DNA from: a virus
Lineage: Duplodnaviria; Heunggongvirae; Uroviricota; Caudoviricetes
DNA: 64,000 nucleotides
Virus record (IMG/VR): IMGVR_UViG_3300021387_000285
Strand: one strand, 5' to 3'
In this document: positions 1 to 64,000 of the stretch, one piece after another
Layout of the letters: every line of letters starts with the position of its first letter
Numbering within the stretch: the first letter of the stretch is position 1
Made by a program: the position numbers and the translations under genes
The notes under the pieces: generated by a model
What the model saw: only the letters and a program-made list of their open reading frames with translations
Database searches by the model: none
Told to the model about the DNA's origin: nothing

Positions 1-1973
1 GGGCCATCACTAACCGCAATCAATAAGTCACCTATTTCACACACTTGACCTGCATAAGTTCCTGCATCAACAACTCTATAAGTCCAACCAGTTTGATAAC
101 TATTTGCTGGAACCGCAGTTGTTGTACCATGAGTTGCACCAAGTGTGCCTTTAAAAATTAAAGCATCATTAGCAGAAATTATATTATTCAATTCTGCTTT
201 TGTTGCATAAGTAGTTGTAATAACATTACCAGAAGCATCTTGAGTAGCTTTGGTAGCATTAGTTGCATTCACTGCATTGGCCGCATAACTTGCTGTCACT
301 GCAGCACCAGCCGTAGTTGCAGATGCAGCATAACTTGCTGTAATTGCATAAGCTGCACTATGAGCTTTAACTGCATTACTAGCAGTAATTGCCGCACTAG
401 CAGTAATCGCATAGGCTGCGCTATGTGCCTTGACTGCATTGCTTGCCGTCACAGCTGCGGTAGCAGTAACAGCATTAGCTGCATTCACAGCATTACCAGC
501 GGTAACCGCATAAGCTGCGCTACTTGCCAATGTAGCATTAGAAGCAGTGACTGCATATCCTGCAGTATCAGCCTAACCAACAATAGCTTTGCGTAATACA
601 TCAGCACTAATACTTCTTGCAGTGGTTGCAGTACCACCAGCTTGTTCAGCAGCTGTCATCTTTGCATAAGTTGTATTAGCATTATAATCAGCACGACGCC
701 ATTTCCCACCATAATAAGTGAATAAGATAGGAGTATTAGCAGCATAATGGGTAGTCAGCGCATCAGTGTTAGTTGTGTAACATTGAACTGCTCCTAATCC
801 ATTAATATTAAGAGTTACACTACCAGACTTACCAGCTACTTTTGGTACATACATAACTGTTAAACCATTATAATACTCAGTAATTTCATCTTGAGTACCA
901 GTCCAGACACCGGCCGCATCACTTGCGCTACCTTCAATATAAAAGAAAGTTTTACCATCGCTATAAGTGCTGCTTACAATATGACCAAAATTATCCAGAC
1001 TTAATGTTTTAATTATATTTTTATTATTAGCTTCTGGGTCTAATTCAGTTGTAATATCTGCGCTAGCAGGAGAATAATGACTAAAAGTAGTACCTGTTAA
1101 ATCAAGACCGTCCCCATTAGTATAAGTTGTATTACTGTTAATCCAAGGTACTAACACAGCTAACTTACCATTTTTATCAATTTCAACTGGATAAACATGA
1201 TTGGTTACATTAGCTTCATTTGTAGTTTGTGTTGTACTTAACAGACTAAGATTTACATTACTACCAGTAGTAGATAAACCTGCTCCAAAATTATAGGTAG
1301 TATCAGTAAACTTTGCGCCAGAAGGTACATCAGAATTAACTGTATGCCCATTAATTTTACCTACAAAGTTTTCAGCTGTAACAGCTCCAGTAGAAGGATT
1401 AGCATAAATCTTATTAGACCGATATGCTACATTATCTACAGTAGAAGTATTTGTCCCTTGCGTTGAGTAAGATAATAATACAGGATATTGAGCATTTGAT
1501 GCTGATAATACCTGTGAAACATTGGTATCTGTATTCACATTCTCATGTCCGACCCAAATCCAATTAGTCCCATCATACACGAATTGACAAACCATACCCG
1601 CGGTAATAGCATTAGCAGACGCTAAATTAGTTGTGCCATAACGCTTAATAGGCTTTGAACCAGTACCAGAAACATTTAATTCCAAACTTTCAGAACCAGC
1701 ACTATTGGTAAAGTTGAATTTAACAAAAACACTAACACCTACTGTTAAACCAAAACCATCAATATTAACCACTTTAATTGCGGTTCCTGCTGGCGTTGAA
1801 CATTCACCATAAAATGTCCCGTTTAATTGGCGTAATCCAGTCGCCGCATCTGTTGTATCAATATAGAACTTATTAGTATTCTTATCAAAATAACAAAATC
1901 CGGTTTTGTGGCTAGACAAAGCAGAAATAACATTTCCACTTTCAAAATTGTTTAAGATTTTAAAGAGTGCCAA
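1..1973 (-). CDS. Tail fibre protein, partial (C-terminus runs off the window start). TTG start at 1973. One in-frame TAG at 573-575 is read through. The distal part carries tandem ~20-aa Ala/Thr/Ser-rich repeats.
   Basis: Uninterrupted minus-strand frame 1973->1 if TAG is sense. RBS AAAGGGGAG sits 7 nt upstream of the TTG. The + strand ORF 240-596 is the antisense of the repeats. Confidence 0.6.
330..520 (-). repeat. In-frame tandem coding repeats of ~60 nt (AAYAITAS.. units) inside the tail-fibre gene.
   Basis: Near-identical 60-nt units are visible at about 335-395 and 395-455, with degenerate copies on both sides. Confidence 0.6.
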
Positions 1974-2067
1974 TCTTCAGCTCCCCTTTCTTTATATTTT
2001 TACTATCTCAAATAATGTAAATAAAGATTTAATTTATTTAATCTAATTCGTCCAATTAAAAAATGCC

Positions 2068-2096
2068 TTGATTTTTTAAAAAAATTATGATATAAT
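2068..2096 (+). promoter_or_regulatory. Sigma-A-type promoter, TTGATT-N17-TGaTATAAT.
   Basis: Matches the promoter family repeated through the window. It is followed by an AAAGGAG RBS. Confidence 0.6.
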
Positions 2097-2113
2097 TCTT
2101 ATAAAGAAAGGAG

Positions 2114-2638
2114 TTGATTATTATTAACCTTGGAATCTTTGATGAATTAAAAGATTATACAGATATTCCAAAAGATGGAGATTATCTTTATAGTAAAAAA
2201 GATTAGTGCATTTATCGTTATAATGAAGATGCGCATGATTGGTTAGTAGTTGATACAAACGATACAGTTGTAAATACTGGACTTACCAATTATGAATTAT
2301 AGAAATAGATAGTCGCGCAATTTCCATCTTTAATTACAGAACAACAGTTAAGTCCTGCAAAGAAAATCTTACGAGATTTTATTGATAATTACTCTAATGA
2401 TAGTTATTTCATGCTACTTTGTAATGATATCCATTATTATACAGTATTTAAAATAGAAGAAAGCGCAAATGAAAATGTAGAAGATGTAATCATTGAATGT
2501 TTACAAGATGTTGGAGTTGTGCAACATATTGAGTATGATGAAGATAATCAGCAAGTAGAATGTTGGATAAAGAATGAAAATGGAGCAATGCTATTTATGT
2601 TATTTAATTATGATTGGGGCGTTGTAAAATGTAGGTAA
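2114..2638 (+). CDS. Hypothetical protein with 3 in-frame TAG. Start is uncertain (TTG or ATT near 2114-2123).
   Basis: The frame is continuous from 2114 to the TAA at 2636-2638 only if TAG is sense. It merges the track ORF 2411-2638 with its upstream sequence. Confidence 0.45.
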
Positions 2639-2889
2639 TGTTTTGTAAATTTAACATGTTTGATATGAATACTCAAGTTTATTCTATCCAAGAGAATGAA
2701 AATACTGTGCCATTATTTAAAGGTACTGCAGATGAGATTGCTAATCTTATGAGTGCAGAATATCAAACTGGTAAATATGAAAAAATTGTTCTTGCGGGAC
2801 CCTATGGTGAGACTCTTGAACAGAAAATTAGAACTTATAGTAAAACAAATTATAATTGTGAAGATGTAAAGATTGAGGTAATAGAATGA
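2638..2889 (+). CDS. Hypothetical protein.
   Basis: ORF from the track. Its start overlaps the upstream stop (TAATG). Confidence 0.4.
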   Translation: MFCKFNMFDMNTQVYSIQENENTVPLFKGTADEIANLMSAEYQTGKYEKIVLAGPYGETLEQKIRTYSKTNYNCEDVKIEVIE

Positions 2890-3107
2890 GAAAACTTTTA
2901 ACGACAGTAGAAACATTTCGTGTCAATACAGAAAATGAAGCAAAAGAATTGATTGAAGAAGTTAAAGCAGATGCTGGTGTAGAGTATTCTGTTGCTAGCT
3001 ATACTTCTACCTATAAAGAGAAAAAGAAAAAGGGAGAAGTTATTGATTCTGGTTATCAAGTAAAAATTACAAAAAATTATGGTAGTTTCTGGCCGGAGGA
3101 CCTTTGA
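2886..3107 (+). CDS. Hypothetical small protein.
   Basis: ORF from the track with an ATGA overlap to the upstream gene. It ends in TGA. Confidence 0.4.
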   Translation: MRKLLTTVETFRVNTENEAKELIEEVKADAGVEYSVASYTSTYKEKKKKGEVIDSGYQVKITKNYGSFWPEDL

Positions 3108-3109
3108 TT

Positions 3110-3535
3110 ATGAAGTTTGAATAGGTATCTACTTATCCTTATGCAAAACTGCCCGAACGTGCTACAGCAGGTTCCGCAGGCTATGACTTTTATTGTGCCG
3201 CGCATACTGTAGTCAATCCTCATAGTATTGCTTTAATTCCAACAGGAACAAAAGCACAGATTGATGATGGCTATTGGCTTATGCTCGCAATTCGTAGTTC
3301 TACTCCTAAAAAGAAATCTTTGATGCTCGCTAATGGTATTGGGGTTATTGATGCTGATTATTACGATAATCCAGATAACGAAGGACATATTATGTTCCAA
3401 GTTTATAATTTCTCTGATGAACCAGTAGCAGTATATAAAGATGATAAAATTGGGCAGGGTATTTTTATGCCTTACTCTACTACTGGTGATGTAGTGACTA
3501 CTGTGCGCGAAGGCGGCTTTGGTAGTACCTCTTGA
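3110..3535 (+). CDS. dut: dUTP diphosphatase (dUTPase) with 1 in-frame TAG at codon 5.
   Basis: MKFE(TAG)VSTYPYAKLPERATAGSAGYDFY...IGVIDADY.. carries trimeric-dUTPase motifs. It ends in TGA. Confidence 0.8.
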
Positions 3536-4014
3536 GACTATTAGCATTAGATTAGGCTAGTAGAACTTCAGGGTGGTCGGTATTTGATAACCAAACACTT
3601 ATAGACAGTGGAACATTTACATTAACACAAGATGATGTTGGTAAGCGTTTAGCGGCTTACCGCAAGAAAATTGAAAACTTAATTAATGAATATGATGTTG
3701 AAACAGTAGTCTTTGAAGATATTCAAATGTAGTCATAGATAAATAATGTATAGACATTTAAAGTATTAGCAGAGATATTTGGAGTAACTCAAGAATACTT
3801 AGCAGAACAAGGTTATGTTTATGAGATAATTAGTTCTAACACTTGGAAATCTTAGCTAGGTATTAAAGGACGTAAAAGAGAAGAATAGAAAAAGAATGCT
3901 CAAGAATATGTGCTTCAACATTATAATAAAAAAGTTAGCCAAGATGAAGCTGATGCAATTTGTATTGGTGCTTGCGCTGTGCTAAAAAATAACTCGGTCT
4001 TTAATTGGGAGTAA
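3532..4014 (+). CDS. RuvC-like Holliday-junction resolvase (phage type) with 6 in-frame TAG. TTG start overlaps the dut stop.
   Basis: Joined translation MRLLALDQASRTSGWSVF...VVFEDIQMQSQ...SQDEADAICIGAC matches the RuvC/YqgF catalytic motifs. Confidence 0.75.
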
Positions 4015-4074
4015 GGCCGAGTTTATTAAATACCTTTATTTTGATTTTCTTTTATACTAGAAGGGAAAATTCAA

Positions 4075-4581
4075 ATGAAAGAGGTGCTGACTGTGCTAAT
4101 TGAGTTCATCACGAAATACTGGCTGGAAGTACTGTTTAGTTTAATTTGTGGTGGAGCCGCTTTTATCATTAAGCATCATATTAAATTAATTATTGCCGAT
4201 AGAAAAAGACATGAAAAAGATTTAATGGATGCTATGACGAATAAGTTAGATGAATAGAAATTAGATATGGAAAAACAAATTACAGTTTGCCATAGTAAGC
4301 TGTTGGATACTATATAGAACTATGATGAAAAATCACGCGCAGAAGATAAAATCTTGCATGAAGAAGTTGATGTAATACGAGATGGGATGTTGTCTATACA
4401 AGGGAGAGCCTTTAAAGACCAATGCCGATATCTATTAAGACCAGACCATGTTATTACTTTAAATGAATATGAAAGTATCTTACATGAACATAGTGTATAT
4501 AATAGATTAGGTGGAAATCATGAAGGTGATGGATTATTTTCATCTGTATAGGCTAAGTACCAAAATAGTTTGGGAACATAA
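4075..4581 (+). CDS. Membrane-anchored hypothetical protein with 3 in-frame TAG.
   Basis: N-terminal TM helix. The frame joins track ORFs 4075-4257 and 4354-4551 through TAG and ends at TAA 4579-4581. Confidence 0.5.
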
Positions 4582-4586
4582 ATAAA

Positions 4587-4629
4587 AAGGGAAAGAACTT
4601 ATTATTGTTCTTTCCCTTTTTTATTTTTC
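4587..4629 (+). terminator. Rho-independent terminator.
   Basis: Stem AAGGGAAAGAAC/GTTCTTTCCCTT followed by a T-run. Confidence 0.7.
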
Positions 4630-4658
4630 TTGACTTTTCGTTTTTTTTATGATATAAT
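4630..4658 (+). promoter_or_regulatory. Sigma-A-type promoter, TTGACT-N17-TGaTATAAT.
   Basis: Member of the promoter family. It drives the 4685-6607 operon. Confidence 0.6.
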
Positions 4659-4684
4659 ATGTAATAGAAAGGTGGTATGTAAAA

Positions 4685-4975
4685 ATGACAAAGATTGAAG
4701 TACCAGCTGAATTAAAAGATAAAATTCAAAAGGCTGATATAAAAAGAAGTGCAACAAGAGATTTAATTCTTCATATCCTTGCTAATGAAGTAGATATCCC
4801 AGAAGGTAGAATGGAAATGCTTAATGAGAAATATACTATGGAGTTTTATGACTTTGAGCGAGCCAAAAGTGAACTTGAAGAAAAATATATCGTTCCAACT
4901 TTTGCTGATAAAAATGTAAATTGGAATCTTGATTATAGTACAAGTATAGTTACCGTCATGGAAGATGGTGAATAA
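4685..4975 (+). CDS. Small hypothetical protein, TAG-free paralogue A.
   Basis: ORF from the track preceded by an RBS AAAGGTGG. It resembles the next gene (AKSELEEKY versus AKQELEKKY). Confidence 0.5.
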   Translation: MTKIEVPAELKDKIQKADIKRSATRDLILHILANEVDIPEGRMEMLNEKYTMEFYDFERAKSELEEKYIVPTFADKNVNWNLDYSTSIVTVMEDGE

Positions 4976-4978
4976 TTA

Positions 4979-5272
4979 ATGGAAGAAAATAAAGAAACTA
5001 TTATTGAAATACCAGGATCAGTTGTTAATTTTATTCAAAGACTTGATATTGAATGTTAGAGTTATAAAAATATAATTAGTTATATTTTAACTCATGAAGA
5101 TATGAACATATCTACTGAAAGATTTAAACAATATCAAGAAGCCTACCAGAATACTTTATACGCTTTTGAAATTGCTAAATAGGAATTAGAAAAAAAATAT
5201 CTTTATAATTTCAAAAATCCACAATGGAAATTAAACTATAAAAATTATTAGATTATAATAAAGGAGTTATAA
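4979..5272 (+). CDS. Small hypothetical protein, paralogue B, with 3 in-frame TAG.
   Basis: Continuous frame only under the TAG=sense reading. It is similar in sequence and length to 4685-4975. Confidence 0.45.
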
Positions 5273-5275
5273 ATT

Positions 5276-6607
5276 ATGATTATTCCTACTGGTGATAGAT
5301 AGTATAGTGATTGGTTAATTGAATTATATAATGAATAGTTACAAATATTTCCAAATAAAGAAATGTTAGTGCCATCTATTACATTTCAAGTAACAGATAA
5401 TTGTAATTTAAGATGCAGCTATTGTTATCAAATTAATAAGGGTAATCATAGAATGCCTTTCTCAATTGCTAAAGATTTTATTGATTTATTAATAGAAAAT
5501 AATGAAAAAACTAAACAATATATTGATACAAAAAATACCTTAGGAGTTGTACTTGATTTTATTGGAGGAGAACCTTTTTTAGAAATAGAATTAATTGATT
5601 AGATTTTAGAATATTTTTAGAAAGCCACCATTGAAGCTAATCATCCTTGGTAGTATCATTGGAAAGCTAGTTTTTCATCTAATGGAACTCTTTATTTTAA
5701 TCCAGAAGTTTAGCATTTTTTAAAAAAATATTTAGATAAAATAGGATTAAGTATCACTATTGATGGAAATAAATAGTTACATGATAGTTGTCGTAAATTT
5801 CCAGATGGCTCAGGTAGTTATGATTTAGCCATTGCGGCCGTTAAACATTATACCAATGAATTACATGGAAGAATGGGAAGTAAAATAACATTAGCTCCAG
5901 AAAATATTCAATATACTTTTGAAGCTATAAAAGAATTTATTGAATTTGGATATACTGATATTCATGGTAATTGTGTTTATGAAAAAGGTTGGGAATTAAA
6001 ACATGCTAAAATTTTTTATCAATAGTTAAAACAATTAGCAGATTATATTATTAACAACGATTTAGAAGAAAAAATATATTGTTCTTTATTTGTTCCTCAT
6101 TTTTTCCATCCAAAACCTTTAGATGATACACAAAATTGGTGTGGAGGGAATGGAAGAATGGTAGCTTTAGATTATAAAGGAGATATTTATCCTTGTATTA
6201 GATATATGGAATCTTCTTTAGGTCCTACTATTAAGCCTATCATTATTGGGAATGTTAGTAAAGGATTTTTATATACTCCAGAACAAATTGAATGTGTGAC
6301 TTGTTTAAAAAATATCAATAGATTAAATCAATCTACAGAAGAATGTATTAATTGCTCTATTGCTGAAGGATGTTCATGGTGCCAAGGATATAACTATCAA
6401 GATAGTGGAGATTTTAATCATAGAGCAACTTATATCTGTATAATGCATTAGGCAAGAGCATTAGCAAATGCTTATTATTGGAATAAATGTTATATAAAAC
6501 ATAATGATAAAGAGCGCATGCATTTATATTTAGAAGATGAAAAAGCTTTATAGATTATTTCATTAGAAGAATTAAATAAAATAAAAAAAGCAGAAATCAT
6601 ATTATAA
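5276..6607 (+). CDS. Radical SAM/SPASM-domain enzyme of the anaerobic sulfatase-maturase-like family with 10 in-frame TAG.
   Basis: CNLRCSYC (Cx3Cx2C) motif. The segment IDGNKQLHDSCRKFPDGSGSYD is anSME-like. A C-terminal SPASM cysteine cluster CVTC...CINCSIAEGCSWC is present. Track ORFs 5363-5602 and 6158-6451 are fragments of this gene. Confidence 0.85.
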
Positions 6608-6628
6608 TATGATTTCTGCTTTTTATTA
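6590..6628. terminator. Bidirectional hairpin terminator shared by the convergent + and - operons.
   Basis: Perfect inverted repeat GCAGAAATCATA/TATGATTTCTGC, T-rich on both sides. Confidence 0.65.
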
Positions 6629-7195
6629 TGTCAAAAATACTTGATTTAAAGTATTTTCAATTAACTCTTTACGTTTTAAATCATTTCCTTTAGCAATTGT
6701 TAAATGATTTTTAATTTTTGTTATTAATGTATCTGTTAAAATTTCTGAAGTATAAAAATTTAATAAAATTAATCTTAAATTTTCTTTAGCAATCCAGGCT
6801 CCTGAGTTTGTATTCACCTAAATAGATAAAATATTTTCCATATCTGATAAGAAATCAATTCGTTTATCTTTCTAAATATTTATAATACTAGAACTAATTA
6901 TTTTATAATAAAAATATTTTTTATATATTAAAATTTCTTCATTAGAATATTGGAATGATGAGTAGTGTAAGGCACGATCAATGATATCATCTAAATAAGT
7001 ATAAAAATTATCTAAATCAGTAGAAGATTTTATAATTGATGGAGACATACCTCTCTCAATTAAATATAATATATCAATACCAAAATCAAAGTTTAAAAAC
7101 TATGGATCTTGAATAATTGCTGATAATAAAGAATTTGGAATAGTATCTAAATTTGCTAAAAGAATTTTAAATTCTAAAATATCTAAATTATTCAT
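6626..7195 (-). CDS. Hypothetical protein with 3 in-frame TAG.
   Basis: ATG at 7195 is preceded by AAGGAGG. The frame is continuous to 6626 when TAG is read as sense. Confidence 0.45.
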
Positions 7196-7222
7196 TTCGT
7201 TCCTCCTTAAAAAATTTTAAAA

Positions 7223-8125
7223 TTAAGTTGTTCGTAAATCACCAGTACATTTTCCTGCACAACTTCCTCCACAAGCCCCTGTACATCCTAAACAAGTACC
7301 ATGACAAGTACCTACACATCCACTTGAACAAGACCCTTTGCATCCTCCAGAACATGGAGTACAAGTACCTTTACAAGTACTCATACATCCTTCTTCACAC
7401 TAGGTATCACACTAACCACTACATGTAAACGTACAATCATTCTTACAATAATCTTTACAAGTACCACCACAGCCATTAGTACAATCACTACCACAACCAC
7501 TACTGCATGCATTTCCACATCCACTACATCCATCATTACAACCACTACTACATGCATCTCCACAACCAGTACAAGTTCCAGTACAGCCTAAACAAGTCAT
7601 ATTACAAACCCAATTACAGTCATCTTGGCATGCATATGTGCAACCTGTTGCACAACTTCCAGTACATCCAGTACACCCAGAACATCCACCAGTGCATCCA
7701 GTACATCCTAAACAAGTACCTTTACAATCTCCAGTACAGCCAGAACAAGTACTTGTACAATCTCCAGTACAACTCGTACATAAACCAGTACAAGAACTAT
7801 TACAAGCAGAATTATTTGTTTCTCCACTTGGCTAACGATATGGTCGCGATGCATAATCATTATTGGCTATCTATAATTTAATTAGTGCTTTAATAATATC
7901 ATACTAAGCAACTTCTGAATAGTCTGTTATACTAGTATTTATCTAATTTAAAGGATGTATTAAATTATTCCAAATATTAGGGATAATTTCATCTTCTTTA
8001 ATAGCATTTATTGTATTATCAAAGGTAAAAGTATATTTATCTCGTCTCTATAACTCAGTATTTATAGCAGCTCGTAAATCATTTATTTCACTTGCTACTA
8101 TTTTATCATATTGATTTAATCCCAT
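7223..8125 (-). CDS. Cysteine-repeat (CXXX/CXX) protein, 300 aa, with 6 in-frame TAG. It has an N-terminal ~100-aa Cys-free domain and a C-terminal ~200 aa of C-x2-3-C repeats (about 50 Cys).
   Basis: ATG at 8125 with a GGAAAGGAG RBS. The translation ..CTGLCTSCTGDCTSTCSGCTGDCKGTCLGCTGC.. runs to TAA at 7223-7225. Track ORFs 7412-7600(-), 7381-7563(-) and 7507-7881(+) are fragments or antisense of it. Confidence 0.7.
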
Positions 8126-8236
8126 ACTTTGCTCTCCTTTCCCTCTAAACTATTCTATAAAAAATAAAAAAATAATTACTATTATTAACCTATTTTGACC
8201 TATTATTATAGTACCATATTTTTTCAAAAAAATAAA

Positions 8237-8277
8237 GGGATAGGCACTTAGTACCTATCCCAATTTTTTATTTTTTC
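8237..8277. terminator. Hairpin terminator, possibly bidirectional.
   Basis: Stem GGGATAGG/CCTATCCC with T-runs on both sides. It overlaps the stop of the 8248-8577 gene. Confidence 0.55.
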
Positions 8278-8577
8278 AAATACTTTATTAGTTACTTGAA
8301 TAATTTCTTTACCGTATGTTGCAATAATATCTGCAATTAATTCTTCCTAATCAATAGTTAATTTAACTCCATAGCTAAACATAGCTGCATGAGTTATTTC
8401 ATGACATAAAACTTTATAAAACATTTTCTACCCTAAGCCATCAGCAATATAAATTGTTTTATTTCTATTATTACAACATCCAAGAGCAAAGTCATCATCT
8501 GCGGTCAACAGCTCAGGATAAGTTGGTGGGACACATTTAACCCACCAAATTATCCCATTAATAATACACGCGATCAT
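8248..8577 (-). CDS. Small HExxH (zincin-like, ImmA/IrrE-like) protein with 2 in-frame TAG.
   Basis: ..KVLCHEITHAAMF.. carries an HEXXH motif. ATGA overlap with the upstream gene. Confidence 0.4.
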
Positions 8578-9140
8578 TTTGTATTATTAATTTTAGTTGC
8601 TAACTATTGTAATTTAGTTGATAAGACTTGTTTCTCTTCTTGATTAGAATGTTTTACCATATCAGTCAAGTCATCCCCTAAATCTTGAATGTAATGCTCC
8701 AATTCCTTCATTGAAGTATTATCATCACTATTATTGCTTTTCTTTTCCATATACATTCTACGAGAATAATCACTACGCCCATTGCGCCAGCCTTCATCTC
8801 GCATCATATATGGAGCATACTCCATATATGGGGTATAATTTCTGGAAGTAGAATTGTTATTAGAAGAACTATTATTATTACTACCATTATTTTCTCCTCT
8901 ATACATCATTCTATCAGGCTCCATAAAATAAGCAATATTGTTCTATGCTTGAGATTCTTTTTTCTCACTTTGTGATTTTTCCATTGCTTCAATTATAGAA
9001 CAATAATACATAGCTTCTTCTAAATCTTTAATCATATCAATTACTTCGCCTAATTCTTTTGCATCAGTCTTTTTTAAATCTCCTAATTGAGTTTGGACTG
9101 AACTTACTAAACATTGTTTGATATTTTTTAATTGTTCCAT
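8574..9140 (-). CDS. Low-complexity Asn/Ser/Tyr-rich hypothetical protein with 2 in-frame TAG.
   Basis: Joins track ORFs 8943-9140(-) and 8604-8924(-) through TAG. Confidence 0.45.
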
Positions 9141-9562
9141 TATGCCACCCTCTCTACAATAAGATTTGCATTCTGGACATCCACATCTGTAGTTCCTACA
9201 TTTTCTACACTAACTTGCGCGCAGCATCCTTGCGCCACGTCAATAAATAAAGAACGAGAAACATTATTAAACTCTTCTACTACGCCAGGAGTAGAAATCA
9301 TCATAGCAGAACCAATAGGCTCACCATTTATAGCTAATGCTAGCATAATTGGTTCTGTAGCTGTTGCATCTGCTGGTAATGCCACATTGGCCCCAAACAT
9401 AACACGAAATCTTGCTCGGCATTGATTAGTTAAACCTCTTAATCCAACTAACCCACTGCCTTCTCTGTGTAAAATAGATGGAGTTCCATTAACAGCAGTA
9501 TTAGTAAAAACCACTACATTATTAGTACTGACTGTCTATAAAGCATTTGCTGTTACTTCCAT
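9140..9562 (-). CDS. Protein with a BclA C-terminal-domain-like (TNF/C1q-like) fold signature; 1 in-frame TAG.
   Basis: C-terminus ..NANLIVERVA is like the BclA C-terminal domain ..IIIEKVA and the composition is beta-rich. GAAAGGAG RBS upstream. Confidence 0.4.
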
Positions 9563-9576
9563 ATTACTCTCCTTTC

Positions 9577-10383
9577 TTAACTAGCAAGATTGTAGTTATA
9601 AAATCCATTATACCCATAGTATCCAGTATAAGGATTTGGAACTTGGTATGCGGGAATTGGGTTTGGCTGTAAATGAGTTAATAAGTAAGCATTCTGCTCG
9701 CTCTGCGAAATCTAAGTCTTTAAAGCAGAGTTCTCACTTTGCAATGCACTTAATCTATCTTGTACTAAGAAGTCAAGAATCTGACGAGTATTATTATTGC
9801 AATTCTGCATAATATCTCGTGCGCCATCTACAACTGCCTGACGGTCAGCGCAAGCTTCTGTTGCAATATTATAATTTAATGTTGCAAAACTACTTGCAAT
9901 ATTCTGGTCAGTCTGGCAATTTGCTAACTGCTGTGCAGCTTGCATTGAGCTCAACTGTTGAGTAAGGCCAAATGTATTCTGCATTCCTGCTATAGTATTT
10001 GCATTTATTGCTTGGTTAATACTATTAGTATTCTGAAGATTTTGCATACCCATATTACAAATATCAGATTGAATAGCACTTGTACCAGCATTGATAGCTG
10101 CATTAGTAGAAGCAAAACCATTTAAAATACCAGTATTTATGTTATAGAAACCATTAGTAACATTGTCGTTGATAGAATCTAAACCATAAATAGCAGTAGC
10201 AGTTGAAGCAGCATTGCCATTGCCGCCTCCCCAACCAAATCCATTACCGCCCCATCCGCCGAGACAGAATAAGAACAGTAATACAATCCACCATCCACTT
10301 CCACCACCGAAGAAGCCATCACCACTATTACCAGTAGCAGCAGCAATATCGGCTAAAGAATAACCACTTTCACTATTGAACAT
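9577..10383 (-). CDS. Gly/Asn/Gln-rich membrane protein with 1 in-frame TAG.
   Basis: N-terminal Gly-rich region plus TM segment WWIVLLFLFCLGGW. AAAGGAGG RBS upstream. Confidence 0.45.
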
Positions 10384-10411
10384 ATAAAATGTCCTCCTTT
10401 AATATATATTT

Positions 10412-10648
10412 TTACAGCCCTAAAGTTTTCTTAAAGGCAGTAAATTCAGTATCAAAGTCTAGACCTTTCTATGCACATAAATTACGAGCGATTTTTTCAA
10501 TATCCGCACCATTGTGTGATTGGGCTAGACTCAGGAGGTTCTAACCCATTGGTGATGATTGCGCTTGTTGTTCTAAAAAAGACATTATCATTTGAGTTGG
10601 ATTTTGTTTACTCTTCACCATTGATAACATTTGTTGTACTGGATTCAT
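10412..10648 (-). CDS. Hypothetical small protein with 2 in-frame TAG.
   Basis: ATG at 10648 is preceded by TAAGGAGG. TAATG overlap with the upstream gene. Confidence 0.4.
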
Positions 10649-11001
10649 TAAAATACCTCCTTATAGTTTACAGATGGCTACTCTTTTGGTGTTAATAAAT
10701 CATTAATATGATTTAATGCCTACTCAAACTCACTCCTAGTAATATAATCACCTACTGTTGGTTCTGCGGGAATTGGCTTTAACTCATACATATTTAAAGA
10801 GGCAGTGCCATCCATATTGATTTGTTTAGTATAAATTCTTTTATTTGCCAAATCTGGAAAATAAAAAATTGAACCATCAAAATCAATAGACAATGCACGT
10901 ACTTCTTCTAATGATGACACAGGATGCCCTTTAAGTAAATATGAAGTGGCCGGCGTTCTTTGCGCGGTAGCATTTGACTACTATTGATAATAATTATACA
11001 T
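10648..11001 (-). CDS. Hypothetical protein with several in-frame TAG.
   Basis: ATG at 11001 is preceded by AAGAGGA. It extends the track ORF 10720-10920(-) in both directions. Confidence 0.4.
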
Positions 11002-11162
11002 GCGTTTTTCCTCTTTTCTGGAAAATTTTTTACAATTTTTTTCCATTTTTATGTAAGTTTTTTGGTAAAATTATTATTGCTTTTTGTCCTTATGCTACCT
11101 GCGTTTTACCAATTTTTAGTAAAATTATTGTAAAAAAATTGGGAATGCCTATTTTCGGTTTG

Positions 11163-11192
11163 TTGATTTTTTACAAAAAATATGATATTATA
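11163..11192 (+). promoter_or_regulatory. Sigma-A-type promoter within a ~60-bp conserved block.
   Basis: CGGTTTGTTGATTTTTTACAAAAAATATGATATTATATATACAGAAAAAT. One of four long paralogous promoter blocks. Confidence 0.6.
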
Positions 11193-11230
11193 TATACAGA
11201 AAAATATATAGAAAGGAGAACCCTTTTACA

Positions 11231-11983
11231 ATGCCAGTACATGATGCATTAGGTACACGAATGAAAGAGTACGAATCTAGGAATCAGTATTATCTTCAAA
11301 AACGTACTCCAGTAGCAATACGTATTGATGGTCGCGCATTTCATTCATTTACTAAAGAACTTAACAGACCATTTGATAATGTTTTTCAAACATCTATGAT
11401 TCAAACAATGGAAACACTTTGCGGGGAAGTTCAGAATTGTATTTTTGGGTATACGCAATCTGATGAAATTACTTTAATTTTAAAAGATTATAATCAATTA
11501 AATACTTCGGCATGGTTTGATTATAGGACAGATAAATTATGTAGTATTTCTGCTAGTTTAGCAACATATTATTTTAATAAATATTTTAAAGAAAATGCAG
11601 AAAAAGTTATTTGGGCCAATCCAAATAATAGTTATTCATCAACTCTTGCTAAATGCTTGAATAAACCTGCTATTTTTGATGCCCGTTGTTTTAATATTCC
11701 AAAAGAAGAAGTAGTTAATCTTATCTATTGGAGACAGTTAGATGCGGTCCGCAATTCAATTCTCTCATGCGGTCAAGCAGAATTTTCTCACAAAGAGCTT
11801 ATGAATAAATCTTGTAAAGAGATTAAAACAATGCTTGAAGATATCGGCAAATCTTGGGATAAAATTCCTATCCACAAGCAGCGTGGAACCGCATGTACAA
11901 GAGTTGAAGGAACTTGGATTACTGATTATGCGATGCCTATTCTTCTTAAAGAAGATAGAGCTTATTTGGAAGAATTGATTTAA
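11231..11983 (+). CDS. Thg1-like protein (tRNA-His guanylyltransferase family, 3'-5' polymerase). TAG-free.
   Basis: IRIDGRAFHSF, GYTQSDEITLIL and YWRQLDAV match Thg1 motifs VRLDGRNFHRF, AYGQSDEYSFVF and SWRQADCH. Confidence 0.8.
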   Translation: MPVHDALGTRMKEYESRNQYYLQKRTPVAIRIDGRAFHSFTKELNRPFDNVFQTSMIQTMETLCGEVQNCIFGYTQSDEITLILKDYNQLNTSAWFDYRTDKLCSISASLATYYFNKYFKENAEKVIWANPNNSYSSTLAKCLNKPAIFDARCFNIPKEEVVNLIYWRQLDAVRNSILSCGQAEFSHKELMNKSCKEIKTMLEDIGKSWDKIPIHKQRGTACTRVEGTWITDYAMPILLKEDRAYLEELI

Positions 11984-12438
11984 TGGAAAAATACAAAGAT
12001 TTAGTTCATTACGATCGTGACAAAGAAGAATATTATATTGATTATCCTATAGGAAATCAAACATTTCACATGGGTTTTCAAAAGTGTGAAGTTGATTCTT
12101 TTATTGATAATGGAACAGTATATTTTAATGTTTGGATAAATCTATATAATAAACGTAAAGACATGTGGCGTAATGAAGATTTACTTTTATCTACTGGATT
12201 GAACCCAATTAAAACAGTTCTTGTTGCGCGAGAATGTTTTAAAGCAATTGAAGCAGAAATTATTGAAGATATGGAATATAATAATAAAGATGTAATTATT
12301 TATTGCCATTGGGTAAATAATCGTAGACGAGATGCTTATTATAAAGTTCTCTCACGAATGGGATATAGATATGGAAGAATCCCATTGCATCCTTATAAGG
12401 TAATTATGAAGAGGTATAAAAATAATGAAAATAAATGA
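11983..12438 (+). CDS. Hypothetical protein.
   Basis: ORF from the track with an ATG/TAA overlap to the upstream gene. Confidence 0.4.
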   Translation: MEKYKDLVHYDRDKEEYYIDYPIGNQTFHMGFQKCEVDSFIDNGTVYFNVWINLYNKRKDMWRNEDLLLSTGLNPIKTVLVARECFKAIEAEIIEDMEYNNKDVIIYCHWVNNRRRDAYYKVLSRMGYRYGRIPLHPYKVIMKRYKNNENK

Positions 12439-12775
12439 TCTTTTAATTGAAGATATAGCATGGACTTTAAGAAATTTTACTGCTAAAATCATAGATTGGG
12501 AAGAAACATCTTTTTGGGAACGTGACTATAATGAAGACCCCTATAAACAAGCTGCTCATGCTATGCTAATTACTACTAAAATTGGTTATGGTGATTGTTA
12601 TCCTATTGATACTTTTATTGAAAATGTAAAAACAGGTAATTTTATTGACTATGATGGAAGTGGTTTTTGGGTTGACTCTGAAGGTAATAAAATTAATCCA
12701 ATTATATGTGATGCAAACTGGTTAAAACAAAATAAACCAGAAAATGCTAGATTTATAATGTGGTATAACAAATGA
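12425..12775 (+). CDS. Hypothetical protein.
   Basis: ORF from the track. Confidence 0.4.
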   Translation: MKINDLLIEDIAWTLRNFTAKIIDWEETSFWERDYNEDPYKQAAHAMLITTKIGYGDCYPIDTFIENVKTGNFIDYDGSGFWVDSEGNKINPIICDANWLKQNKPENARFIMWYNK

Positions 12776-13005
12776 TTTTATGTAATAAAAAATGTATCCC
12801 TTGCTGTGATTATTGTATATATGTTATTCATGATGAATGGGACGAATATGTGGATTATTGGGTAAATCCTAAACATGTAGTAGGTGGTCCCATTTGGTGT
12901 AAATTACATCAAGATAAAAAACATCAAGAAATTGCTAAAAGTTGTGGTAGTTGTGATGATTTTCATTGTTGTAATGCAAAAGAAGAAAGTTGGTATATTG
13001 TATGA
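12772..13005 (+). CDS. Cys-rich putative zinc-binding small protein.
   Basis: Multiple CxxC pairs. Confidence 0.4.
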   Translation: MILCNKKCIPCCDYCIYVIHDEWDEYVDYWVNPKHVVGGPIWCKLHQDKKHQEIAKSCGSCDDFHCCNAKEESWYIV

Positions 13006-13196
13006 CAGAGTTAGATGGTTTTATAAGTAGAATAAATCTTAATGGAAAAACTTATGGTTTAAAATGTGAAGTCGTTGAAGCGCGACCTATTACTTGTAAA
13101 AAGTGTGGGGCTTCTTTTTAGCTTCATTATGGAGAAGGACGATGTGAACATTGTGGTACATATTATACTACACACTTTTATATTGAGGAAAAATAA
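13002..13196 (+). CDS. Zinc-ribbon small protein with 1 in-frame TAG.
   Basis: CKKCG...CEHCG. ATGA and TAATG overlaps with its neighbours. Confidence 0.4.
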
Positions 13197-13399
13197 TGGA
13201 TGTTCCAAATTTAGATAATTTGATTAAAGCTATTAGTTGTGATACTTGGGCTTCTAATAAATGCAAAGAATGTCCTTATAATTATCAGCATTGGGATGAC
13301 AGTGGAGATTATGGTTTTTGGTGTTGTGATGAAGAAAAAAAATGGAATGATGCTTTATTTTATTTAAAACTTTATCAACATTTGATTAATTGGAAATAA
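13196..13399 (+). CDS. Hypothetical small protein.
   Basis: ORF from the track. Confidence 0.4.
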   Translation: MDVPNLDNLIKAISCDTWASNKCKECPYNYQHWDDSGDYGFWCCDEEKKWNDALFYLKLYQHLINWK

Positions 13400-13436
13400 T
13401 AATGAATAAAAAATATAGTTGGAGTAGTAATATAAT

Positions 13437-14243
13437 ATGAGTAAATTTTATGGAAATTATTCAGGTCGCTTTGGTGACCACTTTAAAGAATGCAAAGAAT
13501 ATTTTAAAGAATCAGAAATTGTAATGCTTGCTCTTACTGGAAGCCAAAACTATGGGCTTGATACAAAAGATAGCGATATAGATACTAAGCTTACTGTTCT
13601 TCCTTGTAAAGAAGATATTTTCTTTAATAAGCCAGCAGTATCAACAACTCATATTAGGGATAATGAAGAGCATATTGACTTTAAAGATATCCGTTTAATG
13701 CTGCCTACATTGCTTAAGCAGAATGTTAATTATCTTGAGCAACTTTTCTCTACTCAGTATCTTATTAATGAAGATTATAGTCATGAGATAGAATCTCTTC
13801 TTGATATCAGAGAAGATATTGCAAGATTCTATCCACATAAGTGTATTATGACAATGTATGGAATTGCAATGGGAAAAAAGAATAGAATCTTTAGAGAACT
13901 TCCAGAAAAGAAAGATATCTTTACATATGGATATAATCCAAAAGAAGCAATGCAGCTTTTCCGTATTGAAGAGTTTTTGCACCGATATATAAATGAAGAA
14001 CCATTTGAAGATTGTCTAAAATCTCAGCAAAGGGAACATTTATTGCTGGTTAAAAGTGGCGTTTATGATTCTCATGAAATGGTAGATATGGTAAATGCGG
14101 CAATCGCGCACGTTGAAGAAATGAAAGAAGATTATTTTGCGACTCATGAAGAAACATATAAACCTGGGGTACAGATTGTAATTTATGATGTTCAAAAAAG
14201 AATTATGGAGAAATATTTAAAAAATGTCTTTAATAATAGATGA
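13437..14243 (+). CDS. Minimal nucleotidyltransferase (Pol-beta superfamily) domain protein.
   Basis: ALTGSQNYGLDTKDSDIDT matches the GSxxxGxxxxxSDxD NTase signature. Confidence 0.6.
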   Translation: MSKFYGNYSGRFGDHFKECKEYFKESEIVMLALTGSQNYGLDTKDSDIDTKLTVLPCKEDIFFNKPAVSTTHIRDNEEHIDFKDIRLMLPTLLKQNVNYLEQLFSTQYLINEDYSHEIESLLDIREDIARFYPHKCIMTMYGIAMGKKNRIFRELPEKKDIFTYGYNPKEAMQLFRIEEFLHRYINEEPFEDCLKSQQREHLLLVKSGVYDSHEMVDMVNAAIAHVEEMKEDYFATHEETYKPGVQIVIYDVQKRIMEKYLKNVFNNR

Positions 14244-14523
14244 ATATTTTCAGAATAAAATAGATAATAAAATAGATTTTACAGAAGAAGATTTTTGGGA
14301 TTTCATAGATGAATATTCTATTGAAACTGAATATGGAGATTTACGCAGATGGTATCGTTCCGCCACTACAATCTGTGAATTTAATGGAAAATATTATGCT
14401 TGTGAATGGGATCAAGGATTAACAGAAAGACAAGAGAATCAATGGTATGGAGATCAACCATATGAAGTAATTCCTAAAGATATCGTCATAACTAAAACAG
14501 AAAGGATTTGGGAACGTGCATGA
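14224..14523 (+). CDS. Hypothetical protein.
   Basis: ORF from the track. Confidence 0.4.
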   Translation: MSLIIDEYFQNKIDNKIDFTEEDFWDFIDEYSIETEYGDLRRWYRSATTICEFNGKYYACEWDQGLTERQENQWYGDQPYEVIPKDIVITKTERIWERA

Positions 14524-14894
14524 AAATTATTATAGCAGGTGGGAGAGATTTTAATAATCGTGCCATAATGTTTCCAATTCTTTTAAAGTATATCAATAGC
14601 TCAAAAGATATTATTATAAGCGGAGATGCGCAAGGCGCTGACACACTTGGAGCAGAATGGGCAGAAACGTTTGGAATAGAAGTTTGGCATTTTCCAGCTA
14701 AATGGGAGAAATATGGTAAGTCAGCAGGATTTATTCGCAATACTGAAATGGCTGACTGCGCGGATGCTCTTATTGCCTTTTGGGATGGGAAAAGCAAAGG
14801 CACAGCCCATATGATTAAAACAATGAAATCCAAATGGAAAAAGTATTGGGTCTTTAATTATTCAGGAGAACTGATAGAAGAAGGGAGCTTATAA
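14520..14894 (+). CDS. SLOG/DUF2493-like Rossmann-fold protein.
   Basis: KIIIAGGRDF...GDAQGADTLGAEWA...WDGKSKGT. ATGA overlap with the upstream gene. Confidence 0.45.
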   Translation: MKIIIAGGRDFNNRAIMFPILLKYINSSKDIIISGDAQGADTLGAEWAETFGIEVWHFPAKWEKYGKSAGFIRNTEMADCADALIAFWDGKSKGTAHMIKTMKSKWKKYWVFNYSGELIEEGSL

Positions 14895-14899
14895 AAAAA

Positions 14900-15712
14900 A
14901 TGAAGTTCTTTATTACAGGGGACTGTCATGGTGAATTTGCACGCTTTAATGCCCCTCCAAAAGATGAAGAGTTAGGAGTAATTATTCTTGGCGATGCAGG
15001 ATTTAATTTTTATCTTAATAAAACAGATGAAAGAAAAAAGGAAGAACTTTGTACCAACCATCCTAATATGACTATATATTGCGTGCGCGGCAACCATGAA
15101 GCAAGACCTCAAGATATTGATACTATGACTACAGTATTTGATGCAACAGTTCATGGAGTAGTTTACATGGAGCCACAGTATCCTAATATCCATTATTTTC
15201 TTGATTATGGATTTTATGATATTGGTGGATATAATTGTCTTGTAATAGGCGGCGCATATTCTGTTGATAAAAAATGGCGACTGATAAGAAATGGAATGAC
15301 AGAAGAAACTAACAATCCTAAAAAAACAGGATGGTTTGCTAATGAACAACTTACTAAAGAAGAAATGGAAGATTGTTATGAACTAGTAAAAAACTTTAAC
15401 AAACCTGTAGATTTTGTCTTTACTCATACTTGTCCAACAAAATTTCAACCTACAGATATGTTCCTTCATGGAATAGACCAATCTCAAGTAGACAACTCTA
15501 TGGAAGAGTTTCTAGAAGATGTAAGTTATCAAATGGGTTGGAATATTTGGTGTTTTGGGCATTATCATGCCGACCGCATTGAACGCCCGCACGTTGAACA
15601 ATATTATAGAGATATAGAAGAGCTAGATGAAGTATATAACAGATGGAAAAATTATGATAAAACACATGAGCTTCCTTGGCATCTTGTGAAAGGACCAATG
15701 TTTGATGCATGA
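14900..15712 (+). CDS. Calcineurin-like metallophosphoesterase.
   Basis: GDCHG, GDAG and GNHE motifs. Confidence 0.7.
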   Translation: MKFFITGDCHGEFARFNAPPKDEELGVIILGDAGFNFYLNKTDERKKEELCTNHPNMTIYCVRGNHEARPQDIDTMTTVFDATVHGVVYMEPQYPNIHYFLDYGFYDIGGYNCLVIGGAYSVDKKWRLIRNGMTEETNNPKKTGWFANEQLTKEEMEDCYELVKNFNKPVDFVFTHTCPTKFQPTDMFLHGIDQSQVDNSMEEFLEDVSYQMGWNIWCFGHYHADRIERPHVEQYYRDIEELDEVYNRWKNYDKTHELPWHLVKGPMFDA

Positions 15713-15891
15713 TATTATTTCTTAAAATTATTGCACCAATTTGTTTAATTATTGCTACTATTCTCTTTTGGAAATTTGAACATAAAATCTTACATTCAAA
15801 AGAACAACATTTTACGATATTTCTTTTTATTGTTCTTGAATGCTGTATCATATTACTTTGGATGTGTTATTTAGCCTGGTTATTTCCATAA
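15709..15891 (+). CDS. Small membrane protein.
   Basis: Two hydrophobic segments. Confidence 0.35.
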   Translation: MILFLKIIAPICLIIATILFWKFEHKILHSKEQHFTIFLFIVLECCIILLWMCYLAWLFP

Positions 15892-15910
15892 TCAGGCTAT
15901 TTTCGGTTTA

Positions 15911-15939
15911 TTGATTTTTTTATAAAAATATAGTATAAT
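15911..15939 (+). promoter_or_regulatory. Sigma-A-type promoter within a ~60-bp conserved block.
   Basis: CGGTTTATTGATTTTTTTATAAAAATATAGTATAATATATATAGAAAAAT. Confidence 0.6.
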
Positions 15940-15969
15940 ATATATAGAAAAATAAAGGAGAAGCTAACT

Positions 15970-16350
15970 ATGAATATTGAAAAATTACGGTCGCTTTCTC
16001 GTAAAAAATACCAACGAGCTATGAATCAACTTGTACGCAAAATTAACAAATCCCTTAAAGATGATTGGCTTTGGGATGGAAGATTTACACTCAAACAGCA
16101 ATCTGCCTATTTTTGGTCCTATGAAGATCATAGTGGTGGGCATTTTCTTGTTTGGTTAACTTTTGTTGATAATAAAACTAGCGCAGAAGAATATATGGAT
16201 TTTGATAATTATGGCACAGAATATAATATAATGCGTTGGATAAATACTTGCATTACTGAATACTTTGATGTTTGGAAAGAAAATCCTAATCCATATAAAC
16301 AGGCAGAAATGGAGGGGAGGTATCCTGTGCCTCCTGAATCTATACTATAA
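15970..16350 (+). CDS. Hypothetical protein.
   Basis: ORF from the track preceded by an AAAGGAG RBS. Confidence 0.45.
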   Translation: MNIEKLRSLSRKKYQRAMNQLVRKINKSLKDDWLWDGRFTLKQQSAYFWSYEDHSGGHFLVWLTFVDNKTSAEEYMDFDNYGTEYNIMRWINTCITEYFDVWKENPNPYKQAEMEGRYPVPPESIL

Positions 16351-16964
16351 TGATTTTTTCAATTCTTATTCCAATTACTATTATTGGAGCAGGTCTGATT
16401 ATAACCTTAATAGACCAAAAAGTTGCATATTTAAATAGCATAAGAGAAAGATATAATTTAGAACTTAAAACTATTTGGTGCCCTTATCAATCTTTTGCTG
16501 ATGCTACCGAGGCTAAAGCTTATCAACAAAAAGTTATAGAAATGCCACAACTTACTTTTGATAGATGGTTAACTTTTTATAATAATAAACCAGAATGTTG
16601 GGTTATTCAAAAAGATCAATGGAAAAGTTTTGCTGATATTCCCTATTATGTTAAAATAAATGAACATGAAGATAGAAAAGGCAGAATAAAAAGAACTTTC
16701 TCTTTTGTCCCTACCTATTGGATAAGTCCAGAAGAAAAACAGAAATATAGAGAGTGGGTAGAGACTCAATATGAGTATGGCAAAGCGCAAATTTATGAAA
16801 ATGCGCGAAATGCCAAGCTCAAAGAACTCGCGGGATATATTGAAGAAGATATTAACGAACGTCGCAAAGTATTTGAAAAGGAGCTTGAAAAAGCAAAATC
16901 AGATATGACTTTGCAATTAAGTGATGGGACAAAAGTAGTAATACCGCAACCTACTAAAAAATAG
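16350..16964 (+). CDS. Hypothetical protein with an N-terminal TM helix.
   Basis: ORF from the track. Confidence 0.45.
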   Translation: MIFSILIPITIIGAGLIITLIDQKVAYLNSIRERYNLELKTIWCPYQSFADATEAKAYQQKVIEMPQLTFDRWLTFYNNKPECWVIQKDQWKSFADIPYYVKINEHEDRKGRIKRTFSFVPTYWISPEEKQKYREWVETQYEYGKAQIYENARNAKLKELAGYIEEDINERRKVFEKELEKAKSDMTLQLSDGTKVVIPQPTKK

Positions 16965-16974
16965 GAGTAAAATT

Positions 16975-17313
16975 ATGTATTCAATTTATGTTGATGATGA
17001 GAGAACCCCAAAGGGAAAGTTTGACATTGTTTGCCGCACAACTAATGATGCAGTAAAAGCAGTAAGACGTAAATATAAAGAGGGCGTGCGTAACTTTTAT
17101 TTAGACTTAGACCATGATGCTGGATTAGATAGTCTTACTAATGAGCATGGTGGAGATTTTATAAATGTTCTAAAACAGATAGATGCCTATGTTAATATGG
17201 GCAGAATGCGCGACCTTGATATCACAGTAAATTATCATACTGGCAATCCAGTAGGAAGAGAGAATATGCATAACTTTGTTATTAATTCTGGGTATATGCA
17301 CGAATTGGTCTAA
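16975..17313 (+). CDS. Hypothetical protein.
   Basis: ORF from the track. Confidence 0.4.
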   Translation: MYSIYVDDERTPKGKFDIVCRTTNDAVKAVRRKYKEGVRNFYLDLDHDAGLDSLTNEHGGDFINVLKQIDAYVNMGRMRDLDITVNYHTGNPVGRENMHNFVINSGYMHELV

Positions 17314-17344
17314 TAGGTTGGTAAAATTAAATCGTATATATCTA

Positions 17345-17373
17345 TTGAAAAATAAAAAAAATTATGCTATAAT
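17345..17373 (+). promoter_or_regulatory. Sigma-A-type promoter.
   Basis: TTGAAA-N17-TGcTATAAT followed by ATATATAGAAAAT. Confidence 0.55.
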
Positions 17374-17704
17374 ATATATAGAAAATTTGAGAAAGAAATA
17401 TTCAAATGGAATTGTATGATATTGATTTTATTGGTTTAATTTAGATATATGGTTCTTCAAAAGAAGAAGCATTGATTAAGTTTAAAAGATGGATTGCAAC
17501 TGCTCCAGGCATTTTATAGCTTGACGATTATGATAATGAAGATGACTAATTTAGAATTTTTAAAATATCTTAGAGAAAATAAAATAGTAGATTTTGAAGA
17601 TAATTTTAATTCTAATGAAGAAAGTAATGTTCTTTCTGTATGGGATTGGGATGGATGGCATGAAATGTTAATTTGGTTTGATAGTGAAGGGAACATTATA
17701 GAAA

Positions 17705-18277
17705 ATGATTGAAGGATTGTATGAGCCTTTCAGAACTGAATGGTCGGCAGAAGGAACCGTATGGTTATATAGTGATCCTCATTTTGATGAAGATGAAGAT
17801 CTGAGAATTGCTTTCCCTCATCGTCCTACTGCAGAAGAGCAGGTTAAAATGATCAACAGTAATGTTGGCAAAAAAGATCATCTTATTCTTCTTGGAGATA
17901 TTGGAAGTATTGAATGGGCACGTAAGCTAAGAGGACATAAGATTCTTATAGCAGGAAACCATGATATTGGTTTAAGCGCATATAAGGATATTTTTGAATA
18001 TGTATATGGTGGCCCACTTATGATTTCTGAAAAGATAATTTTATCGCATGAACCTTTAGGAATTGATTGGGCCTTCAACATTCATGGGCATACGCACATG
18101 CAGAAAGAAGATAAAAAAGGTTGTTTATGTGTATGTTCTGATGTTATAGGATATACTCCAATTAACTTTAATCAATTTATTAAGTCTGGTAGACTTACAG
18201 AAATAACTCCATTGCATCGTATAACCATTGATAAAGCCACATTAAGAAAACAAAAGAGAGGAGCATGGCGCAAATGA
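17705..18277 (+). CDS. Calcineurin-like metallophosphoesterase.
   Basis: GD..., GNHD and GHTH motifs. Confidence 0.65.
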   Translation: MIEGLYEPFRTEWSAEGTVWLYSDPHFDEDEDLRIAFPHRPTAEEQVKMINSNVGKKDHLILLGDIGSIEWARKLRGHKILIAGNHDIGLSAYKDIFEYVYGGPLMISEKIILSHEPLGIDWAFNIHGHTHMQKEDKKGCLCVCSDVIGYTPINFNQFIKSGRLTEITPLHRITIDKATLRKQKRGAWRK

Positions 18278-18522
18278 GAACTGCATATGCACTTTTTGAA
18301 GCAGAATCAAATGAAATTATTTGTGTTTCTGAATTAAGAACTAATGTTGAAGAATATTTATGCGATATATTTATGGATGATTTTTATGTAGAAGCTATCT
18401 ATAATTATTACCATAATGATACGTTAACTCCTGCTGAAATCGCTAAACAGGCATGGGATTATTGTATAAAATATTATGGTGATGAATCACTTATTTATAT
18501 TGTAGAAACAGAACTAATTTAA
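18265..18522 (+). CDS. Hypothetical protein.
   Basis: ORF from the track. Confidence 0.4.
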   Translation: MAQMRTAYALFEAESNEIICVSELRTNVEEYLCDIFMDDFYVEAIYNYYHNDTLTPAEIAKQAWDYCIKYYGDESLIYIVETELI

Positions 18523-18535
18523 GGAGTTTTTAGTT

Positions 18536-18748
18536 ATGATATTTTATAAAGTAAAACTTTGTAATGTTGAACATGAGAATTATTTTGTAGATTATGAAAA
18601 TGCTGCAAATTTTTTACTTAATTCGTATTTTGATGATACAAATGATGTGACTGATGAAGATGGAGCTATGGATATAAATAATGAAGTTGCTGATACTGGA
18701 GCAATTGAAGGCTATGGCTGCATTGAAGAATGCTGGTTTGATGATTAA
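18536..18748 (+). CDS. Hypothetical acidic small protein.
   Basis: ORF from the track. Confidence 0.35.
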   Translation: MIFYKVKLCNVEHENYFVDYENAANFLLNSYFDDTNDVTDEDGAMDINNEVADTGAIEGYGCIEECWFDD

Positions 18749-18757
18749 ATCGGCTTA

Positions 18758-18786
18758 TTGATTTTTTATAAAAAATATAATATAAT
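18758..18786 (+). promoter_or_regulatory. Sigma-A-type promoter within a ~60-bp conserved block.
   Basis: CGGCTTATTGATTTTTTATAAAAAATATAATATAATATATATAGAAAAAT. Confidence 0.6.
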
Positions 18787-18822
18787 ATATATAGAAAAAT
18801 AAAGAAAGAGAGTGTTTTTATT

Positions 18823-19023
18823 ATGACTGTATATGAAAAGATTGACCGAGCATTACGTCAACATGAGCAGCATAAATATTATGAACGCTCTCTTGATTCT
18901 ATTGCTGATTATATTGATTGGGCTTGGAAATGGCGTAAAATAACACCAAAAGAAAAAGATGAAGTATGTAACAGAGTTTGCGCTTTATATGAAGAAAAAT
19001 TAGCACTTATTAGAAAGAGTTGA
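18823..19023 (+). CDS. Hypothetical small protein.
   Basis: ORF from the track. Confidence 0.4.
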   Translation: MTVYEKIDRALRQHEQHKYYERSLDSIADYIDWAWKWRKITPKEKDEVCNRVCALYEEKLALIRKS

Positions 19024-19586
19024 TGTATATGAAAAAGTTTATATTACCAAAGCTTCATATTGATATTGAACGATGGAAATATTGTATGGCATTGGATATT
19101 TATGTCTCTAATCTTGGAAGATTTAAAGATACTCAAGGGCATCTTTTAACTGTATGCAAAAAAGATGGATACCTTTATTGTAAAGGAAAACTTGCTCATC
19201 GTTTAGTTCTTCAAACATGGAAACCAGTCCCTAATTATGCTAATCTTACAGTTGACCATAAAAATCATAATACTTGGGATAATCGTTTAAAAAATCTTGA
19301 ATGGGTAACGCTTGAAGAAAATAGAAAACGCGATGAAATAGATAAAAAAAATAATGCACCAATTAGTACAACTATCAACTCTACTATGAACGTAGATACT
19401 ATGGTTATGTTAAATACTACTCTTATGCCTATTGGTAATGCTAAAGAGATTCTTAAAAATGATAAGACAATTTCTGGAAATGCTAATATTCAACGAGCAT
19501 TTGAAAAAGCAATGAATACACCAAACAAACCAATTAAGTTTGGTGGATATTCTATTACTTGTATTAAAAAGGATAATGATAAATGA
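19020..19586 (+). CDS. HNH homing endonuclease.
   Basis: ..HRLV..VDHKNHNTWDNRLKNLEWVTLEENRKR matches the HNH_3/NUMOD-type motif. Confidence 0.75.
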   Translation: MMYMKKFILPKLHIDIERWKYCMALDIYVSNLGRFKDTQGHLLTVCKKDGYLYCKGKLAHRLVLQTWKPVPNYANLTVDHKNHNTWDNRLKNLEWVTLEENRKRDEIDKKNNAPISTTINSTMNVDTMVMLNTTLMPIGNAKEILKNDKTISGNANIQRAFEKAMNTPNKPIKFGGYSITCIKKDNDK

Positions 19587-19957
19587 ATAATCCAACTGAA
19601 GAAGGTATTTATACAACAATATTTAAAGATGGAACTATTATCCATTATAATTATTGGATGATGTTTGATGATGGCAAGGGAAAATGGTATTGGAATAGCA
19701 CAGTTAGTGGTGGAGTAATACATTGGTTTAAGCCAGAAGAAAACTATGAAATGCATACTTATTATAGATTGCCAGATTGGGAATTGCGCGAACTAATTGA
19801 GCAAGCAAAACGAGCAGAAGCATATGAGACGTATGCGGATGATATAGATAAAATATTGCAGGCTTTTCTTATAGAGCAAGGTTTTAGCACATATGAAGAT
19901 ATGGCTAATTATGAAATGAATGCGGGATATTATAAAGGCTATGAAATAAAGGAGTGA
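19583..19957 (+). CDS. Hypothetical protein.
   Basis: ORF from the track. Confidence 0.4.
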   Translation: MNNPTEEGIYTTIFKDGTIIHYNYWMMFDDGKGKWYWNSTVSGGVIHWFKPEENYEMHTYYRLPDWELRELIEQAKRAEAYETYADDIDKILQAFLIEQGFSTYEDMANYEMNAGYYKGYEIKE

Positions 19958-19963
19958 TATAAA

Positions 19964-21199
19964 ATGCTTAATAAAAATCAAGAACGAGAACTGGCATATG
20001 TTGTAGTTATAGATGAAATACGAGAGATTCCTGGCTATGATAGAGTAGAGCATGCGCGAACCGGTGGTTGGTGGTGTATTGTTCCTAAAGGACAGTTTCA
20101 TGTAGGAGATGCAGCAATCTATTTTGAAATTGATAGTAAAGTTCCTTCAACCAACCCAGCATTCGCTTTCCTTGAAAAACGTAATTATAAAATAAAAACT
20201 CAGAAGATGTGTAAGGTACTCAGCCAGGGACTTATTATGCACGCAGAAGATTTTGGATGGAAAGCGTATCAAGCTGGAGAAACTGGTTATAATGAACCAG
20301 CTTGTATTATGGATGATAATAATGCTTGTCATTATGTAGATACAGAATCCCGTTTCCTTACTAAAATTCTCGGTGTAACTTATGCGGATGAAGAAGATAA
20401 TAATCGTAAAGCTAATTCTGTAGACAAATATAAAAAGATGGCACAGCGACATCCTGCAATTTTTCGCAAACCTTTTGTGCGTTGGCTTATGAAGCGCACT
20501 TGGGGTAAGAAACTTATGTTCTTGTTTTTTGGAAAGAAAAAAGATAAGAAGAATAGCTGGCCAGAATGGGTTACTAAAACTGATGAAGAGCGCATTCAAA
20601 ACATGCCTTGGATTCTTGAAGATAATGGAGAATGGGTCGTCACTGAAAAGATAGATGGCAGCTCTACTACCTTTACGATGAAACGTGGAAAACATAATAA
20701 ATATGAGTTCTATGTATGCTCCCGTAATGTATGTTTTGACAGTGTAGATAAACGCTGCTATTATGATACTAACATTTATTGGGAAATGGCTGAAAAATAT
20801 GATATGTATAATATGTTGCTTGCTTTTCTGCTTGGACGGCCAGATGTTGAGTGGGTAACTATACAAGGAGAAACTTTCGGCGCAGGTGTGCAAAAACGTG
20901 ATTACTCTCTTGAAGGCCATGATTTCAGAGCATTTAATCTTATTACTTCTGATAGAGGTCGTTGGGGAACTCTTGAAATGAAAGAACTCCTTGAAAAGCA
21001 TTATAATATTCCCTGCGTGCCTGTTGTTCTTCCTAACTTTAAATTTGAAGGACTTGATGTAGATAAACTCCTTACTTTTGCAGAAGGAAACTCTATGATT
21101 GATGATAAGCCTCGTGAAGGTTTTGTTTTCCGTTCTAAAGATGGACAGCGTTCTTTTAAAGCAGTAAGTAATGCTTTTCTACTTAAATATCATATGTAA
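19964..21199 (+). CDS. ATP-dependent RNA ligase-like nucleotidyltransferase (Rnl family) with an N-terminal extra domain.
   Basis: KIDGSS (motif I, KxDGxx), EGFVFR (motif IV) and ..FLLKY (motif V). Confidence 0.55.
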   Translation: MLNKNQERELAYVVVIDEIREIPGYDRVEHARTGGWWCIVPKGQFHVGDAAIYFEIDSKVPSTNPAFAFLEKRNYKIKTQKMCKVLSQGLIMHAEDFGWKAYQAGETGYNEPACIMDDNNACHYVDTESRFLTKILGVTYADEEDNNRKANSVDKYKKMAQRHPAIFRKPFVRWLMKRTWGKKLMFLFFGKKKDKKNSWPEWVTKTDEERIQNMPWILEDNGEWVVTEKIDGSSTTFTMKRGKHNKYEFYVCSRNVCFDSVDKRCYYDTNIYWEMAEKYDMYNMLLAFLLGRPDVEWVTIQGETFGAGVQKRDYSLEGHDFRAFNLITSDRGRWGTLEMKELLEKHYNIPCVPVVLPNFKFEGLDVDKLLTFAEGNSMIDDKPREGFVFRSKDGQRSFKAVSNAFLLKYHM

Positions 21200-21212
21200 A
21201 GGAATAATATAA

Positions 21213-22103
21213 ATGAAAAATAAAATTATTACTACAAGTATTGTTTGTACTATTGTAATTATAGCTCTTTTAATTGTCGGATTGAGTTGTACGACTTCTG
21301 TTCCTGCTGGATTTACAGGAGTCCCTGTGACTTTTGGTAAAGTTGCTGATTATACTCTAGATAGTGGTTTCCATATAAAGGGACCTTTTACTTCTGTTAT
21401 TAAAATGGATAATCGTATTCAAAAACATACTATCCAAATGAATGCCTTTTCAAAAGATATTCAAGAGACTTCAGTAACATATACTATTAACTATCAAATT
21501 AGTAAAAATGATGCAATGACTATTTATCGTACTATTGGTAAAAATTATTTTGATACAGTAATTGCGCCTAATGTCAGTGAAGCAGTTAAAACAGCAACTG
21601 CGCATTATACAGCAGAAGGTCTTATTAATAGTCGTGATAAACTTGCTAGCGATATTGAAGAAATATTAGTTCAACTTTTAGAGAAATATAATATTGTAAT
21701 TGTTGGCACTTCTATTGAAGACCTTGACTTTACTGATGCTTTTACAAATGCGGTTGAAGCAAAGCAGGTAGCACAGCAAGATAAATTGCGCGCTGAAACA
21801 ATTCAGGCTCAGCAAACTATGGAAGAACAAGCAAAAGCAGAGCGTGCGATTATTGTTGCCGAAGCTGAAGCAAAACAGGCGATTATTGCGGCTAATGCAG
21901 ACCTTGAAGTTGTACAGATTCAAGCAGAAGCGAGCCTTTATGCAGGTGAGCGTGAGGCGCAAATGAACCAGCGTATTGCAGAAGCGCTAACTCCAGACCT
22001 TATTAAATATTATTGGATTAAACAGTGGAATGGAGAACTGCCATCAACTATGCTTAATGATAGCACAGGAATTATGTTAACTCTTGGAGAAAATATAGAA
22101 TAA
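21213..22103 (+). CDS. SPFH/band-7 (prohibitin-HflC-like) membrane protein.
   Basis: N-terminal TM helix, SPFH core, then a coiled-coil Ala/Glu/Gln-rich tail. Confidence 0.7.
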   Translation: MKNKIITTSIVCTIVIIALLIVGLSCTTSVPAGFTGVPVTFGKVADYTLDSGFHIKGPFTSVIKMDNRIQKHTIQMNAFSKDIQETSVTYTINYQISKNDAMTIYRTIGKNYFDTVIAPNVSEAVKTATAHYTAEGLINSRDKLASDIEEILVQLLEKYNIVIVGTSIEDLDFTDAFTNAVEAKQVAQQDKLRAETIQAQQTMEEQAKAERAIIVAEAEAKQAIIAANADLEVVQIQAEASLYAGEREAQMNQRIAEALTPDLIKYYWIKQWNGELPSTMLNDSTGIMLTLGENIE

Positions 22104-22104
22104 T

Positions 22105-22141
22105 AAAAAAAAAGACACAATAATTGTGTCTTTTTTTTTAT
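22105..22141 (+). terminator. Rho-independent terminator.
   Basis: AGACACAA..TTGTGTCT stem flanked by A and T runs. Confidence 0.7.
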
Positions 22142-22169
22142 TGACTTTTATATAAGGATATGGTATAAT
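22141..22169 (+). promoter_or_regulatory. Sigma-A-type promoter, TTGACT-N17-TGgTATAAT.
   Basis: Sits directly upstream of the GT2 gene. Confidence 0.6.
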
Positions 22170-22194
22170 AAAAATAAAAAAGGGGTGAAAATAA

Positions 22195-23235
22195 TTGAAT
22201 ATAAATCCATAGATAGATGTTATTATGCCATGTTATTATCAAAACAATGTAATAAAATTAGGAATTGAAAAACTTATTGCACAAACATATAAAGACAATT
22301 TAACTTTAATTATGATAAATGATTGTTCCCCTAATACCCAATGTGAATATCAAGATTTAATCAATACTTACAAAGAACAAATACATATTGAATATATTAA
22401 AACTTCTAATAATATAGGTCCTGGCTGCGTAAGACAATTAGGAATTGATAAATCTCAACATTCTTTTTTATTATTTCAAGATGACGATGATGAATTATTT
22501 GATACCAATAGTATTGAATTATTAGTATCTCAATTAAATAATAAAGATATAACAACAATTGCTTCAGTGTCAGGAGATATACAACTAATTTCATAGTATT
22601 ATTATAGTAAGTTATGGAAAAGTAATGGACTACAAGTTCAAGGAACTTTATTTAATAAAAAAATATTAAAAGATTTAAATATCCATTTTGAACCAGATTT
22701 ATCATATAAAGAAGAAGATACAGCATTTTCTGAATTATTTTGTTATAAAACTAAAAACTATGAACATCTTATAATAAATAAGCCAGTATATATTAGACGA
22801 TATTTTGATACTCATACACATATCTCTTCTATTAATTCAATTAAAGAAAACTTTATTTCAATGTTAATATTAAATGGTTATAGAATAAATTATTTTTTAC
22901 ACTATGCAACAAAAAATGATAGTATTAATGAATCATTATTTATTATAATTCCTACTTTATTAAACAACTTATTAACATATATTATATCTAATAATTTAAC
23001 AATTACTAAAAAAGAATATCAAAAAATTAATTTTACATTAGAACAATATATACAATTATATACAAAATATAAAAATAATAATTTTAATATAGTAGAATAT
23101 ATAAATAAAAACCCATTTCTTAATAACTTTTTTAATGAACAAAGTATATATGGAACAATTAATATACAAAACATTGAAGAACCTTTAGAAATATTAAAAA
23201 ACAAATTATTAATTTTTCAATCAAAAATTGAATAA
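22195..23235 (+). CDS. Family-2 (GT-A) glycosyltransferase with 2 in-frame TAG and extremely AT-rich composition.
   Basis: TTG start with an AAAAAGGGGTG RBS. DVIMPCYYQNN (GT2 N-terminal motif), INDCSPNT and a DDDDE DxD motif. Joins track ORFs 22225-22596 and 22861-23235. Confidence 0.65.
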
Positions 23236-23247
23236 AAGAACGGTTTA

Positions 23248-23276
23248 TTGATTTTTTTATAAAATTATGATATAAT
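23248..23276 (+). promoter_or_regulatory. Sigma-A-type promoter within a ~60-bp conserved block.
   Basis: CGGTTTATTGATTTTTTTATAAAATTATGATATAATATATATAGAAAAAT. Confidence 0.6.
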
Positions 23277-23288
23277 ATATATAGAAAA

Positions 23289-23504
23289 ATGAAAAGGATG
23301 GAATCAAAAATGTATTATGGTTATCGTATGACAGAAGATGGTTGGACTAGAATGAAAACCTTTGATACTATCCAAGAGTACAAAGAATATGTGGAGAAGC
23401 GAAAAGTCGTTTGGGGGCTTTGTTCTAGCGAGCCTGTTGATTTGCGAGGAGAAGCTGCTTCAGAAAAATACATGGCTCGTATGTATAAAACAGATGCAAA
23501 ATGA
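23289..23504 (+). CDS. Hypothetical small protein.
   Basis: ORF from the track. Confidence 0.4.
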   Translation: MKRMESKMYYGYRMTEDGWTRMKTFDTIQEYKEYVEKRKVVWGLCSSEPVDLRGEAASEKYMARMYKTDAK

Positions 23505-23665
23505 TTCAAATACAAGTTATTCCAGTACAAAATCAAGGGCACGCTAATGAAATATTACGTGCCTATTCTCAAAATTATCCTAAACGAAAAATTATTGGAG
23601 TATCAATGATTCCTGTTGATTTTCCAGGAGGCTGGTTTATGACAGTTACTTACGAGATTATTTAA
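23501..23665 (+). CDS. Hypothetical 54-aa protein.
   Basis: ATGA overlap with the upstream gene. It ends in TAA. Confidence 0.3.
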   Translation: MIQIQVIPVQNQGHANEILRAYSQNYPKRKIIGVSMIPVDFPGGWFMTVTYEII

Positions 23666-23679
23666 GGAAGTGATAAAAT

Positions 23680-24432
23680 ATGAGTGTTTACTGTGCTAGT
23701 GATTGGCATGGATGTTATTGGGTTTGGGAAAAAGTAAAAGAAATTCTTAAACCCGATGATAAATTATATTTTTTAGGAGACGCCGCAGATAGAGGACCAG
23801 ATGGATGGAAACTTATCAAAGAACTCCTTACAGACCCTAGAGTTATCTACATTAAGGGCAACCATGAAGATTTAATGATTGAAGCTATTGGGAAGTTTAA
23901 TCCAGAAGAAGAAGATAGTTTATGGAATGCGGACACCACCCTCTGGCATTATAATGGCGGCGACCCTACTTATGATGCTTTTCTTTTGGATGAAGATAAT
24001 TTTGGAAAAGCAAAGATTTTAAAACAAATAAAAGATTTGCCTTTTTGCGCCAATTATATCAATAAAAATAATCAACAAGTATTTCTTTGTCATGCAGGAT
24101 GTGATGGTGTAGACATTGATACTTTAGATGAATATCATGCAATATGGGATAGGGAACATTGGAGATTTCCTGATGAATGGTCTGGAGAAGATAATCAAAT
24201 AATAGTTCATGGACATACTCCTATTGACCTTATGATTGAGGAACAGGAAAATATAGCAAGATGGCATAAAGATAAATTTCAAGTAACAATACCTAAATGG
24301 ACTCCTGGTACATCTTATTGGTATGCGCAGGGGCACAAAGTCTGTATTGATATTGGTACGGTTTGGGAAAATGTAGCAATTCTTTTGAATCTTGATACTT
24401 TTGAAGATATTATATTGATGAAGAGGTATTAA
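23680..24432 (+). CDS. Ser/Thr protein phosphatase (lambda-PPase-like metallophosphoesterase).
   Basis: DWHG, GDAADRG and GNHE motifs. Confidence 0.7.
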   Translation: MSVYCASDWHGCYWVWEKVKEILKPDDKLYFLGDAADRGPDGWKLIKELLTDPRVIYIKGNHEDLMIEAIGKFNPEEEDSLWNADTTLWHYNGGDPTYDAFLLDEDNFGKAKILKQIKDLPFCANYINKNNQQVFLCHAGCDGVDIDTLDEYHAIWDREHWRFPDEWSGEDNQIIVHGHTPIDLMIEEQENIARWHKDKFQVTIPKWTPGTSYWYAQGHKVCIDIGTVWENVAILLNLDTFEDIILMKRY

Positions 24433-24433
24433 T

Positions 24434-24694
24434 ATGAAAAACTATGAATTACATAATTTTTATTGTATGAATTGTGGGCGTGAAGCTATTCCTATTCAGA
24501 GACAAATAAGTCATAAACATAGCAAACATCATCGTAAAGTTCTTTATTGTCCTTGGTGCAAACAAACTGTTAATCATATTGAATGTAGAACTAGTGAAGA
24601 AGTTTTAGAGTTTAAAGAAAATTTTGAAAAGGGGTTGTATAAAGATGAGTGCAAAGACTCTTTGGATTATGGTAGGATGTCCTGGCGCGGGTAA
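24434..24694 (+). CDS. Zinc-ribbon small protein.
   Basis: CMNCG...CPWCK. Confidence 0.4.
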   Translation: MKNYELHNFYCMNCGREAIPIQRQISHKHSKHHRKVLYCPWCKQTVNHIECRTSEEVLEFKENFEKGLYKDECKDSLDYGRMSWRG

Positions 24695-25139
24695 AAGTTA
24701 CTTCGCAAAAAATCATCTTATAAGAAATAATTTATGGAAATATGTCTCTCGTGATGAAATTAGATTTGCACTTTTAAACAGCGGAGATGAATATTTTAGT
24801 AAAGAGCGACAGGTTTTTAAAGAATTCTGTGAAAAAATTAGCATTAATCTATTAGATAATATTCATACAGATGTAATTGCTGATGCAACTCATTTAAATG
24901 AAAAAAGTCGTAATAAATTATTATATAACTTAAAAAATTATGGAATTGACTTTACTAAAATAGATGTAATTCCAGTTTATGTAAAGGCTTCTTTTGCCAC
25001 TATCCAACAGAGAAATAGCGAAAGAGAAGGACGTGCGCGAGTTCCTTATCATAACCTATGTGATATGTATGATGCTCTACAGCACCCTAATGAAGATAAT
25101 TTTAAATATACCGCAATATTGGAGGTTGATAATTCATGA
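24645..25139 (+). CDS. Polynucleotide 5'-kinase (T4 Pnk kinase-domain-like P-loop kinase).
   Basis: WIMVGCPGAGKSYFAKN...RDEIRF closely parallels T4 Pnk LTIGCPGSGKSTWA...RDDYRQ. Confidence 0.65.
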   Translation: MSAKTLWIMVGCPGAGKSYFAKNHLIRNNLWKYVSRDEIRFALLNSGDEYFSKERQVFKEFCEKISINLLDNIHTDVIADATHLNEKSRNKLLYNLKNYGIDFTKIDVIPVYVKASFATIQQRNSEREGRARVPYHNLCDMYDALQHPNEDNFKYTAILEVDNS

Positions 25140-25693
25140 TTTGGCTTTGTTCTGATTTTCATTTTTGTCATGACAAAGAGTTTGTATGGAAAGCAAGAGG
25201 ATTTTCATCCATTGATGAAATGAATAATGAAATTGTTAGACGATTTAATCTTTTTGTAAAACCTAATGATATTGTCTATATTCTTGGTGATTGCATGCTT
25301 AAAGATAATACAACTGGTATTAAGTTTCTTAGCGACCTTAAAGGTATTAAATATCTTGCTTATGGAAATCATGATACCAATGAAAGATTAAGTCTATATG
25401 AAGATGCACATATCTTTGAAGATATTCAATTTGGTTATCGGTTTAAATATAATAAATGCTCTTTTTGGCTTTCTCATTATCCAATGAAAATGGGAAACTA
25501 TAAAGATAAGCATCCAACTTGGAATCTATCAGGGCATACTCATTCAACTGAAAGTATTGATGGGGATGATTCTATCTATAATGTAGCGATGGATGCACAT
25601 AACTGCTTTCCTATTTCTATTGAGCAAATTATGGCAGAAATTAAAGTTTATAGAGATGAGCATCCTGTTCAGCCATTTAACAAAATAAAATAA
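25136..25693 (+). CDS. Metallophosphoesterase, candidate 2',3'/3'-phosphatase partner of the kinase (bacterial-Pnkp-like arrangement).
   Basis: DFHFCHD, GD and GNHD motifs. ATGA overlap with the kinase gene. Confidence 0.6.
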   Translation: MIWLCSDFHFCHDKEFVWKARGFSSIDEMNNEIVRRFNLFVKPNDIVYILGDCMLKDNTTGIKFLSDLKGIKYLAYGNHDTNERLSLYEDAHIFEDIQFGYRFKYNKCSFWLSHYPMKMGNYKDKHPTWNLSGHTHSTESIDGDDSIYNVAMDAHNCFPISIEQIMAEIKVYRDEHPVQPFNKIK

Positions 25694-25742
25694 TCATATT
25701 AAAAAAATCTCTAATATATACTGGAAAGGAGTGATTTTTATT

Positions 25743-25946
25743 ATGACTATTATGACTTTATACTATGCATTATTATGGGTAGTAATGATGGTAGTAGGTG
25801 GATTATTTTACGAATAGCCTTACTTTAGTAAAAAGCGTGGAAAAAAATATGAAACTATGGCTCATGTTGGTTGGATATTAATCATTGCTGCTACAGTAGG
25901 TTTAATCCATGGTATATTAGGATTTTTGCATTTAATAGTAATGTGA
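25743..25946 (+). CDS. Small two-TM membrane protein with 1 in-frame TAG.
   Basis: Hydrophobic segments flank a basic loop. Confidence 0.35.
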
Positions 25947-26050
25947 AAGGATATTAAATATGGGCGATGTGGTGATTGCGGGGATTATTTGCTATTCAAT
26001 TTTCATTGCATTAGTCTACTGTTGGGATAACAGACCCCCGCGGCTTTAAT

Positions 26051-26089
26051 AGGGATGTGCTTGCGCGCATCCCTTTATTGTTATTTTTT
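26051..26089 (+). terminator. Rho-independent terminator on a GC-rich island.
   Basis: AGGGATG..CATCCCT stem followed by a T-run. Confidence 0.6.
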
Positions 26090-26169
26090 GAAAACAAAAG
26101 TGGACGCCCTTTACGGCCGTTGCTGCCAAAAAAATCGCGTTAGGAAAAAAATTAGCAAAAAGGGTCAAG

Positions 26170-26198
26170 TTGATTTTTTTATATTTTTATGGTATAAT
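26170..26198 (+). promoter_or_regulatory. Sigma-A-type promoter, TTGATT-N17-TGgTATAAT.
   Basis: Member of the promoter family. An AAGGAG RBS follows. Confidence 0.6.
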
Positions 26199-26229
26199 TA
26201 TTATATAAAATATTTATAAGGAGAAAACT

Positions 26230-26676
26230 ATGTGTAAAGATCTTATTACAGAATGGGATAAAGATTCAGGAGTAAGCACTTGTACATTAAGATATCGCAG
26301 CAGTAATGATGTTGATTTTTTAGGTAATGGAGTTGCTATTTGTCATCCTAATGACCAAGACTTTAAAACTGAATTAACTGGTGCTATTATCGCTGAATAT
26401 CGTGCTGAAATTGATATATGCCGCAAAATTAGAGATTATGAATTACGTCCAGGTCTTATGGCACTTAATCACGTCCTTGGTACTATGACTAAAAGTAAAC
26501 ATTTTAATCCTAAATCATATGAAACTAAACGCCTTATAAAAGAAATCAATAGGTATAAAAAAGAAATTGAAGATACAAATGACCTTATTGCTGAACTTCA
26601 ATTAAATCTTAAAGCATATATTGATGGAAAAGATGCTATTTATAGAGAAAGAAGAGCAGAGGCCAAAAACAAATAA
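26230..26676 (+). CDS. Hypothetical protein.
   Basis: ORF from the track. Confidence 0.45.
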   Translation: MCKDLITEWDKDSGVSTCTLRYRSSNDVDFLGNGVAICHPNDQDFKTELTGAIIAEYRAEIDICRKIRDYELRPGLMALNHVLGTMTKSKHFNPKSYETKRLIKEINRYKKEIEDTNDLIAELQLNLKAYIDGKDAIYRERRAEAKNK

Positions 26677-26715
26677 AATTATTACTTATTTTTCTATTAT
26701 ACATATAGAGAGGAA

Positions 26716-26985
26716 GTGGTTATTATTCTTATATATGTATTATTAGGAATATTTATCTACGTAGTCGCTGTTCCAATAGCTGAAGGATTGGTAAATATTA
26801 TATTGCAATAGTTTGAAATAATTAAAGGCAAACAACTAGTGCATATAACAAAAATCCAAAAAGAAGTTACTGATTTAAGCGGTGAAGAAGAAGAATTACC
26901 GCAAACTAAAGTTATTGGCTTTGCTTTACCAGATGATGAAGAAGAAATCTATGAAGAAGAGGAAGACGACGATTATGGTGATTGA
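26716..26985 (+). CDS. Small membrane protein with an acidic C-terminal tail; 1 in-frame TAG.
   Basis: TM helix VIILIYVLLGIFIYVVAV then a poly-Glu/Asp tail. GTG start is uncertain. Confidence 0.35.
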
Positions 26986-28228
26986 CTATAAGTTTTATGA
27001 TACTTGTTCTTTATTATTAAAAGCAGGTACCTTATTTGATAATAACGAACCCTTTGCTATTTCATCAATTACATTAAATGAATTAGAAGATATAAAAACT
27101 TCTCCATATAAAGATGCTGAACAAAAGTATGCGGCCCGCAAATTGCTTCATACATTAAAAGAGCATAGAGGAGAATATGATGTCCATATCTTTATAGAAG
27201 ATATGCTACAACCTATTATTGATAAACATTTAACTATAACCAATGATACAAAAATCTTGGCGACTGCAATTAATTATGATAATACTGTTCATCCAGATGA
27301 AACAATATTTGTTACTGACGATAATAGTTTGTTTGAAATTGCTAATTTATTTTTTGGTGAAGATTCTATAGAAAGTGTTGGCGAAGAAGAAATAGACCAT
27401 TATTAGGGGTATTTAGATTTAACACTTAATGAATCTGAAATGGAATAGTTTTATTAGAATTGGCAATAGAATATTTATAATTTATTGCCTAATTAGTATT
27501 TAGTAATTAGAAGTTAGCAAAATGAAATAGTAGATAGATTATGCTATACTGGCACAGAATATCGTCCTATTAGTTTTGAAAGTTTTGATTCTAAACATTT
27601 TGGAGTTATTAAACCAATAGATGTTTAGTAGTAGTTTGTCGCAGATAGCTTAACTCATAACCAATTAACTATGATAAAAGGTCCTGCAGGCTCTGGTAAA
27701 ACATTGCTCGCATTTGGATTTTTGTTCCAGTAGTTAGAAAGACATAAAATAGATAAAATAATTATTTTCTGTAATACTGTTGCTGCAAAGAACGCGGCAA
27801 GGCTTGGTTATTTACCAGGAAGCAGAGAAGAAAAATTGCTAGACTCATAGATTGGTAATGTTTTAATTAGTAAACTAGGTAGCCGTTTAGAAGTTGAAAG
27901 GTTACTTGATGAAGAAAAATTAATTTTATTACCAATGAGTGATATTCGTGGTTATGATACAACAGGCTTGCGCGCAGGTATTTATTTTTCAGAAGCATAG
28001 AATCTTGATATTTCTTTAATGAAATTAGGATTATAGCGCATTGGAGAAGATAGTATTTGCATTATTGATGGTGATGAAAAAACATAGGTAGATGATATTA
28101 GTTTCGCTGGTGCTAATAATGGTATGCGGCGTGCTTCAAAAGTATTTAGGGGTTCTACTATTTATGGAGAAATTGAACTGAAAGAAATACATCGTTCAAC
28201 TATTGGAAAAATTGCAGAAAAAATGTAA
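26975..28228 (+). CDS. phoH: PIN-PhoH fusion (PhoH2/YlaK-like ATPase). The PIN domain (144 codons) is TAG-free and the PhoH part carries 14 in-frame TAG.
   Basis: GPAGSGKTLLA Walker A motif. DGDEKT(TAG)VDD aligns to the invariant PhoH GDxxQxDL, so TAG stands where Gln is expected. The track ORF 26882-27406 is its N-terminal fragment. Confidence 0.75.
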
Positions 28229-28229
28229 A

Positions 28230-28257
28230 AGGACTGATTTATTCAGTCCTTTTTTTA
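28230..28257 (+). terminator. Rho-independent terminator.
   Basis: AGGACTGA..TCAGTCCT stem followed by T7. Confidence 0.7.
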
Positions 28258-28274
28258 TAGAAGGAGGAGTCTAA

Positions 28275-29666
28275 ATGGCAAAAAACAAATATACGTTAAA
28301 GGCTGCCCCTCAATCACAGGGAAAAGTAGTTTTTAATACACCAATTGATTTTCAAGAACAAGAACAAAATTTTGAACCCGAACTTAACCCAGATTTTATC
28401 GTTGAAAATATAAAACCTGATATCCCAGCACCAACAGAAGAAGAAATATAGCAGTCTATTCCTATTGCGCCTATGGCTTAGGAAAAGAATTATTTAAGTC
28501 GTGGAGATACCGGTTATGCAGTTCAACAATTACAACAGAAGTTAATTAAAGCTGGTTATTCTGTTGGTATTGATGGGGCTGATGGAGATTTTGGTGGAAA
28601 TACTTTAGACGCTGTTATTAAATTTTAGAAAGAAAATCGCTTAACAGTTGATGGTTTAGTTGGAGAAAAAACACTCGCTAAATTAGATGAAGTTGTTTCT
28701 AAAAAATCTATTCAAATCTATCGTATTCGCAAGAATTGGTATGAACCAAAAACACAAATTGGCGCATATAATGATTTAGATAAAGCTATTGAAGCATATA
28801 ATAAATTACCAGATGGATATTATGTTTATAATAATTCTGGTAAGATTGTTTATCCAGAGGGGATACTCCAAGAGAAGAAATCTAGTGAGTTTAAACCTAT
28901 TGTGCGGCCGGCAAGATCTTACAATGATGTGGCTCTTGGTATGGCTGCTAAAGATGAAAACTGCGGGTATCGTAATGGTCTTGCAGGAGACCAATCTGGT
29001 AGTGAAGTATATATTTTAAATACTTGGTATGATTAGAGTTGGACGAATGTATTGCGTCCAGTAGATAATCAGTTAGCAGAAAAAATCGCTCAAGCAATGG
29101 AAGCAGCCTGTGAAAATAATTACATTGGATATGACCAAAATCAAAGAAATACTTTATACACAGAAGCTAAAAAAGTTGGAATGGATTTATCTAAAATCAC
29201 TACACCATGCGAATGTGATTGTAGCTCATTAGTTAGTATTTGCTGCATTTGCGCTGGATTACCTGAAAACATTTTCTTTGCTGGTGGGAATATGAGAACT
29301 ACATTTAATATGGAAGAAGCTTGCTTAAAGACTGGTAAGTTTATCAATTATGTAGATGCAAAATATACTAGACAGAAGGATTACTTAAAACGTGGTGATA
29401 TTTTAAATAATCGTAATCAACACGTTGTTGTTGTTTTAGGGAATGGTCGCTATGCTGAACAAACTGCTGATGTAAGTGCTATGAACTATAAAGTAAAAGT
29501 ATTGCCTATTTTATTAAATGTGCGCAATGCTCCTAATGGGAATGCACCAGTTGTAGGCAGATTAAGATAGAATGATACTTATACTATTGTTGAAGTCCAA
29601 GACGGTTGGGGTAAATTAAAATCTGGCGCCGGTTGGATTAACTTAGAGTTTGTTGAAAAAATATAA
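28275..29666 (+). CDS. Endolysin with an N-terminal PG_binding_1-like domain, a central Cys-containing hydrolase or amidase domain and a C-terminal SH3b domain; 5 in-frame TAG.
   Basis: GDTGYAVQQLQQKLIKAGYSVGIDGADGDFGGNTLDAV (peptidoglycan-binding). C-terminal YKVKVLP...GWGKLKSGAGWINLEFV (SH3b). GGAGGAG RBS upstream. Confidence 0.75.
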
Positions 29667-29977
29667 TGGAAACTGAAAAAAAGAAAATAGAGTTTTCAAA
29701 AACTCTATTAATTCAAGAATCTATCTTAATTTGGATACATACGATTGCCTTATTGGTATTAGCTTATATCTGTGTATTTAAAGGATTTTTTGCAGAATTA
29801 CCTTGGTTAACTGCTATGACAGCATTACCATGGACCGCTTATGGAGTTAGTCAACATGCTTATTATAAAAAGTCATAGGCAGAAAACTCTAAAGATGGTA
29901 TTGTATATGAATGCGCTATGTATGATAAGCAAATGTTAGATTATGACCCAAAAGATGATTCTATTGCTATTGGTTAA
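29666..29977 (+). CDS. Holin candidate with 2 TM helices; 1 in-frame TAG in the C-terminal tail.
   Basis: TAATG-coupled to the endolysin. TM helices ILIWIHTIALLVLAYICVF and LPWLTAMTALPWTAYGV. A terminator follows. Confidence 0.6.
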
Positions 29978-29987
29978 TATATAATAA

Positions 29988-30034
29988 AATCCCAAGATAT
30001 AATAATTTTTTTATTATTCTTGGGATTATTTTTA
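29988..30034 (+). terminator. Rho-independent terminator.
   Basis: AATCCCAAGA..TCTTGGGATT stem followed by a T-run. Confidence 0.7.
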
Positions 30035-30038
30035 TTAT

Positions 30039-30067
30039 ATTGATTTTTTATTTATTTTATGTTATAA
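30039..30067 (+). promoter_or_regulatory. Sigma-A-type promoter.
   Basis: TTGATT-N17-TGtTATAAT. Confidence 0.55.
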
Positions 30068-30160
30068 TGTATTTGTGAATGAAATAACTGAATGGCTTTC
30101 TTTCTTTCTTCTGTTATTATTATAACCTAATTTTTTTTATTTGTCAAGGAGAAACGTTTT

Positions 30161-30613
30161 ATGGGAAAGACTTATTACACAGATGGGGCTTGTTCTGGCA
30201 ATGGGTATAAACATTCATCTGGTGGATATGGTATTGTTGAAGTAGATGAAAATGATAATATAATTTGGGCATACCAAGATTTCAAAAAACCAACTACAAA
30301 TAATGAAATGGAACTAATGGCTATATTAAAAGCCTTAATTCATATACAAAATAATAACGAAGAAGATTTTTTTATCCCAATCATTTATAGTGATAGTGCT
30401 TATTGTGTTAATATAGTCAATGATTGGATGTATAGTTGGGAGCGCAATAATTGGATGCGACCAAATAACCAAGAGATTAAAAACCTTGAAATTATAAAAC
30501 AAATATATAAATTAGCACATATTGCTGATATCCGTAAAATTAAGGGTCATGCTGGTCATAAATGGAATGAGTATGCTGATAATTTAGCAACTGGAAAAAT
30601 TAAATTAACATAG
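30161..30613 (+). CDS. rnhA: Ribonuclease HI.
   Basis: YTDGAC...E..A...AL...IYSDS.Y..N....W..W...N.W....IKGHAGH.WNE.AD.LA follows the RNase H pattern. Confidence 0.8.
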   Translation: MGKTYYTDGACSGNGYKHSSGGYGIVEVDENDNIIWAYQDFKKPTTNNEMELMAILKALIHIQNNNEEDFFIPIIYSDSAYCVNIVNDWMYSWERNNWMRPNNQEIKNLEIIKQIYKLAHIADIRKIKGHAGHKWNEYADNLATGKIKLT

Positions 30614-30627
30614 GAGGAATATTAACG

Positions 30628-30837
30628 ATGGCTTTTAAACCGTATAAAATGATAACAAAATGTGAGATTTTAGATGAAGATTGGAAAACTCAATTAGCAT
30701 TAGGATATCCTTGTATTCCACCAGAGACAGAAGTACTTGTAACTGGGACTTATAATAATTTCTATGGGACTTTTGCTAAAGTTCAATGGAATGGGAATGT
30801 TTATTATACTACATTTAATAAATTAAAGAAAGGTTGA
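30628..30837 (+). CDS. Hypothetical small protein.
   Basis: ORF from the track. Confidence 0.4.
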   Translation: MAFKPYKMITKCEILDEDWKTQLALGYPCIPPETEVLVTGTYNNFYGTFAKVQWNGNVYYTTFNKLKKG

Positions 30838-31160
30838 TAGATATGCTGAATGAATTAGTGGCTAATTATTTTTATGGTAAATGCCCTGTCTGCGGCAGAT
30901 TGTATATTTCAGCTTTTGAACGTTTTGTAACTTGGTGCCCTTATTGTGGAACAGCTACTCTTACTGATAATAGCTCTACAAATGGAAGATTAACTGAAAG
31001 AGATGACCAAGGGATTGCACGTTATGTTGGTAATTTATCTCATCATAAACCAGAGTATGCTCATCAACTAACTAGAAATGCAGTAGAAGAAATCTTAGAA
31101 AAACTTTGTGTATATGAGGAAAATGAGGCTGCAGAAAACAAGACAGAAGAAGACGGTTGA
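30834..31160 (+). CDS. Zinc-ribbon protein.
   Basis: CPVCG...CPYCG. Confidence 0.4.
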   Translation: MIDMLNELVANYFYGKCPVCGRLYISAFERFVTWCPYCGTATLTDNSSTNGRLTERDDQGIARYVGNLSHHKPEYAHQLTRNAVEEILEKLCVYEENEAAENKTEEDG

Positions 31161-31185
31161 TTTTTTTAAAAAAATATGGTATAAT
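31157..31185 (+). promoter_or_regulatory. Sigma-A-type promoter.
   Basis: TTGATT-N17-TGgTATAAT. Confidence 0.6.
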
Positions 31186-31219
31186 ATAATGTAAAGAAAA
31201 AATCTAGGAGATTTGATTT

Positions 31220-33151
31220 ATGATAGATAAAACATTATATAATGAAGAATCAATTGAAAGTTTGTCTCCATTAGAGTTTACTAGATTGCGCCCAGGAGTC
31301 TATGCAGGTGATACAACTTATGCAACTCAATTAGCAGTGGAAATCTTTTCTAATGCAGTTGATGAATTTAGACTCGGCCATGGAGATAAAATTGAAGTAA
31401 GTATTAATGGCCCAAAAGTAAGAGTTAGAGACTATGGACAAGGTTTTATTCCAAATAGTTTTCGTGATGATAATAAAACAATCTTAGAAGCAGCTTTTAG
31501 TGTATTAAATACATCTGGTAAATACCGTGAAGATGGAACATATGAAGGCACTTCTCTCGGTTCATTTGGTATTGGTTCAAAAATTACAACTTATCTTTCA
31601 CATTGGTTAGATGCTACTACTTTCCGTAATGGGGAGTGGGAAACTGTTCATTTTGTTGAAGGCGAAACTTATAGCCATGACGGAGGAAAAATTGATCCTG
31701 CCGACATGGGAATTAGTAAAGATACTACTGGCACTATTGTTGAATGGGAGCCAAGTGAAGAATTTTTTACTCATCCAGAAGTAAATGTAAATGAATTGAA
31801 AACTCTCTTTAAAACAATCGCTGCGCTCTGTCCTGGTCTTACCATTGAGCTAAATGATAATTGGACTAAAACTACTTATTTTTCAAAGAATGGTATTAAT
31901 GACTTAGTTGATGAAGCAGTTGAAAATAAAGAACTGATTAAAAATCGTTTCGTAATGAATTATCAAAATGATAAGAATAAACTTGATATGGTTATGACAT
32001 ATACGTCAAATTATTCTTCAACATTAGTTCCTTATGTAAACACTGGTTTGACAGCAAATGGGCCGCATATTTCACAAGTTAAAGCATTGTTAACTCGTGA
32101 GTTTAATAAGTTTTTTAGAGATAAAAAATGGCTTAAAGATAAAGATGAAAATCTTTCTGGTGATGATGTCCAAGAAGGATTATACATTGTATTTAATATA
32201 ACTGCACCAAATGTAGCTTATGATGCTCAAGTGAAAACAAGAGTTACTAAAATTGAAATGAGTCCTTTCACTCAAGCTATTGCAGAAGATTTGCGGATTT
32301 GGTTTGCGGCAAATGAAAAAGAAGTTAAAATGATTGCTGATAAAGCAATTAATGCGCGAAAAGCTCGGCTGGCCGCGCAGAAAGCAAGAGAAGCAGTTCG
32401 TGACAAAGGACCAAAAACACCAAAAGCAAAAATGTTAAATCTTCCAACAAAATTAGTTGATTGTTGGGGAAAAGACCGTAGTAAGTGTGAACTGTTTATT
32501 GCCGAGGGTGATAGTGCAGCAAATGGACTTGTTGAAGCAAGAGATGCAGAATATGTAGCAGTATTTCCAATCCGAGGAAAAATTATTGCCGCATATAAAA
32601 ATAGTAGCGAAAAGATATTTGCCAATGCAGAAGTAACAAATATCATTAAAGCTATTGGCCTTGATTTAGATATTAAGACTCATAAATTAATTTATGATGC
32701 TAAAAAAATAAGGTATGGAAAGATTCTACTTGCGGCTGATGCTGACCCTGATGGAGCTTCAATTCGTAACTTGTTAATTGAAATGTTTTGGTGGTTATGT
32801 CCAGAACTTATTTTAAACGGACATATTTATACAACAATTCCGCCACTTTTTAGAATAACTACTAAAAAGAATGAATATATATATTTAAAAGACCAAATAG
32901 CATTAGATGAATATAAAACGAAACATGCTGGAGAAAAGTTTTTAATAAATAGAAATAAAGGTCTTGGTGAACAAGATGCAGATGAATTACATGAAGCATT
33001 ATTGAATCCAGAGACTCGTAATGTAGAACAATTGGTTATTGAAGATAAAGCAGCAACAGAAGATTTAATTGAATGTTTGATGGGACCAAGTGTCCCGCCA
33101 CGTAGAGCATATTTGTTAAAGCATAGCGAGGAGGCTAATGATAATGATTAA
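31220..33151 (+). CDS. Type IIA DNA topoisomerase, ATPase/Toprim (GyrB/T4 gp39-like) subunit. TAG-free.
   Basis: GHKL ATPase region and Toprim motif IAEGDSAANG. Confidence 0.8.
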   Translation: MIDKTLYNEESIESLSPLEFTRLRPGVYAGDTTYATQLAVEIFSNAVDEFRLGHGDKIEVSINGPKVRVRDYGQGFIPNSFRDDNKTILEAAFSVLNTSGKYREDGTYEGTSLGSFGIGSKITTYLSHWLDATTFRNGEWETVHFVEGETYSHDGGKIDPADMGISKDTTGTIVEWEPSEEFFTHPEVNVNELKTLFKTIAALCPGLTIELNDNWTKTTYFSKNGINDLVDEAVENKELIKNRFVMNYQNDKNKLDMVMTYTSNYSSTLVPYVNTGLTANGPHISQVKALLTREFNKFFRDKKWLKDKDENLSGDDVQEGLYIVFNITAPNVAYDAQVKTRVTKIEMSPFTQAIAEDLRIWFAANEKEVKMIADKAINARKARLAAQKAREAVRDKGPKTPKAKMLNLPTKLVDCWGKDRSKCELFIAEGDSAANGLVEARDAEYVAVFPIRGKIIAAYKNSSEKIFANAEVTNIIKAIGLDLDIKTHKLIYDAKKIRYGKILLAADADPDGASIRNLLIEMFWWLCPELILNGHIYTTIPPLFRITTKKNEYIYLKDQIALDEYKTKHAGEKFLINRNKGLGEQDADELHEALLNPETRNVEQLVIEDKAATEDLIECLMGPSVPPRRAYLLKHSEEANDND

Positions 33152-35492
33152 TATAAATCAAGAATTACATCAAAACTTTTTGGACTTCTCATATGAAGCT
33201 AACTCGCAACGTGCTTTTGCAGATGCACGAGATGGCCTAAAACCAGGACAGAGAGCATGTCTTTGGGAAATGTATGATAAAAAATATAGCAGTAATAAAC
33301 CACATGTAAAATCTGCAAAAATTAGTGGTGGAGTTATTGCTAACTGGTGGCCTCATGGTGATGCTGCAATATATGATACTTTTGCTCGTATGTCTCAACC
33401 TTGGATTAATAATATTCCAGAAGTTGACTGGCATGGTGCAAATGGTTCTATTCAAATTAGTGGAGAGCCTGCGGCCAGCCGATACACTGAAGCAAGATTA
33501 GCCAAGAGTACAGAAGATGGATTGCTTTTTAATATTAATAAACATACTGTACCAATGAAAATGAACTTTTCAGAAGATGCAGAATGGCCGGAGGTATTTC
33601 CTGCGATTTATCCTCGGTTGATGGTAAATGGATGTCAAGGCATTGGTTCTACAATTGCAAATGTATGGCTACCGCATAATCTCGGTGAGCTAATTGGTAT
33701 GATTGACAATTATCTTACTACTGGTAAATTAGATTATAGTAATTTAGCACCAGATTTTCCAACAGGTGGAATTATTATTAATCGTAATGAGCTTAAAGCA
33801 ATTTATGAAACTGGTAAAGGGAAAGTAGTTCTTCGTGCGCGAACCGAAATTAAAGATAATACAATTATTGTTACCGAGGTCCCTTATCAAGTTTATATTG
33901 AGCCATTAATTGATCAAATTAAAAAATTAGTTATTGATGAAACAATTCCAGACATAAATAATATCGTTAATAAGAGTGGTCGCAATAAACTTTGTATTGA
34001 AATAGAATGCGAAAAAGATCCTGCAAGAGTATTGAGTTTATTATTTAAAAATAGCGATTTACAGAAAAGTTATAGTGCAAATCAGTTTGCTTTAATTGGT
34101 AAAACCCCAGAACTTCTTACTTTGAAAAAGTATTTAGATGTATTTATCAATCATAATGTTACTTGTATTGATAATGAATATAAATATGAAGTAGAAAAAG
34201 CAAAAGATAGATTAGAAATTGTAGAAGGTCTATTAAAAGCACTTGAAGATATTGATAATGTAATTGCTCTTATTAAATCAAGTGATAGTTCTGCTGATGC
34301 GGTCCGTAGATTAATGGCAAAATATAGTTTATCTGAACGGCAAAGTAAGGCTATTGTTGATATGAAACTGGGTCGTTTGGCTAAATTAGAAAAAATTGAA
34401 TTAGAGCAAGAAAAGGCTGAATTAAATAATAAGATTACTGAATGTTTAGCAGTTCTTGAGGATAATAATAAAAAGAAAAATATTTTTCTTGATAGACTTC
34501 GTGCTTTTGGGAAAAAATATGCAATTCCTCGTAAAACAGAGTTGTAGCATATTGAATTAGGAAAGACTAAAGAAGAAAAAGAAATTGCTGAAATTCCTCC
34601 TGAGAAATGTGTTGTCGTAATTACAAAAGGAGAAAGTTTAAAGCGTATTCCAGCAACCGCTTTCCGCACACAAAGGCGCGGAGGAAAAGGCGTAAAAACT
34701 CAAGATGATATTACAGAAGCCGTAATTAGAACAAATACAATTGATAGTTTAATGTTGTTTACTAATCAAGGTAAGATGTATAGATTATTAGTAAATAACA
34801 TTCCAGAAGGAACGAATACTTCAAAAGGCACTCCTGTAAAAACTTTAATAGAAATGGAGGCAAATGAACATGTACAGACTATATATTCTATATATAGAGA
34901 TACTGATGCAAAATATGTATTATTCGTTACTAAAAAAGGCTTGGTTAAGAAAACGGCGCTTACTGAATATGTTGGAACAAAGAAAACTAAAGGGATTGGT
35001 GCGATTGCTATTAAAGAAGGAGACGCGCTCGCTGCCGTCACTTTGGTAAAAGATGAGCCATTGATTCTTTTAACTAAACAAGGATATGTGATTAAGTTTA
35101 AGATTGATGAAGTATCTACAACATCTCGTCTTACATCTGGTGTTAAAGGAATTAACTTAGGAGATGATGATGAAGTAGTTGCGGCTTTACCTTTAAGAAA
35201 CAGTGAAGACCAGTTAGCTATCTTTACTACAAAAGGTAATGGTAAAAAGATTTCTCAAAAAGAAATTACTTTACAAAAACGTGGCGGAAAAGGTTTAATG
35301 ATTCTTAAATCTGGAATTAAAGATGAATATGTGAGTGCAGCACAACTTATTAGTGATGAAGATAATGTCCTTTTAGTAGGAGATAAAAACTCTGTATGTA
35401 TTGCTGCAACTGATATTCCAGAATTAGGTCGTCAATCTATTGGAAATATAATGCTTAAAAATAATAAGATTTTAAGTGCAAGTAAAGTTTAA
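33138..35492 (+). CDS. Type IIA DNA topoisomerase, GyrA-like breakage-reunion subunit with a C-terminal beta-pinwheel; 1 in-frame TAG at 34545-34547.
   Basis: Joins track ORFs 33138-34547 and 34752-35492 in the same frame. The C-terminal part contains the GyrA-box-like QRRGGKG. Confidence 0.8.
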
Positions 35493-35505
35493 AGGAGAAA
35501 TTGAA

Positions 35506-35739
35506 ATGACTTCTTTTGAAAATAATAAAATCAAAATTATGGGTGACGCCCCTATAATTGTTTGCGCTAAATGTGGCAAAGAGTTTGTTAGTAGGGGTAA
35601 AAGAGATGAGTTTGCCATTAATAATGATGTTCCTGCTTACTGTGATGAGTGTGAAAAAGATATTAAGGGATATTATTTTGGTGGCCCATATAATGGTAGA
35701 CCAGTTTATACTGGTGAAAGCAATAGTAGAGATAAATAA
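35506..35739 (+). CDS. Zinc-ribbon small protein.
   Basis: CAKCG...CDEC. AAAGGAG RBS upstream. Confidence 0.4.
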   Translation: MTSFENNKIKIMGDAPIIVCAKCGKEFVSRGKRDEFAINNDVPAYCDECEKDIKGYYFGGPYNGRPVYTGESNSRDK

Positions 35740-35780
35740 AAAAATAGGGAAGATACATATTGTATCTTCCCTATAAATTA
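35738..35780. terminator. Hairpin terminator, mainly for the minus-strand tail-fibre gene.
   Basis: GGGAAGATA..TATCTTCCC stem. The T-run lies on the minus-strand side. Confidence 0.55.
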
Positions 35781-35785
35781 TTATA

Positions 35786-36835
35786 TTAAGGTTCTGTTGG
35801 CTCAGTAGGTTCTGAAGATGAATGATAAGATTCTAATAATTCAATACGATTTGTTATTCCATTTAAACTATCGCTCATGTCACCAATAGTATCATCAATA
35901 GTGTTATACTTAGTTTCTAAAGTAGTAATCTTACTATTTATAGTTGATAACTAAGATCCATATTGCATAAGATTATCCTATAAATTTGAAGTAGTAGCTA
36001 TATATGATGCTAGATCTAACATATTATAGAAATAAAAAACTATATTTTTAGTTTTATCATAAATAATGTATAATTCATCATATATTAATTTAATATTATT
36101 TATTATATACTCTTCAAATGTACTTTCTGGATTATCAATTTCAAACTATGTTGTTAAATCATTATAATTTGAACTAAATTTTAATGCACTTATTTGTGTA
36201 TAATTATTATTATTTAATAAATTAGTAACTATAAAATTACCATAATTACCCTATAGTATAATAATTTTATTTAAATAAAAATTTTCAATAATAGCATCAA
36301 TAAGCTCATGATTAGTTGTATTAAAAGAACTATTGCCAAAATTATTTAAATTACCATATTCATTAGAAGTAACATCTATATAAATTACTTCTGCTTTTCT
36401 ATTCTATAGTTTTTCTAAAGTATTATAATTAGATGTAACATTCTATCCAAGAATCTAATTTTTAACATTCAAAATTGCTTCATCAACAGTATCTCCTAAT
36501 TCACTTTGAATTGTTGCAGATAAATCTGGGCGATCAGGTAAATCATAATAGCTCCCTGATAATGCTACATTAGATAACTACGGTGTATTTTTTAGATCTC
36601 CATAGTCTCCTGTTAAAGCTACATCAGCAAGCTATGGAGTATTTTTTAATTTAGTATAATCTCCCGAGAAAGCAACATTATGTAGATCTGCAATTTTTGT
36701 GTATGTAGTACCAATAATTTCATTTATTCTAGCATTTAAATCACTAGTTGAAATTGTAGTAGTAGAAGTAATATAACCGCCGTTTATATTATTTATAATA
36801 AAGTTTTTTAATCCAGTTGTATAAGTATCTGCCAT
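35786..36835 (-). CDS. Tail-fibre-repeat protein with 9 in-frame TAG.
   Basis: Tandem SGDYTKLKNTPQL / TGDYGDLKNTPQL / SGSYYDLPDRPDL motifs of the phage tail-fibre-repeat type. GAAAGGAG RBS before the ATG at 36835. The track ORF 36632-36859(-) is its N-terminal fragment. Confidence 0.6.
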
Positions 36836-36920
36836 AAAAGTTAAACTCCTTTCTCTCATAATTGTTATTTCTATATAAATTAGAAAAATACTTCCTCATT
36901 ATTATTTTAATTTGTCCAAT

Positions 36921-36950
36921 TTGACTTTTTTAAAAAAATATGATAAAATA
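36921..36950 (+). promoter_or_regulatory. Sigma-A-type promoter.
   Basis: TTGACT-N18-TGaTAAAAT. Confidence 0.5.
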
Positions 36951-36977
36951 TATTAAAGTAAAAATATAGGTGATGTT

Positions 36978-38909
36978 ATGAATAAGCATGATAGAATATA
37001 TGAATTAATACAAAAATTAAATTATTATAATAAATTATATGATGAAGGGAAACCAGAAATCACCGATAAAGAATATGATGATTTATATTTTGAATTAGAA
37101 TCATTAGAAAAAGAAACTGGTTTAATTTTTGGTAATTCACCTACTCAACATATTGATTTTAAAATTGTTAATCAGTTAAATAAAGTTGAGCATAATCATC
37201 CAATGTTATCATTAGATAAAACAAAAAATCTTGAAGAAGTATTAGATTTTATGGACAATAAAGATTGCGTTGGTATGGCTAAAATGGATGGTTTAACCTG
37301 TTCCTTACATTATATTGATGGTAGACTTGTTGGTGCAGAAACTCGTGGTGACGGCACGATAGGTGAAGATATTTTAAACAATATGAAATTCGTGAAAGGC
37401 GTTCCAATAGCGTTAGATAATAAAGATGAACTAATAATTGATGGAGAAGTAATTTGTACTTATGAAGATTTTGAAAGTTTTAACAGCGATTATAAAAATC
37501 CCCGTAATTTTGCCAGTGGCTCTATACGTTTATTGGATTCACAAGAAAGCGCTCAAAGGAAGTTAACCTTTGTTGCTTGGGATTGTATTAAAGGATTAAA
37601 TGTTCCAACTTTAAACGAGAAATTAGTTGAATTAACTAGGCTTGGATTCTTACCAGTTCCTTGGTTGAATACAACTTCTAATTTCACAATTGATAAATTA
37701 GAGCATATGATTTATCTATTAAAAGATTGGGCGAAAAGTGAATCATATCCAATAGATGGAATAGTATTTAAGTATAATGATTGCGCTTACTATGATTCTC
37801 TTGGATACACGGGACATCATTTTAAAGGTGGATTAGCATATAAGTTTTATGATGAAGAATATGAATCAAAACTTCGTAATATTGAATGGTCTATGGGAAA
37901 GACAGGACAAATTACTCCTGTTGCAATATTTGATGAAATTGATGATGGAGAAAGTCTAGTAACTAGAGCATCTCTTCATAACCTAAATATTATTAATCAA
38001 ATATTGGGTCATCCTTATTGTGGGCAAGATATAAAAGTAATTAAAGCAAATCAAATTATTCCTCAAATTATTTGGGGGGATAAAAGAAATGATGATTTAC
38101 TTTGGTATTTTGATCCACCTAAAAAATGTCCTTGTTGTGGAGAAGATACTTATATTAAAGATAATTTTCTTTATTGTTCTAACCCAGATTGTGATGGTAA
38201 GTTTATCAATCGCCTTGACCATTTTGTTGGTAAAAAAGGTCTAGATATTAAAGGACTTTCAAAAGCAACTCTTCAAAAACTTATCAATTGGGAATGGGTC
38301 ACTTCATTAAAAGATATCTTCTATCTTCATAAATATCAAAATGAATGGGCCAAAAAAGATGGGTTTGGACCTAAATCAGTTATGAATATTTTAACAACAA
38401 TTGAAAACTCAAAAGAATGTGAAATGTGGCAATTTATTTCAGCATTAAGTATTCCGTTGATTGGAACAAATTATGCAAAAGAGATTTGTAGATATTGCGA
38501 AACTTGGGAACAATTTATGAAATATATAAAAGATTTTGATTTTTCAAAATGGGATAATTTTGGATATGAGATAAATAAAGCCCTTCATGCATTTGATTTT
38601 ACAGAAGCAAATGATTTAATTGATAATCAAATAATTAAATTAAATAATAGTTTATTTAATGAAAAGAAAAATGAAGGTGCTTGCGCTGGCTTGTCATTCT
38701 GCATCACAGGAAAATTAAATACTTTTAAAAATAGAGATGAAGCAAAAGCAAGAATTGAAGCAGCAGGCGGCAAAGTTGTTAGTAGTATTAGTGGAAAAAC
38801 TAATTATCTTGTAAATAATGATATTAATTCAACTTCATCAAAAAATCAAAAAGCAAAACAGCTTAATGTCAGCATTATAACAGAAGATGACCTATTAGCG
38901 ATGCTTTGA
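36978..38909 (+). CDS. ligA: NAD-dependent DNA ligase. TAG-free.
   Basis: Adenylation motif KMDG, OB and Zn-finger CPCCG, then a C-terminal BRCT-like region. Confidence 0.85.
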   Translation: MNKHDRIYELIQKLNYYNKLYDEGKPEITDKEYDDLYFELESLEKETGLIFGNSPTQHIDFKIVNQLNKVEHNHPMLSLDKTKNLEEVLDFMDNKDCVGMAKMDGLTCSLHYIDGRLVGAETRGDGTIGEDILNNMKFVKGVPIALDNKDELIIDGEVICTYEDFESFNSDYKNPRNFASGSIRLLDSQESAQRKLTFVAWDCIKGLNVPTLNEKLVELTRLGFLPVPWLNTTSNFTIDKLEHMIYLLKDWAKSESYPIDGIVFKYNDCAYYDSLGYTGHHFKGGLAYKFYDEEYESKLRNIEWSMGKTGQITPVAIFDEIDDGESLVTRASLHNLNIINQILGHPYCGQDIKVIKANQIIPQIIWGDKRNDDLLWYFDPPKKCPCCGEDTYIKDNFLYCSNPDCDGKFINRLDHFVGKKGLDIKGLSKATLQKLINWEWVTSLKDIFYLHKYQNEWAKKDGFGPKSVMNILTTIENSKECEMWQFISALSIPLIGTNYAKEICRYCETWEQFMKYIKDFDFSKWDNFGYEINKALHAFDFTEANDLIDNQIIKLNNSLFNEKKNEGACAGLSFCITGKLNTFKNRDEAKARIEAAGGKVVSSISGKTNYLVNNDINSTSSKNQKAKQLNVSIITEDDLLAML

Positions 38910-38934
38910 CTTTTTAAAAAAATTTTAGTATAAT
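38906..38934 (+). promoter_or_regulatory. Sigma-A-type promoter.
   Basis: TTGACT-N17-TATAAT. Confidence 0.55.
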
Positions 38935-38957
38935 AAATATGTAAATAAGGAAGTAAT

Positions 38958-39152
38958 ATGAAAAAGAAAGAACTCAAAAATCTTGCCAAGAAGATAGCAG
39001 ATTGTGAATATGTTATTGCCAATAGTAAAGATAAAGATGCTGTTGAAGTAGCATAGGAAGAAATTATGCGACTTTCAAGTAAGGTTCATGACTTTCAAGA
39101 TTTGGACCTAATAGATGAAATGGTTCAATCATTACTAAAAGATATGTCTTGA
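38958..39152 (+). CDS. Hypothetical small protein with 1 in-frame TAG.
   Basis: Its stop overlaps the -35 of the next promoter. Confidence 0.35.
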
Positions 39153-39177
39153 CAATTTAAATATTTTTTAGTATAAT
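39149..39177 (+). promoter_or_regulatory. Sigma-A-type promoter, TTGACA-N17-TATAAT.
   Basis: Perfect consensus hexamers. Confidence 0.65.
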
Positions 39178-39225
39178 TATTTGCGTAAAGAAAAAATATA
39201 TAATTTCAAAGGAGAAATGATTATT

Positions 39226-39492
39226 ATGGCTATGAAAGAAAATAGTAAGAACGTATTGAATTATCTTAAAGGTATTGGTGGAGCCAATGTTACCTCTGGT
39301 GATGTTGCTGATGCTCTCGGTCTTGAGAAGCGCTAGGTAGATGGTATTTTCACAAGTGCTATTCAGCGCAAGGGTCTTGGTATCCGTGTTCCCGCTGAGG
39401 TTGAACTTGATGATGGCACCCATAAGGCTGTGAAGTTCCTTCAGCTCACTCCTGCTGGTATCGCATTTGACCCAGACGCAGAAGAAGAATAA
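39226..39492 (+). CDS. Winged-helix DNA-binding protein with 1 in-frame TAG; relatively GC-rich.
   Basis: HTH segment ..GDVADALGLEKR(TAG)VDGI... The track ORF 39157-39423(-) is its antisense. Confidence 0.45.
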
Positions 39493-39512
39493 TTTTAGAT
39501 TAAAATATAACA

Positions 39513-39545
39513 GGGGTAAAAATACTTTACCCCTTTATTTTTTTA
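39513..39545 (+). terminator. Rho-independent terminator.
   Basis: GGGGTAAA..TTTACCCC stem followed by a T-run. Confidence 0.7.
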
Positions 39546-39554
39546 ATTACAGCT

Positions 39555-40706
39555 ATGAATAACGCACTTATTATAGGGATTGTCTGTCTTTTACTTGGTT
39601 TTCTAATTGGACAATTGATAAGAACTATAAAAGTTAAATAGAAAAACCAAGAGTTAGAAATAGCAGAATAGCAAATACAATTACGCATAAAAGATTTAGA
39701 AAAAGAATATATTCAAAAAAATACAGAATTAGATAAGCAGTATTCTCAATTAACAGATAAATATATAGCTGATTTTGAAGAATAGAATCAAAAATTAGAA
39801 AAAGCTGCGCGAACTGCATAGGCTGAAATTGTTAATGAACGTATTGCTTGGGACAAAGAAAAAAATCAAAAAATTATTTATTGGGCATAGCATGAATCTA
39901 ATTTAAAATCTGAAGTTTCTGGTTTAGAATAGTAGATTGAAGAAAAAAAACATTTAATTAATGATTTAGATAATTAGGCTAAAACTGCTGCTAAATTAGT
40001 TGAAGAGCAAGTTGTTAATAATATGACAACAGAAGTTGAACAGCAAAGCAAAGATTTAATCAATAAATACGAACAACTAGAAAGTGAATTATTAGTTCAT
40101 TATCAAGATTTAGCAGATGCCCAAAGAGATGAATGGTTAATTACTACAGAGAAATTAGATAATTAGATTTTAGAAAAAGAAAATCAATTAAATAATTTAC
40201 AACAAATGGCTAATGCTGCTATTGAGTCTAATAAACGTGCGGCCGCCGATAAACAACAAAAAGATTTTTATAGATTACAATTAGATGAAATTGATAAAGA
40301 AGAGATAAAACGTATTCGTTCTATTGAACCTTATTTAAGAAAGAAAGAACCATTAAATAAGGTTATTTGGAAAGTATATTATGAAAAACCATGTACTGAT
40401 TTAATTGGTAGAGTAGTAGGACAAGGACGTAAAACAGGTATTTATAAAATAACTAATATAGATAATGGAATGTGTTATGTAGGATAGGCAGTTGATATTG
40501 CAGAACGTTGGAAACAACATATTAAACGAGGCATCGGCGCAGACCCTCCTACATAGAATAAACTTTATCCTGCTATGTTAGCTATTGGTGTTGAAAACTT
40601 TATGTTTGAAATTATTGAAGAATGTTCTGGAAATCTTTTAAACGAAAAAGAAGATTATTGGTAGAACTTTTATAACGCCAAAGAATGGGGGTACAGTATT
40701 AAATAA
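39555..40706 (+). CDS. Membrane-anchored coiled-coil protein with a C-terminal GIY-YIG/T5orf172 nuclease domain; 12 in-frame TAG.
   Basis: N-terminal TM helix, a long coiled coil, then C-terminal GIYKITNIDNGMCYVG(TAG)A. Confidence 0.65.
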
Positions 40707-40984
40707 TGCATCGTATTATTGATGGAAGAGGAACTGGTAAAACTAGTAAATTGCTTTTATTAGCAAAAGAAAATAATGCCGTATTAGTATGTAGCAATCC
40801 AAGAGCAATGGAATATAAAGCCAAGCAATATGGGATAAATGATATACATATGATTTCTTATGGTGAGTTCTTAAACAATTATCGTGGTAGTAAAACATAG
40901 TATGTTATAGATGAAATTGAAAATTTTCTTGATATAGTCTATGGCGCGAACAAAGTCATTGGCTATACACTTAGTGTAGAATAA
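40706..40984 (+). CDS. Small P-loop protein with 1 in-frame TAG.
   Basis: GRGTGKTS Walker A motif. TAATG coupling to the upstream gene. Confidence 0.35.
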
Positions 40985-40986
40985 AG

Positions 40987-41015
40987 TTGATTTTTTTAAT
41001 TTTTTATGATATAAT
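40987..41015 (+). promoter_or_regulatory. Sigma-A-type promoter.
   Basis: TTGATT-N17-TGaTATAAT. Confidence 0.6.
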
Positions 41016-41053
41016 ATATTTAGAAAATTAAGAAAGCGAGTTTTTATAAAACA

Positions 41054-41419
41054 GTGAAACAAGAGTTTTTAGATTTTGTGAATAAATTGATGGATAGTAA
41101 TCCAGACTTGGTTAAAGAATTGATGACAGATAATATAAAAGCTTATCTTGATATTCTAAAAGAAGTGAAAACTGACAAGCCTGAACTAACTGAAAATGGA
41201 ATGTTAGTTCTTAAATATTTGCAGGAACATCAAGATACAAGATGCTGGAAAGCGAAAGATTTAGCCGAACAGATGGGTATTTCATCTCGTGGAGCATCTG
41301 GAACTATGCGAAAACTTGTAAATGATGGATTTTGCGAAAAACTTGGACAAGACCCTGTTATTTATGCTTTAACAGAAAAAGGAAAAAAATATGTAATTAT
41401 TGAAGGAGAAAATGAATAA
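41054..41419 (+). CDS. Winged-helix (MarR-like) protein.
   Basis: ..AEQMGISSRGASGTMRKLVNDGF.. GTG start. Confidence 0.4.
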   Translation: MKQEFLDFVNKLMDSNPDLVKELMTDNIKAYLDILKEVKTDKPELTENGMLVLKYLQEHQDTRCWKAKDLAEQMGISSRGASGTMRKLVNDGFCEKLGQDPVIYALTEKGKKYVIIEGENE

Positions 41420-42363
41420 TGAAAAATGTAATGGAAAATGTAACTCATATTGAGGGTCTTTTGTATCAGCACAATCTGTCCCTTAGAACTTCTGGAGAGA
41501 ACTCAAAGAATCCTGGGACTTAGTTTATTAACGGGACGATTGATATTGCTACTGATAATAATTTGACAAATATTGTAACAATTCATTATACATATGTCAC
41601 TGCAAAGACTTCTAAAGGTACTGACGATAGTCGTTTTGCAACCTTGTCAAACATTATGAATGGTACTATTTGTAGTGTTATGGAACATGGTGTAGATAAA
41701 GCCGCAAAACTCCGTGTTGATTCGGCAATTGGTCTTAATGAGTTCTTCTCAAATAGAACTGGTGAAGAAGTTCTTGTAAGCCAGAAGAGAAATGAAGGTG
41801 GATTTATCCATGTAACTCAGACTCTGGCAGATGATGAGAAACTTCGTAATACATTTAAGTGTGATATGATTATTACAGGTGCGGTTAGAGTAGAAGCCGA
41901 TGCAGAACGTGAACGTCCCGAAAAAGTTATTGTTAAGGGTTATGTATTTGATTTTAGAAAAGCCCTTCTTCCTGTTGAATTCACAGCACTGAATCCAGGA
42001 GCAATGGATTATTTTGAAGGACTTGATGCATCTCCAAAGAACCCTTGCTTTACAAAGGTTTGGGGTCGCCAGATTTCTCAGATTGTAACTGTAAGAAAAG
42101 TTACCGAGTCTGCTTTTGGTGAACCTTCTGTTGAAGAGTCTACTTCAACTCAGCGTGATTTTGTTATCACTGGTGGTGCACAGGAACCTTATACTTGGGA
42201 TGATGAATCTACTATTACCGCAGCCGAATATACAAAGGCACAGCAGGACCGTGAGGTTGTAATTGCAGGTATTAAACAGCGTCAGGATGAATATAATGCA
42301 TCTCGCGCACAAACTCAGGCACCTGCGGCAGCCACTGGTGGCGCAAGTGGATTTAATTTCTAA
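41419..42363 (+). CDS. Putative ssDNA-binding or annealing accessory protein (DUF669-like neighbour of Sak4); 1 in-frame TAG.
   Basis: Joins a 48-codon N-terminal segment to the track ORF 41563-42363 in one frame. It sits immediately upstream of the Sak4-like ATPase. Confidence 0.35.
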
Positions 42364-42383
42364 TTAAAAGGGAGGATTAACTT

Positions 42384-43379
42384 ATGGCTATTAACCTTTT
42401 GAGCATTCAGCCCCATAAAGTTAGTCGTGACCTTTCTGGGTATATTACTTTTGTATATGGCCCTCCTAAAACAGGTAAGACGACTCTTGCCTCTCAAATG
42501 CCAAAGCCTCTTCTTTTGGCATTTGAAAAAGGTTATAACGCAATCCCTGGTATTATGGCGCAGGATGTCACTACTTGGGGCGAAATGAAACAGATTTATA
42601 GAGAACTTAAAAAAGAAGAAGTAAAAGAAGCCTATAAAACAATTGTTATTGATACAGTTGATATTGCCGCTGACCTTTGCCAGAAATATATTTGTAGTCA
42701 GCTTGGTATTGAACAGATGGGCGATGGCGGCTGGGGGAATAACAGTTGGCCTAGATACAAGAAAGAGTTTGAAGAAGTATTCAGAGGACTTACAATGATG
42801 GGATATGCAGTTGTGTTTATTTCACACGCTTCCAGAAGTCCAATGAAAAATGCAGCAGGTAAAGAAATTGGTGAAGAAGTTAAACCTTCTATTCAGTCAT
42901 CTGCTTTGAAGATTATTGAAAATATGGCAGATATTTATGGTTATGCTTTTGCAACCACTGATGAAGAGGGCAAAACTGCCATGAAGTTGATGTTGCGGTC
43001 TCCCGCAAACTCTGGTATTTCTTGTGGTAGCCGATTTAAAAATATGGCTCCAGTTATTGACTTCAACTATGAATCTCTTGCTAAAGCACTAACTGATGCA
43101 ATTGATAGTGAAGCTAAGGAACATAATAATGAGTTTGTAACAAATGAAAGAGAAGTTACAAATATCATTAAAGATTATGATTATGATGAACTTTTCAAAG
43201 AGTTTACTGAAATTACAGGACAGCTAATGAGTAAAGACGCTGAACAGTATGCTCCAAAAGTAACACAGATTGTTGAGAAGTATTTTGGTAAAGGTAAGAA
43301 AGTATCAAATGCAACTCGTGACCAGGCAGAGCTGATTTATCTGGTAATCAATGATATTAAAGAAGATTTGATGAAGTAA
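42384..43379 (+). CDS. Sak4-like RecA-fold ATPase (AAA_24).
   Basis: YGPPKTGKTTLA Walker A motif and RecA-like core. AAAGGGAGG RBS upstream. Confidence 0.65.
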   Translation: MAINLLSIQPHKVSRDLSGYITFVYGPPKTGKTTLASQMPKPLLLAFEKGYNAIPGIMAQDVTTWGEMKQIYRELKKEEVKEAYKTIVIDTVDIAADLCQKYICSQLGIEQMGDGGWGNNSWPRYKKEFEEVFRGLTMMGYAVVFISHASRSPMKNAAGKEIGEEVKPSIQSSALKIIENMADIYGYAFATTDEEGKTAMKLMLRSPANSGISCGSRFKNMAPVIDFNYESLAKALTDAIDSEAKEHNNEFVTNEREVTNIIKDYDYDELFKEFTEITGQLMSKDAEQYAPKVTQIVEKYFGKGKKVSNATRDQAELIYLVINDIKEDLMK

Positions 43380-43410
43380 TATAAATAAAAATAGAAAAAT
43401 CAACATTGAC

Positions 43411-43439
43411 TTGATTTTTCTATTTTTTTATGTTATAAT
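43411..43439 (+). promoter_or_regulatory. Sigma-A-type promoter.
   Basis: TTGATT-N17-TGtTATAAT. Confidence 0.6.
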
Positions 43440-43472
43440 ATATATAGAGATTTTATAGAAAGAAGGAATTAA

Positions 43473-44153
43473 ATGGCTTCAATAGTAACTTGTAAATATT
43501 GCAAAAAAAAGTTTGATAAAGAAAAAGAGCCATATGTTTAGATTCCTCATGGGTCAGTATTTAGACACGGGCATGCCCAATGTTATATAGATGCAGTAGA
43601 AAATAAAACAGAAACTGAAACTTATAGAATATGGGACCCAGCCTTAACAACTAATTGTTTTTGGTGCCATCAAGCAATATATAAAGATGCAGAAGATGTT
43701 ATGCCAATGCCGCAATTAAAAAATAGATATGTCCATAAAGCATGCGCCGAACATCATCCTGCAAATGATAAAGAAGAATTAACTGTTTATATAATCAATT
43801 TATTTAAATTAAAAGATGACTATATTTTACCAAGATATGCAAAACAATTAACTCAATATGAAAAAGAGTATAATTTTACATATTCTGGGATGTTAAAGGC
43901 ATTAAAATATTGGTATGATGTAAAGAAAAAACCTGTGGATTTAGATAGAGGGGTTGGAATTATCCCTTATATTTATAAAAATGCTTATGATTATTATTAT
44001 GCTTTATGGTTAGCAGATTAGGAAAATAAACAGAAAGATTTAAATGATTATATTCCAAAAGATGTAGTTGTAGTAATCCCATCACCGAAAAGAGAAATTG
44101 AAAAAAGAAAGTTATTTTCTTTTTTAGACCAAGAGGAGGAGGAAAGTAAATGA
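43473..44153 (+). CDS. Zinc-finger hypothetical protein with 4 in-frame TAG.
   Basis: CKYCKK...HGHAQC and CFWCH. The frame joins the track ORF 43701-44021 through TAG. ATGA overlap with dnaB. Confidence 0.4.
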
Positions 44154-45679
44154 GTTCAAAATATGTAGATACACCTAGTATTGTTCAAGTAATTGGGTGT
44201 GTTTTTAAATCTCCTCAACTATTGGATTATACAGATAGATATTCAATTACTGATGATGATTTTCCAGACCAGTTTCATAAAATTGTGTTTGGAAGTATTT
44301 TTAAACTGCATGAGTTGGGCGCAGAAAAAATTACTTTAAATAGTATTTTGGATTATTTATCTTCTCGTCCAAAAAGTGAAGCTATATTTACCAAACAAAA
44401 AGGTGAAGAATGGCTATTAAAAGCTAGTGAAAATGCGGAAACTGCTTCATTTGATTATTATTATAACCGAATGAAGAAAATGACTTTATTAAGGGTTTTT
44501 GATCAATATGGGATTGACGTTAGTGATATTTATGACCCAGACAATATTGTAGATATCAAGAAACGCCAACAGCAAGAAGAGATATTAGATAACACAAGTC
44601 TTGAAAATATTGCTCAAAAAGTTCAAGATAAAGTTGACCAAATAAAATCAACATATGTAGATGATGCTTGGGGTGAAGCAACACAAGCTGGTGAAGGAAT
44701 AATTGATTTACTTCAAGAGTTAGAAAAAAGTCCAGAAGTAGGAGTACCACTTTATGGGCCATTGATTAACACAGTTACAAGAGGCGCGCGATTAAAAAAG
44801 TTTTATTTGCGCTCTGCGCCTACTGGCGTTGGTAAGTCTCGTTCTATGATTGCAGATTGTTGTAATATTGGATGCAATAAAATATATGATAATGTATTTG
44901 GTTGGAATAACAATGGAGTTGCTGAACCAGTGTTGTATATTACAACAGAGCAAGAATTAGGTGAAATACAAACAATGATGTTAGCATTTTTATCTAATGT
45001 TAATGAAGAACATATTTTAAATGGTAAATATGAAGGCGATGAAAAAGAACGAGTTTATGAGGCAGGTAGAATTTTAAAGAATAGTCCAATTTATATTGAA
45101 GTATTACCAGATTTCTCATTACAAGATGTTGAAAATAAAATCAAAAAGAATATAAGAGACCATGATATTAAGTATTGTTTCTTTGATTATATTCATACTA
45201 GTTTAAAGATATTAGAAGAAATTACTCGTAGGTCTGGTGGAGTAAAACTTCGTGAAGATACAATTCTTTTTATGTTATCAATTAGACTTAAAGATTTATG
45301 TAATAAGTATGGCATTTTTATTATGTCAGCAACTCAGTTAAATGGTGATTATCAAATAAGTGAAACGCCTGACCAAAATCTATTGCGTGGTGCAAAAGCA
45401 ATTGCAGATAAAATAGATATGGGTGCAATTTTACTTCCGGCAAAAGATGATGATATAGAAAATCTACAACGTATTTTAGCGAATAATGCATTTGATAAAC
45501 CAGATTTAAAAATGTCAATTTATAAAAATCGTCGTGGTAGATATAAAGGGATTTATCTTTGGTGTAAAGCAGACTTAGGAACTTGTCGTATCCAACCAAT
45601 GTTTGCGACAACATATAGTTATGAAATTGTACAGATTGATAATTTAAAAATATTAACAACAGAGCCAAGTGCTTTTTAA
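44150..45679 (+). CDS. dnaB: Replicative DNA helicase (DnaB-like). TAG-free.
   Basis: RecA-like core with Walker A APTGVGKS. Length and architecture are DnaB-like. Confidence 0.8.
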   Translation: MSSKYVDTPSIVQVIGCVFKSPQLLDYTDRYSITDDDFPDQFHKIVFGSIFKLHELGAEKITLNSILDYLSSRPKSEAIFTKQKGEEWLLKASENAETASFDYYYNRMKKMTLLRVFDQYGIDVSDIYDPDNIVDIKKRQQQEEILDNTSLENIAQKVQDKVDQIKSTYVDDAWGEATQAGEGIIDLLQELEKSPEVGVPLYGPLINTVTRGARLKKFYLRSAPTGVGKSRSMIADCCNIGCNKIYDNVFGWNNNGVAEPVLYITTEQELGEIQTMMLAFLSNVNEEHILNGKYEGDEKERVYEAGRILKNSPIYIEVLPDFSLQDVENKIKKNIRDHDIKYCFFDYIHTSLKILEEITRRSGGVKLREDTILFMLSIRLKDLCNKYGIFIMSATQLNGDYQISETPDQNLLRGAKAIADKIDMGAILLPAKDDDIENLQRILANNAFDKPDLKMSIYKNRRGRYKGIYLWCKADLGTCRIQPMFATTYSYEIVQIDNLKILTTEPSAF

Positions 45680-45693
45680 AAGGAGAATAAATA

Positions 45694-45912
45694 ATGAAAA
45701 AAGATAAGATTATTGAGAGTGTACCCACTACTGTATGGTCTACACCTTTTTATGGAGAAATTGAGTATGAAATGCCAAAGGCTTATGCAAAACAACTTTT
45801 AGCCACAAGAAAAGGCGATGACCAGCATAGCAATCCTCAAAAGTTCTTGTGTGATATTGTAAATACAGAGTTTAGACTTAAGGGGTATTGCACTAGGGTT
45901 GTCTTAGTATAA
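45694..45912 (+). CDS. Hypothetical small protein.
   Basis: ORF from the track. Confidence 0.35.
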   Translation: MKKDKIIESVPTTVWSTPFYGEIEYEMPKAYAKQLLATRKGDDQHSNPQKFLCDIVNTEFRLKGYCTRVVLV

Positions 45913-47009
45913 TGGTTACTTATAAAAAGTATGAAGTTAGAGAAAAATTAAAAATAGAGAACATTTTTGACTTATTGCAAGAATGGGGAGGGGATCCAGA
46001 GTATACCAGCTTTGGTATCCTTTCTTCAACTATTTGCCATAATCAACCAGGTGAAGGTAGTCGTAAATTATACTATTATGAAAATACTGGGTTGTTTCAT
46101 TGTTTTACTAACTGCGGCAGTTTTGATATATTTGAATTATTAATTAAAGTTGCTAATAACCAATGGGGCAGAGAATATGACTTAAATGATGCTGTTCGTT
46201 ATATTGCTATTAAATTTAATCTTGCTGGAGAAGAAGAGTTTGACGAACAAGAGACATTATTAGATTGGCAATTTTTTAATACATATGACCGGGTCCAAGA
46301 GATAGAAAATAAAGATTATAGAGTAACTTTAAAGCCTTATGATGATATTATTTTATCTCGTATGAATTATAATGTTAAACTTAATCCATGGTTGCGCGAA
46401 GGTATTTCTCAATCTGTAATGGATAATGCGCGAATAGGGTTTTATCCCGGTGGAGCGCAAATAACCATCCCACATTTTGATAAAGATGGGAACTTCATTG
46501 GTTTACGTGGAAGGTCTTTGTGTAAACAAGATGCTGATTTATATGGTAAATATAGACCATTGTTTGTTAATCGGCAATTATATAATCATCCTCTTGGAAT
46601 GAACTTATATAATTTAAATAATAGTAAAAATAATATCAATATTACACATCGGGCAATTATTTTTGAAAGTGAAAAAAGTTGTTTAAAATATCAATCTTTT
46701 TTTGGTTTAGATAATGATATTTCAGTCGCTTGTTGTGGGTCAAATATCTCTATTTATCAAGTACAATTACTATTAGATGCTGGGGTTAAAGAAATGACTA
46801 TTGCTTTTGATAGACAATTCCAAGCTATTGGAGATGATGAGTTCAAGCATCTAACTAGTAATTTAACCAAACTTCATAATAAGTATAAAAATTATTTAGA
46901 TATTAGTATTATATTTGACAAACAGATGTTAACAGGATATAAAGATGCTCCAGTAGATGATGGAAAGGATATATTTTTACAATTATGGAAAACAAAGATT
47001 TACTTATAA
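45912..47009 (+). CDS. dnaG: DNA primase (DnaG-like, CHC2 zinc finger plus Toprim). TAG-free.
   Basis: CHNQPGEGSRKLYYYENTGLFHCFTNCG zinc finger with a Toprim core. Confidence 0.8.
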   Translation: MVTYKKYEVREKLKIENIFDLLQEWGGDPEYTSFGILSSTICHNQPGEGSRKLYYYENTGLFHCFTNCGSFDIFELLIKVANNQWGREYDLNDAVRYIAIKFNLAGEEEFDEQETLLDWQFFNTYDRVQEIENKDYRVTLKPYDDIILSRMNYNVKLNPWLREGISQSVMDNARIGFYPGGAQITIPHFDKDGNFIGLRGRSLCKQDADLYGKYRPLFVNRQLYNHPLGMNLYNLNNSKNNINITHRAIIFESEKSCLKYQSFFGLDNDISVACCGSNISIYQVQLLLDAGVKEMTIAFDRQFQAIGDDEFKHLTSNLTKLHNKYKNYLDISIIFDKQMLTGYKDAPVDDGKDIFLQLWKTKIYL

Positions 47010-47341
47010 CAATTTTATATGATAAAGACAGTAATAGAAATTATACAGAAGCATTATTTTTTGATATTACAGCAGCACTTATTAGACGAGATTTTCATAG
47101 AAGTAGATATGAAACTGCTTATCACGATGGCAAGATTTATGGATATATGAATAATTAGAATAAGCATTGTGGAATTACAATATTAGCAGTTCCTTTTAAT
47201 CAAGATACAGCTGATAATTGTGCGAACCTATTTTTTATTGAAAATACTCTTTGTGACAAAATCAAATTAGCTAGTACTCCTTCTGTGCCAGTTTATAGAT
47301 ATAATGATAAAGGAGTATTAGATAAATGGAATATAGATTAA
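46985..47341 (+). CDS. Hypothetical protein with 1 in-frame TAG. It overlaps the primase 3' end.
   Basis: Frame is open from the ATG at 46985 to TAA 47339-47341. The start is uncertain. Confidence 0.3.
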
Positions 47342-49095
47342 TTGCACCACGACAAAATGGTATTACTTTATTACAATAGATTTTATTAAATAGAGGATTT
47401 AAAACTACTGAAGATATTATTCATTTTTTATCAACTGATGAGAATGATATCTTAAATCCATTGCTTTTAGACAATATGGTAGAAGGCTTGCAAATGTTAG
47501 CTAAACATATTAATGCTAATGATAAGGCTCTAATTGTAGTTGATGCTGATGCCGATGGTTTTTGTTCTGCTGCTATATTTATGAATTATTTCAATAAGTT
47601 CTTCCCAGGGTGGGTACAGAATAATGTTGATTATTTTATCCATACTGGTAAGTAGCATGGCTTAAAAGATGTTCTTGAACAAAGTAACTGGTTAGCTAAA
47701 GGATATAAATTAATTATAGTACCAGATGCCGCAAGTAATGATTATGAAGCACATGAGCTTTTATATAACCATCAAGTTGACTGTTTAGTTCTTGACCACC
47801 ATGAAGCAGATGAAGGATATAGTAAATACGCTTGTGTAATTAACAATCAATTATCTACACAATATCCTACAAAATCTTTATGCGGCGGTGCTATTGTTTA
47901 TAAGTTTTGCTCACAATTTGATATTTTAATGAAAACCAATTATGCAAAAGATTTTGAAGATTTAGTAGCATTATCTTTAATTAGTGATATGATGGACCAA
48001 AGAGATTTTGAGACACACGAACTTATTAAATTAGGTCTGGCAAATATTACCAATCATTTTTTTGTAGAAATGATGAATAGACAAAGATACCAATTTGAAA
48101 ATAATATTACTCCTATTGGAATTGCTTTTTACATTACTCCTTATATTAATGCTATGGTTAGAAGTGGAACACCAGAAGAAAAGTATCTAATGTTTGAAGC
48201 AATGTTAGATTGGCGTAGTGATGAACTTATTCCTTCAACCAAAAGAGGATGCAAAGGTCAAGTTGAAACAAGACACGAACAGGCCGGCCGTACTTGTATC
48301 AATGTAAAGAGTAGGTAGAAAAAAGCGCAAGATAGTAGTTTAGCTTATGTTGAAGAATTGATTTATGAAAATAATTTATTAGAAAATAAACTTTTAGTAG
48401 TATGCGTTGCCGCTGATGCAGTTGACCAAAATCTTGCTGGCTTAATTGCTAACCAAATTGCTAATAAGTATGCTAAACCTACGTTAATTTTGCGCGAAAC
48501 AATTGATGAGGAAGGAACTCCTGTCTATGCGGGGTCTGGCCGCAATTATGGTAATTCTCAATTAGAAGATTTTAGACAATTTTGTTTAGATACTGGTCTA
48601 ACATCATTAGCACAAGGCCATGCATCTGCTTTTGGATGCGCAATTCCTGTTGAAAATTATGATAAGTTTGTTGAAGTAACGAATGAAAAATTAAAAGACT
48701 TTGATTTTTCACCTTGTTATTTAGTAGATCTAGAATTAAACTTTAACCAATTAGATGATAATGATGTATTTTCTATTGGGTCTAATGCTGATTTATGGGG
48801 CCAACATTTAGACGAGCCTTTGATTGCAATTACAAATATTAAACTTACAGCTGATACAATACATTTTATTGGTTCTAATAAAAATACTTTAAAAATTAGT
48901 TTCCCAGACAGACAATTAAATATAATTAAGTTTAATATTACTGAAGAAGAAAAACAGTTACTTGACCCACAAAATGGAATTATTATAATCACAGCAATTG
49001 GTAAATGCGCTCTTAATCATTATATGGGAAACGTAACGCCACAAATTATGTTAGAAGATTTTGAAATACAAACAAGAAGTCAATGGGAGTTTTAA
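47326..49095 (+). CDS. recJ: RecJ-like DHH-family ssDNA exonuclease with 4 in-frame TAG.
   Basis: DHH motifs VVDADADGFCS and LVLDHHEAD plus a DHHA1-like C-terminus. Joins track ORFs 47461-47655, 47929-48318 and 48358-49095 in one frame. Confidence 0.7.
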
Positions 49096-49107
49096 TAATT
49101 TTATAAT

Positions 49108-49135
49108 TGAAAAAATTAAAAAATTATGATATAAT
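49108..49135 (+). promoter_or_regulatory. Sigma-A-type promoter.
   Basis: TTGAAA-N16-TGaTATAAT. Confidence 0.5.
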
Positions 49136-49141
49136 ATATAT

Positions 49142-49453
49142 ATGAAAAAATACTATACATATAATGAATCTATGAGATTAACTGAGCAAGCTTTAGACTT
49201 GTTAGATATTAAATCTTTTCTTCGTAAAGGAAGAGAAGTTTATGATATTGTTTCGGATATTGAACATTTTTTAATAATAGAACCACAAGAAAATCTTAAA
49301 GAGTTTTGGGATTATCTTACTCTCCATGAAGATTTTTTTAAAGGAGAACTTTTTAATTATATGACTGCTGATGAGCTTATAGAATACTGTCAAAAAAGAT
49401 ATCCTGATATTCATTGGCAAGAAGAAATTATTGAAAGACATTATGTAGTATAA
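49142..49453 (+). CDS. Hypothetical protein.
   Basis: ORF from the track. Confidence 0.4.
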   Translation: MKKYYTYNESMRLTEQALDLLDIKSFLRKGREVYDIVSDIEHFLIIEPQENLKEFWDYLTLHEDFFKGELFNYMTADELIEYCQKRYPDIHWQEEIIERHYVV

Positions 49454-49468
49454 GAAAGGTGAAATGAA

Positions 49469-50713
49469 GTGCAATTAACAAATAAACAAGAACAAGGATT
49501 AAAAATAGCTGTTGCTAATTATAATCTAGGACTCCCTTATACCGTAATTGCGGGATATGCTGGTTCTGGTAAATCAACATTAGTTCATTTTATTGTTGAT
49601 GCACTCCATATCTCACCAAAAGATATTGCATATGTGGCTTATACGGGAAAAGCAGCTAATGTATTACGACAAAAAGGATGCCCTAATGCAGTAACCGCGC
49701 ATAAACTTATTTATTATTCAGTTCCTCTTCCAAATGGAAAATATATGTATGAGCCTAAAAAAACATTAGACCATAAATATAAACTAATTGTTGTGGATGA
49801 AGTTAGTATGTTGCCAAAATATATGTGGGATTTGCTATTAACATATAGGGTTCATGTTCTTGCTATTGGTGACCCAGGACAGCTCCCACCAATAGGAAAA
49901 GATGAAGAAGGACGAGAAATTAACAACCATGTATTAGAGCATCCTCATATATTTTTGGATGAAATAATGCGGCAGGCGCAAGATAGTGCAATTATTCGTC
50001 TTTCTATGCATATTAGAGAAGGGAAAGATTTTATTAATTTTCAAAATGTTAGTGGAGAAGTTAGAATTATTCCTTCTATAAAACGAATGGACCCAGATGA
50101 CCTTAATGCATGTATTTTAGGAGCTGACCAAATCCTTACTGCAACTAATACTCAACGCATGAATATTAATAATCAAGCACGAACTTTATTTGGATTTGGG
50201 TCAGAACCAGAAAAGGATGACAAAATTATTGCATTAAGTAACCATTGGGATTTTACAAGTCAAAATCAAGTCCCATTAACAAATGGAGCCATTGGAAACA
50301 TTGAAAGCTTAAGACATTATGATGCTCATTATCCTAGTAGATTAGATTTACCAAATGTTGATTTATTGATGGTTAATATGAGAATACCAGAAGAAGAAGA
50401 TATGTATCTTTCTATTCCTGTAGATTATAAGTTTTTAAAAACTAATGAACCTGCGCTCACCCCTAAACAATTATATAAATTGCGACAGTATATGTCTAGA
50501 GCAATTCGTTCTAATATGGTTGATTTTATTCCTTATGATTTTACTTATGGATATGCAATTACTACTTGGAAAGCGCAAGGTAGTGAATGGAGTAAGATTT
50601 TAGGTTTTGATGGCAAATGGGTATTACATAAGAATGGAAAAGAAGAATATATTAAATATCTTTATACTTTAGTAACTCGTGCAAGCGATACTATTATTTT
50701 AATAGGAGATTAA
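49469..50713 (+). CDS. recD: RecD-like SF1 DNA helicase. TAG-free.
   Basis: AAA_30 Walker A GYAGSGKST and a UvrD_C_2-like C-terminus. Confidence 0.7.
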   Translation: MQLTNKQEQGLKIAVANYNLGLPYTVIAGYAGSGKSTLVHFIVDALHISPKDIAYVAYTGKAANVLRQKGCPNAVTAHKLIYYSVPLPNGKYMYEPKKTLDHKYKLIVVDEVSMLPKYMWDLLLTYRVHVLAIGDPGQLPPIGKDEEGREINNHVLEHPHIFLDEIMRQAQDSAIIRLSMHIREGKDFINFQNVSGEVRIIPSIKRMDPDDLNACILGADQILTATNTQRMNINNQARTLFGFGSEPEKDDKIIALSNHWDFTSQNQVPLTNGAIGNIESLRHYDAHYPSRLDLPNVDLLMVNMRIPEEEDMYLSIPVDYKFLKTNEPALTPKQLYKLRQYMSRAIRSNMVDFIPYDFTYGYAITTWKAQGSEWSKILGFDGKWVLHKNGKEEYIKYLYTLVTRASDTIILIGD

Positions 50714-50714
50714 T

Positions 50715-50913
50715 ATGCAAATAGAAATTACACAAGAATTATTGGATGAAATGCGGAAAATCCTTTATAATAATGATGAAAATAATCTTATTGGTTATTT
50801 GCTTTCTAAAACTGATAATGCAGGTGCAGTTGCTGTGATGACACAGATACTTGTAGAAGGTATTGACAGTTTGCAGGAACAACTTGACACATAGGAAAAA
50901 ATATGATATAATA
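50715..50913 (+). CDS. Hypothetical small protein.
   Basis: ATG overlaps the recD stop. Its 3' end overlaps the polymerase promoter. Confidence 0.35.
50883..50911 (+). promoter_or_regulatory. Sigma-A-type promoter, TTGACA-N17-TGaTATAAT.
   Basis: Drives the DNA polymerase gene. Confidence 0.65.
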
Positions 50914-50947
50914 TAATAAAGAAAAATAGCGAAAAGGAGTTTTTAGT

Positions 50948-53900
50948 TTGATAGATACATTTTTTGATGTGCATGCACATACAGAATATAGTAATATTAG
51001 GTTAATAGATTGTATAAATCATCCTAAGGACTTAATAAACAGAGCAATAGAAGTAGGGCTAAGTGGATGTAGTATAACAGACCACGAGGCTCTATGTTCG
51101 CATATAATTGTAAATAAATATGCGAAAGAAATTAAAGAAAAGTATCCTGATTTCACGATTGCATTAGGAAATGAGATATATTTAACAGAGACAAGAGATA
51201 GAGGACAAAAATATTATCATTTTATTTTATTAGCAAAAGATAGATTGGGATATAAAGGATTATGTGAATTATCTTCAACAGCTTGGTATAATGTTTATAC
51301 AGACAGGCGTCTTGAAAGAGTTCCAACTTTGAAAAGTGAACTTAAAGAGATAATGAAGAAATATAAAGGTCATATAATTGCAACTACCGCATGTATGGGC
51401 GGTGAATTATCAACAAATCTTTATGGATTGGCATTAGCAAGAAAAGAACAAGATAAAGAAAAAGAATTAGAATATTATAATAATGCTTGTGAGTTTATAA
51501 ACTTTTGTGTTGATGTATTTGGAAAAGAAGATTTCTATATAGAATGCGCGCCAAGTACAAAAGCAGACCAAGTATTAGTAAATAAACAATTATTAAATGT
51601 TGCTCATGCTTTTGGTTTAAAGATGGTTGTAGGAACTGATGCTCATTATTTAAAAAAAGAAGATAGGTATGTTCATAAATCATATCTTAATTCTAAACAA
51701 GAAGAACGTGAAGTTGATGATTTCTATGAATATGCTTATATGCAGTCGCCAGATGAAGTAAGAGAGCATCTGAGCGCCGCAATGAGTGATAGAGATATTG
51801 ATTGGATATTTGAAAACTCATTAGAAGTAAAAAAGAAAATAGATTTTTATAGTTTAGAGAAACATCAGCATATTCCAGAAGTAGCAGTAAAAAATTATCA
51901 AAAAGGTAAAAACTTTGATGTTGGTAATCGTACGGTCTTAAATGAATTATTTGAAAGTGATAATGTTCAAGAAAGATATTGGGTTAATCAATGTTGTGAA
52001 GCATTGATAAATAAAGGTATTGGATTAAAAGATAAATATCTTGACAGATTAGAAGAAGAAGCACGAGTTAAAAAAGTAATTGGTGAAAAACTTGAAACTT
52101 GTATGTTTGCATATCCTAATACTTTGCAGCATTATATTGATTTGTTTTGGCGATGCGGCAGTACGGTCGGCGCGGGACGTGGTTCCGCATGTTCTGGTTT
52201 AAATCATTATCTTTTGGGTGTAACTCAACTTGACCCGATTGAATGGTCATTACCATTCTGGAGATATCTTAATGATGAACGTGTTGAGTTAGGTGATATT
52301 GACCTTGATTTGGCACCGAGTAAACTTCCAAAGATATTTGAAGAAATTAGAAAAGAACGTGGAGAACTTGGAATAGTTCAAGTATGTACTTTTGGAACAG
52401 AGGCAACAAAATCAGCAGTATTGACAGCATGTCGTGGATATAGAAGTGAAGATTATCCAGATGGAATTGATGTTGATGATGCACAGTATATATCTTCGTT
52501 GGTTCCACAAGAGAGAGGATTTTTATGGGATTTACATGATATGATTGAAGGTAATCCTGATAAAGGCCGTATGCCGCAAAAACAATTTATTAATGCAGTT
52601 AATCAATATCCTGGATTATTAGATATTATGAGGGGTATTGAAGGTCTAGTGTCTCGTAGAGGTATTCATGCTTCTGGTGTTATTTTATTTGATGAAGATA
52701 TTTTTGATGAAGCAGCAATTATGCGAGCCAGAAATGGTAATTTAACAACTCAATGGGATTTGCATGACCAAGAAGCCGCAGGTAGTGTAAAATATGACTT
52801 TTTGTTAACAGCGGTTCAAGATATTATTATTGAGACAATTGATTTGTTACAGGCAGATGAAGTAATTGACCCAAAACTTTCATTAAGAGAAGTTTATGAT
52901 AAATATCTGCATCCAAATGTTCTTCCAAAAGACGATAAGAAAATGTGGGATGCACTTGCGGCCGGCAGTGTATTAGGAGTATTTCAGTTTGAAGGTTCTG
53001 TTGGTGCGCAAGCAGCAAAAAAGATTCGTCCGCAATCTCCATTGGAAATGGCAGACGCGAATGGATTGATGCGTTTGATGGCGAGCGAGCAAGGGGCAGA
53101 AATGCCATTGGATAAATATGTAAGATATAAAAATAATATCTCATTATGGTATAAAGAGATGGAAAGATGTGGTTTAACAGAAGATGAACAAAAAGTAGTT
53201 GAGCCATATTTTAAATCATCATATGGAGTTCCACCAAGTCAAGAACAATTAATGAGAATGTTAATGGATGAACATATTTGCGGTTTTTCATTAGCAGAAG
53301 CAAATGCAGCTCGTAAGATTGTTGGTAAGAAACAAATGTCAAAGATTCCAGGATTGAAACAGAAAGTATTAGAGAGCGCAACTTCAAAAAATCTTGGAGA
53401 ATATATTTGGAAATATGGCGCAGGACCGCAGATGGGTTATTCGTTTAGTATTATTCATGCGTTGGCATATTCATTCATTGGTATGCAAACTTTGTATTTA
53501 GGAACTCATTTTAATCCAGTCTATTGGAATACAGCATATTTAATTGTAAATAGTGGTGCATTAGATAGTGGAGAAGATGAAGATAACGATAAACAAGATG
53601 GAACAAATTATACAAAGTTAGCAAAAGCGATAGGGCAGATTAGGGCAGCAGGTATTCAAGTAAGTTTGGCAGATATAAACCGAAGCGAGTTTGGATTTGT
53701 CCCTGACCCAGAGAATAATCAAATCTTGTTTGGTATGAAAGGTATGTTAAATGTTGGTGATGATGTAATTGAAGAAATTATTTCAAATCGCCCATATGTA
53801 TCACCACGAGATTTTGTAAATAAAGTAAAACCAAAGAAGAATGTAATGATGTCTCTTATTAAAGGTGGAGCTTTTGATAAGATGATGGATAGAAAAGAAT

Positions 53901-54835
53901 GCATGGCTTGGTATATTTGGGAGACCTGTGATAAAAAACAAAAAGTGAATCTTCAAAATATGGCAGGTTTAATGCAATATAAATTAGTTCCAGAAGATAC
54001 AGAAGAGCGAATAATGGCGCGACGCATATATGAGTTTAATAGATATTTAAAAGCAATTACAATTAGTGCAAATAAATTAAAACCATATTATGTTTTAGAT
54101 GAGCGCGCAATGTCATTCTTAATAGATATTCAACAAGAACAATTGATTTGTCAAAATGGTAATATATATTGTATTTTAAAAACAGACTGGGATAAAATAT
54201 ATCAAAAATGGATGGATGTATTTAGAACTTGGATGACAGAAAATCAACAATATATTTTACATGAATATAATAAATTGATATTCTTAAATGATTGGAATAA
54301 ATATGCAAAAGGAACAATTTCAGCTTGGGAAATGGAAGCATTATGTTTTTATTATCATGAGCATGAATTAAGTAATATAAATAATAATCAATATGGGTTT
54401 GTTAATTTTTATGATTTACCAACAGACCCAGAGATAGATAGAAGTTTCACAAAAAATGGTAAAACAATTAACTTATATAAATTATATAAGATTTGCGGGA
54501 CTTGTATTGCAAAGAATAAAAATAAAAGTACAGTTAGTTTATTAACAACAAATGGTGTTGTTGATGTTAAGTTTAGAAAAGAGTATTTCGCTTTGTTTGA
54601 TAAACAAATATCAGCAAGGGGAGATGATGGGAAAAAACATATTGTTGAAAAATCTTGGTTTAATCGTGGAAGTATGATTATTGTTCAAGGAATTAGATGT
54701 GATGATATGTTCGTAGCGAAAAAATATGCATCAAGTGGCGGGCATCAGTTATATAAAATTGATGAAGTAATTGATAATGAAATTAAAATTAGAACCACAA
54801 GAGCACAAGGAGATATGGAAGATGAAGACGATTAA
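50948..54835 (+). CDS. dnaE: DNA polymerase III alpha subunit (DnaE-type, N-terminal PHP domain), 1295 aa. TAG-free.
   Basis: PHP motifs FFDVHAHTEYS and ..TDHEAL.. then the Pol III alpha core. A single uninterrupted ORF. Confidence 0.85.
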   Translation: MIDTFFDVHAHTEYSNIRLIDCINHPKDLINRAIEVGLSGCSITDHEALCSHIIVNKYAKEIKEKYPDFTIALGNEIYLTETRDRGQKYYHFILLAKDRLGYKGLCELSSTAWYNVYTDRRLERVPTLKSELKEIMKKYKGHIIATTACMGGELSTNLYGLALARKEQDKEKELEYYNNACEFINFCVDVFGKEDFYIECAPSTKADQVLVNKQLLNVAHAFGLKMVVGTDAHYLKKEDRYVHKSYLNSKQEEREVDDFYEYAYMQSPDEVREHLSAAMSDRDIDWIFENSLEVKKKIDFYSLEKHQHIPEVAVKNYQKGKNFDVGNRTVLNELFESDNVQERYWVNQCCEALINKGIGLKDKYLDRLEEEARVKKVIGEKLETCMFAYPNTLQHYIDLFWRCGSTVGAGRGSACSGLNHYLLGVTQLDPIEWSLPFWRYLNDERVELGDIDLDLAPSKLPKIFEEIRKERGELGIVQVCTFGTEATKSAVLTACRGYRSEDYPDGIDVDDAQYISSLVPQERGFLWDLHDMIEGNPDKGRMPQKQFINAVNQYPGLLDIMRGIEGLVSRRGIHASGVILFDEDIFDEAAIMRARNGNLTTQWDLHDQEAAGSVKYDFLLTAVQDIIIETIDLLQADEVIDPKLSLREVYDKYLHPNVLPKDDKKMWDALAAGSVLGVFQFEGSVGAQAAKKIRPQSPLEMADANGLMRLMASEQGAEMPLDKYVRYKNNISLWYKEMERCGLTEDEQKVVEPYFKSSYGVPPSQEQLMRMLMDEHICGFSLAEANAARKIVGKKQMSKIPGLKQKVLESATSKNLGEYIWKYGAGPQMGYSFSIIHALAYSFIGMQTLYLGTHFNPVYWNTAYLIVNSGALDSGEDEDNDKQDGTNYTKLAKAIGQIRAAGIQVSLADINRSEFGFVPDPENNQILFGMKGMLNVGDDVIEEIISNRPYVSPRDFVNKVKPKKNVMMSLIKGGAFDKMMDRKECMAWYIWETCDKKQKVNLQNMAGLMQYKLVPEDTEERIMARRIYEFNRYLKAITISANKLKPYYVLDERAMSFLIDIQQEQLICQNGNIYCILKTDWDKIYQKWMDVFRTWMTENQQYILHEYNKLIFLNDWNKYAKGTISAWEMEALCFYYHEHELSNINNNQYGFVNFYDLPTDPEIDRSFTKNGKTINLYKLYKICGTCIAKNKNKSTVSLLTTNGVVDVKFRKEYFALFDKQISARGDDGKKHIVEKSWFNRGSMIIVQGIRCDDMFVAKKYASSGGHQLYKIDEVIDNEIKIRTTRAQGDMEDEDD

Positions 54836-55049
54836 TAATAAAGTGTGTATAGAAATTAACCGTACTGATATTTTATGCGATAATTGTAATAGTGTTTTAA
54901 AAATACAGAAAAATAAATATCACCACTGGTGGCAATTTTGGAAAACGCCACCAATAGGATATCAATATAAATGCCCTAAATGCGGACAGATAACGCATAA
55001 TGAAAAATGTTATCCAATTATAAGGACGATAAAAGAATGGAAAGTATAA
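54822..55049 (+). CDS. Zinc-ribbon small protein.
   Basis: CDNCN...CPKCG. AAGGAG RBS upstream. Confidence 0.4.
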   Translation: MKTINNKVCIEINRTDILCDNCNSVLKIQKNKYHHWWQFWKTPPIGYQYKCPKCGQITHNEKCYPIIRTIKEWKV

Positions 55050-55204
55050 AAAGATATAATAATTTACAAAAAATAGTACATAATATATGTTGTGATATTT
55101 GTAATAAAGAAATGGTACAAGATGATTCAATTGTATTAACAACATATCCAGTTCAATATAAATATATTTGTAAAGAATGCGGGTATACAACTACATCTTT
55201 TTAG
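55037..55204 (+). CDS. Zinc-ribbon small protein.
   Basis: CCDICN...CKECG. Confidence 0.35.
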   Translation: MESIKRYNNLQKIVHNICCDICNKEMVQDDSIVLTTYPVQYKYICKECGYTTTSF

Positions 55205-55242
55205 CCATATCCTTGGATAGAAATTATAGGAGATGAGGTATT

Positions 55243-55836
55243 ATGAATGATTATAATATTATTGCGATAATGGGAAAAGCTGGTTCTGGAAAAGATACTC
55301 TATTAAAAGCTTTACTTCAAGAATTGACTTTTACTAATATTGCGCGACCTATTATTAGTTGTACGACTCGTCCTATTAGAGAAGGAGAAGTTGATGGAGT
55401 TGATTACCATTATCTTACAAAAGAACAATTTACTGATTAGGTTCTTAATGGAGATATGTTAGAAGCAACAGTTTTTAATAGCTGGTGTTATGGTACATCT
55501 TTAACTAATCTTTCATAGAACCATTTAAATATTGGAGTATTTAATCCAGAAGGCGTAGAAATACTTCGTGATAATAACCATATAAATCTATTTGTAATTT
55601 ATATACAAGCAGATGATAAAACAAGATTATTAAGATAGCTGAATAGAGAAGGTAATCCAGACTGTCATGAAATAGTTAGACGATTTGGAACTGACGAAAC
55701 AGATTTTAATGATGAAGTAATAGATTATATTCAACCTGACTTATATGTAGCCAATGGTGATGGTGTAGATATACATAATATCGCTAAATAGATTGCGGCC
55801 GCATGGGAGTCAGGGCAAATCTCATTAAAAAAATAA
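55243..55836 (+). CDS. gmk: Guanylate kinase with 4 in-frame TAG.
   Basis: GKAGSGKDTL and TTRPIREGEVDGVDYHYL. The track ORF is only the first 65 codons. Confidence 0.7.
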
Positions 55837-55902
55837 AAAGAAAAACTAAATATAATGATACCCTAGAGAAGACATTAACTATATTTAGTTGGAGGAATTA
55901 AA

Positions 55903-58152
55903 ATGACAATTATTAAACGAGATGGAACAGCAGTTCCATTTGATTGTAATAAGATTATAAGTGCAATAAATAAAGCATTTAAAGAAGTTGATGGAGAAGT
56001 ATTTGAAAATGATACCGCAACTGATATAGCTTTAGAGATTAGTCATAAAGTTGATAACAGTCCTGTGGCAGTAACGGTAGAAACGATATAGGATTGGGTA
56101 GAACAATATCTAATGCGCTCTGAGCGTCCAGATGTAGCAAGAGCTTATATTAGATATAGATATAGAAAAGAAGTTGCAAGAGATTTTTAGAGTGACTTTA
56201 TTGATACAATTATTGAAAAATTAGAAGCAGATGATGTTCAAAATCAAAATGCTAATGTTGATGAGCATTCATTTGGCGGGCGCACAGGTGAAGCCAGCAG
56301 TGTAATGACTAAAAAATTAGCATTGGAACATTTAGTATCTCCAATGGCAAGAGCAAACCATGAAAATAATGAAATCTATATTCATGATTTAGATGCATAT
56401 TATGTTGGCTCTCATAACTGTTTGAGTATTCCTTTTGATGAATTACTTGCTAATGGATTCAATACCAGATAGACAGATGTGCGGCCGGCCGGTTCTGTGA
56501 ATACTGCATGTCAGTTAACTGCTGTTATTTTTCAACTTTAGTCTTTACAACAGTTCGGTGGAGTAAGTGCGACTCATATAGATTGGACAATGGTTCCCTA
56601 TATCCGTAAAAGTTTTTATAAACACTTTAAAGATGGAGTCCACTATATTGAAAATAAAATAATTGACAGTCTTTCAAGTGATGTAGATAGTAAAAATATA
56701 TCTATTGACAGTGATTTTTATAAAGATTTAAATTGCCCTAGAGCCTATGATTATGCTATGGATATGACAGAAAAAGAAACTCATTAGGCAGTAGAAGGTC
56801 TTTATCATAACCTTAATACTTTACAAAGTCGTTCTGGTAACTAGTTACCTTTTACATCTTTAAATTATGGTACCTGTACTCTTCCAGAAGGAAGAATGTT
56901 TACTCAAGCACTCTTGGATGTAAGCATTGAAGGACTTGGTAAAATCCATAAAACTAGTATTTTCCCATGTGGGATTTTCCAGTATATGAAAGGTGTAAAT
57001 AATAAACCTGGTACACCCAACTATGATTTATATCAACTAGCATTACAAAGCACTGCTAAAAGGTTATATCCAAATTATGCTAATGTAGATTGGTCTGGAA
57101 ATGCAGGATATGATAGAAATGACCCTTGCACTTATTTTTCAACCATGGGTTGTAGAACGGTCAATGGGGCAGACATTAATGCAAATCCAGGAGTCAATCC
57201 TCAGCGTAAAGATGGCCGTGGTAATATATGTCCTGTAACTATTATTCTTCCTACACTTGCCATGGAAGCTGTATAGAATATAGACGATGATGAATATGCT
57301 AATGGAAAAGAAAGTATTATTAATGCTTTCATGGAGCTTTTGGATAAAAAAATCTATGAAGCAAGAGATATGCTTCTTGAGAGATTTGATTGGATTTGTT
57401 CTCAATCTCCAGCCAGTGCAAAATTTATGTATGAAAATAATACAATGAGTGGGTATATTCCAGAAGAAGGAATATATAGTGCGCTCAAGCATGGTACTCT
57501 TGTTATTGGACAATTAGGCTTAGCAGAAGCATTACAGATTTTAATTGGCTGCGACCATACAACTGAAAAAGGTATGGAACTTGCAAAGAGAATTGAGCAG
57601 TTATTTAAAGATAGATGCGCTCAATTTAAACAGGAAGAACATTTAAACTTTGGTGTTTATTATACGCCTGCTGAAAACCTTTGTTATACAGCATTAAAGA
57701 AGTTTAGAGATAAATATGGAGTTATTAAAAACGTGAGTGATAAAGAATTCTTTACAAATAGCATGCATGTACCTGTATGGAAGAAACTTTCTCCTTTTGA
57801 TAAAATTGATATTGAGAGTCAATTAACGGGATATAGCAATGCTGGATGCATTACTTATGTTGAATTAGAAAGTTCTGTTCGTAATAATTTAACTGCTTTG
57901 GAACAAATTGTTAACTATGCTATGGACCATGATATTCCATATTTTGCTGTTAATGTTCCTAATGATACTTGCTTGGATTGCGGTTTTACTGGTGAGTTTA
58001 ATGGCAAATGTCCTATTTGCGGCAGCACCCATATCCAGCAATTACGTAGAGTAACTGGTTATTTAACTGGTGACTATACATCAGCATTTAATTTAGGAAA
58101 ACAAGATGAGGTACATCATCGTGTAAAACATACTGGAGATTTAGAGCAATAA
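55903..58152 (+). CDS. nrdD: Anaerobic ribonucleoside-triphosphate reductase (class III, NrdD) with 7 in-frame TAG.
   Basis: N-terminal ATP cone, C-terminal Zn site CLDCG...CPICG and a glycyl-radical RVTGYL. Joins four track ORFs in one frame. Confidence 0.8.
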
Positions 58153-58168
58153 GACAGGAGGGATATAT

Positions 58169-58654
58169 ATGAGATACGCAGGTATTATTCGTAATGATAT
58201 CTCTGCTGGTGAAGGAGTATGCGTCACATTCTTTTTACAAGGATGTGACCTCCATTGCCCCGGTTGTCATAATCAACAAACTTGGGATTTTAATGGTGGT
58301 TATGAGTTTACTCAAGAGACATTAGATAATATAATAAATGCTTTATCTGCTAATGGCGTTCAACGTAATTTTTGTATTATGGGTGGAGAGCCATTACATG
58401 AAAATAATTTATTTTTAACTAATTTAGTAATTACAGAAGTTAAAAAACATTATCCTGATATTAAGATTTACTTATGGACAGGATATAAATATGAACAATT
58501 AATTGACAAATAGGAAAAATTATTGTAGAATATATTAAAGAATATAAATGTTTTAGTTGATGGGCCTTTTATTTTAGAACAAAGAGATATCACTTTACCA
58601 ATGAGAGGTTCTAAGAATCAACGTGTTATAGTGTTAAAGGAGAATGATAAATGA
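58169..58654 (+). CDS. nrdG: Anaerobic RNR activating enzyme (NrdG, radical SAM) with 2 in-frame TAG.
   Basis: CVTFFLQGCDLHCPGCHN cluster. Confidence 0.75.
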
Positions 58655-59022
58655 TTATTACTTTATGTGGCAGCACAAGATTTAAAAATGAATTTGAAAT
58701 GGCAAATAAAACTTTAACAATGTAGGGACATATTGTTCTTGCTCCTGGTATTTTTCATCATGCAGATGGTGATGAATTAACTACTGAAGATAAAATTAGA
58801 TTAGACAATTTACATAAACAGAAAATCAATATGAGTGATGCTATCTTTGTAATCAATCAAGATGGTTATATTGGTGAAAGCACATTCGGTGAAATTGACT
58901 GGGCGCAGCGTATGGATAAAAAGATTTTCTTTTTGATTGATCCAGAGAAGGAGAATAATGATACTTCTGCTCCAGATGTTGAGCCAGTGGTAAATAGTGA
59001 GGAAGAGGAAAGTGCCGAGTAA
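58651..59022 (+). CDS. Nucleoside 2-deoxyribosyltransferase-like superfamily (DUF4406-like) protein with 1 in-frame TAG.
   Basis: LCGSTRF...DGYIGESTFGEIDWA (catalytic-Glu-like motif). ATGA overlap with nrdG. Confidence 0.4.
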
Positions 59023-59038
59023 CACTAATGAAGATTTA

Positions 59039-59734
59039 ATGTTTAATTTTGATTGTCTAAATAATAAAATGTAGGCAATCAATAAAATGAATTAGATTAC
59101 AAAAGCAGAAGCATTAAATCAAATGGAAATTGTAAAATAGGATAAATTACTCCCATTATGCGAAGGCTTCACTGTTGATAATGAAGATGAAGAAGATGAT
59201 TGCGATACTTTAATATGCGAGTAGTATTGGCCTGGGATATATTATCTTAGTGAAGATGGAGAAATCCCTATTCCTTTACCATTATATCACCCAGATTGCG
59301 AATGCTTTATTACTCCTTTTGGAGGTCAATTAATGCCAATAGATAATCATGGTATTGTATCTGAAGCATTATATCAATTATAGTTAGAAATAAAAACTAT
59401 TCAAGAAAAATATTTAGAATCTATAACGTCTAAATTAATTAATTACTATAATTTTGTTAAAGAAACAAAACCAGAATTATTAACAGACAAAGATAAATGG
59501 ATGAAAGATAACCATGATATAGATATTTATAATAAATGGCATGATAATGTTAAAGAAGATATTTTAGATTTATTAAATGATATGATGGAAGAAGTTTATA
59601 GCACTACTTCTTCAGAGCTTAGAACAATTTATGGAGATTATGATTATCCTGTAAGTAAAATTGCTTTTTATGATAAAGATGGAAAAACAATAGAAGAACG
59701 TTTAGACCGCTGGTTTAATTTTTACAAAGAGTAA
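59039..59734 (+). CDS. Hypothetical protein with 5 in-frame TAG.
   Basis: Frame is open from the ATG at 59039 to the TAA. The track ORF 59501-59734 is its tail. Confidence 0.35.
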
Positions 59735-59748
59735 AAGGAGTAACATAT

Positions 59749-60270
59749 ATGAAAATATATTTAGCTGGCCCAATTTTCTTTTATGGTGATTATTTAAGAA
59801 ATATTGAATGGGCAAATAAAATTAGGCAAGCATTTCCTGATGCTTATGTTTATAGCCCAGTAGAAAATACTGATATAAATGGTGTAGAAGGAAAGAAGAA
59901 GTTTGCCGGTTCATAGGAGATTGCTAATGGTGATAACATTCGGTTAGACAATACTGATGTGCTTATCGCTTGTATTGATGGGGATGTTCTTCCTTCTGGC
60001 ACGTGCGCTGAAGTGGGAAAATTCCACGAAAAAATAGCAAGGGGAGACAATAAGTATATTATTGGTGTTTGTACTGATACTCGTCAGTGCTTTAATACTC
60101 ATAGCGATGCAAAAGATAGAGGAGGTGCCGCAAGTCTCGGCGAGCAGCAATACTCTTATTAGAATCTCTATGTCACTGGCTTAATCAAACAAGCAGGCGT
60201 ATTAGTAAGTGATATTGATGAAGTTATCAAAGTATTAAGAAAAGTCTACGATACTTACGATAATGATTAA
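59749..60270 (+). CDS. Nucleoside 2-deoxyribosyltransferase (NDT family) with 2 in-frame TAG.
   Basis: MKIYLAGPIFF is the NDT family signature. AAAGGAG RBS upstream. Confidence 0.65.
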
Positions 60271-60466
60271 TATTTTAAAAGTTGATACTAATAAGATAGA
60301 TACAGATACAACATATAAAGTAGCTACACAATTACGTAAAGTCCTTAATGAAGAAGACGTTGTTCTAGTTCTACCTTATGGTATAGATGTATTATTAGAT
60401 GTTCCAATAGAAGAAATAATTTCTATTAGAGATAATTTAAATGAAATTATCAAATCAAGGAGTTAA
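60263..60466 (+). CDS. Hypothetical small protein.
   Basis: ORF from the track. Confidence 0.35.
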   Translation: MINILKVDTNKIDTDTTYKVATQLRKVLNEEDVVLVLPYGIDVLLDVPIEEIISIRDNLNEIIKSRS

Positions 60467-60473
60467 AATAAAA

Positions 60474-61733
60474 ATGATTTATAATATAAATGACAGATTG
60501 CCTTTTGGTAAATTAGTTTCATTCTCAGTACAATTGATGTTATCTGTTTTTGTAGCAACAGTTTTAATTGCAAATATTTGCGGTGTCGCGGTTAGTGGAG
60601 CACTGGTTGGTGCAGGACTTTCCACCATTTGTTATCTCTTAATTACTGGTTTTAAGTCTCCTATGTTTATCTCAAACAGCGGAGCATTTGTTGCGCCAGT
60701 AATGGCCGCGTTGGCTTTAGGCGGTTATACTGCAGTTGCTATTGGTGGACTTGTGACTTGTGTAATTTATAGTTTATTTGGAATTATTTTTACTCGCATT
60801 CCAGTAGATAAGATATACAAAGTTTTCCCACCTGCGCTCATTGGTGCCGTAACTGTAGTTATTGGTGTTAACTTAATGCCATTTATTCTTAGTTATGTGC
60901 AGATTGCAGGAGTAACTAGTCAATGGGGCATTATAGTTGCGCTGATTACTATGCTTGCAATTGCGCTTATTAGCCACTATGCTAAAGGGATGCTAAAGAT
61001 TCTCCCATTTTTACTTGGAACTTTAGTTGGATATGTAGTTGCTATTATCCTTACAGTTAGTGGCGTATATGAAATAGTTGATTTTTCCGTTTTTAAGGAT
61101 TTAAAATTATTTATCGTCCCAGACTTCGCATTTCTACATTGGACTTCTGTGCAGCTCTCTACAATTCTTCCAGTTATAATTATGTACATAGCATACACAA
61201 TTTCTGCAATGATGGAATGTTTATCTGACCATGCTGCTTTAGGAGGAATTATTGGTGTAGACTTATACAGAAATCCTGGCTTAGGAAGAATCTTTATTGG
61301 AGAAGGGTTTGCCAACTTAGTAGGTTCAGTATTCGGCGGGCTTGGTGAATGTTCCTATGGAGAAGGGGTAGCCTGTGTAGGATTTAGCAAAGTAGCTTCA
61401 ACCTTTGTCACCGTAGGTGCCGCAATTATCCTTATCCTCTTAGGATTTCTCGCTCCGGTTCAAGCTTTTATCGCATCAATTCCAAGTTGTGTATTCGCAG
61501 GTGCCGCTATCATATTATACGGTTTCATCGCTTGTAGTGGAATAAAGATGCTGCAAAAAACTGATTTAAATATCCAAAAGAACTTAATTATTGTATCTTC
61601 TGTTCTTTCTCTTGGTATTAGTGGTCTTGTAGTCGGCGGTACAACAATTAGTTTCTCAGCAACAGCACTTGCCTTAATCGTGGGAATTATTTTAAATATC
61701 TGTTTGCGTGATAAAAGCGTAAAAAATGGTTGA
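60474..61733 (+). CDS. NCS2-family nucleobase (uracil/xanthine-type) permease. TAG-free.
   Basis: About 12 TM helices. QLMLSVFVATVLIA resembles the NCS2 QHxxAMFGATV signature. Confidence 0.65.
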   Translation: MIYNINDRLPFGKLVSFSVQLMLSVFVATVLIANICGVAVSGALVGAGLSTICYLLITGFKSPMFISNSGAFVAPVMAALALGGYTAVAIGGLVTCVIYSLFGIIFTRIPVDKIYKVFPPALIGAVTVVIGVNLMPFILSYVQIAGVTSQWGIIVALITMLAIALISHYAKGMLKILPFLLGTLVGYVVAIILTVSGVYEIVDFSVFKDLKLFIVPDFAFLHWTSVQLSTILPVIIMYIAYTISAMMECLSDHAALGGIIGVDLYRNPGLGRIFIGEGFANLVGSVFGGLGECSYGEGVACVGFSKVASTFVTVGAAIILILLGFLAPVQAFIASIPSCVFAGAAIILYGFIACSGIKMLQKTDLNIQKNLIIVSSVLSLGISGLVVGGTTISFSATALALIVGIILNICLRDKSVKNG

Positions 61734-61830
61734 AACTTGGCGGACGCAAGAACTCCTCCGGCCGCTGGGGGATGTCTCAACCGAAATCCAAAATAAAAAA
61801 TCCGTTGGGTATTTTTTAACCAAAAACAAG

Positions 61831-61877
61831 AAAAAAGGGTTAGACTTATAAAAAGTCTAACCCTTTATTTTATTTTA
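61831..61877. terminator. Bidirectional hairpin terminator.
   Basis: AAGGGTTAGACT..AGTCTAACCCTT stem with A6 upstream and a T-run downstream. Confidence 0.7.
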
Positions 61878-64000
61878 CCTTAATCCAAATACGTCCGTCA
61901 ACCTAAACATTGTCACTACCCCATTCTGTATAGTCAGGTATTTCACTAACAATACCTACTATACAATCTGGATAGTCTTTAATTTCTTCTCGGGACATAA
62001 TATCAACTGTCCCGCCTGGGGCAGTACAGACTGCCATCCCAGCATGATATTCCTTTCTATTTTTGTATGGGTATACCAATACTCGTCCCGCCACGGCCAA
62101 TGGTGTCTTACACTCATTCGTTTCGCCCATGCAAGTACCAAAAGTATCTGATATAACCTATGCGCCTGGCATCAAACGTTCATTAGCAATTGTTAAAGAA
62201 CCATCATCATTATCAACAACGCAGAAACCTGGTTTAGCATCAATAGTTTTGCGGTATTCAGCATAATCATTAAATACAGCATTATATACTTTACGAGACT
62301 AGAAGTCTACAGTATCTCCTTCACCACTGATGTTGTAAGTTCTAATTCTAGTATTAGTACCATCATAATAAAAACCAGCAGAACTATTTGGAGACATTTC
62401 TGGATATCCTCTTAAAGCTAAATATGTGCTTGCGATAACTGCGCCACCATTCGCAAAGATATGCCCATTACTGGTAACAATACTACCAGCTTGCGCTATA
62501 CTGCCTAATAAGTTTAAGCTAACATTATCTTGCGTCCAACCTTGTGCATTAGGAGAAATCTCCAAAGGTCCTGTCATAGTGTCGCCTGCAATTTTTACAT
62601 ACTTATCACTAATCTTTACTTTTGGATTTTTAGTTTTTTCACTATCATCATAAACAGCATATTGTGCTGTGATATTAAATGTATCGCCAGAACCACTAGT
62701 TAATCCCTTAATAGGAACATCATAAGTATGCCCATTAGTTGTTACCCTAAATGTACCAGTGGCCTGCACATTATTTGGATTAACTTCAGTCAAATTATTA
62801 CCATTAGAATCAGTAAATTTAATACTACTACCAACTTTAACATATTTATAACCGACCATTGTTTTATCAGTTCCACCAGCCATAGGCTCAATGCCAGTTC
62901 CAGTAGAGTTTAATTTATATTCTCCTGTGGCAATCTTTTTAATCCAATCATTCCACGTTTCAATGTTAGCTTTTAATGTAGTAATTTGAGAAGTTAAACT
63001 AACAGATTGATTAATTAAACTCCTCTTCGCTAATAAGGCTGCATCTCTTTTAGCTAAAGCTGCATTAACAACAAGATTTAAATAAGCAGTAACATATTGC
63101 TAGATAGTAATAATATCAGCTGCTGCAGCTACAGTATCAGATTGTTCATACTCTGGATAATTTGTAACTGAGTCTTCTAATTGTATTAAAGCTTGATGTT
63201 CTTCTGGAGTTAAATAACCAGTAGAACGTAATGCAGCAATTAATTCAGAACGTTCTCTTAAAATAGGAACAAAGATAGCATAATGTTTATAAATTTTTTC
63301 ATTCTCTAAATCTTCTGTCCATTTAGCAGCAGTAGAATAAGTATATTCATTATATACATTACCATTTTTAGTATAGTATGTAATACGATTATCATATTCT
63401 TCAAGTCTATTAACAATTAAATAATTGTTCTAGGCAACATTCTTCCATTGTTCTTCAAAGACTGCATATACATGGTTAGGCTCAGGAGACCACCAACTAC
63501 CACTTAAGCTTTGGCCTAAACCATATTTTAAATCATCAACTAATTGGCCTAATGCCATAATAGCATCTCTATCATTCATAGCATCGGCGCTAATACTGCC
63601 ACCATAGGCATCTAACACTGCGCGCCTGCTTTGATAGATTTCATTATTTACTTCATAAACTTTATTCCAATGGGATACTCTATTTTGATAATCGGCAATT
63701 GTGTTTGTTTTTGTAATAATTGCCTTTTTTGCTTCATTAATTCTAACTTTTAATGATTCAGCAAAAATGATATTACCTTTTAGTGTTTCGCTATCACCAT
63801 ATGTTATTTTAATACAAGGAGACCCATCTGTATAATCTTCCCAAATAGGTAAGTCTGTACTGATATCACGCTCATCTTCTTGTATATATTCTATATCTGT
63901 AATAGGATAATTTTTTATGTTAGTTAATAATGATTGTAATGTTGCTTTCTACAACACTACATTATCTACATATCTAGAATCAGATAACATAAACTTTCTC
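61870..64000 (-). CDS. Tail fibre protein with at least 5 in-frame TAG. Its N-terminus lies at or beyond the window end.
   Basis: A single minus frame joins track ORFs 63430-63618, 62299-62883 and 61903-62130. It carries the GDTMTGPL tail-fibre motif and a Cys-containing C-terminal domain. A candidate ATG lies at 63989. Confidence 0.6.

Follow-up and report, generated by a model that had tools for sequence, protein, structure and literature searches.

Amber-Recoded Phages and the Analysed Window

Reassignment of the amber codon TAG is well described in phages. TAG-recoded clades with mosaic use of the codon include the crAss-like, Lak, Jade, Sapphire, Agate, Garnet, Amethyst and Topaz phages (Borges et al., 10.1101/2021.08.26.457843); the meaning TAG = Gln is proven by proteomics in crAss-like phages only (PMC9523058); and code 15 has been reported for rumen jumbo phages (PMC13037316). 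Here, we analysed a stretch of 64,000 nucleotides (the window) from an uncultivated tailed phage of ~196 kb, which we assign to the sheep rumen from the study code that its scaffold name contains. This phage is clearly a further example of an already well-described genetic-code change, with a pattern as in Borges et al., and the likeness to code-15 gut phages drawn in the first-pass annotation is apt. Knowledge of the mechanism is unchanged by it; what it adds is a well-resolved rumen case of uneven amber-to-Gln use over gene classes in phages of standard-code hosts.

The phage shares many features with those of Borges et al.: TAG stands for Gln, code 15 brings a higher coding density, the DNA is low in GC and genes end preferentially in TAA; the standard code is kept in replication genes, recoding affects lysis genes and presumed structural ones, with several modules along the ~200-kb genome, and the spread of recoding differs among close relatives. 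A homing-endonuclease-like gene in an early region is heavily recoded, as those authors saw for an intron endonuclease. Unlike in their phages, neither a suppressor tRNA nor a "code change module" upstream of the lysis cassette was seen here in the region read; nucleotide-metabolism, recombination and RiPP-like genes are recoded too, and the source is the sheep rumen. The habitat, the type of data source and the detection by density gain are the same as for alternatively coded rumen jumbo phages (PMC13037316) and the VIRE/SPIRE code-15 viral genomes (PMC12807717), although at ~196 kb the genome falls just below the 200-kb jumbo cut-off.

Megablast of the window against GenBank phages gave zero matches, and neither the window nor the other loci examined contain a terminase gene. 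At the protein level, DnaE is 38–40% identical over 99% of its length to that of the Enterococcus phages VRE9, EF1 and EF5 (~140 kb) and of the Bacillus SPbeta group, all of which use the standard code and have no nucleotide-level similarity to the window. This likeness suggests a Bacillota host range, and the probable host is a low-GC bacterium of that phylum. A permease search of the genome contigs, made for a hint of the host, produced just a 36% match, to an uncultured Eubacteriales MAG.

Gene Calling with TAG as a Sense Codon

Greedy non-overlapping gene calling in the window raised the coding density from 0.774 under code 11 to 0.951 with TAG as sense; the gene count fell from 107 to 89, and the mean protein length grew from 156 to 229 aa. 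Reading TGA as sense (code 4) gave a density of just 0.786, i.e., no gain. The code-15 call contains 143 in-frame TAGs spread over 45 of the 89 genes, with at least two TAGs in 25 genes and at least three in 20. The first-pass annotation had counted at least 35 interrupted genes, a reasonable figure, with some small single-TAG ORFs uncertain. It had also maintained that TAA and TGA still terminate, which is what we see: the genes end in TAA (61) or TGA (27) and in no other terminator, and genes are interrupted by TAG but never by TAA or TGA. Among its individual stop assignments, TGA for dut and TAA for dnaE were correct, whereas ligA (36978-38909) ends in TGA rather than TAA.

Over the whole gene set, TAG makes up 18% of the Gln-type codons, and in some genes its share is as high as 70–78%. 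The TAG-rich genes have an abnormally low Gln content of 0.7–1.4%, which becomes 3–4.6% once TAG is counted. We also looked for a sequence-context bias around the sense TAGs and found none; the base that follows them is unbiased relative to other Gln codons.

Pfam and NCBIfam profiles continue in frame across the TAGs, with homology on both sides. Pfam domains are unbroken over TAGs in NrdD, PIN-PhoH, the radical SAM enzyme, endolysin, RecJ, RuvC, Gmk, dUTPase, NrdG and GyrA, as well as in Ndt and the GIY-YIG protein. The window sequence is identical in an independent public ENA scaffold (ERZ28612944 scaffold_46), and copies from other samples, 97–100% identical, keep the TAGs. A seeming difference of 155 nt between the window and this public scaffold is explained by a gap of 100 N in the latter. 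The scaffold name is SPIRE-style, and the proteins listed for it in the database already have Gln at TAG. Standard-code gene callers fragment the genome and lose NrdD, PhoH, endolysin and others, while code-aware callers already cope with it.

Glutamine Opposite TAG

At the codon level, 390 alignments of window TAGs to relatives placed TAG opposite 125 and CAA/CAG opposite 126, followed by Lys (23) and Glu (21), so the residue tally that the first-pass annotation had proposed as a check is dominated by Gln. In the reverse direction, relatives' TAGs face Gln in the window in 130 of 391 cases. In the comparison with the TAG-free relative L014, 15 of 28 window TAGs (54%) face CAA/CAG-encoded Gln against a background of 3.6%, and the window's own CAA/CAG codons face Gln there 45% of the time. 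The commonest exchange is from TAG to CAA although it takes two base changes; codons a single step away, TAT among them, hardly occur.

Individual enzymes point to the same residue. In 25 PhoH homologues without in-frame TAG, Gln occupies 149 of 349 residues (43%) opposite the 14 TAG positions; positions 233, 356 and 385 are Q in 25/25 homologues, 368 in 24/25 and 306 in 23/25, and the PhoH structure PDB 3b85 has Gln at the sites of X233, X356 and X385. The motif quoted earlier from this gene is present in the DNA as GAT GGT GAT GAA AAA ACA TAG GTA GAT GAT, as is the quoted IFYQ-TAG-LKQL in the radical SAM gene. For NrdD, five TAG sites are occupied by Q in every one of 111 more distant homologues from the database, and the structures PDB 8p23/9d3x have Gln at X63, X295 and X314. 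Codons 213, 295 and 314 are CAA/CAG in 9/9 relatives with DNA read; at codons 63 and 190, seven of these relatives have CAA/CAG and two have TAG.

That TAGs are true stops in a fragmented genome of pseudogenes, split genes or assembly errors deserves next to no credence. The code-11 ORF track is indeed broken up (TAG ends 37 of its 107 calls), but interruption by TAG only, domain profiles that run on in frame, 14 TAGs within a single essential-looking enzyme (PhoH) and a density of 0.95 reached solely with TAG as sense all speak against it. The codon-substitution pattern refutes it: TAGs are conserved or exchanged with CAA/CAG over independent samples and relatives. Insertion of another residue, e.g., pyrrolysine, Trp, Tyr, Glu or Lys, is highly improbable. 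Homologues do prefer Glu, Lys, Thr or Tyr at some variable sites (X96 and X458 in NrdD, X158 and X232 in PhoH), and ARAGORN labels CUA tRNAs "Pyl" by default; yet any other partner is five to six times rarer than Gln, Gln is invariant at catalytic-motif sites, and TAG behaves like bona fide CAA/CAG codons in the comparison with L014. No genes for pyrrolysine synthesis were seen, and the gene content is that of a phage of bacteria (DnaE, NAD-dependent ligase, peptidoglycan-binding domains in the endolysin). TAG is thus a sense codon for Gln in this phage, TAA and TGA are its stops, and the mosaic distribution of TAG is real and conserved in relatives. The earlier claim that TAG had become a sense codon, probably for Gln, is borne out, every proposed test that was run being favourable. 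We put the probability of the whole account, in which TAG is an ordinary Gln codon, unevenly used and probably part of a suppressor-tRNA timer, at about 0.9.

Uneven TAG Use among Genes

TAG use is heterogeneous among genes (chi-square of 242 with 85 degrees of freedom, p = 5e-17) and deliberately uneven: RNA-repair and core replisome genes avoid the codon, while it occurs in genes for lysis, nucleotide metabolism and recombination, in RiPP-like genes and in presumed structural ones. All 12 of the 12 minus-strand genes contain TAG; the features below are on the plus strand unless stated otherwise.

An RNA-repair block of about 30 genes (11231..25693) is shown by the codon table to be essentially TAG-free. 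The exceptions are three single-TAG plus-strand ORFs and one small minus-strand ORF with three TAGs (23257-23499). The block encodes a Thg1-like enzyme, RlaP, two Metallophos proteins, two phosphoesterases, an RNA ligase, an AAA_33 kinase, HNH, SPFH and GT2 proteins, and the orthologues of its RNA-repair genes are TAG-free in L006 and L009 as well. Most DNA-replication genes are likewise devoid of TAG. GyrB (31220..33151) has none among 11 Gln codons, and the NAD-dependent DNA ligase LigA (36978..38909, TGA end) has none. In the segment at 42384..47009, the AAA_24 ATPase, DnaB helicase and primase genes are TAG-free, and a gene of 226 aa has two TAGs. The SF1 helicase and DnaE polymerase (49469..54835; DnaE ends in TAA) have zero TAGs among 68 Gln codons, 52 of which belong to DnaE.

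The TAG-bearing genes include those of lysis and nucleotide metabolism. The endolysin (28275..29666; PG_binding_1 + ELLD + SH3_3, ELLD at 2.4e-57) has five TAGs. NrdD, the anaerobic ribonucleotide reductase (55903..58152), has seven, spanned by Pfam NRDD (2-562/562), ATP-cone and Gly_radical matches; the adjoining segment (58169..60270) holds the NrdG activase (two TAGs), two small genes (one and five) and a nucleoside 2-deoxyribosyltransferase (two). Guanylate kinase (Gmk, 55243..55836) carries four TAGs, and dUTPase (3110-3535; Pfam dUTPase, TGA stop) carries one. The PIN-PhoH (YlaK-like) NTPase (26933..28228; Pfam PIN_4 and PhoH, profile 2-194/205) has 14, equal to 70% of its Gln-type codons.

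The recombination genes include a RuvC-like resolvase (3532-4014; Pfam RuvC 2-147/148) with six TAGs, opposite which relatives have TAG or CAA/CAG, and a RecJ-like exonuclease (47326..49095; DHH + RecJ_OB) whose TAG sites (3/3) face TAG, CAA or CAG in most relatives. Within the mostly TAG-free replication block, a GIY-YIG endonuclease-like gene (39555..40706) has 12 TAGs. The GyrA-like subunit (33138..35492; DNA_topoisoIV 25-454 and five GyrA_C repeats) carries TAG just once, at codon 470, where a linker joins the core domain to the C-terminal domain; this TAG faces ACT in L009. Between gyrA and ligA, the minus strand encodes a protein of unknown function (phrog_17509; 35786..36859) with nine TAGs, 75% of its Gln-type codons.

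A RiPP-like pair lies near the start of the window. The radical SAM peptide maturase of the CXXX-repeat target family (5276..6607; TIGR04115, 442 bits against a cutoff of 350; Pfam Radical_SAM and Fer4_12) has 10 TAGs, which alternate with CAA/CAG among relatives. Its probable substrate is a Cys-rich CXXX-repeat protein on the minus strand (7223..8125; tandem repeats at 7491-7793), with seven TAGs (78% of Gln-type codons) and a weak, below-cutoff TIGR04117 match (E = 0.004). Two minus-strand proteins, each cut by a window end, may be fibre-like: an Ala/Thr/Asn-rich repeat protein (3..1973) with one TAG and a large late protein (61870..63999) with six. The first-pass annotation had called both tail fibres, a label that Pfam and PHROG do not support, the second protein having no family match in either; it comes from composition and from neighbouring Laminin_G_3 giant proteins only, which flank 3..1973 outside the window.

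Decoding Machinery and a Possible Timer

The search for decoding machinery covered the 64-kb window and about 11 kb of flanks, i.e., about 38% of the ~196-kb genome. ARAGORN (default, relaxed threshold and intron mode) and Rfam (gathering threshold as well as E ≤ 1) found no tRNA of any kind in this region, in agreement with the earlier remark that no tRNA-CUA is visible in the window, nor in ~0.7 Mb of close-relative loci; about 90 loci of relatives were scanned with ARAGORN. RF2, GlnRS/GluRS and GatCAB domains were absent among the scanned proteins and the precomputed Pfam lists of the flanks. A chimeric query of two giant flank proteins recovered three distant homologues only, and the locus reached was without tRNA; a ~30 kb walk along a 239-kb IMG/VR relative (L019, L028, L029, L042) revealed a long TAG-rich structural module and no tRNA; and a phrog_16490 protein search matched one 46-kb contig, also without tRNA. 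A PhoH-profile scan of IMG/VR yielded 80 loci, among which one distant TAG-recoded phage, L086, a PIN-PhoH carrier outside the clade, has a tRNA(CUA) about 9 kb from phoH. Its U1, G2-C71, G3-C70 and G73 are features that we take to be Gln-like (tRNA-Gln identity elements).

The most likely mechanism is that proposed for other code-15 phages. TAG-free genes would be translated first, by the unmodified standard-code machinery of the host. The phage would next supply an amber-suppressor tRNA(CUA) charged as Gln, possibly together with help against RF1, and TAG-containing genes would be completed only afterwards, the code change acting as a timer for late functions. The suppressor-tRNA step is inferred, no such gene having been found in the ~38% of the genome searched; any release-factor manipulation is likewise presumed, and expression timing is deduced here from gene function only. 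A simple early/late split would be imperfect, because TAG is present in NrdD/NrdG, Gmk, dUTPase and RecJ, whose counterparts in other phages often belong to the early or middle class.

Two other arrangements would also give TAG = Gln. The phage might have no suppressor of its own and use one from the host or a co-resident element, or RF1 inactivation combined with a near-cognate host tRNA-Gln. The lack of tRNAs in the loci of the phage and its close relatives favours this, as do the published detection rates for suppressor tRNAs, just 40% among TAG-recoded genomes (Borges et al., 10.1101/2021.08.26.457843) and 61% among alternatively coded jumbo phages, for which host or competing-phage tRNAs were suggested (PMC13037316). 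We nevertheless consider it unlikely: the search reached just ~38% of the genome, the tRNA genes of a large phage usually sit together in a single place, maybe outside the region read, and genes with 10–14 TAGs such as PhoH would need near-complete suppression, something that leaky near-cognate reading is not known to achieve. Far less probable still is a host that itself reads TAG as Gln and is simply matched by the phage. We know of no bacterium with code 15, and TAG avoidance would not be selected for in a host with complete recoding, whereas about half of the genes here are TAG-free, among them those of the replisome and of one continuous stretch of 15 kb. Phages that match code 25 hosts do exist, though direct support for such a match here is nil; they have in-frame TGA in ~90% of genes, against 26–71% in phages with standard-code hosts (Borges et al., 10.1101/2021.08.26.457843), and the proportion of genes with TAG in the present phage is about half. 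A suppressor tRNA supplied by the phage to a standard-code host remains our preferred reading.

TAG near Stop Codons and Graded Recoding in Relatives

Three otherwise TAG-free genes have their sole TAG one to three codons ahead of TAA. One of them is the RNase H gene (30161..30625; Pfam RNase_H on the orthologue), with its TAG three codons before TAA. This TAG is a former or still-used terminator, since the genuine stop codon of the L009/L010 orthologue falls at precisely the same place in the alignment. These three genes, and the position of the RNase H TAG at an orthologue's stop, raise the tentative and rather doubtful possibility that TAG has two time-dependent meanings in this phage, serving as an early stop backed up by TAA. 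If so, the three genes would end at TAG in the early phase of infection, and TAA would take over after suppression is on.

The relatives form a graded series that spans the range from TAG-free to almost fully recoded, from which the succession of genes taking up the new sense codon might be worked out, and are therefore usable as a comparative set: L014 has no TAG, L022 and L025 have it in few genes, the phage described here in about half, and in L019 even DnaE and DnaB bear TAG.

TAG is read as glutamine

This phage reads TAG as Gln and stops translation at TAA and TGA, and a defined set of its genes avoids TAG. It is a textbook example of TAG-to-Gln recoding in phages, a class already reported from the rumen habitat (PMC13037316).

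Gene calling by a simple greedy method, run under each code, yielded 107 genes with a coding density of 0.774 and a mean length of 156 aa under the standard code (code 11), and 89 genes with a density of 0.951 and a mean of 229 aa when TAG was treated as sense (code 15); treating TGA as sense brought no gain (density 0.786). The code-15 genes end in TAA (61) or TGA (27) and no other codon, and 45 of the 89 contain in-frame TAGs, 143 in total, with at least two in 25 genes. Family profiles run unbroken through these positions: all 562 profile positions of NrdD are matched in a gene with seven TAGs, and the same continuity was seen for PIN-PhoH (14 TAGs), the GIY-YIG gene (12), the radical SAM enzyme (10), RuvC (6), endolysin (5), Gmk (4), RecJ (3), NrdG (2), Ndt (2), dUTPase (1) and GyrA (1). 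The first-pass annotation, made from the sequence alone, had proposed that TAG is a sense codon while TAA and TGA still terminate, and re-prediction under the two codes bears this out. The motifs it quoted are present in the DNA, though two details need correction: ligA, said to end in TAA, stops at TGA, and no family match backs the "tail fibre" labels.

The public protein set of scaffold_46, an ENA scaffold to parts of which the window is identical, is translated with TAG as Gln, so the recoding was already handled automatically there. Many relatives in the protein collection are treated likewise, and such entries are not independent evidence on the amino acid: 99%-identical NrdD entries show Q at every TAG, and translating their genes with table 11 does not give the query protein. 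We therefore compared codons, using the relatives whose DNA could be read. In 390 pairings of window TAGs with relatives' codons, the partner was TAG in 125 cases and CAA/CAG in 126, followed by Lys (23), Glu (21) and fewer of the rest; in reverse, relatives' TAGs stood opposite window Gln codons in 130 of 391. The commonest change was TAG to CAA, which takes two substitutions, and one-step neighbours such as TAT were hardly seen, so the exchange reflects synonymy rather than mutational proximity.

The cleanest control was a 132-kb IMG/VR contig represented by two loci (L014 and L078), with zero TAG in about 45 kb, either in frame or as a stop. Against L014, 15 of 28 window TAGs (54%) stood opposite CAA/CAG-encoded Gln, compared with 45% for the window's CAA/CAG codons and a Gln content of 3.6% in L014 residues overall. 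Among 25 PhoH homologues with zero in-frame TAG, Gln occupied TAG sites 233, 356 and 385 in 25/25, site 368 in 24/25 and site 306 in 23/25, and made up 43% of opposite residues when all 14 positions were pooled. TAG encodes all five near-invariant Gln residues of PhoH, and the six remaining CAA/CAG codons of the gene lie at variable positions, opposite which just 9% of homologue residues are Gln. Structures solved from organisms with the standard code show the same, with Gln at X233, X356 and X385 in Corynebacterium PhoH (3b85) and at X63, X295 and X314 in NrdD (8p23), where X marks a window TAG. The Gln content of TAG-rich genes is abnormally low (0.7-1.4%) and becomes normal (3-4.6%) if TAG is counted as Gln. 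The base 3' of sense TAGs is not biased when compared with that after other Gln codons. Glutamine is also the assignment that the first-pass annotation had considered most likely.

Pseudogenes or assembly errors can be dismissed, as only TAG interrupts the genes and TAGs are kept or swapped with CAA/CAG across independent assemblies. Decoding as another amino acid, including pyrrolysine, is ruled out by the Gln statistics.

Mosaic distribution of TAG

TAG accounts for 18% of Gln-type codons overall, with a markedly uneven distribution among genes (chi-square 242, 85 d.f., p = 5e-17). A plus-strand block of ~30 genes (11231-25693) is almost entirely TAG-free, the exceptions being three single-TAG ORFs and one small minus-strand ORF. 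Replication genes encoding GyrB, LigA, an AAA_24 ATPase, DnaB, primase, an SF1 helicase and DnaE are also TAG-free, DnaE having 52 Gln codons and no TAG. TAG-bearing genes comprise the endolysin and adjoining PhoH, NrdD/NrdG, Gmk, dUTPase, Ndt, RuvC, RecJ, the radical SAM maturase and its neighbour, and all 12 minus-strand genes.

Borges et al. (10.1101/2021.08.26.457843) described recoded gut phages in which early genes keep the standard code, late and lysis genes are recoded and the replication machinery is variably recoded; the mosaic of the window matches this pattern and their model. Two recoded genes are embedded among the TAG-free replication genes, beside ligA and gyrA: one with 12 TAGs (39555-40706, plus strand) has a C-terminal GIY-YIG nuclease domain after a long coiled-coil-like N-terminal part, and one of unknown function has nine (35786-36859, minus strand). 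The GIY-YIG gene parallels the strongly recoded intron endonuclease that Borges et al. found within an early region.

GyrA (33138-35492) has a single TAG, at codon 470, in the linker that joins the DNA_topoisoIV core (25-454) to the C-terminal beta-pinwheel repeats. Were TAG to act as a stop early in infection, the first GyrA produced would lack its C-terminal domain. Codon 470 is ACT in the related ENA locus L009, so the TAG site is not conserved.

In three genes (16350-16970, 30161-30625 and 50715-50906) the only TAG lies 1-3 codons before TAA, the ends reading TAG GAA, 0-2 further codons and TAA (3 observed vs 0.69 expected, p about 0.03). For RNase H (30161-30625), this TAG aligns exactly with the true stop of the orthologue in related loci L009 and L010. 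Such near-end TAGs could be fossils of former TAG terminators or dual-use terminators still working early in infection.

Across the clade there is a gradient in the extent of recoding. The L014/L078 phage is TAG-free, and in L022 and L025 a few genes carry TAG (RuvC with six and four). DnaE carries six TAGs in L019, six in L012 and three in L013, and DnaB nine in L019 and two in L013, compared with none in either window gene. With TAG in about half its genes, the window phage stands between L022/L025 and L019/L012/L013.

Source of suppression

In the likely mechanism, the TAG-free set would be expressed first by unmodified host machinery, after which a phage amber suppressor tRNA would open the TAG-containing genes, possibly helped by interference with RF1. 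No tRNA was found in the window or in ~11 kb of same-scaffold flanks, which together cover about 38% of the genome, nor in any close-relative locus, relaxed and intron-aware searches included. A PIN-PhoH profile scan of IMG/VR showed that many phages with this protein are TAG-recoded. One of them, the distant phage L086 (83.8-kb contig, GC 43%), encodes adjacent tRNA-Leu(UAA) and tRNA(CUA) at 20354-20524, the latter about 9 kb from phoH. Its tRNA(CUA) has a U1/C72 mismatch, G2-C71, G3-C70 and G73, features that match tRNA-Gln identity elements and make it Gln-like. The sister contig L084 has no tRNA at the matching place. The L086 tRNA(CUA) illustrates the expected machinery and says nothing direct about the window phage.

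A host that itself uses code 15 is unlikely, since half of the phage genes strictly avoid TAG. One alternative alone is still live, and it bears on where suppression comes from: the phage may encode no suppressor tRNA. The negative searches fit this, and detectable suppressors occur in 40% (Borges et al., 10.1101/2021.08.26.457843) to 61% (PMC13037316) of such genomes; we regard it as improbable beside a phage-encoded suppressor.

Genome, relatives and host

The 64-kb window has a GC content of 31.6%; an Rfam search at the gathering threshold returned no family, and GenBank phages offered no near match. Its sequence matches parts of ENA scaffold SHIW14-1_SAMN02144231-S010_METAG-scaffold_46 (195,902 bp) at 100% identity. 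Both scaffold ends fall inside the window, at about 22065 and 23106, and window sequence fills the scaffold's 100-N gap at about 58940 (region about 58886-58940); a circular or circularly permuted genome of about 196-197 kb is therefore probable, and the window is a fuller version of it than the public scaffold. Two other assemblies also break at about 58940. The scaffold ends lie on either side of a GT2 glycosyltransferase gene (22225-23235), in a region flanked by a 51-bp tandem repeat (22999-23103) and a weak STnc40-like Rfam match (E = 0.26) that is probably due to chance.

Contigs from other samples carry near-identical copies (L005-L007; proteins 97-100% identical), and contigs with such copies include ones of 193,398 and 176,465 bp. 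ENA also has more distant syntenic relatives (L008, on a contig of 343 kb, and L009), as does IMG/VR (L012-L027, on contigs including 239, 182, 175 and 132 kb). From the study codes in the scaffold names (Shi W 2014, Wilkinson 2020), which we take to denote rumen studies, we infer a rumen origin. Neither cultured phages nor GenBank include a close relative of this lineage; the closest cultured phages by DnaE (38-40% identity) are Enterococcus phages (~140 kb) and the SPbeta group. The window and the loci retrieved from relatives contain no terminase gene by which to assign the phage to a named clade. This kinship and the peptidoglycan-binding and SH3 domains of the endolysin make a Bacillota host likely but unproven.

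Other genes

The radical SAM enzyme (5276-6607, plus strand) is confidently assigned to TIGR04115, "radical SAM peptide maturase, CXXX-repeat target family" (442 bits, cutoff 350). Nearby, a 300-aa protein (7223-8125, minus strand) consists of CXXX repeats over its C-terminal ~200 residues (CTGLCTSCTGDCTSTCSGC...). The two genes, both heavily TAG-recoded, are kept together in L005, L007 and the related locus L011, and look like a phage-encoded maturase/substrate pair. A full-text literature search returned no description of such a pair in phages.

The TAG-poor block at 11231-25693 encodes a Thg1-like 3'-5' nucleotidyltransferase, an RlaP-family nucleotidyltransferase, two Metallophos and two phrog_547 phosphoesterases, a DRB0094-type ATP-dependent RNA ligase with a PHA02142 OB domain, an AAA_33 kinase, HNH and SPFH. 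The set resembles a toolkit for RNA or tRNA repair, and orthologues of the RNA-repair genes are TAG-free in relatives too. The toolkit may counter host tRNA-cleaving defences; a link to suppressor tRNA maturation is pure speculation.

A xanthine/uracil permease gene (60441-61733, plus strand), TAG-free in the window, codes for a membrane transporter and is unusual as an auxiliary gene in a phage. Its orthologues in L008, L012 and L019 carry 2-4 TAGs, and its best match in a bacterial genome, an uncultured Eubacteriales MAG, reaches only 36% identity. The window dUTPase (3110-3535) has no HNH_3 insertion; in L006 (10225-11473) and L007 (10225-11474) the gene is called as two pieces of 85 and 47 aa with an HNH_3 endonuclease gene between them, which points to insertion of a mobile intron or intein-like element.

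Follow-up and report, generated by a model that had tools for sequence, protein, structure and literature searches.

Genes of the window and reading of TAG

The window, i.e. the whole stretch of 64,000 nt analysed here, belongs to an uncultured tailed phage with a large, AT-rich genome; related contigs are 130-240 kb long, and a Gram-positive host is suggested by the endolysin and Pol III. Genes were delimited with TAG as a sense codon and TAA and TGA as stops. The resulting 84 genes (19,895 codons) occupy 95% of the window and contain 136 in-frame TAGs. ORFs of at least 100 aa cover 0.70 of the window under the standard code, 0.91 with TAG as sense and only 0.76 in a control where TGA is sense. 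TAG stands opposite Q in 42% of 441 aligned cells (background 2.8%). In NrdD, three of the seven TAG sites align to Q of PDB 8p23, including the conserved GNQ, and Pfam domains run across TAGs in PhoH, NrdD, the endolysin, RecJ and Gmk.

Judging from the sequence, genetic code 15 (TAG = glutamine) is used in only part of the genes: 42 of the 84 (50%) carry an in-frame TAG. As TAG is a glutamine sense codon, the TAG-containing genes are not completable under the standard code. This half would be completed only with an active amber suppressor tRNA, and the TAG-free half would be translatable under the standard code of the host. A long TAG-poor island occupies the plus strand:

11047-11230, divergent intergenic region between minus-strand TAG-containing genes (6626-11046) and the plus-strand island
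11163-11191, predicted sigma-A-like promoter (TTGATT-17-TATTAT with TG) within this region
11231-22103, plus strand, block described as TAG-free in an earlier note, ending at a bidirectional terminator (22107-22137)
11231-26676, plus strand, full TAG-poor island, genes g16-g45, 4 TAGs in 4,694 codons
11231-11983, plus strand, Thg1-like tRNA-His guanylyltransferase family protein (PF04446, 1e-32), 0 TAG
13437-14243, plus strand, RlaP/Pol-beta-type nucleotidyltransferase of the RNA repair pathway, 0 TAG
14520-14894, plus strand, YspA-type SLOG protein, 0 TAG
14900-15712, plus strand, calcineurin-like metallophosphoesterase, 0 TAG
16975-17313, plus strand, cREC_REC (cyclic-phosphate processing receiver domain) protein, 0 TAG
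19023-19586, plus strand, HNH_3/NUMOD4 endonuclease, 0 TAG
19964-21199, plus strand, DRB0094-like RNA ligase (N-terminal PHA02142 OB domain, C-terminal adenylyltransferase), 0 TAG
21213-22103, plus strand, SPFH/Band 7 protein, 0 TAG
23680-24432, plus strand, metallophosphoesterase, 0 TAG
24645-25139, plus strand, AAA_33 P-loop kinase with weak Pnkp/PSTK similarity, 0 TAG
11163, 15911, 17345, 18758, 22141, 23248 and 26170, about seven predicted sigma-A-like promoters
15872, 22107 and 26051, predicted terminators

The rest of the window carries the following features; besides the left-arm genes with a count below, this arm has others with 1-4 TAGs.

2114-11046, TAG-containing left arm (dUTPase 1, RuvC-like 6, rSAM 10, Cys-repeat protein 7 TAGs)
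26933-28228, plus strand, PIN-PhoH protein, 14 TAGs (32 per 1000 codons), followed by a terminator (28229-28251)
28275-29666, plus strand, endolysin (PG_binding_1, ELLD and SH3_3), 5 TAGs
31220-33151, plus strand, GyrB-like gene, 0 TAG
33138-35492, plus strand, GyrA-like gene, single TAG at 34545-34547
35786-36859, minus strand, fibre-like protein, 9 TAGs
36908-36921, motif AATTGGACAAATTA upstream of the minus-strand fibre-like gene
36978-38909, plus strand, NAD-dependent DNA ligase (LigA), 0 TAG
39555-40706, plus strand, protein with TM, coiled-coil and GIY-YIG domains, 12 TAGs
42384-54835, plus strand, replisome stretch, a TAG-free core interspersed with TAG-bearing g64 (2 TAGs) and RecJ
42384-43379, plus strand, Sak4/AAA_24, 0 TAG
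44150-45679, plus strand, DnaB, 0 TAG
45912-47009, plus strand, primase, 0 TAG
47326-49095, plus strand, RecJ, 3 TAGs
49469-50713, plus strand, RecD-like helicase, 0 TAG
50948-54835, plus strand, Pol III alpha, 1,295 codons, 0 TAG
55243-59734, plus strand, TAG-containing nucleotide-metabolism run (Gmk 4, NrdD 7, NrdG 2, g78 1, g79 5)
60441-61733, xanthine/uracil permease of higher GC, 0 TAG

Genes g62 and g63 encode glutamine by CAG rather than CAA (12:1 and 11:1).

Uneven distribution of TAG

In-frame TAGs are overdispersed among genes (Poisson dispersion X2=270, 83 df, p=1e-21), so that their density is strongly non-uniform. The earlier note had reported that the block 11231-22103 was nearly devoid of them. 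Indeed, its 22 confident ORFs (3,419 codons) contain 2 TAGs versus 23.4 expected (binomial p=3e-9), one inside a weak or doubtful 64-aa ORF (13119-13121), the other two codons ahead of a TAA (16962-16964). However, the TAG-poor stretch does not end at 22103, where it had been placed, but runs to 26676. Recounting agrees with the absence of TAG claimed for Pol III alpha, DnaB, primase, LigA, GyrB, the RecD-like helicase and Sak4. It also agrees with the single TAG of the GyrA-like gene, which is lineage-specific and corresponds to residue 470, after the N-terminal domain and ahead of the C-terminal beta-propeller. The counts given for PhoH, GIY-YIG, rSAM, the minus-strand fibre-like gene, NrdD, RuvC-like and the endolysin match those listed above. 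The sole discrepancy is the Cys-repeat protein, credited with 6 TAGs, which has 7 from the first ATG and 9 from stop to stop. RecJ, NrdDG, Gmk and PhoH, previously assigned to the TAG-dependent class, all carry TAGs.

Neither composition nor length accounts for this depletion by chance. The ratio of in-frame to out-of-frame TAGs is 2/121 in the block versus 134/798 elsewhere (Fisher p=5e-6) and 1/220 in the replisome core versus 131/530 (Fisher p=5e-17), contrasts that argue against a compositional effect. Nor is gene length the cause: the longest genes are among the TAG-free ones, and a Pol III without any TAG has a probability of 1.4e-4 if the global rate applies and of 6e-8 if that of the TAG-containing genes does. 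Along the genome, genes with and without TAG form clusters (31 runs versus 43 expected, z=-2.6). Within genes, TAG positions are uniform, without 5' bias (KS p=0.15). TAG-rich genes also have more glutamine in total (47.6 versus 30.3 per 1000 codons), which indicates that TAGs were added and not merely swapped for other glutamine codons.

Promoters and terminators were called by consensus matches only. The promoter TTGAYT-N17-TATAAT matches 20 times versus 2.1 expected. Of these matches to a highly conserved sigma-A-type promoter with an extended -10, 17 lie in plus-strand intergenic regions, and nearly all genes directly downstream have 0-1 TAG. Predicted promoters of this type and terminators split the island into short units. 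The endolysin and GIY-YIG genes, TAG-dense amid TAG-free genes, lack a sigma-A-type promoter of their own and lie directly behind predicted intrinsic terminators (39512-39534 for GIY-YIG). However, TAG-containing g1 (3 TAGs) and g64 directly follow an early-type promoter, and PhoH, Gmk and NrdDG are co-oriented with and downstream of such promoters; given this placement, TAG content does not neatly follow the timing of transcription.

TAG in recoded relatives

What is new here is the comparison of the window with 39 clearly TAG-recoded related loci from IMG/VR. Across 32,313 codons, orthologues of the island genes (11231-26676) contain 6 TAGs, against 241 across the 43,161 codons of the remaining orthologues (Fisher p=6e-50, a value that overstates independence because the orthologues are phylogenetically related). 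The RNA ligase has no TAG in 34 recoded orthologues (13,939 codons; 55-72% identity; 371 CAA/CAG glutamine codons) nor in any of 80 related loci (32,659 codons). The P-loop kinase has none in 27 recoded orthologues, GyrB none in 8,661 codons and GyrA one in 4,939, versus 50 in 4,895 for PhoH and 37 in 1,922 for RecJ. Thus, the TAG-free RNA-repair island, GyrB/GyrA and LigA are conserved as such across many recoded relatives, and PhoH, RecJ, NrdDG and the endolysins are recoded in relatives too. Endolysins found at the equivalent position amid TAG-free genes belong to three unrelated architectures, and every one is TAG-laden (5, 8 and 17 TAGs).

The replisome behaves differently. In the closest relatives, TAGs are found in Pol III alpha (3-6), DnaB (2-9), Sak4 (3) and primase (1-3), so that a TAG-free replisome is no general requirement in the lineage. 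In IMGVR_UViG_3300028805_000039, a TAG-free 16-kb island (locus L017) coexists with 6 TAGs in Pol III and 9 in DnaB (L008). The TAG-free replisome of the window may therefore reflect a less advanced stage of TAG spread, and the nearest relatives would either replicate with suppression on or establish suppression very early. The earlier reading is thus partly supported.

Neither the window nor the 4 kb beyond it contains a suppressor tRNA, a release factor (RF2) or an aminoacyl-tRNA synthetase (GlnRS), so that the code switch itself is unseen for this genome. In two related loci (L025, L054), the stretch 1.4-3 kb downstream of the RNA ligase harbours suppressor tRNAs for amber codons (anticodon CUA), an assignment that the Rfam tRNA model confirms.

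Proposed expression programme, alternatives and known systems

Uneven TAG use, with a TAG-free RNA-repair island and core replication genes, is confirmed as a real pattern. The explanation that we favour, and hold to be fairly probable, is a partial use of code 15 with a TAG-free early set and a suppression-dependent late set; early/late gating by TAG content is plausible. The standard-code set would comprise the 15-kb RNA/tRNA-repair island (Thg1-like, RlaP NTase, phosphoesterases, cREC, DRB0094-like RNA ligase, P-loop kinase), probably driven by its many host-type promoters, gyrase, DNA ligase and, in the window genome, the replisome core. The TAG-dependent set would include fibre-like structural genes, endolysin, GIY-YIG, PhoH, RecJ, NrdDG, Gmk, rSAM and RuvC. 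Host RNA polymerase and ribosomes would make the early genes; a phage suppressor tRNA, presumably encoded outside the window and located beside the RNA ligase in relatives, would then build up; the TAG-containing late, lytic and accessory genes would be completable only after its accumulation. The RNA-repair island and gyrase would be under strong, conserved selection against TAG, and the replisome, into which TAGs have already made their way in sister genomes, under weaker selection.

Alternatively, once a suppressor tRNA had been gained, TAG could have become a near-neutral glutamine synonym that drifts into genes as fast as purifying selection, time and recombination allow. The mosaic would then show a code change still in progress rather than a timing device. 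The relatives do form a gradient, from L003 (no TAG in any matched orthologue) through L011 and L014 (a few TAG-bearing genes, none of them in the replication set) and the window (half of the genes) to L008, L001 and L002 (replisome too). Moreover, 16 shared orthologues hold 57 TAGs in L008 versus 22 in the window, and the uniform within-gene positions and the lineage-specific GyrA TAG also fit. This explanation nevertheless seems rather unlikely, as the 34 diverged RNA ligases, GyrB, the kinase and g43 have no TAG and their neighbours carry 8-22, unrelated endolysins are all TAG-rich, and TAG-rich genes have a glutamine excess. Furthermore, island genes of low conservation (33-60% identity) lack TAG and the highly conserved NrdD (77%) has 7, so that protein constraint does not predict TAG. 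An effect of yield, incomplete suppression disfavouring TAG in very long or high-fidelity proteins whatever the timing, agrees with its absence from the longest protein (Pol III, 1,295 aa) and from the large GyrB, LigA and DnaB. It is improbable, since island ORFs of 60-150 aa are as TAG-free as long genes and many TAGs are tolerated by NrdD (749 aa), a 709-aa fibre-like protein (6 TAGs), 650-950-aa proteins of relatives (17-22) and Pol III of L001 and L008 (6).

A recent import of the island and other TAG-free genes from standard-code genomes, too young to have gained TAGs, is still less probable: the island is syntenic and TAG-free in dozens of diverged relatives, hence old in the lineage, and its GC and GC3 resemble the rest of the genome. 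The higher GC of the TAG-free permease would suit such an origin, but in L001 and L008 its orthologues have already gained 2-4 TAGs; the CAG-type usage of g62 and g63 also hints at a different origin. Finally, an artefact in which TAG really terminates translation and the TAG-dense genes are only pseudogenes or ORFs joined in error is hardly credible given full-length domain matches across TAGs, TAG aligned to Q, the coverage gain (21 points for TAG versus 6 for the TGA control) and the suppressor tRNAs of relatives, even if TAGs 2-4 codons ahead of the stop in three genes (g27, RNase H, g72) could be real stops under the host code.

Patterns like that of the window are known from other recoded phages. 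Temporal gating has been published as a model for crAss-like, Lak, Agate, Jade, Garnet, Topaz and other phages; in it, replication genes keep the standard code, genes for lysis and structure are recoded, and a homing endonuclease is heavily so (Borges et al., 10.1101/2021.08.26.457843). In these phages, 26-71% of genes have in-frame stops (10.1101/2021.08.26.457843), a range that includes the 50% of the window. As in the window, TAG is glutamine in the phage and the host presumably uses the standard code, structural/lysis genes are recoded, replication genes are often in standard code, and a heavily recoded endonuclease is embedded in the early region; code-change genes in standard code and variable recoding among close relatives are also shared. 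However, the Firmicutes-infecting TAG clades (Garnet, Amethyst, Topaz) are 22-34 kb versus 130-240 kb for the family of the window, whose Pol III alpha replisome is a distant relative (about 40% aa) of those of Enterococcus and SPbeta-type phages. Furthermore, its strictest TAG-free genes are those of the RNA-repair island and not of the replisome. No relative of this family was found among GenBank phages. Dual coding in crAss-like phages detected by Mgcod (10.1101/2022.06.29.495998) likewise opposes standard-code and reassigned-stop stretches, but the window is a mosaic gene by gene, with single TAG-dense genes (endolysin, PhoH, GIY-YIG, minus-strand fibre gene) among TAG-free ones, and not one of clean blocks.

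The gut virome phage phAss-1 (Phassvirus, ~136 kb) reads TAG as glutamine in 28% of its ORFs and has many tRNAs, including three tRNA-Sup(CUA) genes (PMC10607447). TAG-as-glutamine is common to both, without detectable nucleotide similarity, and phAss-1 is absent from the best Pol III or RNA-ligase matches of the window; a conserved TAG-free RNA-repair island is not reported for it (PMC10607447). In recoding phages with theta ribozymes, the DRB0094-family RNA ligase is enriched 140-fold and tRNA nucleotidyltransferase 250-fold (Kienbeck et al. 2024, PMC10879173). The window shares a DRB0094-like ligase and an NTase with them. Unlike these phages, Rfam gives no HDV-like or theta ribozyme in the window and three suppressor-tRNA-bearing relatives, and the two suppressor tRNAs found in relatives encode their own CCA.

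The early Pnk/Rnl1 module of T4, in which an RNA ligase is paired with kinase and phosphoesterase activities, heals host-cleaved tRNAs. In gene content, the island of the window resembles it by combining RNA ligase, kinase and phosphoesterase. However, its ligase is DRB0094-like and not Rnl1, its kinase and phosphatase are separate proteins, and it has in addition Thg1-like, RlaP, SLOG and cREC proteins.

The genetic code of the window and the distribution of TAG

With TAG read as sense and TAA and TGA as stops, the window was modelled as 84 genes (g1 onwards) that cover 95% of its length and contain 136 in-frame TAGs among 19,895 codons; gene identities were confirmed against Pfam, PHROGs and NCBIfam. 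ORFs of at least 100 aa reach a coverage of 0.70 with TAG as a stop and of 0.91 with TAG as sense; the control with TGA as sense gives only 0.76. An annotation in the standard code would fragment half of the genes of the window.

The Pfam or PDB matches of PhoH, NrdD, the endolysin, RecJ and Gmk run across in-frame TAGs. Among 441 cells in which TAG sites of the window are aligned with related loci from IMG/VR, 42% are Gln, the background being 2.8%, and the TAGs of the relatives correspond in turn to Gln in the window at 44%. A distant standard-code NrdD (PDB 8p23) has Q at three of the seven TAG sites, including that of a conserved GNQ. All 82 complete genes end with TAA or TGA, and only three TAGs lie four codons or less from a gene end, but this is a consistency check rather than independent proof since the model forced TAA/TGA stops. 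As judged from these alignments, the code of the window is genetic code 15 (TAG = Gln). A descent of TAG specifically from CAG has mixed support: CAG is depleted in TAG-rich genes (see below), but the TAG sites of the window align in relatives mostly to CAA (34%) rather than CAG (8%), and such an ancestry was rejected.

The earlier note had described TAG usage as compartmentalised, a pattern that would fit early genes translatable under the host code and later genes requiring amber suppression. Two segments have to be distinguished here:

11231-22103, plus strand: block described in the earlier note, 22 confident ORFs
11231-26676, plus strand: full TAG-poor RNA-repair island, genes g16-g45

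The block proves nearly TAG-free, as had been claimed, with 2 TAGs in 3,419 codons against 23.4 expected (p=3e-9); one of the two belongs to a 64-aa ORF that is itself doubtful, and the second stands two codons ahead of a TAA. The TAG-poor stretch runs on to 26676 (4 TAGs in 4,694 codons). The previous per-gene counts are also reproduced by the gene model for PhoH (14), the GIY-YIG protein (12), the rSAM enzyme (10), the minus-strand fibre-like gene (9; the fibre-like genes of the window carry 1, 9 and 6), NrdD (7), the RuvC-like protein (6) and the endolysin (5), as are the single TAG of GyrA and the absence of TAG from Pol III alpha (1,295 codons), DnaB, primase, LigA, GyrB, the RecD-like helicase and Sak4. 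The sole mismatch concerns the Cys-repeat protein, previously given six TAGs, for which the recount yields 7-9 depending on the start. As annotated at 7223-8125 (minus strand, 7 TAGs), the C-terminal 200 residues of this protein consist almost entirely of Cys-x-Gly/Ser/Thr repeats (CTGxC...), and it weakly matches a PHROG of unknown function.

TAG density is not uniform (Poisson dispersion X2=270, 83 df, p=1e-21), and TAG-free and TAG-containing genes are clustered in their order, forming 31 runs where 43 would be expected. Composition is excluded as the cause: the ratio of in-frame to out-of-frame TAG is 2/121 in the block against 134/798 elsewhere (p=5e-6) and 1/220 in the replisome core against 131/530 (p=5e-17). 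Indeed, out-of-frame TAG trinucleotides are frequent within TAG-free genes, and the two classes of genes, TAG-free and TAG-rich, overlap in GC and in GC3. Gene length is likewise excluded, as the longest genes belong to the TAG-free class; even at the global rate, the probability of finding no TAG in Pol III is 1.4e-4. TAGs show neither an excess as former stops near gene ends (3 observed, 3.7 expected) nor the clustering at 5' ends that would make them efficient gates, their positions being uniform. TAG-rich genes are richer in total Gln (47.6 against 30.3 per 1000 codons), and CAG makes up 14% of their CAA+CAG codons against 27% (p=6e-4), AAG/AAA and GAG/GAA being unchanged.

The TAG of GyrA (34545-34547) encodes residue 470, which separates the breakage-reunion domain of the N-terminal part (25-454 by Pfam) from the beta-propeller repeats of the C-terminal part; in the standard code, the product would stop there and lack the C-terminal domain. 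Relatives have T, Q, N or H at this site, the TAG not being conserved.

Recoding across the phage family

Megablast of 22 kb of the window found no match among GenBank phages, and a search of IMG/VR for exact 40-mers was negative too. Pol III alpha shares about 40% identity with its counterparts in Enterococcus and SPbeta-type phages; for the RNA ligase, identity to GenBank phages does not exceed 29%. The host is probably Gram-positive, judging by the endolysin domains and the relatives of Pol III only. In IMG/VR, 16 related loci were recovered around Pol III and 80 around the RNA ligase, on contigs of up to 240 kb; a coverage test finds 39 of these loci clearly TAG-recoded and the others hardly so. 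The window adds to the partly TAG=Gln phages a large, apparently undescribed family that includes at least 80 IMG/VR contigs and has no relative among GenBank phages.

In recoded loci, the orthologues of island genes (11231-26676) contain 6 TAGs in 32,313 codons against 241 in 43,161 for all others (Fisher p=6e-50, a value overstated because the sequences are related). The TAG-free state of the island, GyrB/GyrA and LigA is conserved in these relatives.

TAG content of orthologues in recoded relatives (gene; orthologues; TAGs; codons)
RNA ligase; 34; 0; 13,939
P-loop kinase; 27; 0; 3,906
Island gene g43; 29; 0; 5,040
GyrB; 15; 0; 8,661
GyrA; 7; 1; 4,939
PhoH; 12; 50; 4,895
RecJ; 4; 37; 1,922
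NrdD; 4; 24; 2,699
NrdG; 4; 12; 601

The RNA ligase orthologues, 55-72% identical to the protein of the window, use 371 CAA/CAG Gln codons. This ligase combines an N-terminal OB-like domain (PF21189) with a C-terminal adenylyltransferase domain (PF09414), and its best NCBIfam match is TIGR02306 (112.8 bits, under the cut-off of 151). Gene-order maps of 15 recoded relatives display the same architecture as the window: TAG-dense structural genes on the minus strand, a divergent junction, then a long TAG-free run holding the ligase, the kinase, the NTase, phosphoesterases and Thg1, followed by lone TAG-dense genes within the early/replication region and then by TAG-free RNase H, gyrase and ligase genes.

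The replisome behaves differently. The TAG-free replisome core claimed by the earlier note holds for the window (no TAG) but not for its closest relatives, the loci L001, L002 and L008, whose Pol III is 85-87% identical to that of the window and which carry TAGs in Pol III (3-6), DnaB (2-9), Sak4 (3) and primase (1-3). The set of 16 shared orthologues contains 57 TAGs in L008 and 22 in the window; on the contig of L008, the RNA-repair island (L017) is still TAG-free across 16 kb. By these orthologue counts, strict protection from TAG extends to the RNA-repair island, gyrase and ligase but not to the polymerase. The more distant relatives have little TAG in these genes: L003 lacks it in every matched orthologue, and in L011 and L014 TAG occurs in only a few genes, outside the replication set. 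As recoding differs in this way among near and distant relatives, the family forms a gradient in which the window is mid-way.

The family therefore offers a natural series of recoding stages: almost none; late genes only; the window, where accessory and nucleotide-metabolism genes also contain TAG; and the closest relatives, where the replisome is added. With such a series, the genes that hold out longest against recoding can be identified; here they are the RNA/tRNA-repair island and gyrase rather than the polymerase. Recoding comes first, and is heaviest, in PhoH, in structural genes and in endolysins that are unrelated in type, an order relevant to the question of whether the code change drifts or serves to time lysis.

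In many relatives (L004, L013, L002, L007, L016, L009 and L012), insertions of about 1.2 kb interrupt Pol III alpha, RecJ and RecD; Pol III of the window is uninterrupted. Homologues of the GIY-YIG domain found in gene 39555-40706 of the window are encoded by several of these insertions, an indication of mobile introns or inteins.

Candidate transcription signals and embedded TAG-dense genes

A conserved promoter consensus, TTGAYTTTTTTAnAAAAAnTATGRTATAATATATATAGAAAA, combines a sigma-A-type -35, a 17-nt A/T spacer and an extended -10, often followed by ATATATAGAAAA. The corresponding regular expression has 20 matches against 2.1 expected, 17 of them intergenic on the plus strand. The candidate signals are as follows:

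2068, 4630, 11163, 15911, 17345, 18758, 22141, 23248, 26170, plus strand: sigma-A-type promoter candidates, about 29 nt each
30040, 31157, 36921, 38906, 39149, 40987, 43411, 49107, 50884, plus strand: sigma-A-type promoter candidates, about 29 nt each
22107-22137: intrinsic terminator candidate, end of the block
28229-28251: intrinsic terminator candidate, hairpin, directly upstream of the endolysin gene
39512-39534: intrinsic terminator candidate, hairpin, directly upstream of the GIY-YIG gene

Seven of these promoters lie in the island (six regular-expression matches and 11163, whose -10 is TATTAT) and further ones upstream of RNase H, GyrB, LigA, g61, g64, g70 and Pol III, so that the plus strand would be split into many short transcription units. 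The first gene after each promoter has 0-1 TAG, except g1 (3) and g64 (2). The consensus search found no sigma-A-type promoter directly upstream of PhoH, the endolysin, GIY-YIG, rSAM, Gmk/NrdD or fibre genes. These predicted signals would fit an early transcription of TAG-free genes by the host RNA polymerase, with at least two of the embedded late genes insulated twice over, once by a terminator and once by TAG.

The 336-aa ORF at 22225-23235 (GC 0.20, one TAG) lies between two early-type promoters and matches neither Pfam nor PHROGs. The motif AATTGGACRAATTA occurs exactly at 2044-2057 and 36908-36921 (both minus strand), upstream of the minus-strand fibre-like genes 3-1973 and 35786-36859, and, with at most two mismatches allowed, is matched 11 times where 4 matches are expected, which makes it a candidate element of late promoters.

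The embedded, TAG-dense endolysins of the family display three unrelated domain architectures, and the minus-strand structural genes of relatives contain up to 58 TAGs.

Domain architectures of embedded endolysins (source; domains; TAGs)
Window; ELLD; 5
Relative; GH25 + CHAP + GW; 8
Relative; glucosaminidase + amidase_2; 17

Suppressor tRNAs and the origin of the pattern

ARAGORN and Rfam scans detected no tRNA in the 64 kb of the window, where Rfam gave no match of any kind, nor was a tRNA present in the 4 kb past its right end. These 4 kb were read from the metagenome contig AUXO017340356.1 (L097; 4,551 bp), 100% identical to window 63526-64000, whose extension encodes more TAG-containing minus-strand genes of 792 aa (1 TAG), 203 aa (3) and 235 aa (3). 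In relatives, tRNA arrays flank the island. In two loci, L025 and L054, tRNA(CUA) genes that the Rfam tRNA model confirms follow the RNA ligase gene at a distance of 1.4-3 kb; the ORFs adjoining the suppressor contain 0-6 TAGs and the upstream ligase gene none. In the window, no component of a code change was detected. A search for an origin of these suppressors from phage tRNA-Gln(UUG) gave no clear signal (overall identity 0.65 at best), although, judged by eye only, the acceptor of the L025 suppressor resembles that of tRNA-Gln (unpaired 1:72, G73). An 87-nt tRNA(CUA) with a long variable arm proposed by ARAGORN in L039 (3079-3165) fails the Rfam tRNA model and weakly matches tRNA-Sec (34 bits, below cut-off). 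It may be a type-II amber suppressor, in which case TAG would not be Gln in that phage.

The pattern of the window is best read as partial code-15 recoding, the translation of TAG-containing genes depending on a phage suppressor tRNA; the interpretation of the earlier note is partly supported. Such dependence is the published model of stop-codon recoding as a temporal gate (Borges et al., 10.1101/2021.08.26.457843), and block-wise coding has already been described with Mgcod (10.1101/2022.06.29.495998). A feature of the Borges model, recoded stops in lysis and structural genes, is present in the window and its relatives. The present data add a conserved standard-code core (the RNA/tRNA-repair island, gyrase and ligase), the loss of TAG-freeness by replisome genes in sister genomes and the convergent recoding of unrelated endolysins.

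Pure drift, in which TAG would spread without function, accounts for the recoding gradient and for the labile replisome. It leaves unexplained the zero TAG of 34 diverged ligases that adjoin genes with 8-22 TAGs, as well as the Gln excess of TAG-rich genes, and is hard to invoke for the convergent recoding of unrelated endolysins. Avoidance of TAG for translation efficiency fails because short island ORFs are TAG-free while long proteins tolerate many TAGs, and a recent import of TAG-free genes fails because the island is old and syntenic within the family.

Within the reading of suppressor-dependent partial recoding, the island could even be a bootstrap kit for the code switch, a proposal that we consider rather unlikely. 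Its Thg1-like 3'-5' polymerase, NTase, cyclic-phosphate/phosphoester processing enzymes, kinase and DRB0094-like ligase would heal, seal and tail tRNA ends, thereby maturing or protecting phage tRNAs, including the amber suppressor, which sits beside the ligase gene in relatives. The island would therefore have to be written in the host code, and its activity would time when TAG-containing genes become translatable. A strong enrichment of the DRB0094-type ligase and of an NTase has been reported for recoding phages that carry theta ribozymes (PMC10879173). The window has a DRB0094-like ligase and an NTase, but Rfam detected no HDV-like or theta ribozyme in it; none was found beside the suppressor tRNAs of relatives at gathering score or E<=1 either, in searches with Rfam, from which theta may be absent.

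In or beside the tRNA arrays of relatives, matches to ROOL RNA (328 bits), drum RNA (73 bits) and group I introns were observed (L039 1882-2465; L031 1918-2029; L019 1617-1834; L039 4922-5231). In the window, a xanthine/uracil permease (60441-61733; PF00860, 2e-51), likely an auxiliary gene for nucleobase uptake, has a higher GC (0.37) and no TAG; an exact-protein look-up returned no record, and its orthologues in L001 and L008 contain 2-4 TAGs. Finally, three genes of higher GC at 41419-43379 and 9577-10383 prefer CAG over CAA for Gln (12:1, 11:1 and 13:8), in contrast to the other genes of the genome, and may differ from them in origin or in expression class.

Follow-up and report, generated by a model that had tools for sequence, protein, structure and literature searches.

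Why would a bacteriophage carry a gene for a Thg1-like protein, and so, presumably, for RNA polymerisation in the reverse direction? Bacterial-type TLPs are well characterised in vitro, while their role in vivo has not been demonstrated. As an annotation, a Thg1-like gene is a routine member of a catalogued phage protein family; placed first in a complete RNA heal-and-seal set, beside an RlaP, it offers in this phage lineage a testable setting for the purpose of reverse-direction RNA polymerisation. The DNA considered here, which we call the window, is a stretch of 64,000 nucleotides. Its genes for a RecJ-like exonuclease, an endolysin and a phage DNA polymerase (phrog_405, E 1.9e-216) mark it as phage DNA. 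An identical Thg1-like protein is encoded on a metagenomic scaffold of 195,902 bp, and the source is a large (~196 kb) TAG-recoded gut phage, in which TAG is read as an amino acid.

A predicted 3'-5' nucleotidyltransferase with an intact active site

The Thg1-like gene opens a run of plus-strand genes:

11163-11191, plus strand: promoter-like site, TTGATT-17-TATTAT with TG (consensus match)
11212-11219, plus strand: Shine-Dalgarno AAAGGAGA ahead of the Thg1-like gene (consensus match)
11231..11983, plus strand: Thg1-like protein, bacterial TLP type, 250 aa (ATG start, TAA stop)
11983..12438, plus strand: u151, 151 aa, conserved, predicted GNAT-like fold
12425-12775, plus strand: u116, small ORF (phrog_14149)
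12772-13005, plus strand: u77, small Cys-rich ORF
13196-13399, plus strand: u67, small Cys-rich ORF, kept in the relatives L091 and L092
13437..14243, plus strand: RlaP-family Pol-beta nucleotidyltransferase, 268 aa, two domains (PF10127, phrog_388, model)
14224-14523, plus strand: u99 (phrog_14665)
14508-14894, plus strand: YAcAr SLOG-domain protein (PF10686, 4e-13)
14900-15712, plus strand: MPE1, calcineurin-like metallophosphoesterase (PF00149, 3.7e-10)
15872..15899, plus strand: terminator-like hairpin, 12-bp stem then T run, the first strong one past the Thg1-like gene

Judged by its sequence, the first of these proteins is a Thg1-family 3'-5' nucleotidyltransferase, predicted to be templated, with its catalytic carboxylates intact. 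It matches Pfam PF04446 (Thg1) at E 1.1e-32 and 113.2 bits (cutoff 29.2) over profile positions 2-130 of 130, PHROG 4717 (phrog_4717, 'tRNA-His guanylyltransferase') at E 2.6e-78 and, over its full length including the C-terminal region, the B. thuringiensis TLP (BtTLP; PDB 4kgk) at E 2.6e-39. An earlier, sequence-only reading had recognised a phage-encoded enzyme of this kind by three catalytic motifs, all of which are indeed present: RIDGRAFHSF at residues 31-40, GYTQSDE at 73-79 and YWRQLD at 166-171. Loss of the catalytic carboxylates on alignment, which would have spoken against it, was not seen; D33, D78 and E79 are kept in 120 of 120 homologues, and align with D30/D75/E76 of BtTLP and D29/D76/E77 of hTHG1. 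The nucleotide-binding residues E15, R31, H38, S77, K102, R152 and R168 are the same as in BtTLP and equally invariant in these 120. Of the BtTLP set for activation and transfer (E12, R28, H35, K43, S74, the Lys at the K95/96 position, R131 and R147; residue roles for Thg1/TLP enzymes are taken from PMC3701042), all are identical save K43, the activation-step lysine, which is R46 in the phage protein. As the homologues have either K (86) or R (34) at this position, its charge is conserved.

Match scores and a marker residue together place the predicted enzyme with the bacterial (repair-type) TLPs, and not with eukaryotic Thg1. Its E-values run from 2.6e-39 for BtTLP to 4e-10 for the archaeal TLP 5axk and 7.7e-7 for human THG1. 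Where eukaryotic enzymes have a specific activation asparagine (hTHG1 N158 / ScThg1 N161, its role described in PMC3701042), the phage protein has S179, and the homologues have M (44), S (41) or A (34), never N.

Is such a gene unusual in a phage? The sequence-only reading had thought it uncommon and uncharacterised, and it was right in the second respect only: we found no biochemical study of any phage TLP in the literature, whilst Thg1 homologues occur in 164 of 50,697 GenBank phage records (30-47% identity) and in at least 318 IMG/VR stretches, with PHROG 4717 dedicated to them. A paper of 2010 (PMC2904730) already described Thg1 in phages, and a list of jumbo-phage RNA-repair enzymes from 2021 (PMC7824862) includes it; phage homologues have been discussed as candidate tRNA modification or RNA repair enzymes, and comparative genomics had already predicted an RNA-repair role for bacterial and phage Thg1 (both in PMC2904730 and PMC7824862). 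The gene identification is correct, then, and phage genes of this type, with their predicted role, were already known. The present protein is at most 46.5% identical to any in a GenBank phage record, and no near-DNA match to its gene was found among those records.

An apparent operon with a GNAT-fold protein and RlaP

The promoter-like site and Shine-Dalgarno (11163..11219) lie in a divergent intergenic region after minus-strand structural genes, and no strong terminator-like hairpin was found from Thg1 to MPE1. Thg1, the GNAT-like protein, RlaP, SLOG and MPE1 are apparently transcribed together, with u99, SLOG and MPE1 as the putative final genes of the unit; promoter and terminator were called by consensus match alone, and promoter-like sites in the region are only slightly more frequent than in shuffles. 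The stretch of u99, SLOG and MPE1 (14224..15712) includes a match to phrog_1649 and is colinear in five related phages (L091, L092, L093, L095 and L096).

Directly after Thg1, the ATG of u151 shares one base with the TAA stop (TAATG). The predicted fold of u151 is GNAT-like. Of the 31 members of its family, none reaches E <= 1 with any Pfam model for GNAT, and the acetyl-CoA motif A (R/Q-x-x-G-x-G/A) is absent, the beta4-alpha3 junction reading N-R-R-R-D-A-Y-Y, with zero glycines; with neither family match nor motif, u151 is GNAT-like by its predicted fold alone. We rejected the label of acetyltransferase on the same two grounds.

The sequence-only reading had placed a minimal Pol-beta-type nucleotidyltransferase 1.4 kb downstream. 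Its position and type hold, the ORF starting 1,453 nt past the Thg1 stop and carrying the Pol-beta signature G35-S36, D47-I-D49 plus D81/D84 (invariant in 26 homologues), and its size does not: an MNT-type minimal enzyme is a single domain of ~100-130 aa, and we rejected that assignment for a protein of 268 aa with an extra helical domain. The model (pLDDT 91.7) has an N-terminal alpha/beta nucleotidyltransferase domain followed by a helical domain (residues ~112-266), and its best fold matches are kanamycin nucleotidyltransferases, two-domain proteins of 253 aa. PF10127 (RlaP) matches at 30.0 bits (residues 25-221 on profile positions 17-216 of 249), a modest margin over its gathering cutoff of 23, with many close homologues lacking a precomputed PF10127 match; phrog_388 matches at E 1.3e-17. 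Our PDB copy yielded no RlaP chain by sequence or profile search. By these matches the ORF encodes an RlaP, for which we predict the addition of 1-2 NMP at the 3'-OH of RNA that has been damaged. The biochemistry of the family is described in a preprint of December 2025 (PMC12776372): Pseudomonas RlaP adds 1-2 untemplated nucleotides at a damaged RNA's 3'-OH and so restores over-trimmed tRNA 3' ends, which favours a role in tRNA repair. T4 has a homologue (NrdC.11), and others are found in RtcB operons.

A heal-and-seal island downstream

A heal-and-seal island of 15 kb begins with the apparent operon of TLP and RlaP and continues as follows:

16975-17313, plus strand: cREC (cyclic-phosphate-processing receiver) domain protein (PF20274, 3.7e-12)
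17705-18277, plus strand: MPE2 phosphoesterase (phrog_547, 3.1e-25)
19020..19586, plus strand: HNH_3/NUMOD4 homing-endonuclease-like gene amid the repair genes (56% identity in L091)
19964..21199, plus strand: Rnl5-type (DraRnl/NgrRnl-like) ATP-dependent RNA ligase (OB fold and adenylyltransferase domain)
21213..22103, plus strand: SPFH/Band_7 (prohibitin-like) protein after the ligase (PF01145, 1.2e-28)
23680-24432, plus strand: MPE3, lambda-phosphatase/NinI-like metallophosphoesterase (PF00149, 3.1e-12)
24579 or 24624-25139, plus strand: PNK-like P-loop kinase, GCPGAGKS (AAA_33, 5.4e-16)
25136-25693, plus strand: u185 phosphoesterase (phrog_547, 5.6e-40)

RlaP, SLOG, three or four phosphoesterases, cREC, the PNK-like kinase and the Rnl5 ligase thus lie on one strand within 14 kb. 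The ligase ORF, 5.7 kb downstream of the RlaP gene, matches PF09414 (9.5e-23, residues 223-401), the OB fold PF21189 (5e-18, residues 11-92) and the Naegleria RNA ligase 5cot (7.2e-32), with K229 as its motif I lysine (KIDG); TIGR02306 matches at 1.6e-32 and 112.8 bits, under its equivalog cutoff of 151. The kinase matches phrog_505 ('polynucleotide kinase', 1.1e-20) and the kinase region of bacterial Pnkp (1.6e-7). Per 1000 codons, the island (11.2-26.7 kb) has 1.3 in-frame TAGs and its flanks ~18, with zero in the Thg1-like gene; being nearly TAG-free, the island would be translatable ahead of the phage's reassignment of TAG.

Linkage of TLP to repair genes recurs among related phages in at least four gene orders: Thg1-u151-RlaP-SLOG-MPE (the window, L091-L096, L006 and L007), Thg1 directly adjoining RlaP (L011 and L035), MPE3-MPE2-Thg1-KIN-u185 (L028, L041, L052-L054, L063 and L070) and Thg1-MPE3-KIN-u185 (L090). 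The end-healing trio of MPE3, kinase and u185 directly adjoins Thg1 in L090, L028, L041 and others, and RlaP is repeatedly associated with an RNA ligase or repair gene (L006, L007, L011, L035, L048, L091 and L092). The SPFH/Band_7 gene has an equivalent position in L091, L006, L007 and L035, and lies two genes past Thg1 in Fusobacterium phage Fnu1. Against a repair reading, only ~30 of 80 IMG/VR loci have, within 10 kb of Thg1, homologues of the repair genes seen in the window, and the synteny may in part be mere shared ancestry of related gut phages.

The island also holds domains of NAD/ADP-ribose type, namely YAcAr SLOG and cREC, and two relatives (L091 and L092) have NADAR. Given these domains, the island may be one of general counter-defence, and not a single pathway.

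What might the enzyme be for?

We lean, with some reserve, towards an active bacterial-type TLP that rebuilds 5' ends within a phage RNA (tRNA) repair island, set against the ribonucleases of the host or of competitors. The sequence-only reading had offered counter-defence against tRNA-cleaving nucleases as one of two purposes, and this is the one favoured by the repair-island context and its recurring linkage in related phages. The near-TAG-free island would be translated before recoding, with Thg1, the GNAT-like protein, RlaP, SLOG and MPE1 presumably co-transcribed, and tRNAs would be cut or trimmed by some ribonuclease. The PNK-like kinase would then phosphorylate 5'-OH ends, while the metallophosphoesterases and cREC, going by their families, would clear 2',3'-cyclic and 3'-phosphates. 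By analogy with Pseudomonas RlaP, the phage RlaP would put 1-2 untemplated nucleotides on the 3'-OH; by analogy with BtTLP and archaeal TLPs, the TLP would use ATP or GTP to activate the 5'-monophosphate and would add Watson-Crick templated nucleotides in the 3'-5' direction, with the opposite stem strand, typically that of the acceptor stem, as template. Ligases of the Rnl5 family seal nicks in duplex RNA, and the phage ligase might likewise close those left over. The GNAT-fold protein between TLP and RlaP would be a conserved accessory. To our knowledge, no defence nuclease trims tRNA 5' ends, which counts against repair of this kind. The island could also be a hint that host defences, in some cases, damage the 5' ends or stems of tRNAs and not anticodon loops alone.

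Could the TLP, the GNAT-fold protein and RlaP even form a dedicated machine that rebuilds RNA from both ends? RlaP would serve the 3' side, the TLP would fill in 3'-5' on the tRNA stem as template, the GNAT-fold protein would select substrates or regulate, and the Rnl5 ligase would seal the nick. We put this forward as a tentative and rather doubtful idea. If true, the cassette would be an undescribed route of templated gap repair for tRNAs attacked in their stems, and would give bacterial-type TLPs their first physiological role.

Other purposes have to be weighed against repair. The family name and the PHROG annotation would suggest a dedicated tRNA-His enzyme, adding or restoring a C73-templated G-1 on phage or host tRNA-His for charging by histidyl-tRNA synthetase, and such addition opposite C73 is a known in vitro activity of bacterial TLPs. 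tRNA arrays do lie within 10 kb of a Thg1 homologue in ~12 of 60 loci, three of them with a tRNA-His; that of Fnu1 has A73, which might lead RNase P to strip the encoded G-1. We nonetheless hold this unlikely: all three tRNA-His genes found in TLP-encoding phages (L010, Fnu1 and L091) encode G-1, two of them with the bacterial C73, and an encoded G-1 should survive RNase P, as it does in bacteria, a point made earlier in PMC2904730. The enzyme, moreover, is assigned to the repair-type TLP clade and not to eukaryotic Thg1, and it is genes for the healing and sealing of ends, not tRNA genes, that are conserved beside it. Processing of the phage's own tRNAs, perhaps of a presumed amber suppressor, was the other purpose named by the sequence-only reading. 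Such maturation might be a 5'-editing of mismatched acceptor stems, as mitochondrial TLPs perform, or the finishing of an amber-suppressor tRNA for TAG reassignment. The phage does reassign TAG, its TLP gene is TAG-free, as expected of a gene needed before the code change, and in one relative (L058) a tRNA(CUA) lies 10 kb upstream of the TLP gene. Yet the 64-kb window holds no tRNA genes or Rfam matches, and the 5 kb of further upstream sequence recovered beyond it holds no tRNA. Among 60 TLP-flanking tRNA genes, a set from which badly truncated genes may be missing as ARAGORN favours intact stems, 53 have a fully paired acceptor stem, the L058 suppressor included, and position 1 is mismatched in none; tRNA genes without encoded 5' nucleotides, which that reading had proposed to look for, did not come to light by this measure. 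TLP homologues are also common in phages without signs of recoding (Bacillus, Mycobacterium and Caulobacter phages), and we regard maturation as highly improbable.

A quite unlikely alternative, to our minds, is that the enzyme has no part in tRNA repair. Its substrate would then be the 5' end of some other RNA (a phage transcript or small RNA), or it would produce or use up a nucleotide signal in a NAD/nucleotide counter-defence module with SLOG, cREC and the phosphoesterases. The Thg1 palm domain is common to GGDEF and Cas10 cyclases (PMC2904730), PMC5041481 describes certain eukaryotic TLPs acting on non-tRNA RNAs, and the neighbouring YAcAr SLOG and cREC, with the NADAR of the two relatives, are domains that Iyer et al. 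placed in nucleotide/NAD conflict systems. On the other side, the BtTLP residues that bind the activating NTP, the incoming NTP and the RNA 5' end are all conserved, and the most persistent neighbours are enzymes that heal and seal RNA ends. We also know of no Thg1-family member that makes a cyclic or oligonucleotide signal.

Comparison with known systems

How does a putative RNA-repair TLP of this kind relate to what has been described? With human THG1 (3otb) the phage protein has the fold and the catalytic carboxylates in common; it matches only weakly (E 7.7e-7) and in the N-terminal half, and, lacking an equivalent of N158, would not be expected to add an untemplated G-1 opposite A73. The likeness to BtTLP (4kgk/4kgm) is far closer, with 250 aa against 245 aa, an end-to-end alignment, and identical carboxylates and NTP- and RNA-binding residues, the differences being R46 for K43 and S179 for M158. 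The main activity of BtTLP is the templated repair of truncated tRNA 5' ends (PMC3701042); the phage gene differs in being virus-encoded, and first in a putative operon with a GNAT-fold protein and RlaP. The annotated phage Thg1s of PHROG 4717, in Pseudomonas phage 201phi2-1, Bacillus phage Bc431v3 (gp143), Fusobacterium phage Fnu1 (gp147) and the Lak megaphages, are of the same family, whereas the present copy belongs to a TAG-recoded gut phage and has u151 and RlaP in direct linkage; in Bacillus phages with both Thg1 and an RlaP-like nucleotidyltransferase, the two genes are far apart, unlike in the window, a separation that also weighs against the repair reading.

As for the island, phage T4 Pnkp and Rnl1 counter the PrrC anticodon nuclease, the cut tRNAs being healed and then ligated, and the same heal-then-ligate logic is shared with T4 and with bacterial Pnkp/Hen1 or RtcB-RlaP operons. 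Here, however, the ligase is of Rnl5 type (OB fold plus nucleotidyltransferase domain, NgrRnl-like), not Rnl1 or RtcB, and healing is split among separate kinase and calcineurin-like phosphoesterase genes. To these the island would add two putative nucleotide-restoring enzymes, RlaP at the 3' end and the TLP at the 5' end.

Identity of the Thg1-like protein and its RlaP neighbour

The sequence-only reading had placed a Thg1-like nucleotidyltransferase and a Pol-beta-type "minimal NTase" in this region, and both its coordinates and its family assignments are borne out by Pfam, PHROG and 4kgk matches and by a Pol-beta signature in the second open reading frame (ORF). Both genes belong to a plus-strand block (11.2-26.7 kb; the island) with the following features.

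Features of the island
11231-11983, plus strand: Thg1-like protein (TLP), 250 aa, ATG start, TAA stop
11983-12438, plus strand: u151, 151 aa, its ATG overlapping the Thg1 stop (TAATG)
13437-14243, plus strand: RlaP, 268 aa, beginning 1,453 nt past the Thg1 stop codon
14508-14894, plus strand: YAcAr SLOG protein
15872-15899: first strong terminator-like hairpin, after the calcineurin-like phosphoesterase gene
16975-17313, plus strand: cREC "cyclic-phosphate processing" domain protein
19020-19586, plus strand: HNH_3/NUMOD4 homing-endonuclease-like gene, between phosphoesterase and ligase genes
21213-22103, plus strand: SPFH/Band_7 (prohibitin-like) gene

The TLP covers the entire Pfam Thg1 profile (PF04446, E 1.1e-32), matches PHROG 4717 "tRNA-His guanylyltransferase" (2.6e-78) and aligns end to end with the crystal-structure sequence of Bacillus thuringiensis TLP (BtTLP, PDB 4kgk; 2.6e-39); zero NCBIfam models match either this ORF or that of RlaP. 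The catalytic motifs are present as claimed, at residues 31-40, 73-79 and 166-171. Carrying over the residue roles of BtTLP and human THG1 (PMC3701042) by an ungapped alignment to BtTLP, we find the metal-binding carboxylates at D33 and D78 and the third carboxylate at E79, whilst E15, R31, H38, S77, K102, R152 and R168 correspond to BtTLP E12, R28, H35, S74, the conserved lysine, R131 and R147. None of these residues varies among the 120 closest database homologues, and the catalytic carboxylates, whose loss had been named as grounds for doubt, are intact. The sole mismatch among role-assigned residues lies at the activation-step lysine, K43 in BtTLP and R46 in the phage protein. This could be taken as the mark of an inactive enzyme, a reading we reject: lysine (86) and arginine (34) alternate at this position in the same 120 homologues, so R46 is a polymorphism of the family rather than a lesion.

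Set against the BtTLP match, the scores for an archaeal TLP (4e-10) and for human THG1 (7.7e-7) are far weaker, and the eukaryote-specific asparagine is replaced by S179, with M, S or A at this position across the family. Being far closer to BtTLP and lacking that asparagine, the phage protein is, judged by its sequence, a bacterial-type TLP and not a eukaryotic, G-1-adding Thg1. The characterised activity of the bacterial TLP clade is the Watson-Crick templated repair of 5'-truncated tRNAs (PMC3701042).

The label of minimal NTase does not hold for the ORF at 13437-14243, because its confident AlphaFold model (pLDDT 91.7) is similar to two-domain Pol-beta enzymes, kanamycin nucleotidyltransferase among them. 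This ORF passes the gathering threshold of Pfam PF10127 (30 bits against 23), matches phrog_388, and carries a nucleotidyltransferase signature (G35-S36, D47-x-D49, D81/D84) that is invariant in 26 homologues; PDB sequence and profile searches found no RlaP structure. The name stands for "RNA ligase-associating Pol-beta", and a December 2025 preprint reports that two Pseudomonas RlaPs add 1 or 2 nucleotides to a damaged RNA 3'-OH, that RlaP is necessary for restoring aminoacylation of tRNAs missing a nucleotide, and that phage T4 carries a homologue (PMC12776372).

Gene content and coding of the proposed repair island

The Thg1-like gene is the first plus-strand gene past a strand switch, preceded by a good Shine-Dalgarno sequence and a promoter-like site. 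It is followed in order by u151, three small ORFs, RlaP, the YAcAr SLOG protein and a calcineurin-like phosphoesterase; then by the cREC domain protein, a second phosphoesterase, the HNH endonuclease, an RNA ligase, the SPFH protein and a glycosyltransferase; and lastly by a lambda-phosphatase-like phosphoesterase, a polynucleotide-kinase-like P-loop kinase (phrog_505, 1e-20) and a further phosphoesterase. The ligase has an N-terminal OB fold and a motif I (K229-IDG), and matches the Naegleria Rnl5-type ligase at 7e-32. Taken together, the predicted gene products make the island a complete toolkit for end-healing, nucleotide restoring and sealing.

Other genes are lodged among these. The HNH_3/NUMOD4 gene holds this position in L091, L093 and L095 too (L-numbers denote loci of related phages that carry TLP homologues). 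The SPFH/Band_7 gene regularly follows the Rnl5-type ligase, in the window as in L091, L006, L007 and L035, and we know of no rationale for its presence inside an RNA repair cluster. YAcAr SLOG and cREC genes in the window, and NADAR genes in L091 and L092, are interspersed among the repair genes; these domains have been tied to NAD/ADP-ribose and cyclic-nucleotide conflicts (Iyer et al. 2021, PMC7824862), and the island may serve both to repair RNA and to remove nucleotide signals.

That the window belongs to a phage is evident from its DNA polymerase (phrog_405, 1.9e-216), RecJ-like exonuclease, endolysin, gyrase subunits, NAD-dependent DNA ligase and helicases. A near-identity DNA search with 10500-15000 gave zero matches among GenBank phages, so this phage is known from metagenomes alone; 11 metagenomic contigs carry the identical Thg1 protein, one of them a 195,902-bp scaffold. 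TAG is a sense codon in this phage: reading through it merges many fragments into long ORFs (for example 5276-6607, 26882-28228, 39555-40706, 55903-58152 and 61870-63990 minus strand), and a single gene can hold as many as 14 in-frame TAGs. In the public gene calls for the 195,902-bp scaffold, TAG is likewise read through. Per 1000 codons, the island has 1.3 in-frame TAGs and the replication block 4.2, against about 18 in the blocks that flank the island (2.1-11.0 kb and 26.8-30.7 kb); the TAG-poor 15-kb island is therefore translatable under the standard code.

Several genes outside the island merit mention in their own right. Directly past it, the protein at 26882-28228 joins a PIN domain to a PhoH-like ATPase, contains 14 in-frame TAGs, and is kept in many relatives, at 54-60% identity and a few kb downstream of Thg1. 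Among the structural genes, a 346-aa ORF (7223-8263, minus strand; 9 in-frame TAGs) encodes an unusual Cys-rich low-complexity protein, the C-terminal two-thirds of which is a Cys/Gly/Thr-rich repeat (CTGCTG.C, CSGC and similar). At 60441-61733 lies an unusual auxiliary gene, a xanthine/uracil-family nucleobase permease (PF00860, E 1.9e-51), whose exact protein was not found in the metagenomic contig index.

Conservation of the linkage

Phage Thg1-like enzymes had been thought uncommon, a view that the counts show to be overstated: relatives are abundant, with at least 8,000 candidates scoring E <= 1e-10, and they are encoded in no fewer than 318 stretches of IMG/VR and in 164 phage records of GenBank. 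In some 30 of the best 80 IMG/VR loci (48-56% identity), homologues of the window's RlaP, phosphoesterase, kinase or ligase are found no more than 10 kb from Thg1, in several different orders. The closer relatives, on contigs of 213-300 kb, include L091 and L092, which share the window's colinear arrangement, and L090, where Thg1 is followed directly by a phosphoesterase, a kinase and a phosphoesterase. Since the linkage persists through rearrangement, it argues for a functional coupling of Thg1 and the repair genes, with shared ancestry probably contributing. In Bacillus phages that have both Thg1 and an RlaP-type gene, the two are non-adjacent. The closest cultured carrier, Fusobacterium phage Fnu1 (44% identity), has an SPFH gene (gp144) two genes after Thg1 and, at a distance of 16 kb, a gene for a 738-aa "RNA ligase / metallophosphoesterase".

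A conserved partner of Thg1 is u151. Its homologues (42-46% identity) occur only beside Thg1, immediately downstream in every locus examined, and in L093-L095 they lie directly upstream of RlaP. The protein has a predicted GNAT-like fold without the GNAT sequence motif, and its segment N-R-R-R-D-A-Y-Y is invariant in the homologues; a BFVD fold search returned uncharacterised viral proteins only.

Candidate tRNA substrates and a proposed mechanism

Could the TLP serve the phage's own tRNAs? ARAGORN found no tRNA, and hence no suppressor tRNA, in the entire 64-kb window, and an Rfam scan at gathering cutoffs found no Rfam family there; a further 5 kb upstream holds large structural genes and no tRNA. 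Among the related-phage loci, about a fifth have tRNA arrays within 10 kb of Thg1. A role in supplying G-1 is weakened by the three tRNA-His genes found in Thg1-encoding phages (L010, Fnu1 and L091, the last a 68%-identity relative), all of which encode G at -1 in the genome (...TATG|GTG...), as in bacteria. Their discriminator is C73 in L010 and L091, and A73 in Fnu1. The Fnu1 gene (NC_055035.1, 3064-3137, minus strand) thus encodes G-1, yet has a eukaryote-like A73 where bacteria have C73; RNase P might strip G-1 from a tRNA of this kind, so that it would have to be added back.

Mitochondrial-style 5'-editing fares no better. None of the 60 tRNA genes near Thg1 homologues has a mismatch at acceptor position 1. 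The acceptor stem is fully paired in 53 of these, counts limited by ARAGORN's bias towards intact stems; the seven scored as "mismatch" are at most that many, because the parser mis-assigns pairs where ARAGORN leaves a mismatch unbracketed. We therefore see no sign of such editing substrates, and reject this role. Read by hand, the tRNA-His that lies beside the Thg1 homologue in L010 (18806-18878) shows U-U mismatches at two acceptor-stem pairs, 4:69 and 5:68.

One of the fully paired genes is a tRNA with anticodon CUA in L058 (312-401; ARAGORN label "Pyl"), unusually long at 90 nt. Its acceptor stem (TGGGGAT/ACCCCTA) and G73 are common to the tRNA-Gln(CUG) genes of L059 (190-262) and L061 (1126-1198), which suggests a Gln-type amber suppressor.

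The best-supported reading is that the island repairs tRNAs. Expressed under the standard code, it would act on tRNAs damaged by a host or competitor ribonuclease: the kinase and phosphoesterases would heal the broken ends, RlaP would put back lost 3' nucleotides, untemplated, and the TLP would activate the 5'-phosphate and, with the opposite stem strand as template, rebuild the lost 5' nucleotides. Rnl5 ligases have a nick-sealing specificity, and the Rnl5-type ligase would seal the remaining nicks. Family membership, intact active sites, and the gene linkage with its conservation are seen in this analysis; the reaction chemistry is taken from published work on relatives (PMC3701042, PMC4820378, PMC12776372), and matters of inference are the RNA substrate, the nuclease that attacks it, when the genes are expressed and what u151 does. 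Of the roles first proposed, counter-defence against tRNA-cleaving nucleases or processing of the phage's own tRNAs, perhaps an amber suppressor, the former accords with this reading and the latter finds no support in the window or in the 60 tRNA genes near Thg1 homologues; the interpretation is partly supported, and the observation beneath it confirmed.

Relation to known systems

The identification as Thg1-like is correct, and the gene is of an already known kind in phages. In line with the first statement, we found no biochemical or genetic study of a phage TLP in the literature; Thg1 genes have been annotated in phage genome papers since 2013. Bacterial Thg1 genes associate with those for polynucleotide kinase, Macro and RNA ligase (Anantharaman, Iyer, Aravind 2010, PMC2904730), and Thg1 is counted among the RNA-repair nucleotidyltransferases of jumbo phages, with RlaP and CCA-adding enzymes (Iyer et al. 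2021, PMC7824862). Against this background, what is modestly new is the tight Thg1 - GNAT-like - RlaP cassette in a gut-phage lineage, its location where a TAG-recoded genome is poor in TAG, and the evidence against a G-1 supply role. Whilst it holds little surprise for the specialist, the locus gives experimenters a clean way to approach what bacterial-type TLPs do in vivo.

Follow-up and report, generated by a model that had tools for sequence, protein, structure and literature searches.

A candidate RNA break-repair gene block in an uncultured phage, with an Rnl5-type ligase and a kinase coupled to a gp66-type phosphoesterase

Introduction

Among the closest described systems are some that bring together kinase, metallophosphoesterase and ATP-dependent ligase, namely bacterial Pnkp/Hen1 and Pnkp1-Rnl-Hen1 (Clostridium thermocellum Pnkp; Capnocytophaga Pnkp1, 4xrp) and the phage fusions of phrog_8238, such as Staphylococcus phage Alsa_2 CDS0079. 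In phage T4, Pnkp (PseT) and Rnl1 heal both ends and then seal them as early functions, with Rnl1 sealing the anticodon loop.

Phage and jumbo-phage arsenals have been described from computational analysis in which ATP-dependent RNA ligase, Pnk kinase, phosphoesterases, RlaP, Thg1, cREC, PIN-PhoH and YAcAr co-occur (Burroughs and Aravind 2016, ref 178 in PMC7824862; Iyer et al. 2021, PMC7824862), and this combination has been proposed to serve phage RNA repair (PMC7824862). In these surveys, a HAD phosphatase is the usual partner of the kinase, calcineurin-like enzymes occur "in a small number" of phages, and the main ligases are Rnl1 and Rnl2 (PMC7824862).

Characterised Rnl5 ligases need the break to be a nick within a base-paired region. 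The founding member, DraRnl, requires RNA on just one side of the nick, that of the 3'-OH, and its knockout delays genome reassembly and recovery after irradiation (PMC5397189). D29 gp66, the one assayed enzyme of the AQ665/gp66 family, has been reported to act as a phosphodiesterase on 2',3'-cyclic nucleotides (Dutta 2014, cited in PMC12287305), and members of its family have also been reported as a recombination directionality factor and a host-DNA nuclease (PMC12287305).

Results and Discussion

The DNA analysed is a stretch of 64,000 nucleotides from a large uncultured phage of the Caudoviricetes (IMGVR_UViG_3300021387_000285; the window). An ORF check recovered every gene of the original prediction where it had been placed, on the + strand, and profile searches matched each to its claimed broad family well above chance. 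The features are the following.

11231-11983, + strand: Thg1-like 3'-5' nucleotidyltransferase, tRNA 5'-end repair type (PF04446 1.1e-32, 113 bits, cutoff 29; phrog_4717 2.6e-78)
13437-14243, + strand: RlaP-family Pol-beta nucleotidyltransferase (PF10127 5.4e-7, 30 bits, cutoff 23; phrog_388 1.3e-17)
14520-14894, + strand: YAcAr SLOG-domain protein, peripheral (PF10686 3.6e-13)
14900-15712, + strand: metallophosphoesterase, phrog_1649 family, 270 aa (PF00149 3.7e-10; phrog_1649 4.7e-23)
16975-17313, + strand: cREC (cyclic-phosphate-processing receiver-like) domain protein (PF20274 3.7e-12, 47 bits, cutoff 27)
17705-18277, + strand: metallophosphoesterase, 190 aa, paralog of 25136-25693 (phrog_547 3.1e-25)
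19964-21199, + strand: Rnl5-type ATP-dependent RNA ligase, 411 aa (PF21189 and PF09414; NgrRnl 5cot)
23680-24432, + strand: lambda-phosphatase/NinI-like metallophosphatase (1g5b 1.2e-8; phrog_246 4.8e-28)
24434-24694, + strand: CxxC...CPxC zinc-ribbon protein (phrog_1257 4.5e-9)
24645-25139, + strand: stand-alone T4 Pnk-type P-loop 5'-kinase, 164 aa (PF13671, phrog_505)
25136-25693, + strand: metallophosphoesterase, AQ665/D29 gp66 family, 185 aa (phrog_547 5.6e-40), ATGA-coupled to the kinase
26051-26074, + strand: terminator-like hairpin, 10-bp stem with 6 GC pairs and a T-rich tail (consensus match only)
26933-28228, + strand: PIN-PhoH protein, an associated RNA-acting gene (PF13638 and PF02562, on the identical gene in relatives L001-L006)

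The block had been described as TAG-free, and indeed none of the repair-type genes from 11231 to 25693 contains an in-frame TAG, compared with up to 14 in flanking genes. The PIN-PhoH gene, read with TAG as sense, has 14, and ORF coverage of the window rises from 44.6 to 56.6 kb once TAG is read through. The module is also present in relatives that lack TAG recoding (L009, L010). Gyrase, DnaB and Pol III alpha genes adjoin the block, and at 36978-38909 the phage encodes an NAD-dependent DNA ligase. An HNH homing endonuclease, an SPFH gene and a glycosyltransferase cassette that varies between strains break up the region, the latter two lying, together with a terminator-like hairpin, between the ligase and the kinase operon. 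The hairpin at 26051-26074 would close a putative phosphatase/zinc-ribbon/kinase/phosphoesterase transcription unit.

The ligase has an N-terminal OB domain (PF21189, 5e-18) followed by a C-terminal nucleotidyltransferase domain (PF09414 RNA_ligase, 9.5e-23) and, like DraRnl and NgrRnl, carries no C-terminal OB domain. NgrRnl (5cot) matches it over both domains with an E-value of 7e-32, and all nine PDB matches at E<=1 are NgrRnl chains. The phage protein is ca 70 residues longer, with a linker of ca 100 aa as against ca 35 in NgrRnl, that is, ca 65 aa more. The motifs KIDGSS and EGFVFR occupy residues 229-234 and 385-390; K229 (motif I), E303, E385 and K399 align with NgrRnl K170, E227, E312 and K326, so that the phage protein keeps the lysine of motif I and the residues of motifs III, IV and V. 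The TIGR02306 DraRnl profile scores 1.6e-32, compared with 7.9e-5 for Rnl2, although at 112.8 bits the protein falls short of the NCBIfam equivalog cutoff of 151. It is an Rnl5-type RNA ligase, with nick sealing as its predicted activity. We place it outside Rnl1, Rnl2, the DNA ligases and the capping enzymes. The claim of an RNA ligase is thus borne out, and the family search, for which Rnl1, Rnl2 and Rnl5 had been the candidates, gives Rnl5 and not the DNA ligase or mRNA-capping placement that had been named as refuting. The phage enzyme is linked to end-healing genes, in contrast to DraRnl, whose partner is a DEDDh exonuclease-like gene.

The kinase matches PF13671 (3.6e-16) and phrog_505 "polynucleotide kinase" (9e-21), and its best PDB sequence match is Capnocytophaga Pnkp1 (4xrp, 6e-8), with T4 Pnk at 2e-5. 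All five residues essential in T4 Pnk (K15, S16, D35, R38 and R126) are kept, as K17, S18, D37, R40 and R127; among the relatives these are invariant except for position 18, which is Ser or Thr. The top cultured-phage matches are pseT genes and one Pnk adjoining an Rnl1. The original prediction of a close parallel to T4 Pnk is right as to family and catalytic residues, but the closeness was overstated, with identities of ca 30% to the T4 Pnk kinase domain (phmmer E 2e-5 to 8e-5) and ca 33% to T4-like pseT. The gene set would share with the T4 pathway its general scheme, an early phage function in which both ends are healed before sealing, but the kinase differs from T4 Pnkp in standing alone, the HAD phosphatase domain being replaced by a separately encoded binuclear metallophosphoesterase, and in that the ligase is a nick-sealing Rnl5 rather than Rnl1.

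The stop codon of the kinase (TGA, 25137-25139) overlaps the ATG of the next ORF (25136-25138) in an ATGA junction, which confirms the predicted coupling. A Pfam search of this ORF gave no matches; however, it matches phrog_547 "phosphoesterase", and its binuclear-metal motifs are intact (D7-x-H9, G51-D52, G77-N-H-D80, H114, G133-H-T-H136). The AF2 model (pLDDT 95) has AQ665 (1xm7) as its best Foldseek match (E 7e-11, TM 0.70), and hhalign relates it to D29 gp66, of the same PHROG, with 99.4% probability (E 5e-21). The protein belongs to the AQ665/D29 gp66 family, outside the lambda-phosphatase/CthPnkp clade, and the proposed arrangement "as in bacterial Pnkp" does not hold for it. The nearer counterpart of the Pnkp phosphatase is the lambda-like enzyme at 23680, correctly predicted as such, which lies two genes upstream within the putative kinase operon and also matches the phosphatase segment of phrog_8238. 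Further differences are that the phage parts are split into separate genes, unlike in bacterial Pnkp and the phrog_8238 fusions, and that the ligase is of a different family. No Hen1-like methyltransferase was found among the ORFs scanned, TIGR04075 gave 28.6 bits against a cutoff of 750, and no kinase-phosphoesterase fusion was found among the top 120 listed homologs of either protein. In D29, gp66 is unlinked to a kinase or RNA ligase, whereas here the enzyme of this family is coupled to a Pnk-type kinase. Among cultured-phage records the gp66/phrog_547 family counts 1,233 and the kinase 31, and phrog_547 contexts are often outside RNA repair, as in Bacillus phage Bobb, where the neighbours are RNR and DNA polymerase.

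The two further metallophosphoesterases of the original prediction are likewise supported. The 17705 protein is 32% identical to the coupled one (E 5e-8) and has full motifs. The 14900 protein (AF2 pLDDT 91) has only weak best fold matches, Dbr1 and Mre11 (TM 0.5-0.56), and L009, L010, L017 and L019 have homologs of it on the upstream side of the ligase.

The Thg1-like gene, also predicted, has the catalytic carboxylate motifs RIDGRAF and SDE and no in-frame TAG. RlaP, cREC, YAcAr SLOG, zinc-ribbon and PIN-PhoH genes had not been part of that prediction. The RlaP translation carries a GS...DSDID motif, and characterised members add 1-2 nt onto damaged RNA 3' ends (PMC12776372). Binding of nucleotides or NAD derivatives by YAcAr SLOG, and the function of cREC, are predictions from PMC7824862 only. 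The Thg1, RlaP and cREC scores all exceed the Pfam gathering scores. The zinc-ribbon ORF overlaps the kinase ORF by 50 nt and lies immediately upstream of the kinase in 6/8 aligned loci.

Gene order was compared around kinase homologs (33-54% identity) from IMG/VR, at the 75 loci where the sequence extends 1.5 kb or more beyond the kinase on its downstream side. The gp66-type phosphoesterase follows the kinase on the same strand in 74 of them, within 300 nt in 64, while the ligase lies on the upstream side in 35 loci and on the downstream side in 9. Of the 34 full-flank loci, 20 have the ligase within 8 kb of the kinase, and within that distance 16 have RlaP, 14 the zinc ribbon and 11 the lambda-like phosphatase; PIN-PhoH is downstream of the module in 13. 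The order is thus fluid for all but the kinase-phosphoesterase pair, and this conserved adjacency strongly supports a functional pair. It is important to note that the loci all belong to a single broad group of uncultured phages, and the conservation is therefore not fully independent evidence.

We consider it reasonably probable that with this block the phage encodes a toolkit for the repair of RNA breaks, and that the toolkit is expressed early since it is translatable under the standard code of the host. In it, the kinase would phosphorylate 5'-OH ends and form a two-gene end-healing core with the coupled phosphoesterase, which would open 2',3'-cyclic phosphates and/or strip 3'-phosphates to give 3'-OH; the small zinc-ribbon protein would be a frequent third partner. 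Lost nucleotides may be restored before sealing by RlaP at 3' ends and by the Thg1-like enzyme at 5' ends, and cREC, the lambda-like phosphatase and the two further metallophosphoesterases may provide alternative or additional phosphate-end processing. The ligase would then seal the healed 5'-P/3'-OH ends. The substrate would be RNA (tRNA or rRNA), presumably broken by host immune RNases.

The original prediction had pointed to anticodon nucleases. Rnl5 substrates are duplex nicks, and PrrC-type nucleases leave single-stranded anticodon-loop breaks, which Rnl5 does not seal. Since the class is nick-sealing with uncharted substrates and its founder affects DNA repair, repair of anticodon-nuclease cuts by this gene set is something that we infer and not a finding.

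Another option considered, which we regard as unlikely, is a role of the ligase, kinase and phosphoesterases in replicating or repairing the DNA of the phage. The kinase and phosphoesterase would then heal 5'-OH/3'-phosphate DNA nicks like mammalian PNKP, and the ligase would seal nicks with a ribonucleotide-terminated 3' end. T4 Pnk acts on DNA too, and the adjoining gyrase, DnaB and Pol III alpha genes would fit. The same can be said of the RNA requirement and irradiation phenotype of DraRnl and of the RNase_T/DEDDh exonuclease that precedes the ligase in L017 and L019, as in the DraRnl-DR_B0095 operon (PMC5397189). However, with a full NAD-dependent DNA ligase already encoded, ordinary nicks in DNA can be sealed without the Rnl5 enzyme, and the neighbouring RlaP, Thg1-like and cREC proteins are RNA-end enzymes (PMC12776372), RlaP lying close to the kinase in 16/34 loci as given above.

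It is also improbable that the main role of the phosphoesterases (25136, 17705, 14900, 23680 and cREC) is to break down the nucleotides of host immune signalling or 2',3'-cyclic nucleotides, or to attack the DNA of the host, with the kinase acting on a small molecule and no RNA ends being healed. D29 gp66 does hydrolyse free 2',3'-cNMP and cAMP, and A10ZJ24 gp48, from a related cluster-A phosphoesterase group, degrades host DNA and silences defence genes (PMC12287305); cREC and YAcAr SLOG domains have been linked to NAD/ADP-ribose signalling conflicts (PMC7824862), and phrog_547 members are frequently found without any ligase or kinase. Against this, the D-x-x-R acceptor-site residues, which are specific to polynucleotide 5'-kinases, are conserved in the kinase, and its near-obligate pairing with the phosphoesterase, with frequent linkage to RNA ligase and RlaP, is in better agreement with end healing.

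Finally, that the genes are unrelated passengers of the early region with no shared pathway, as the interrupting HNH, SPFH and glycosyltransferase genes and the fluid order outside the pair might suggest, is very improbable in view of the adjacency kept in 74/75 loci despite rearranged surroundings, the ligase near the kinase in 20/34, and the recurrence of these families together in other phage lineages, for example in Listeria phage LP-125, where RtcB, an RNA ligase, a HAD-like protein and a phrog_547 phosphoesterase are found together.

Conclusions

As a whole, the original prediction stands in its family assignments, operon coupling and TAG-free block, but not in its likeness of the coupled phosphoesterase to bacterial Pnkp, and less so in its closeness to T4 and its anticodon-nuclease target, the last of which we only infer. 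To call the arsenal "unusually complete" is fair, but comparable large-phage arsenals, in which the same families co-occur, have already been described (PMC7824862). What differs from these is the Rnl5 ligase and the near-obligate (74/75) pair of kinase and gp66-type phosphoesterase, found in a group of uncultured phages whose contigs measure ca 120-250 kb, many of them TAG-recoded. Phage RNA-repair gene sets of such make-up are already known, and the unusual part of this one is the phosphoesterase that partners the kinase.

Gene content of the block

The RNA-end genes considered here are the following.

RNA-end genes of the block and its right flank (bits are given against the model cutoff)
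11231-11983, + strand: Thg1-like protein (PF04446, 113.2 bits against 29.2, 1e-32)
13437-14243, + strand: RlaP Pol-beta nucleotidyltransferase (PF10127, 30 bits against 23, a weak margin)
14520-14894, + strand: YAcAr SLOG protein
14900 (start), + strand: metallophosphoesterase
16975-17313, + strand: cREC domain protein (PF20274, 47.2 bits against 27)
17705 (start), + strand: metallophosphoesterase, paralog of the 25136 protein (32% identity)
19964-21199, + strand: Rnl5-type RNA ligase (PF21189, the N-terminal OB domain, and PF09414)
23680-24432, + strand: lambda-phosphatase/NinI-like enzyme (1g5b, 1.2e-8; phrog_246, 4.8e-28)
24434-24694, + strand: zinc-ribbon protein, conserved, directly upstream of the kinase
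24645-25139, + strand: Pnk-type kinase, a 164-aa P-loop protein
25136-25693, + strand: ATGA-coupled phosphoesterase (phrog_547, 5.6e-40)
26933-28228, + strand: PIN-PhoH gene, further downstream, readable only with TAG as sense

The gene coordinates and motifs of the original prediction were all found to be correct; the RlaP, YAcAr SLOG, cREC, zinc-ribbon and PIN-PhoH genes had been overlooked in it. The Thg1-like gene that it named scores above the gathering threshold of PF04446 and has the catalytic carboxylates in place (D33 in RIDGRAF, D78-E79 in SDE). RlaP members are reported to add one or two nucleotides at damaged RNA 3' ends (PMC12776372), and the cREC domain, which is linked to RNA ligases, is predicted to process cyclic phosphates (PMC7824862).

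Kinase and phosphoesterases

The best PDB matches of the kinase are Pnkp1 (6e-8), PSTK and T4 Pnk (2e-5). Its P-loop reads G11-CPGAGKS, and in the alignment K17, S18, D37, R40 and R127 correspond to K15, S16, D35, R38 and R126 of T4 Pnk, of which D35 is the general base, R38 binds the acceptor and R126 is the lid residue. K17, D37, R40 and R127 are invariant in seven sequences, while the P-loop serine is either Ser or Thr. The protein ends after the kinase domain, and a HAD 3'-phosphatase domain (DxDxT) gave no match on this polypeptide. An assignment to PSTK/KTI12 was considered and rejected, as the protein lacks a C-terminal tRNA-binding domain and the PSTK model, whose cutoff is 290 bits, gives only 45.

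The zinc-ribbon ORF overlaps the kinase ORF by 50 nt (24645-24694) in another frame. Since the two genes do not overlap in the relatives L007 and L008, this seems to be specific to the present phage. The closest kinase of a cultured phage is gp49 of Bacillus phage pW2 (L011, 5001-5990), which adjoins Rnl1 and is fused to an apparent HD-type phosphohydrolase, with an HDLGK motif recognised by eye. Because of this apparent fusion, Pnk-type kinases would then occur with four phosphoesterase folds, namely HAD, lambda-like, HD and gp66-type.

The coupling of the kinase to the phosphoesterase is as predicted, the ATG of 25136-25693 overlapping the kinase stop codon (ATGA). The 25136 protein contains the five metallophosphoesterase motifs, and Pfam and PDB sequence searches with it gave no match. 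The nearest fold to its AlphaFold model (pLDDT 95) is that of Aquifex AQ665 (1xm7; E 7e-11, TM 0.70), followed by the MJ0936 and YfcE phosphodiesterases, and not by lambda phosphatase or the CthPnkp phosphatase. The metallophosphoesterase gp66 of mycobacteriophage D29 belongs to the same PHROG (4e-52), with hhalign to the family profile giving 99.4% probability. A Pnkp-like phosphatase identity for the 25136 protein was rejected on three grounds: there is no PDB sequence match, the fold neighbour is another one, and the comparison with the phosphatase segment of a phage Pnkp-like fusion revealed no similarity.

The two other proposed metallophosphoesterases, 14900 and 17705, are supported by family matches and complete metal-binding motifs. 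For 14900, the predicted fold bears a weak Dbr1/Mre11 resemblance that is not discriminating, and its homologs, among the matches listed, have metallophosphoesterase domains only. The lambda-phosphatase-like nature of the 23680 enzyme was likewise confirmed by its family matches and complete metal-binding motifs (D8-W-H, G33-D-A-A-D-R-G and G60-N-H-E, that is, DxH, GDxxDRG and GNHE). This protein matches the phosphatase segment of phage kinase-phosphatase-ligase fusions (phrog_8238), and the description "as in bacterial Pnkp", originally attached to the ATGA-coupled gene, therefore holds loosely for 23680 and not for the coupled gene, which is of a different clade.

RNA ligase

We now turn to the ligase. 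PF09414, the model of the C-terminal nucleotidyltransferase domain, scores 81.6 bits (cutoff 27), and PF21189 scores 65.8 bits over residues 11-92, which align with residues 5-102 of NgrRnl, the characterised Rnl5 ligase of Naegleria gruberi (PDB 5cot). Ligase motifs I (K229-I-D-G, for KxDG), III (G302-E-T-F-G), IV (E385-G-F-V, for EGxV) and V (F398-K) align with K170, E227, E312 and K326 of NgrRnl, such that K229, E303, E385 and K399 match its catalytic residues. NgrRnl chains are the only PDB sequence matches, and the alignment includes both domains (7e-32). Past motif V the protein continues for just 10 residues, and it has neither a C-terminal OB nor an Rnl1/Rnl2-type C-domain. TIGR02306, the model of Deinococcus radiodurans DraRnl, gives 112.8 bits versus 22.3 for Rnl2, its equivalog cutoff of 151.15 lying above the ligase's score. 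The enzyme was rightly predicted to be an RNA ligase, and the DNA-ligase or capping assignment that was named as a refutation did not arise. The hallmark activity of Rnl5 is the Mn-dependent joining of 3'-OH/5'-PO4 nicks with a ribonucleotide on the 3'-OH strand.

Several neighbours of the ligase deserve mention. An SPFH/Band-7 membrane protein gene (21213-22103; PF01145, 1e-28) follows after a 13-nt gap, and its product is 79% identical to the counterpart in L007. Two genes upstream of the ligase lies a free-standing HNH homing-endonuclease-like gene (19023-19586; HNH_3 and NUMOD4), homologs of which occur at differing positions in several related loci. In the relatives L017 (1533-2315) and L019 (1501-2310), an RNase_T/DEDDh 3' exonuclease gene stands directly upstream of a longer Rnl5-type ligase (469-470 aa). 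This order mirrors the Deinococcus DraRnl-DR_B0095 operon, in which the N-terminus of DR_B0095 is DEDDh-like (PMC5397189), whereas in the window an unrelated 124-aa ORF (19583-19957) occupies the exonuclease position.

Further downstream, a 1,096-bp cassette (22139-23234) comprises a family-2 glycosyltransferase gene (22225-23235, 26% GC, one in-frame TAG) and a promoter-like site of its own (TTGACT-17-TATAAT, 22141-22169). It is inserted just past a bidirectional terminator-like hairpin with a 20-bp stem (22101-22143). The cassette is present in the window, L001 and L003, and precisely missing from L002 and L004, two contigs that are otherwise 97% identical; it resembles a strain-variable moron.

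Gene order in related phages

Protein look-ups led to seven relatives (L007-L010 and L017-L019), all of which have the phosphoesterase after the kinase; in the four that were aligned by tblastn, the kinase identity is 42-44%. Six of the seven have an Rnl5 ligase 1-5 kb before the kinase, and none was seen in L018. Scanning IMG/VR with the kinase alignment yielded 80 loci (33-54% identity). Where at least 1.5 kb of downstream sequence is available, the phosphoesterase lies downstream of the kinase on the same strand in 74 of 75 loci, and within 300 nt in 64 of these 75. Among all 80 loci, the ligase is upstream of the kinase in 35 and downstream in 9. In the 34 loci for which the full 8 kb is available to either side, a ligase lies within this distance in 20 cases, RlaP in 16, the zinc ribbon in 14, PIN-PhoH in 13 and the lambda-like phosphatase in 11. 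By these counts, the unit that stays invariant is the kinase with its phosphoesterase, and the other genes are in a looser, shuffled association. No kinase-phosphoesterase fusion proteins are found among the top 120 homologs listed for the kinase or for the coupled phosphoesterase. The family memberships, catalytic residues, coupling and synteny are direct observations.

Genome setting

All known sequence of this phage comes from metagenome contigs, the longest of about 196 kb, and we found no near-identical DNA, and no near relative, among cultured phages. Its genes include those for a gyrase, DnaB, Pol III alpha and an NAD-dependent DNA ligase. The window has a GC content of about 31% and is transcribed almost wholly from the + strand. 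Reading TAG as sense increases its long-ORF coverage from 44.6 to 56.6 kb, many genes having 3-14 in-frame TAGs, and public gene calls on identical contigs likewise treat TAG as sense. By this sequence evidence, the phage therefore appears to be TAG-recoded. The block was rightly described as TAG-free, with no in-frame TAG in each of the genes listed between 11231 and 25693. The PIN-PhoH gene, directly 3' of the block, has 14, which places a code-usage boundary between 26676 and 26933, within an otherwise syntenic RNA-related neighbourhood.

We have also considered that the module is tied to the recoding, for example by protecting a suppressor tRNA. This is not supported, since the relatives L009 and L010 show no ORF gain from TAG read-through and yet carry the same module. 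There are no tRNA genes in the 64-kb window, and no Rfam family of structured RNAs (Y RNA and similar) reaches its gathering score in the block. The GC skew changes sign close to the right end of the window (at about 60-64 kb). A xanthine/uracil permease family gene (60441-61733; PF00860, 1.9e-51) with no in-frame TAG lies there; it may be an auxiliary gene of the phage or may be situated close to a module boundary.

Comparison with known repair systems

Phage RNA repair is a textbook counter to host tRNA-cutting defences, with, to our knowledge, an experimental demonstration only for T4 (Pnkp and Rnl1). The present gene set shares its heal-and-seal logic with the T4 system and with bacterial Pnkp/Hen1, but the HAD domain of T4 Pnkp is absent from the kinase of this phage, and the ligase family of both T4 Pnkp/Rnl1 and bacterial Pnkp/Hen1 differs from Rnl5. 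In CthPnkp, the kinase, lambda-phosphatase-like and ligase parts form one polypeptide, whereas they are separate genes here; the bacterial Pnkp model TIGR04075 gives 28.6 bits against a cutoff of 750, and the ATGA-coupled enzyme is not of the CthPnkp/lambda clade. Bacterial Pnkp has a Hen1 methyltransferase as its partner; domain searches of the stretch from 11.2 to 26.7 kb, several small ORFs apart, gave no methyltransferase domain. Judged by sequence, the locus thus has none of the architectural hallmarks of T4 Pnkp and bacterial Pnkp/Hen1 that were tested.

Large-phage surveys already list arsenals of RNA ligase, Pnk, phosphoesterases, RlaP, Thg1, cREC and PIN-PhoH, and describe calcineurin-like enzymes that occasionally stand in for HAD phosphatases in phages (PMC7824862). 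The useful points of the present locus are the near-obligate pairing of the kinase with a gp66-type phosphoesterase and the link to Rnl5.

Proposed mechanism

We consider heal-and-seal repair of RNA breaks to be the probable function of this gene set. The kinase would provide 5'-phosphate ends, and the coupled gp66-type phosphoesterase would convert 2',3'-cyclic phosphate or 3'-phosphate ends to 3'-OH. Missing terminal nucleotides would be rebuilt by RlaP and the Thg1-like enzyme, and the Rnl5 ligase would seal the break as the last step. We infer from the gene set all these activities, RNA as the substrate and the connection to host defence; in concept, the locus does not go beyond the heal-and-seal scheme itself.

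Another option is that the phosphoesterases degrade signalling nucleotides or attack host DNA. A 2',3'-cyclic phosphodiesterase activity is reported in this family for D29 gp66 alone, on free nucleotides, and the roles reported for related cluster-A phosphoesterases are those of a recombination directionality factor and a host-DNA nuclease (PMC12287305). With such differing activities, family membership does not fix the function. The coupled enzyme of this phage is paired with a kinase, and we regard this option as unlikely. The phosphoesterase family is also much more frequent than the kinase in cultured-phage records (1,233 versus 31); in Listeria phage LP-125 its neighbours are RtcB, an RNA ligase and a HAD-like protein, and in Bacillus phage Bobb they are RNR and DNA polymerase. 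A role of the gene set in DNA repair also seems improbable to us. That the genes are merely co-located would fit the shuffled outer genes and not the invariant pair, and is very improbable.

Returning to RNA repair, characterised Rnl5 enzymes seal duplex nicks and need a ribonucleotide 3'-OH strand (PMC5397189), which makes breaks in base-paired RNA more likely natural targets than PrrC-type anticodon-loop cuts. A single tRNA stem nick made by a TOPRIM tRNase can be sealed in vitro by nick-sealing ligases (PMC12445682). It is possible, although we propose it only tentatively, that the zinc-ribbon/kinase/gp66-type cassette, together with Rnl5, RlaP and the Thg1-like enzyme, constitutes a distinct phage pathway for mending the nicks that host immune nucleases make in base-paired RNA, for example in the stems of tRNA or the helices of rRNA.

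The locus and at least 74 related viral contigs represent a recurrent alternative build, in which the Pnk-type kinase stands alone, is firmly tied to a gp66-type metallophosphoesterase and has looser links to the nick-sealing Rnl5 ligase and the nucleotide-restoring enzymes. More than 1,200 sequenced phages have gp66/phrog_547 phosphoesterases, and the three functions reported for this family conflict. For these enzymes and for the Rnl5 ligases, both without an agreed biological role, the locus offers a concrete, testable context. If true, the distinct pathway would be the first physiological role for phage Rnl5 ligases and for the widespread gp66-family phage phosphoesterases.
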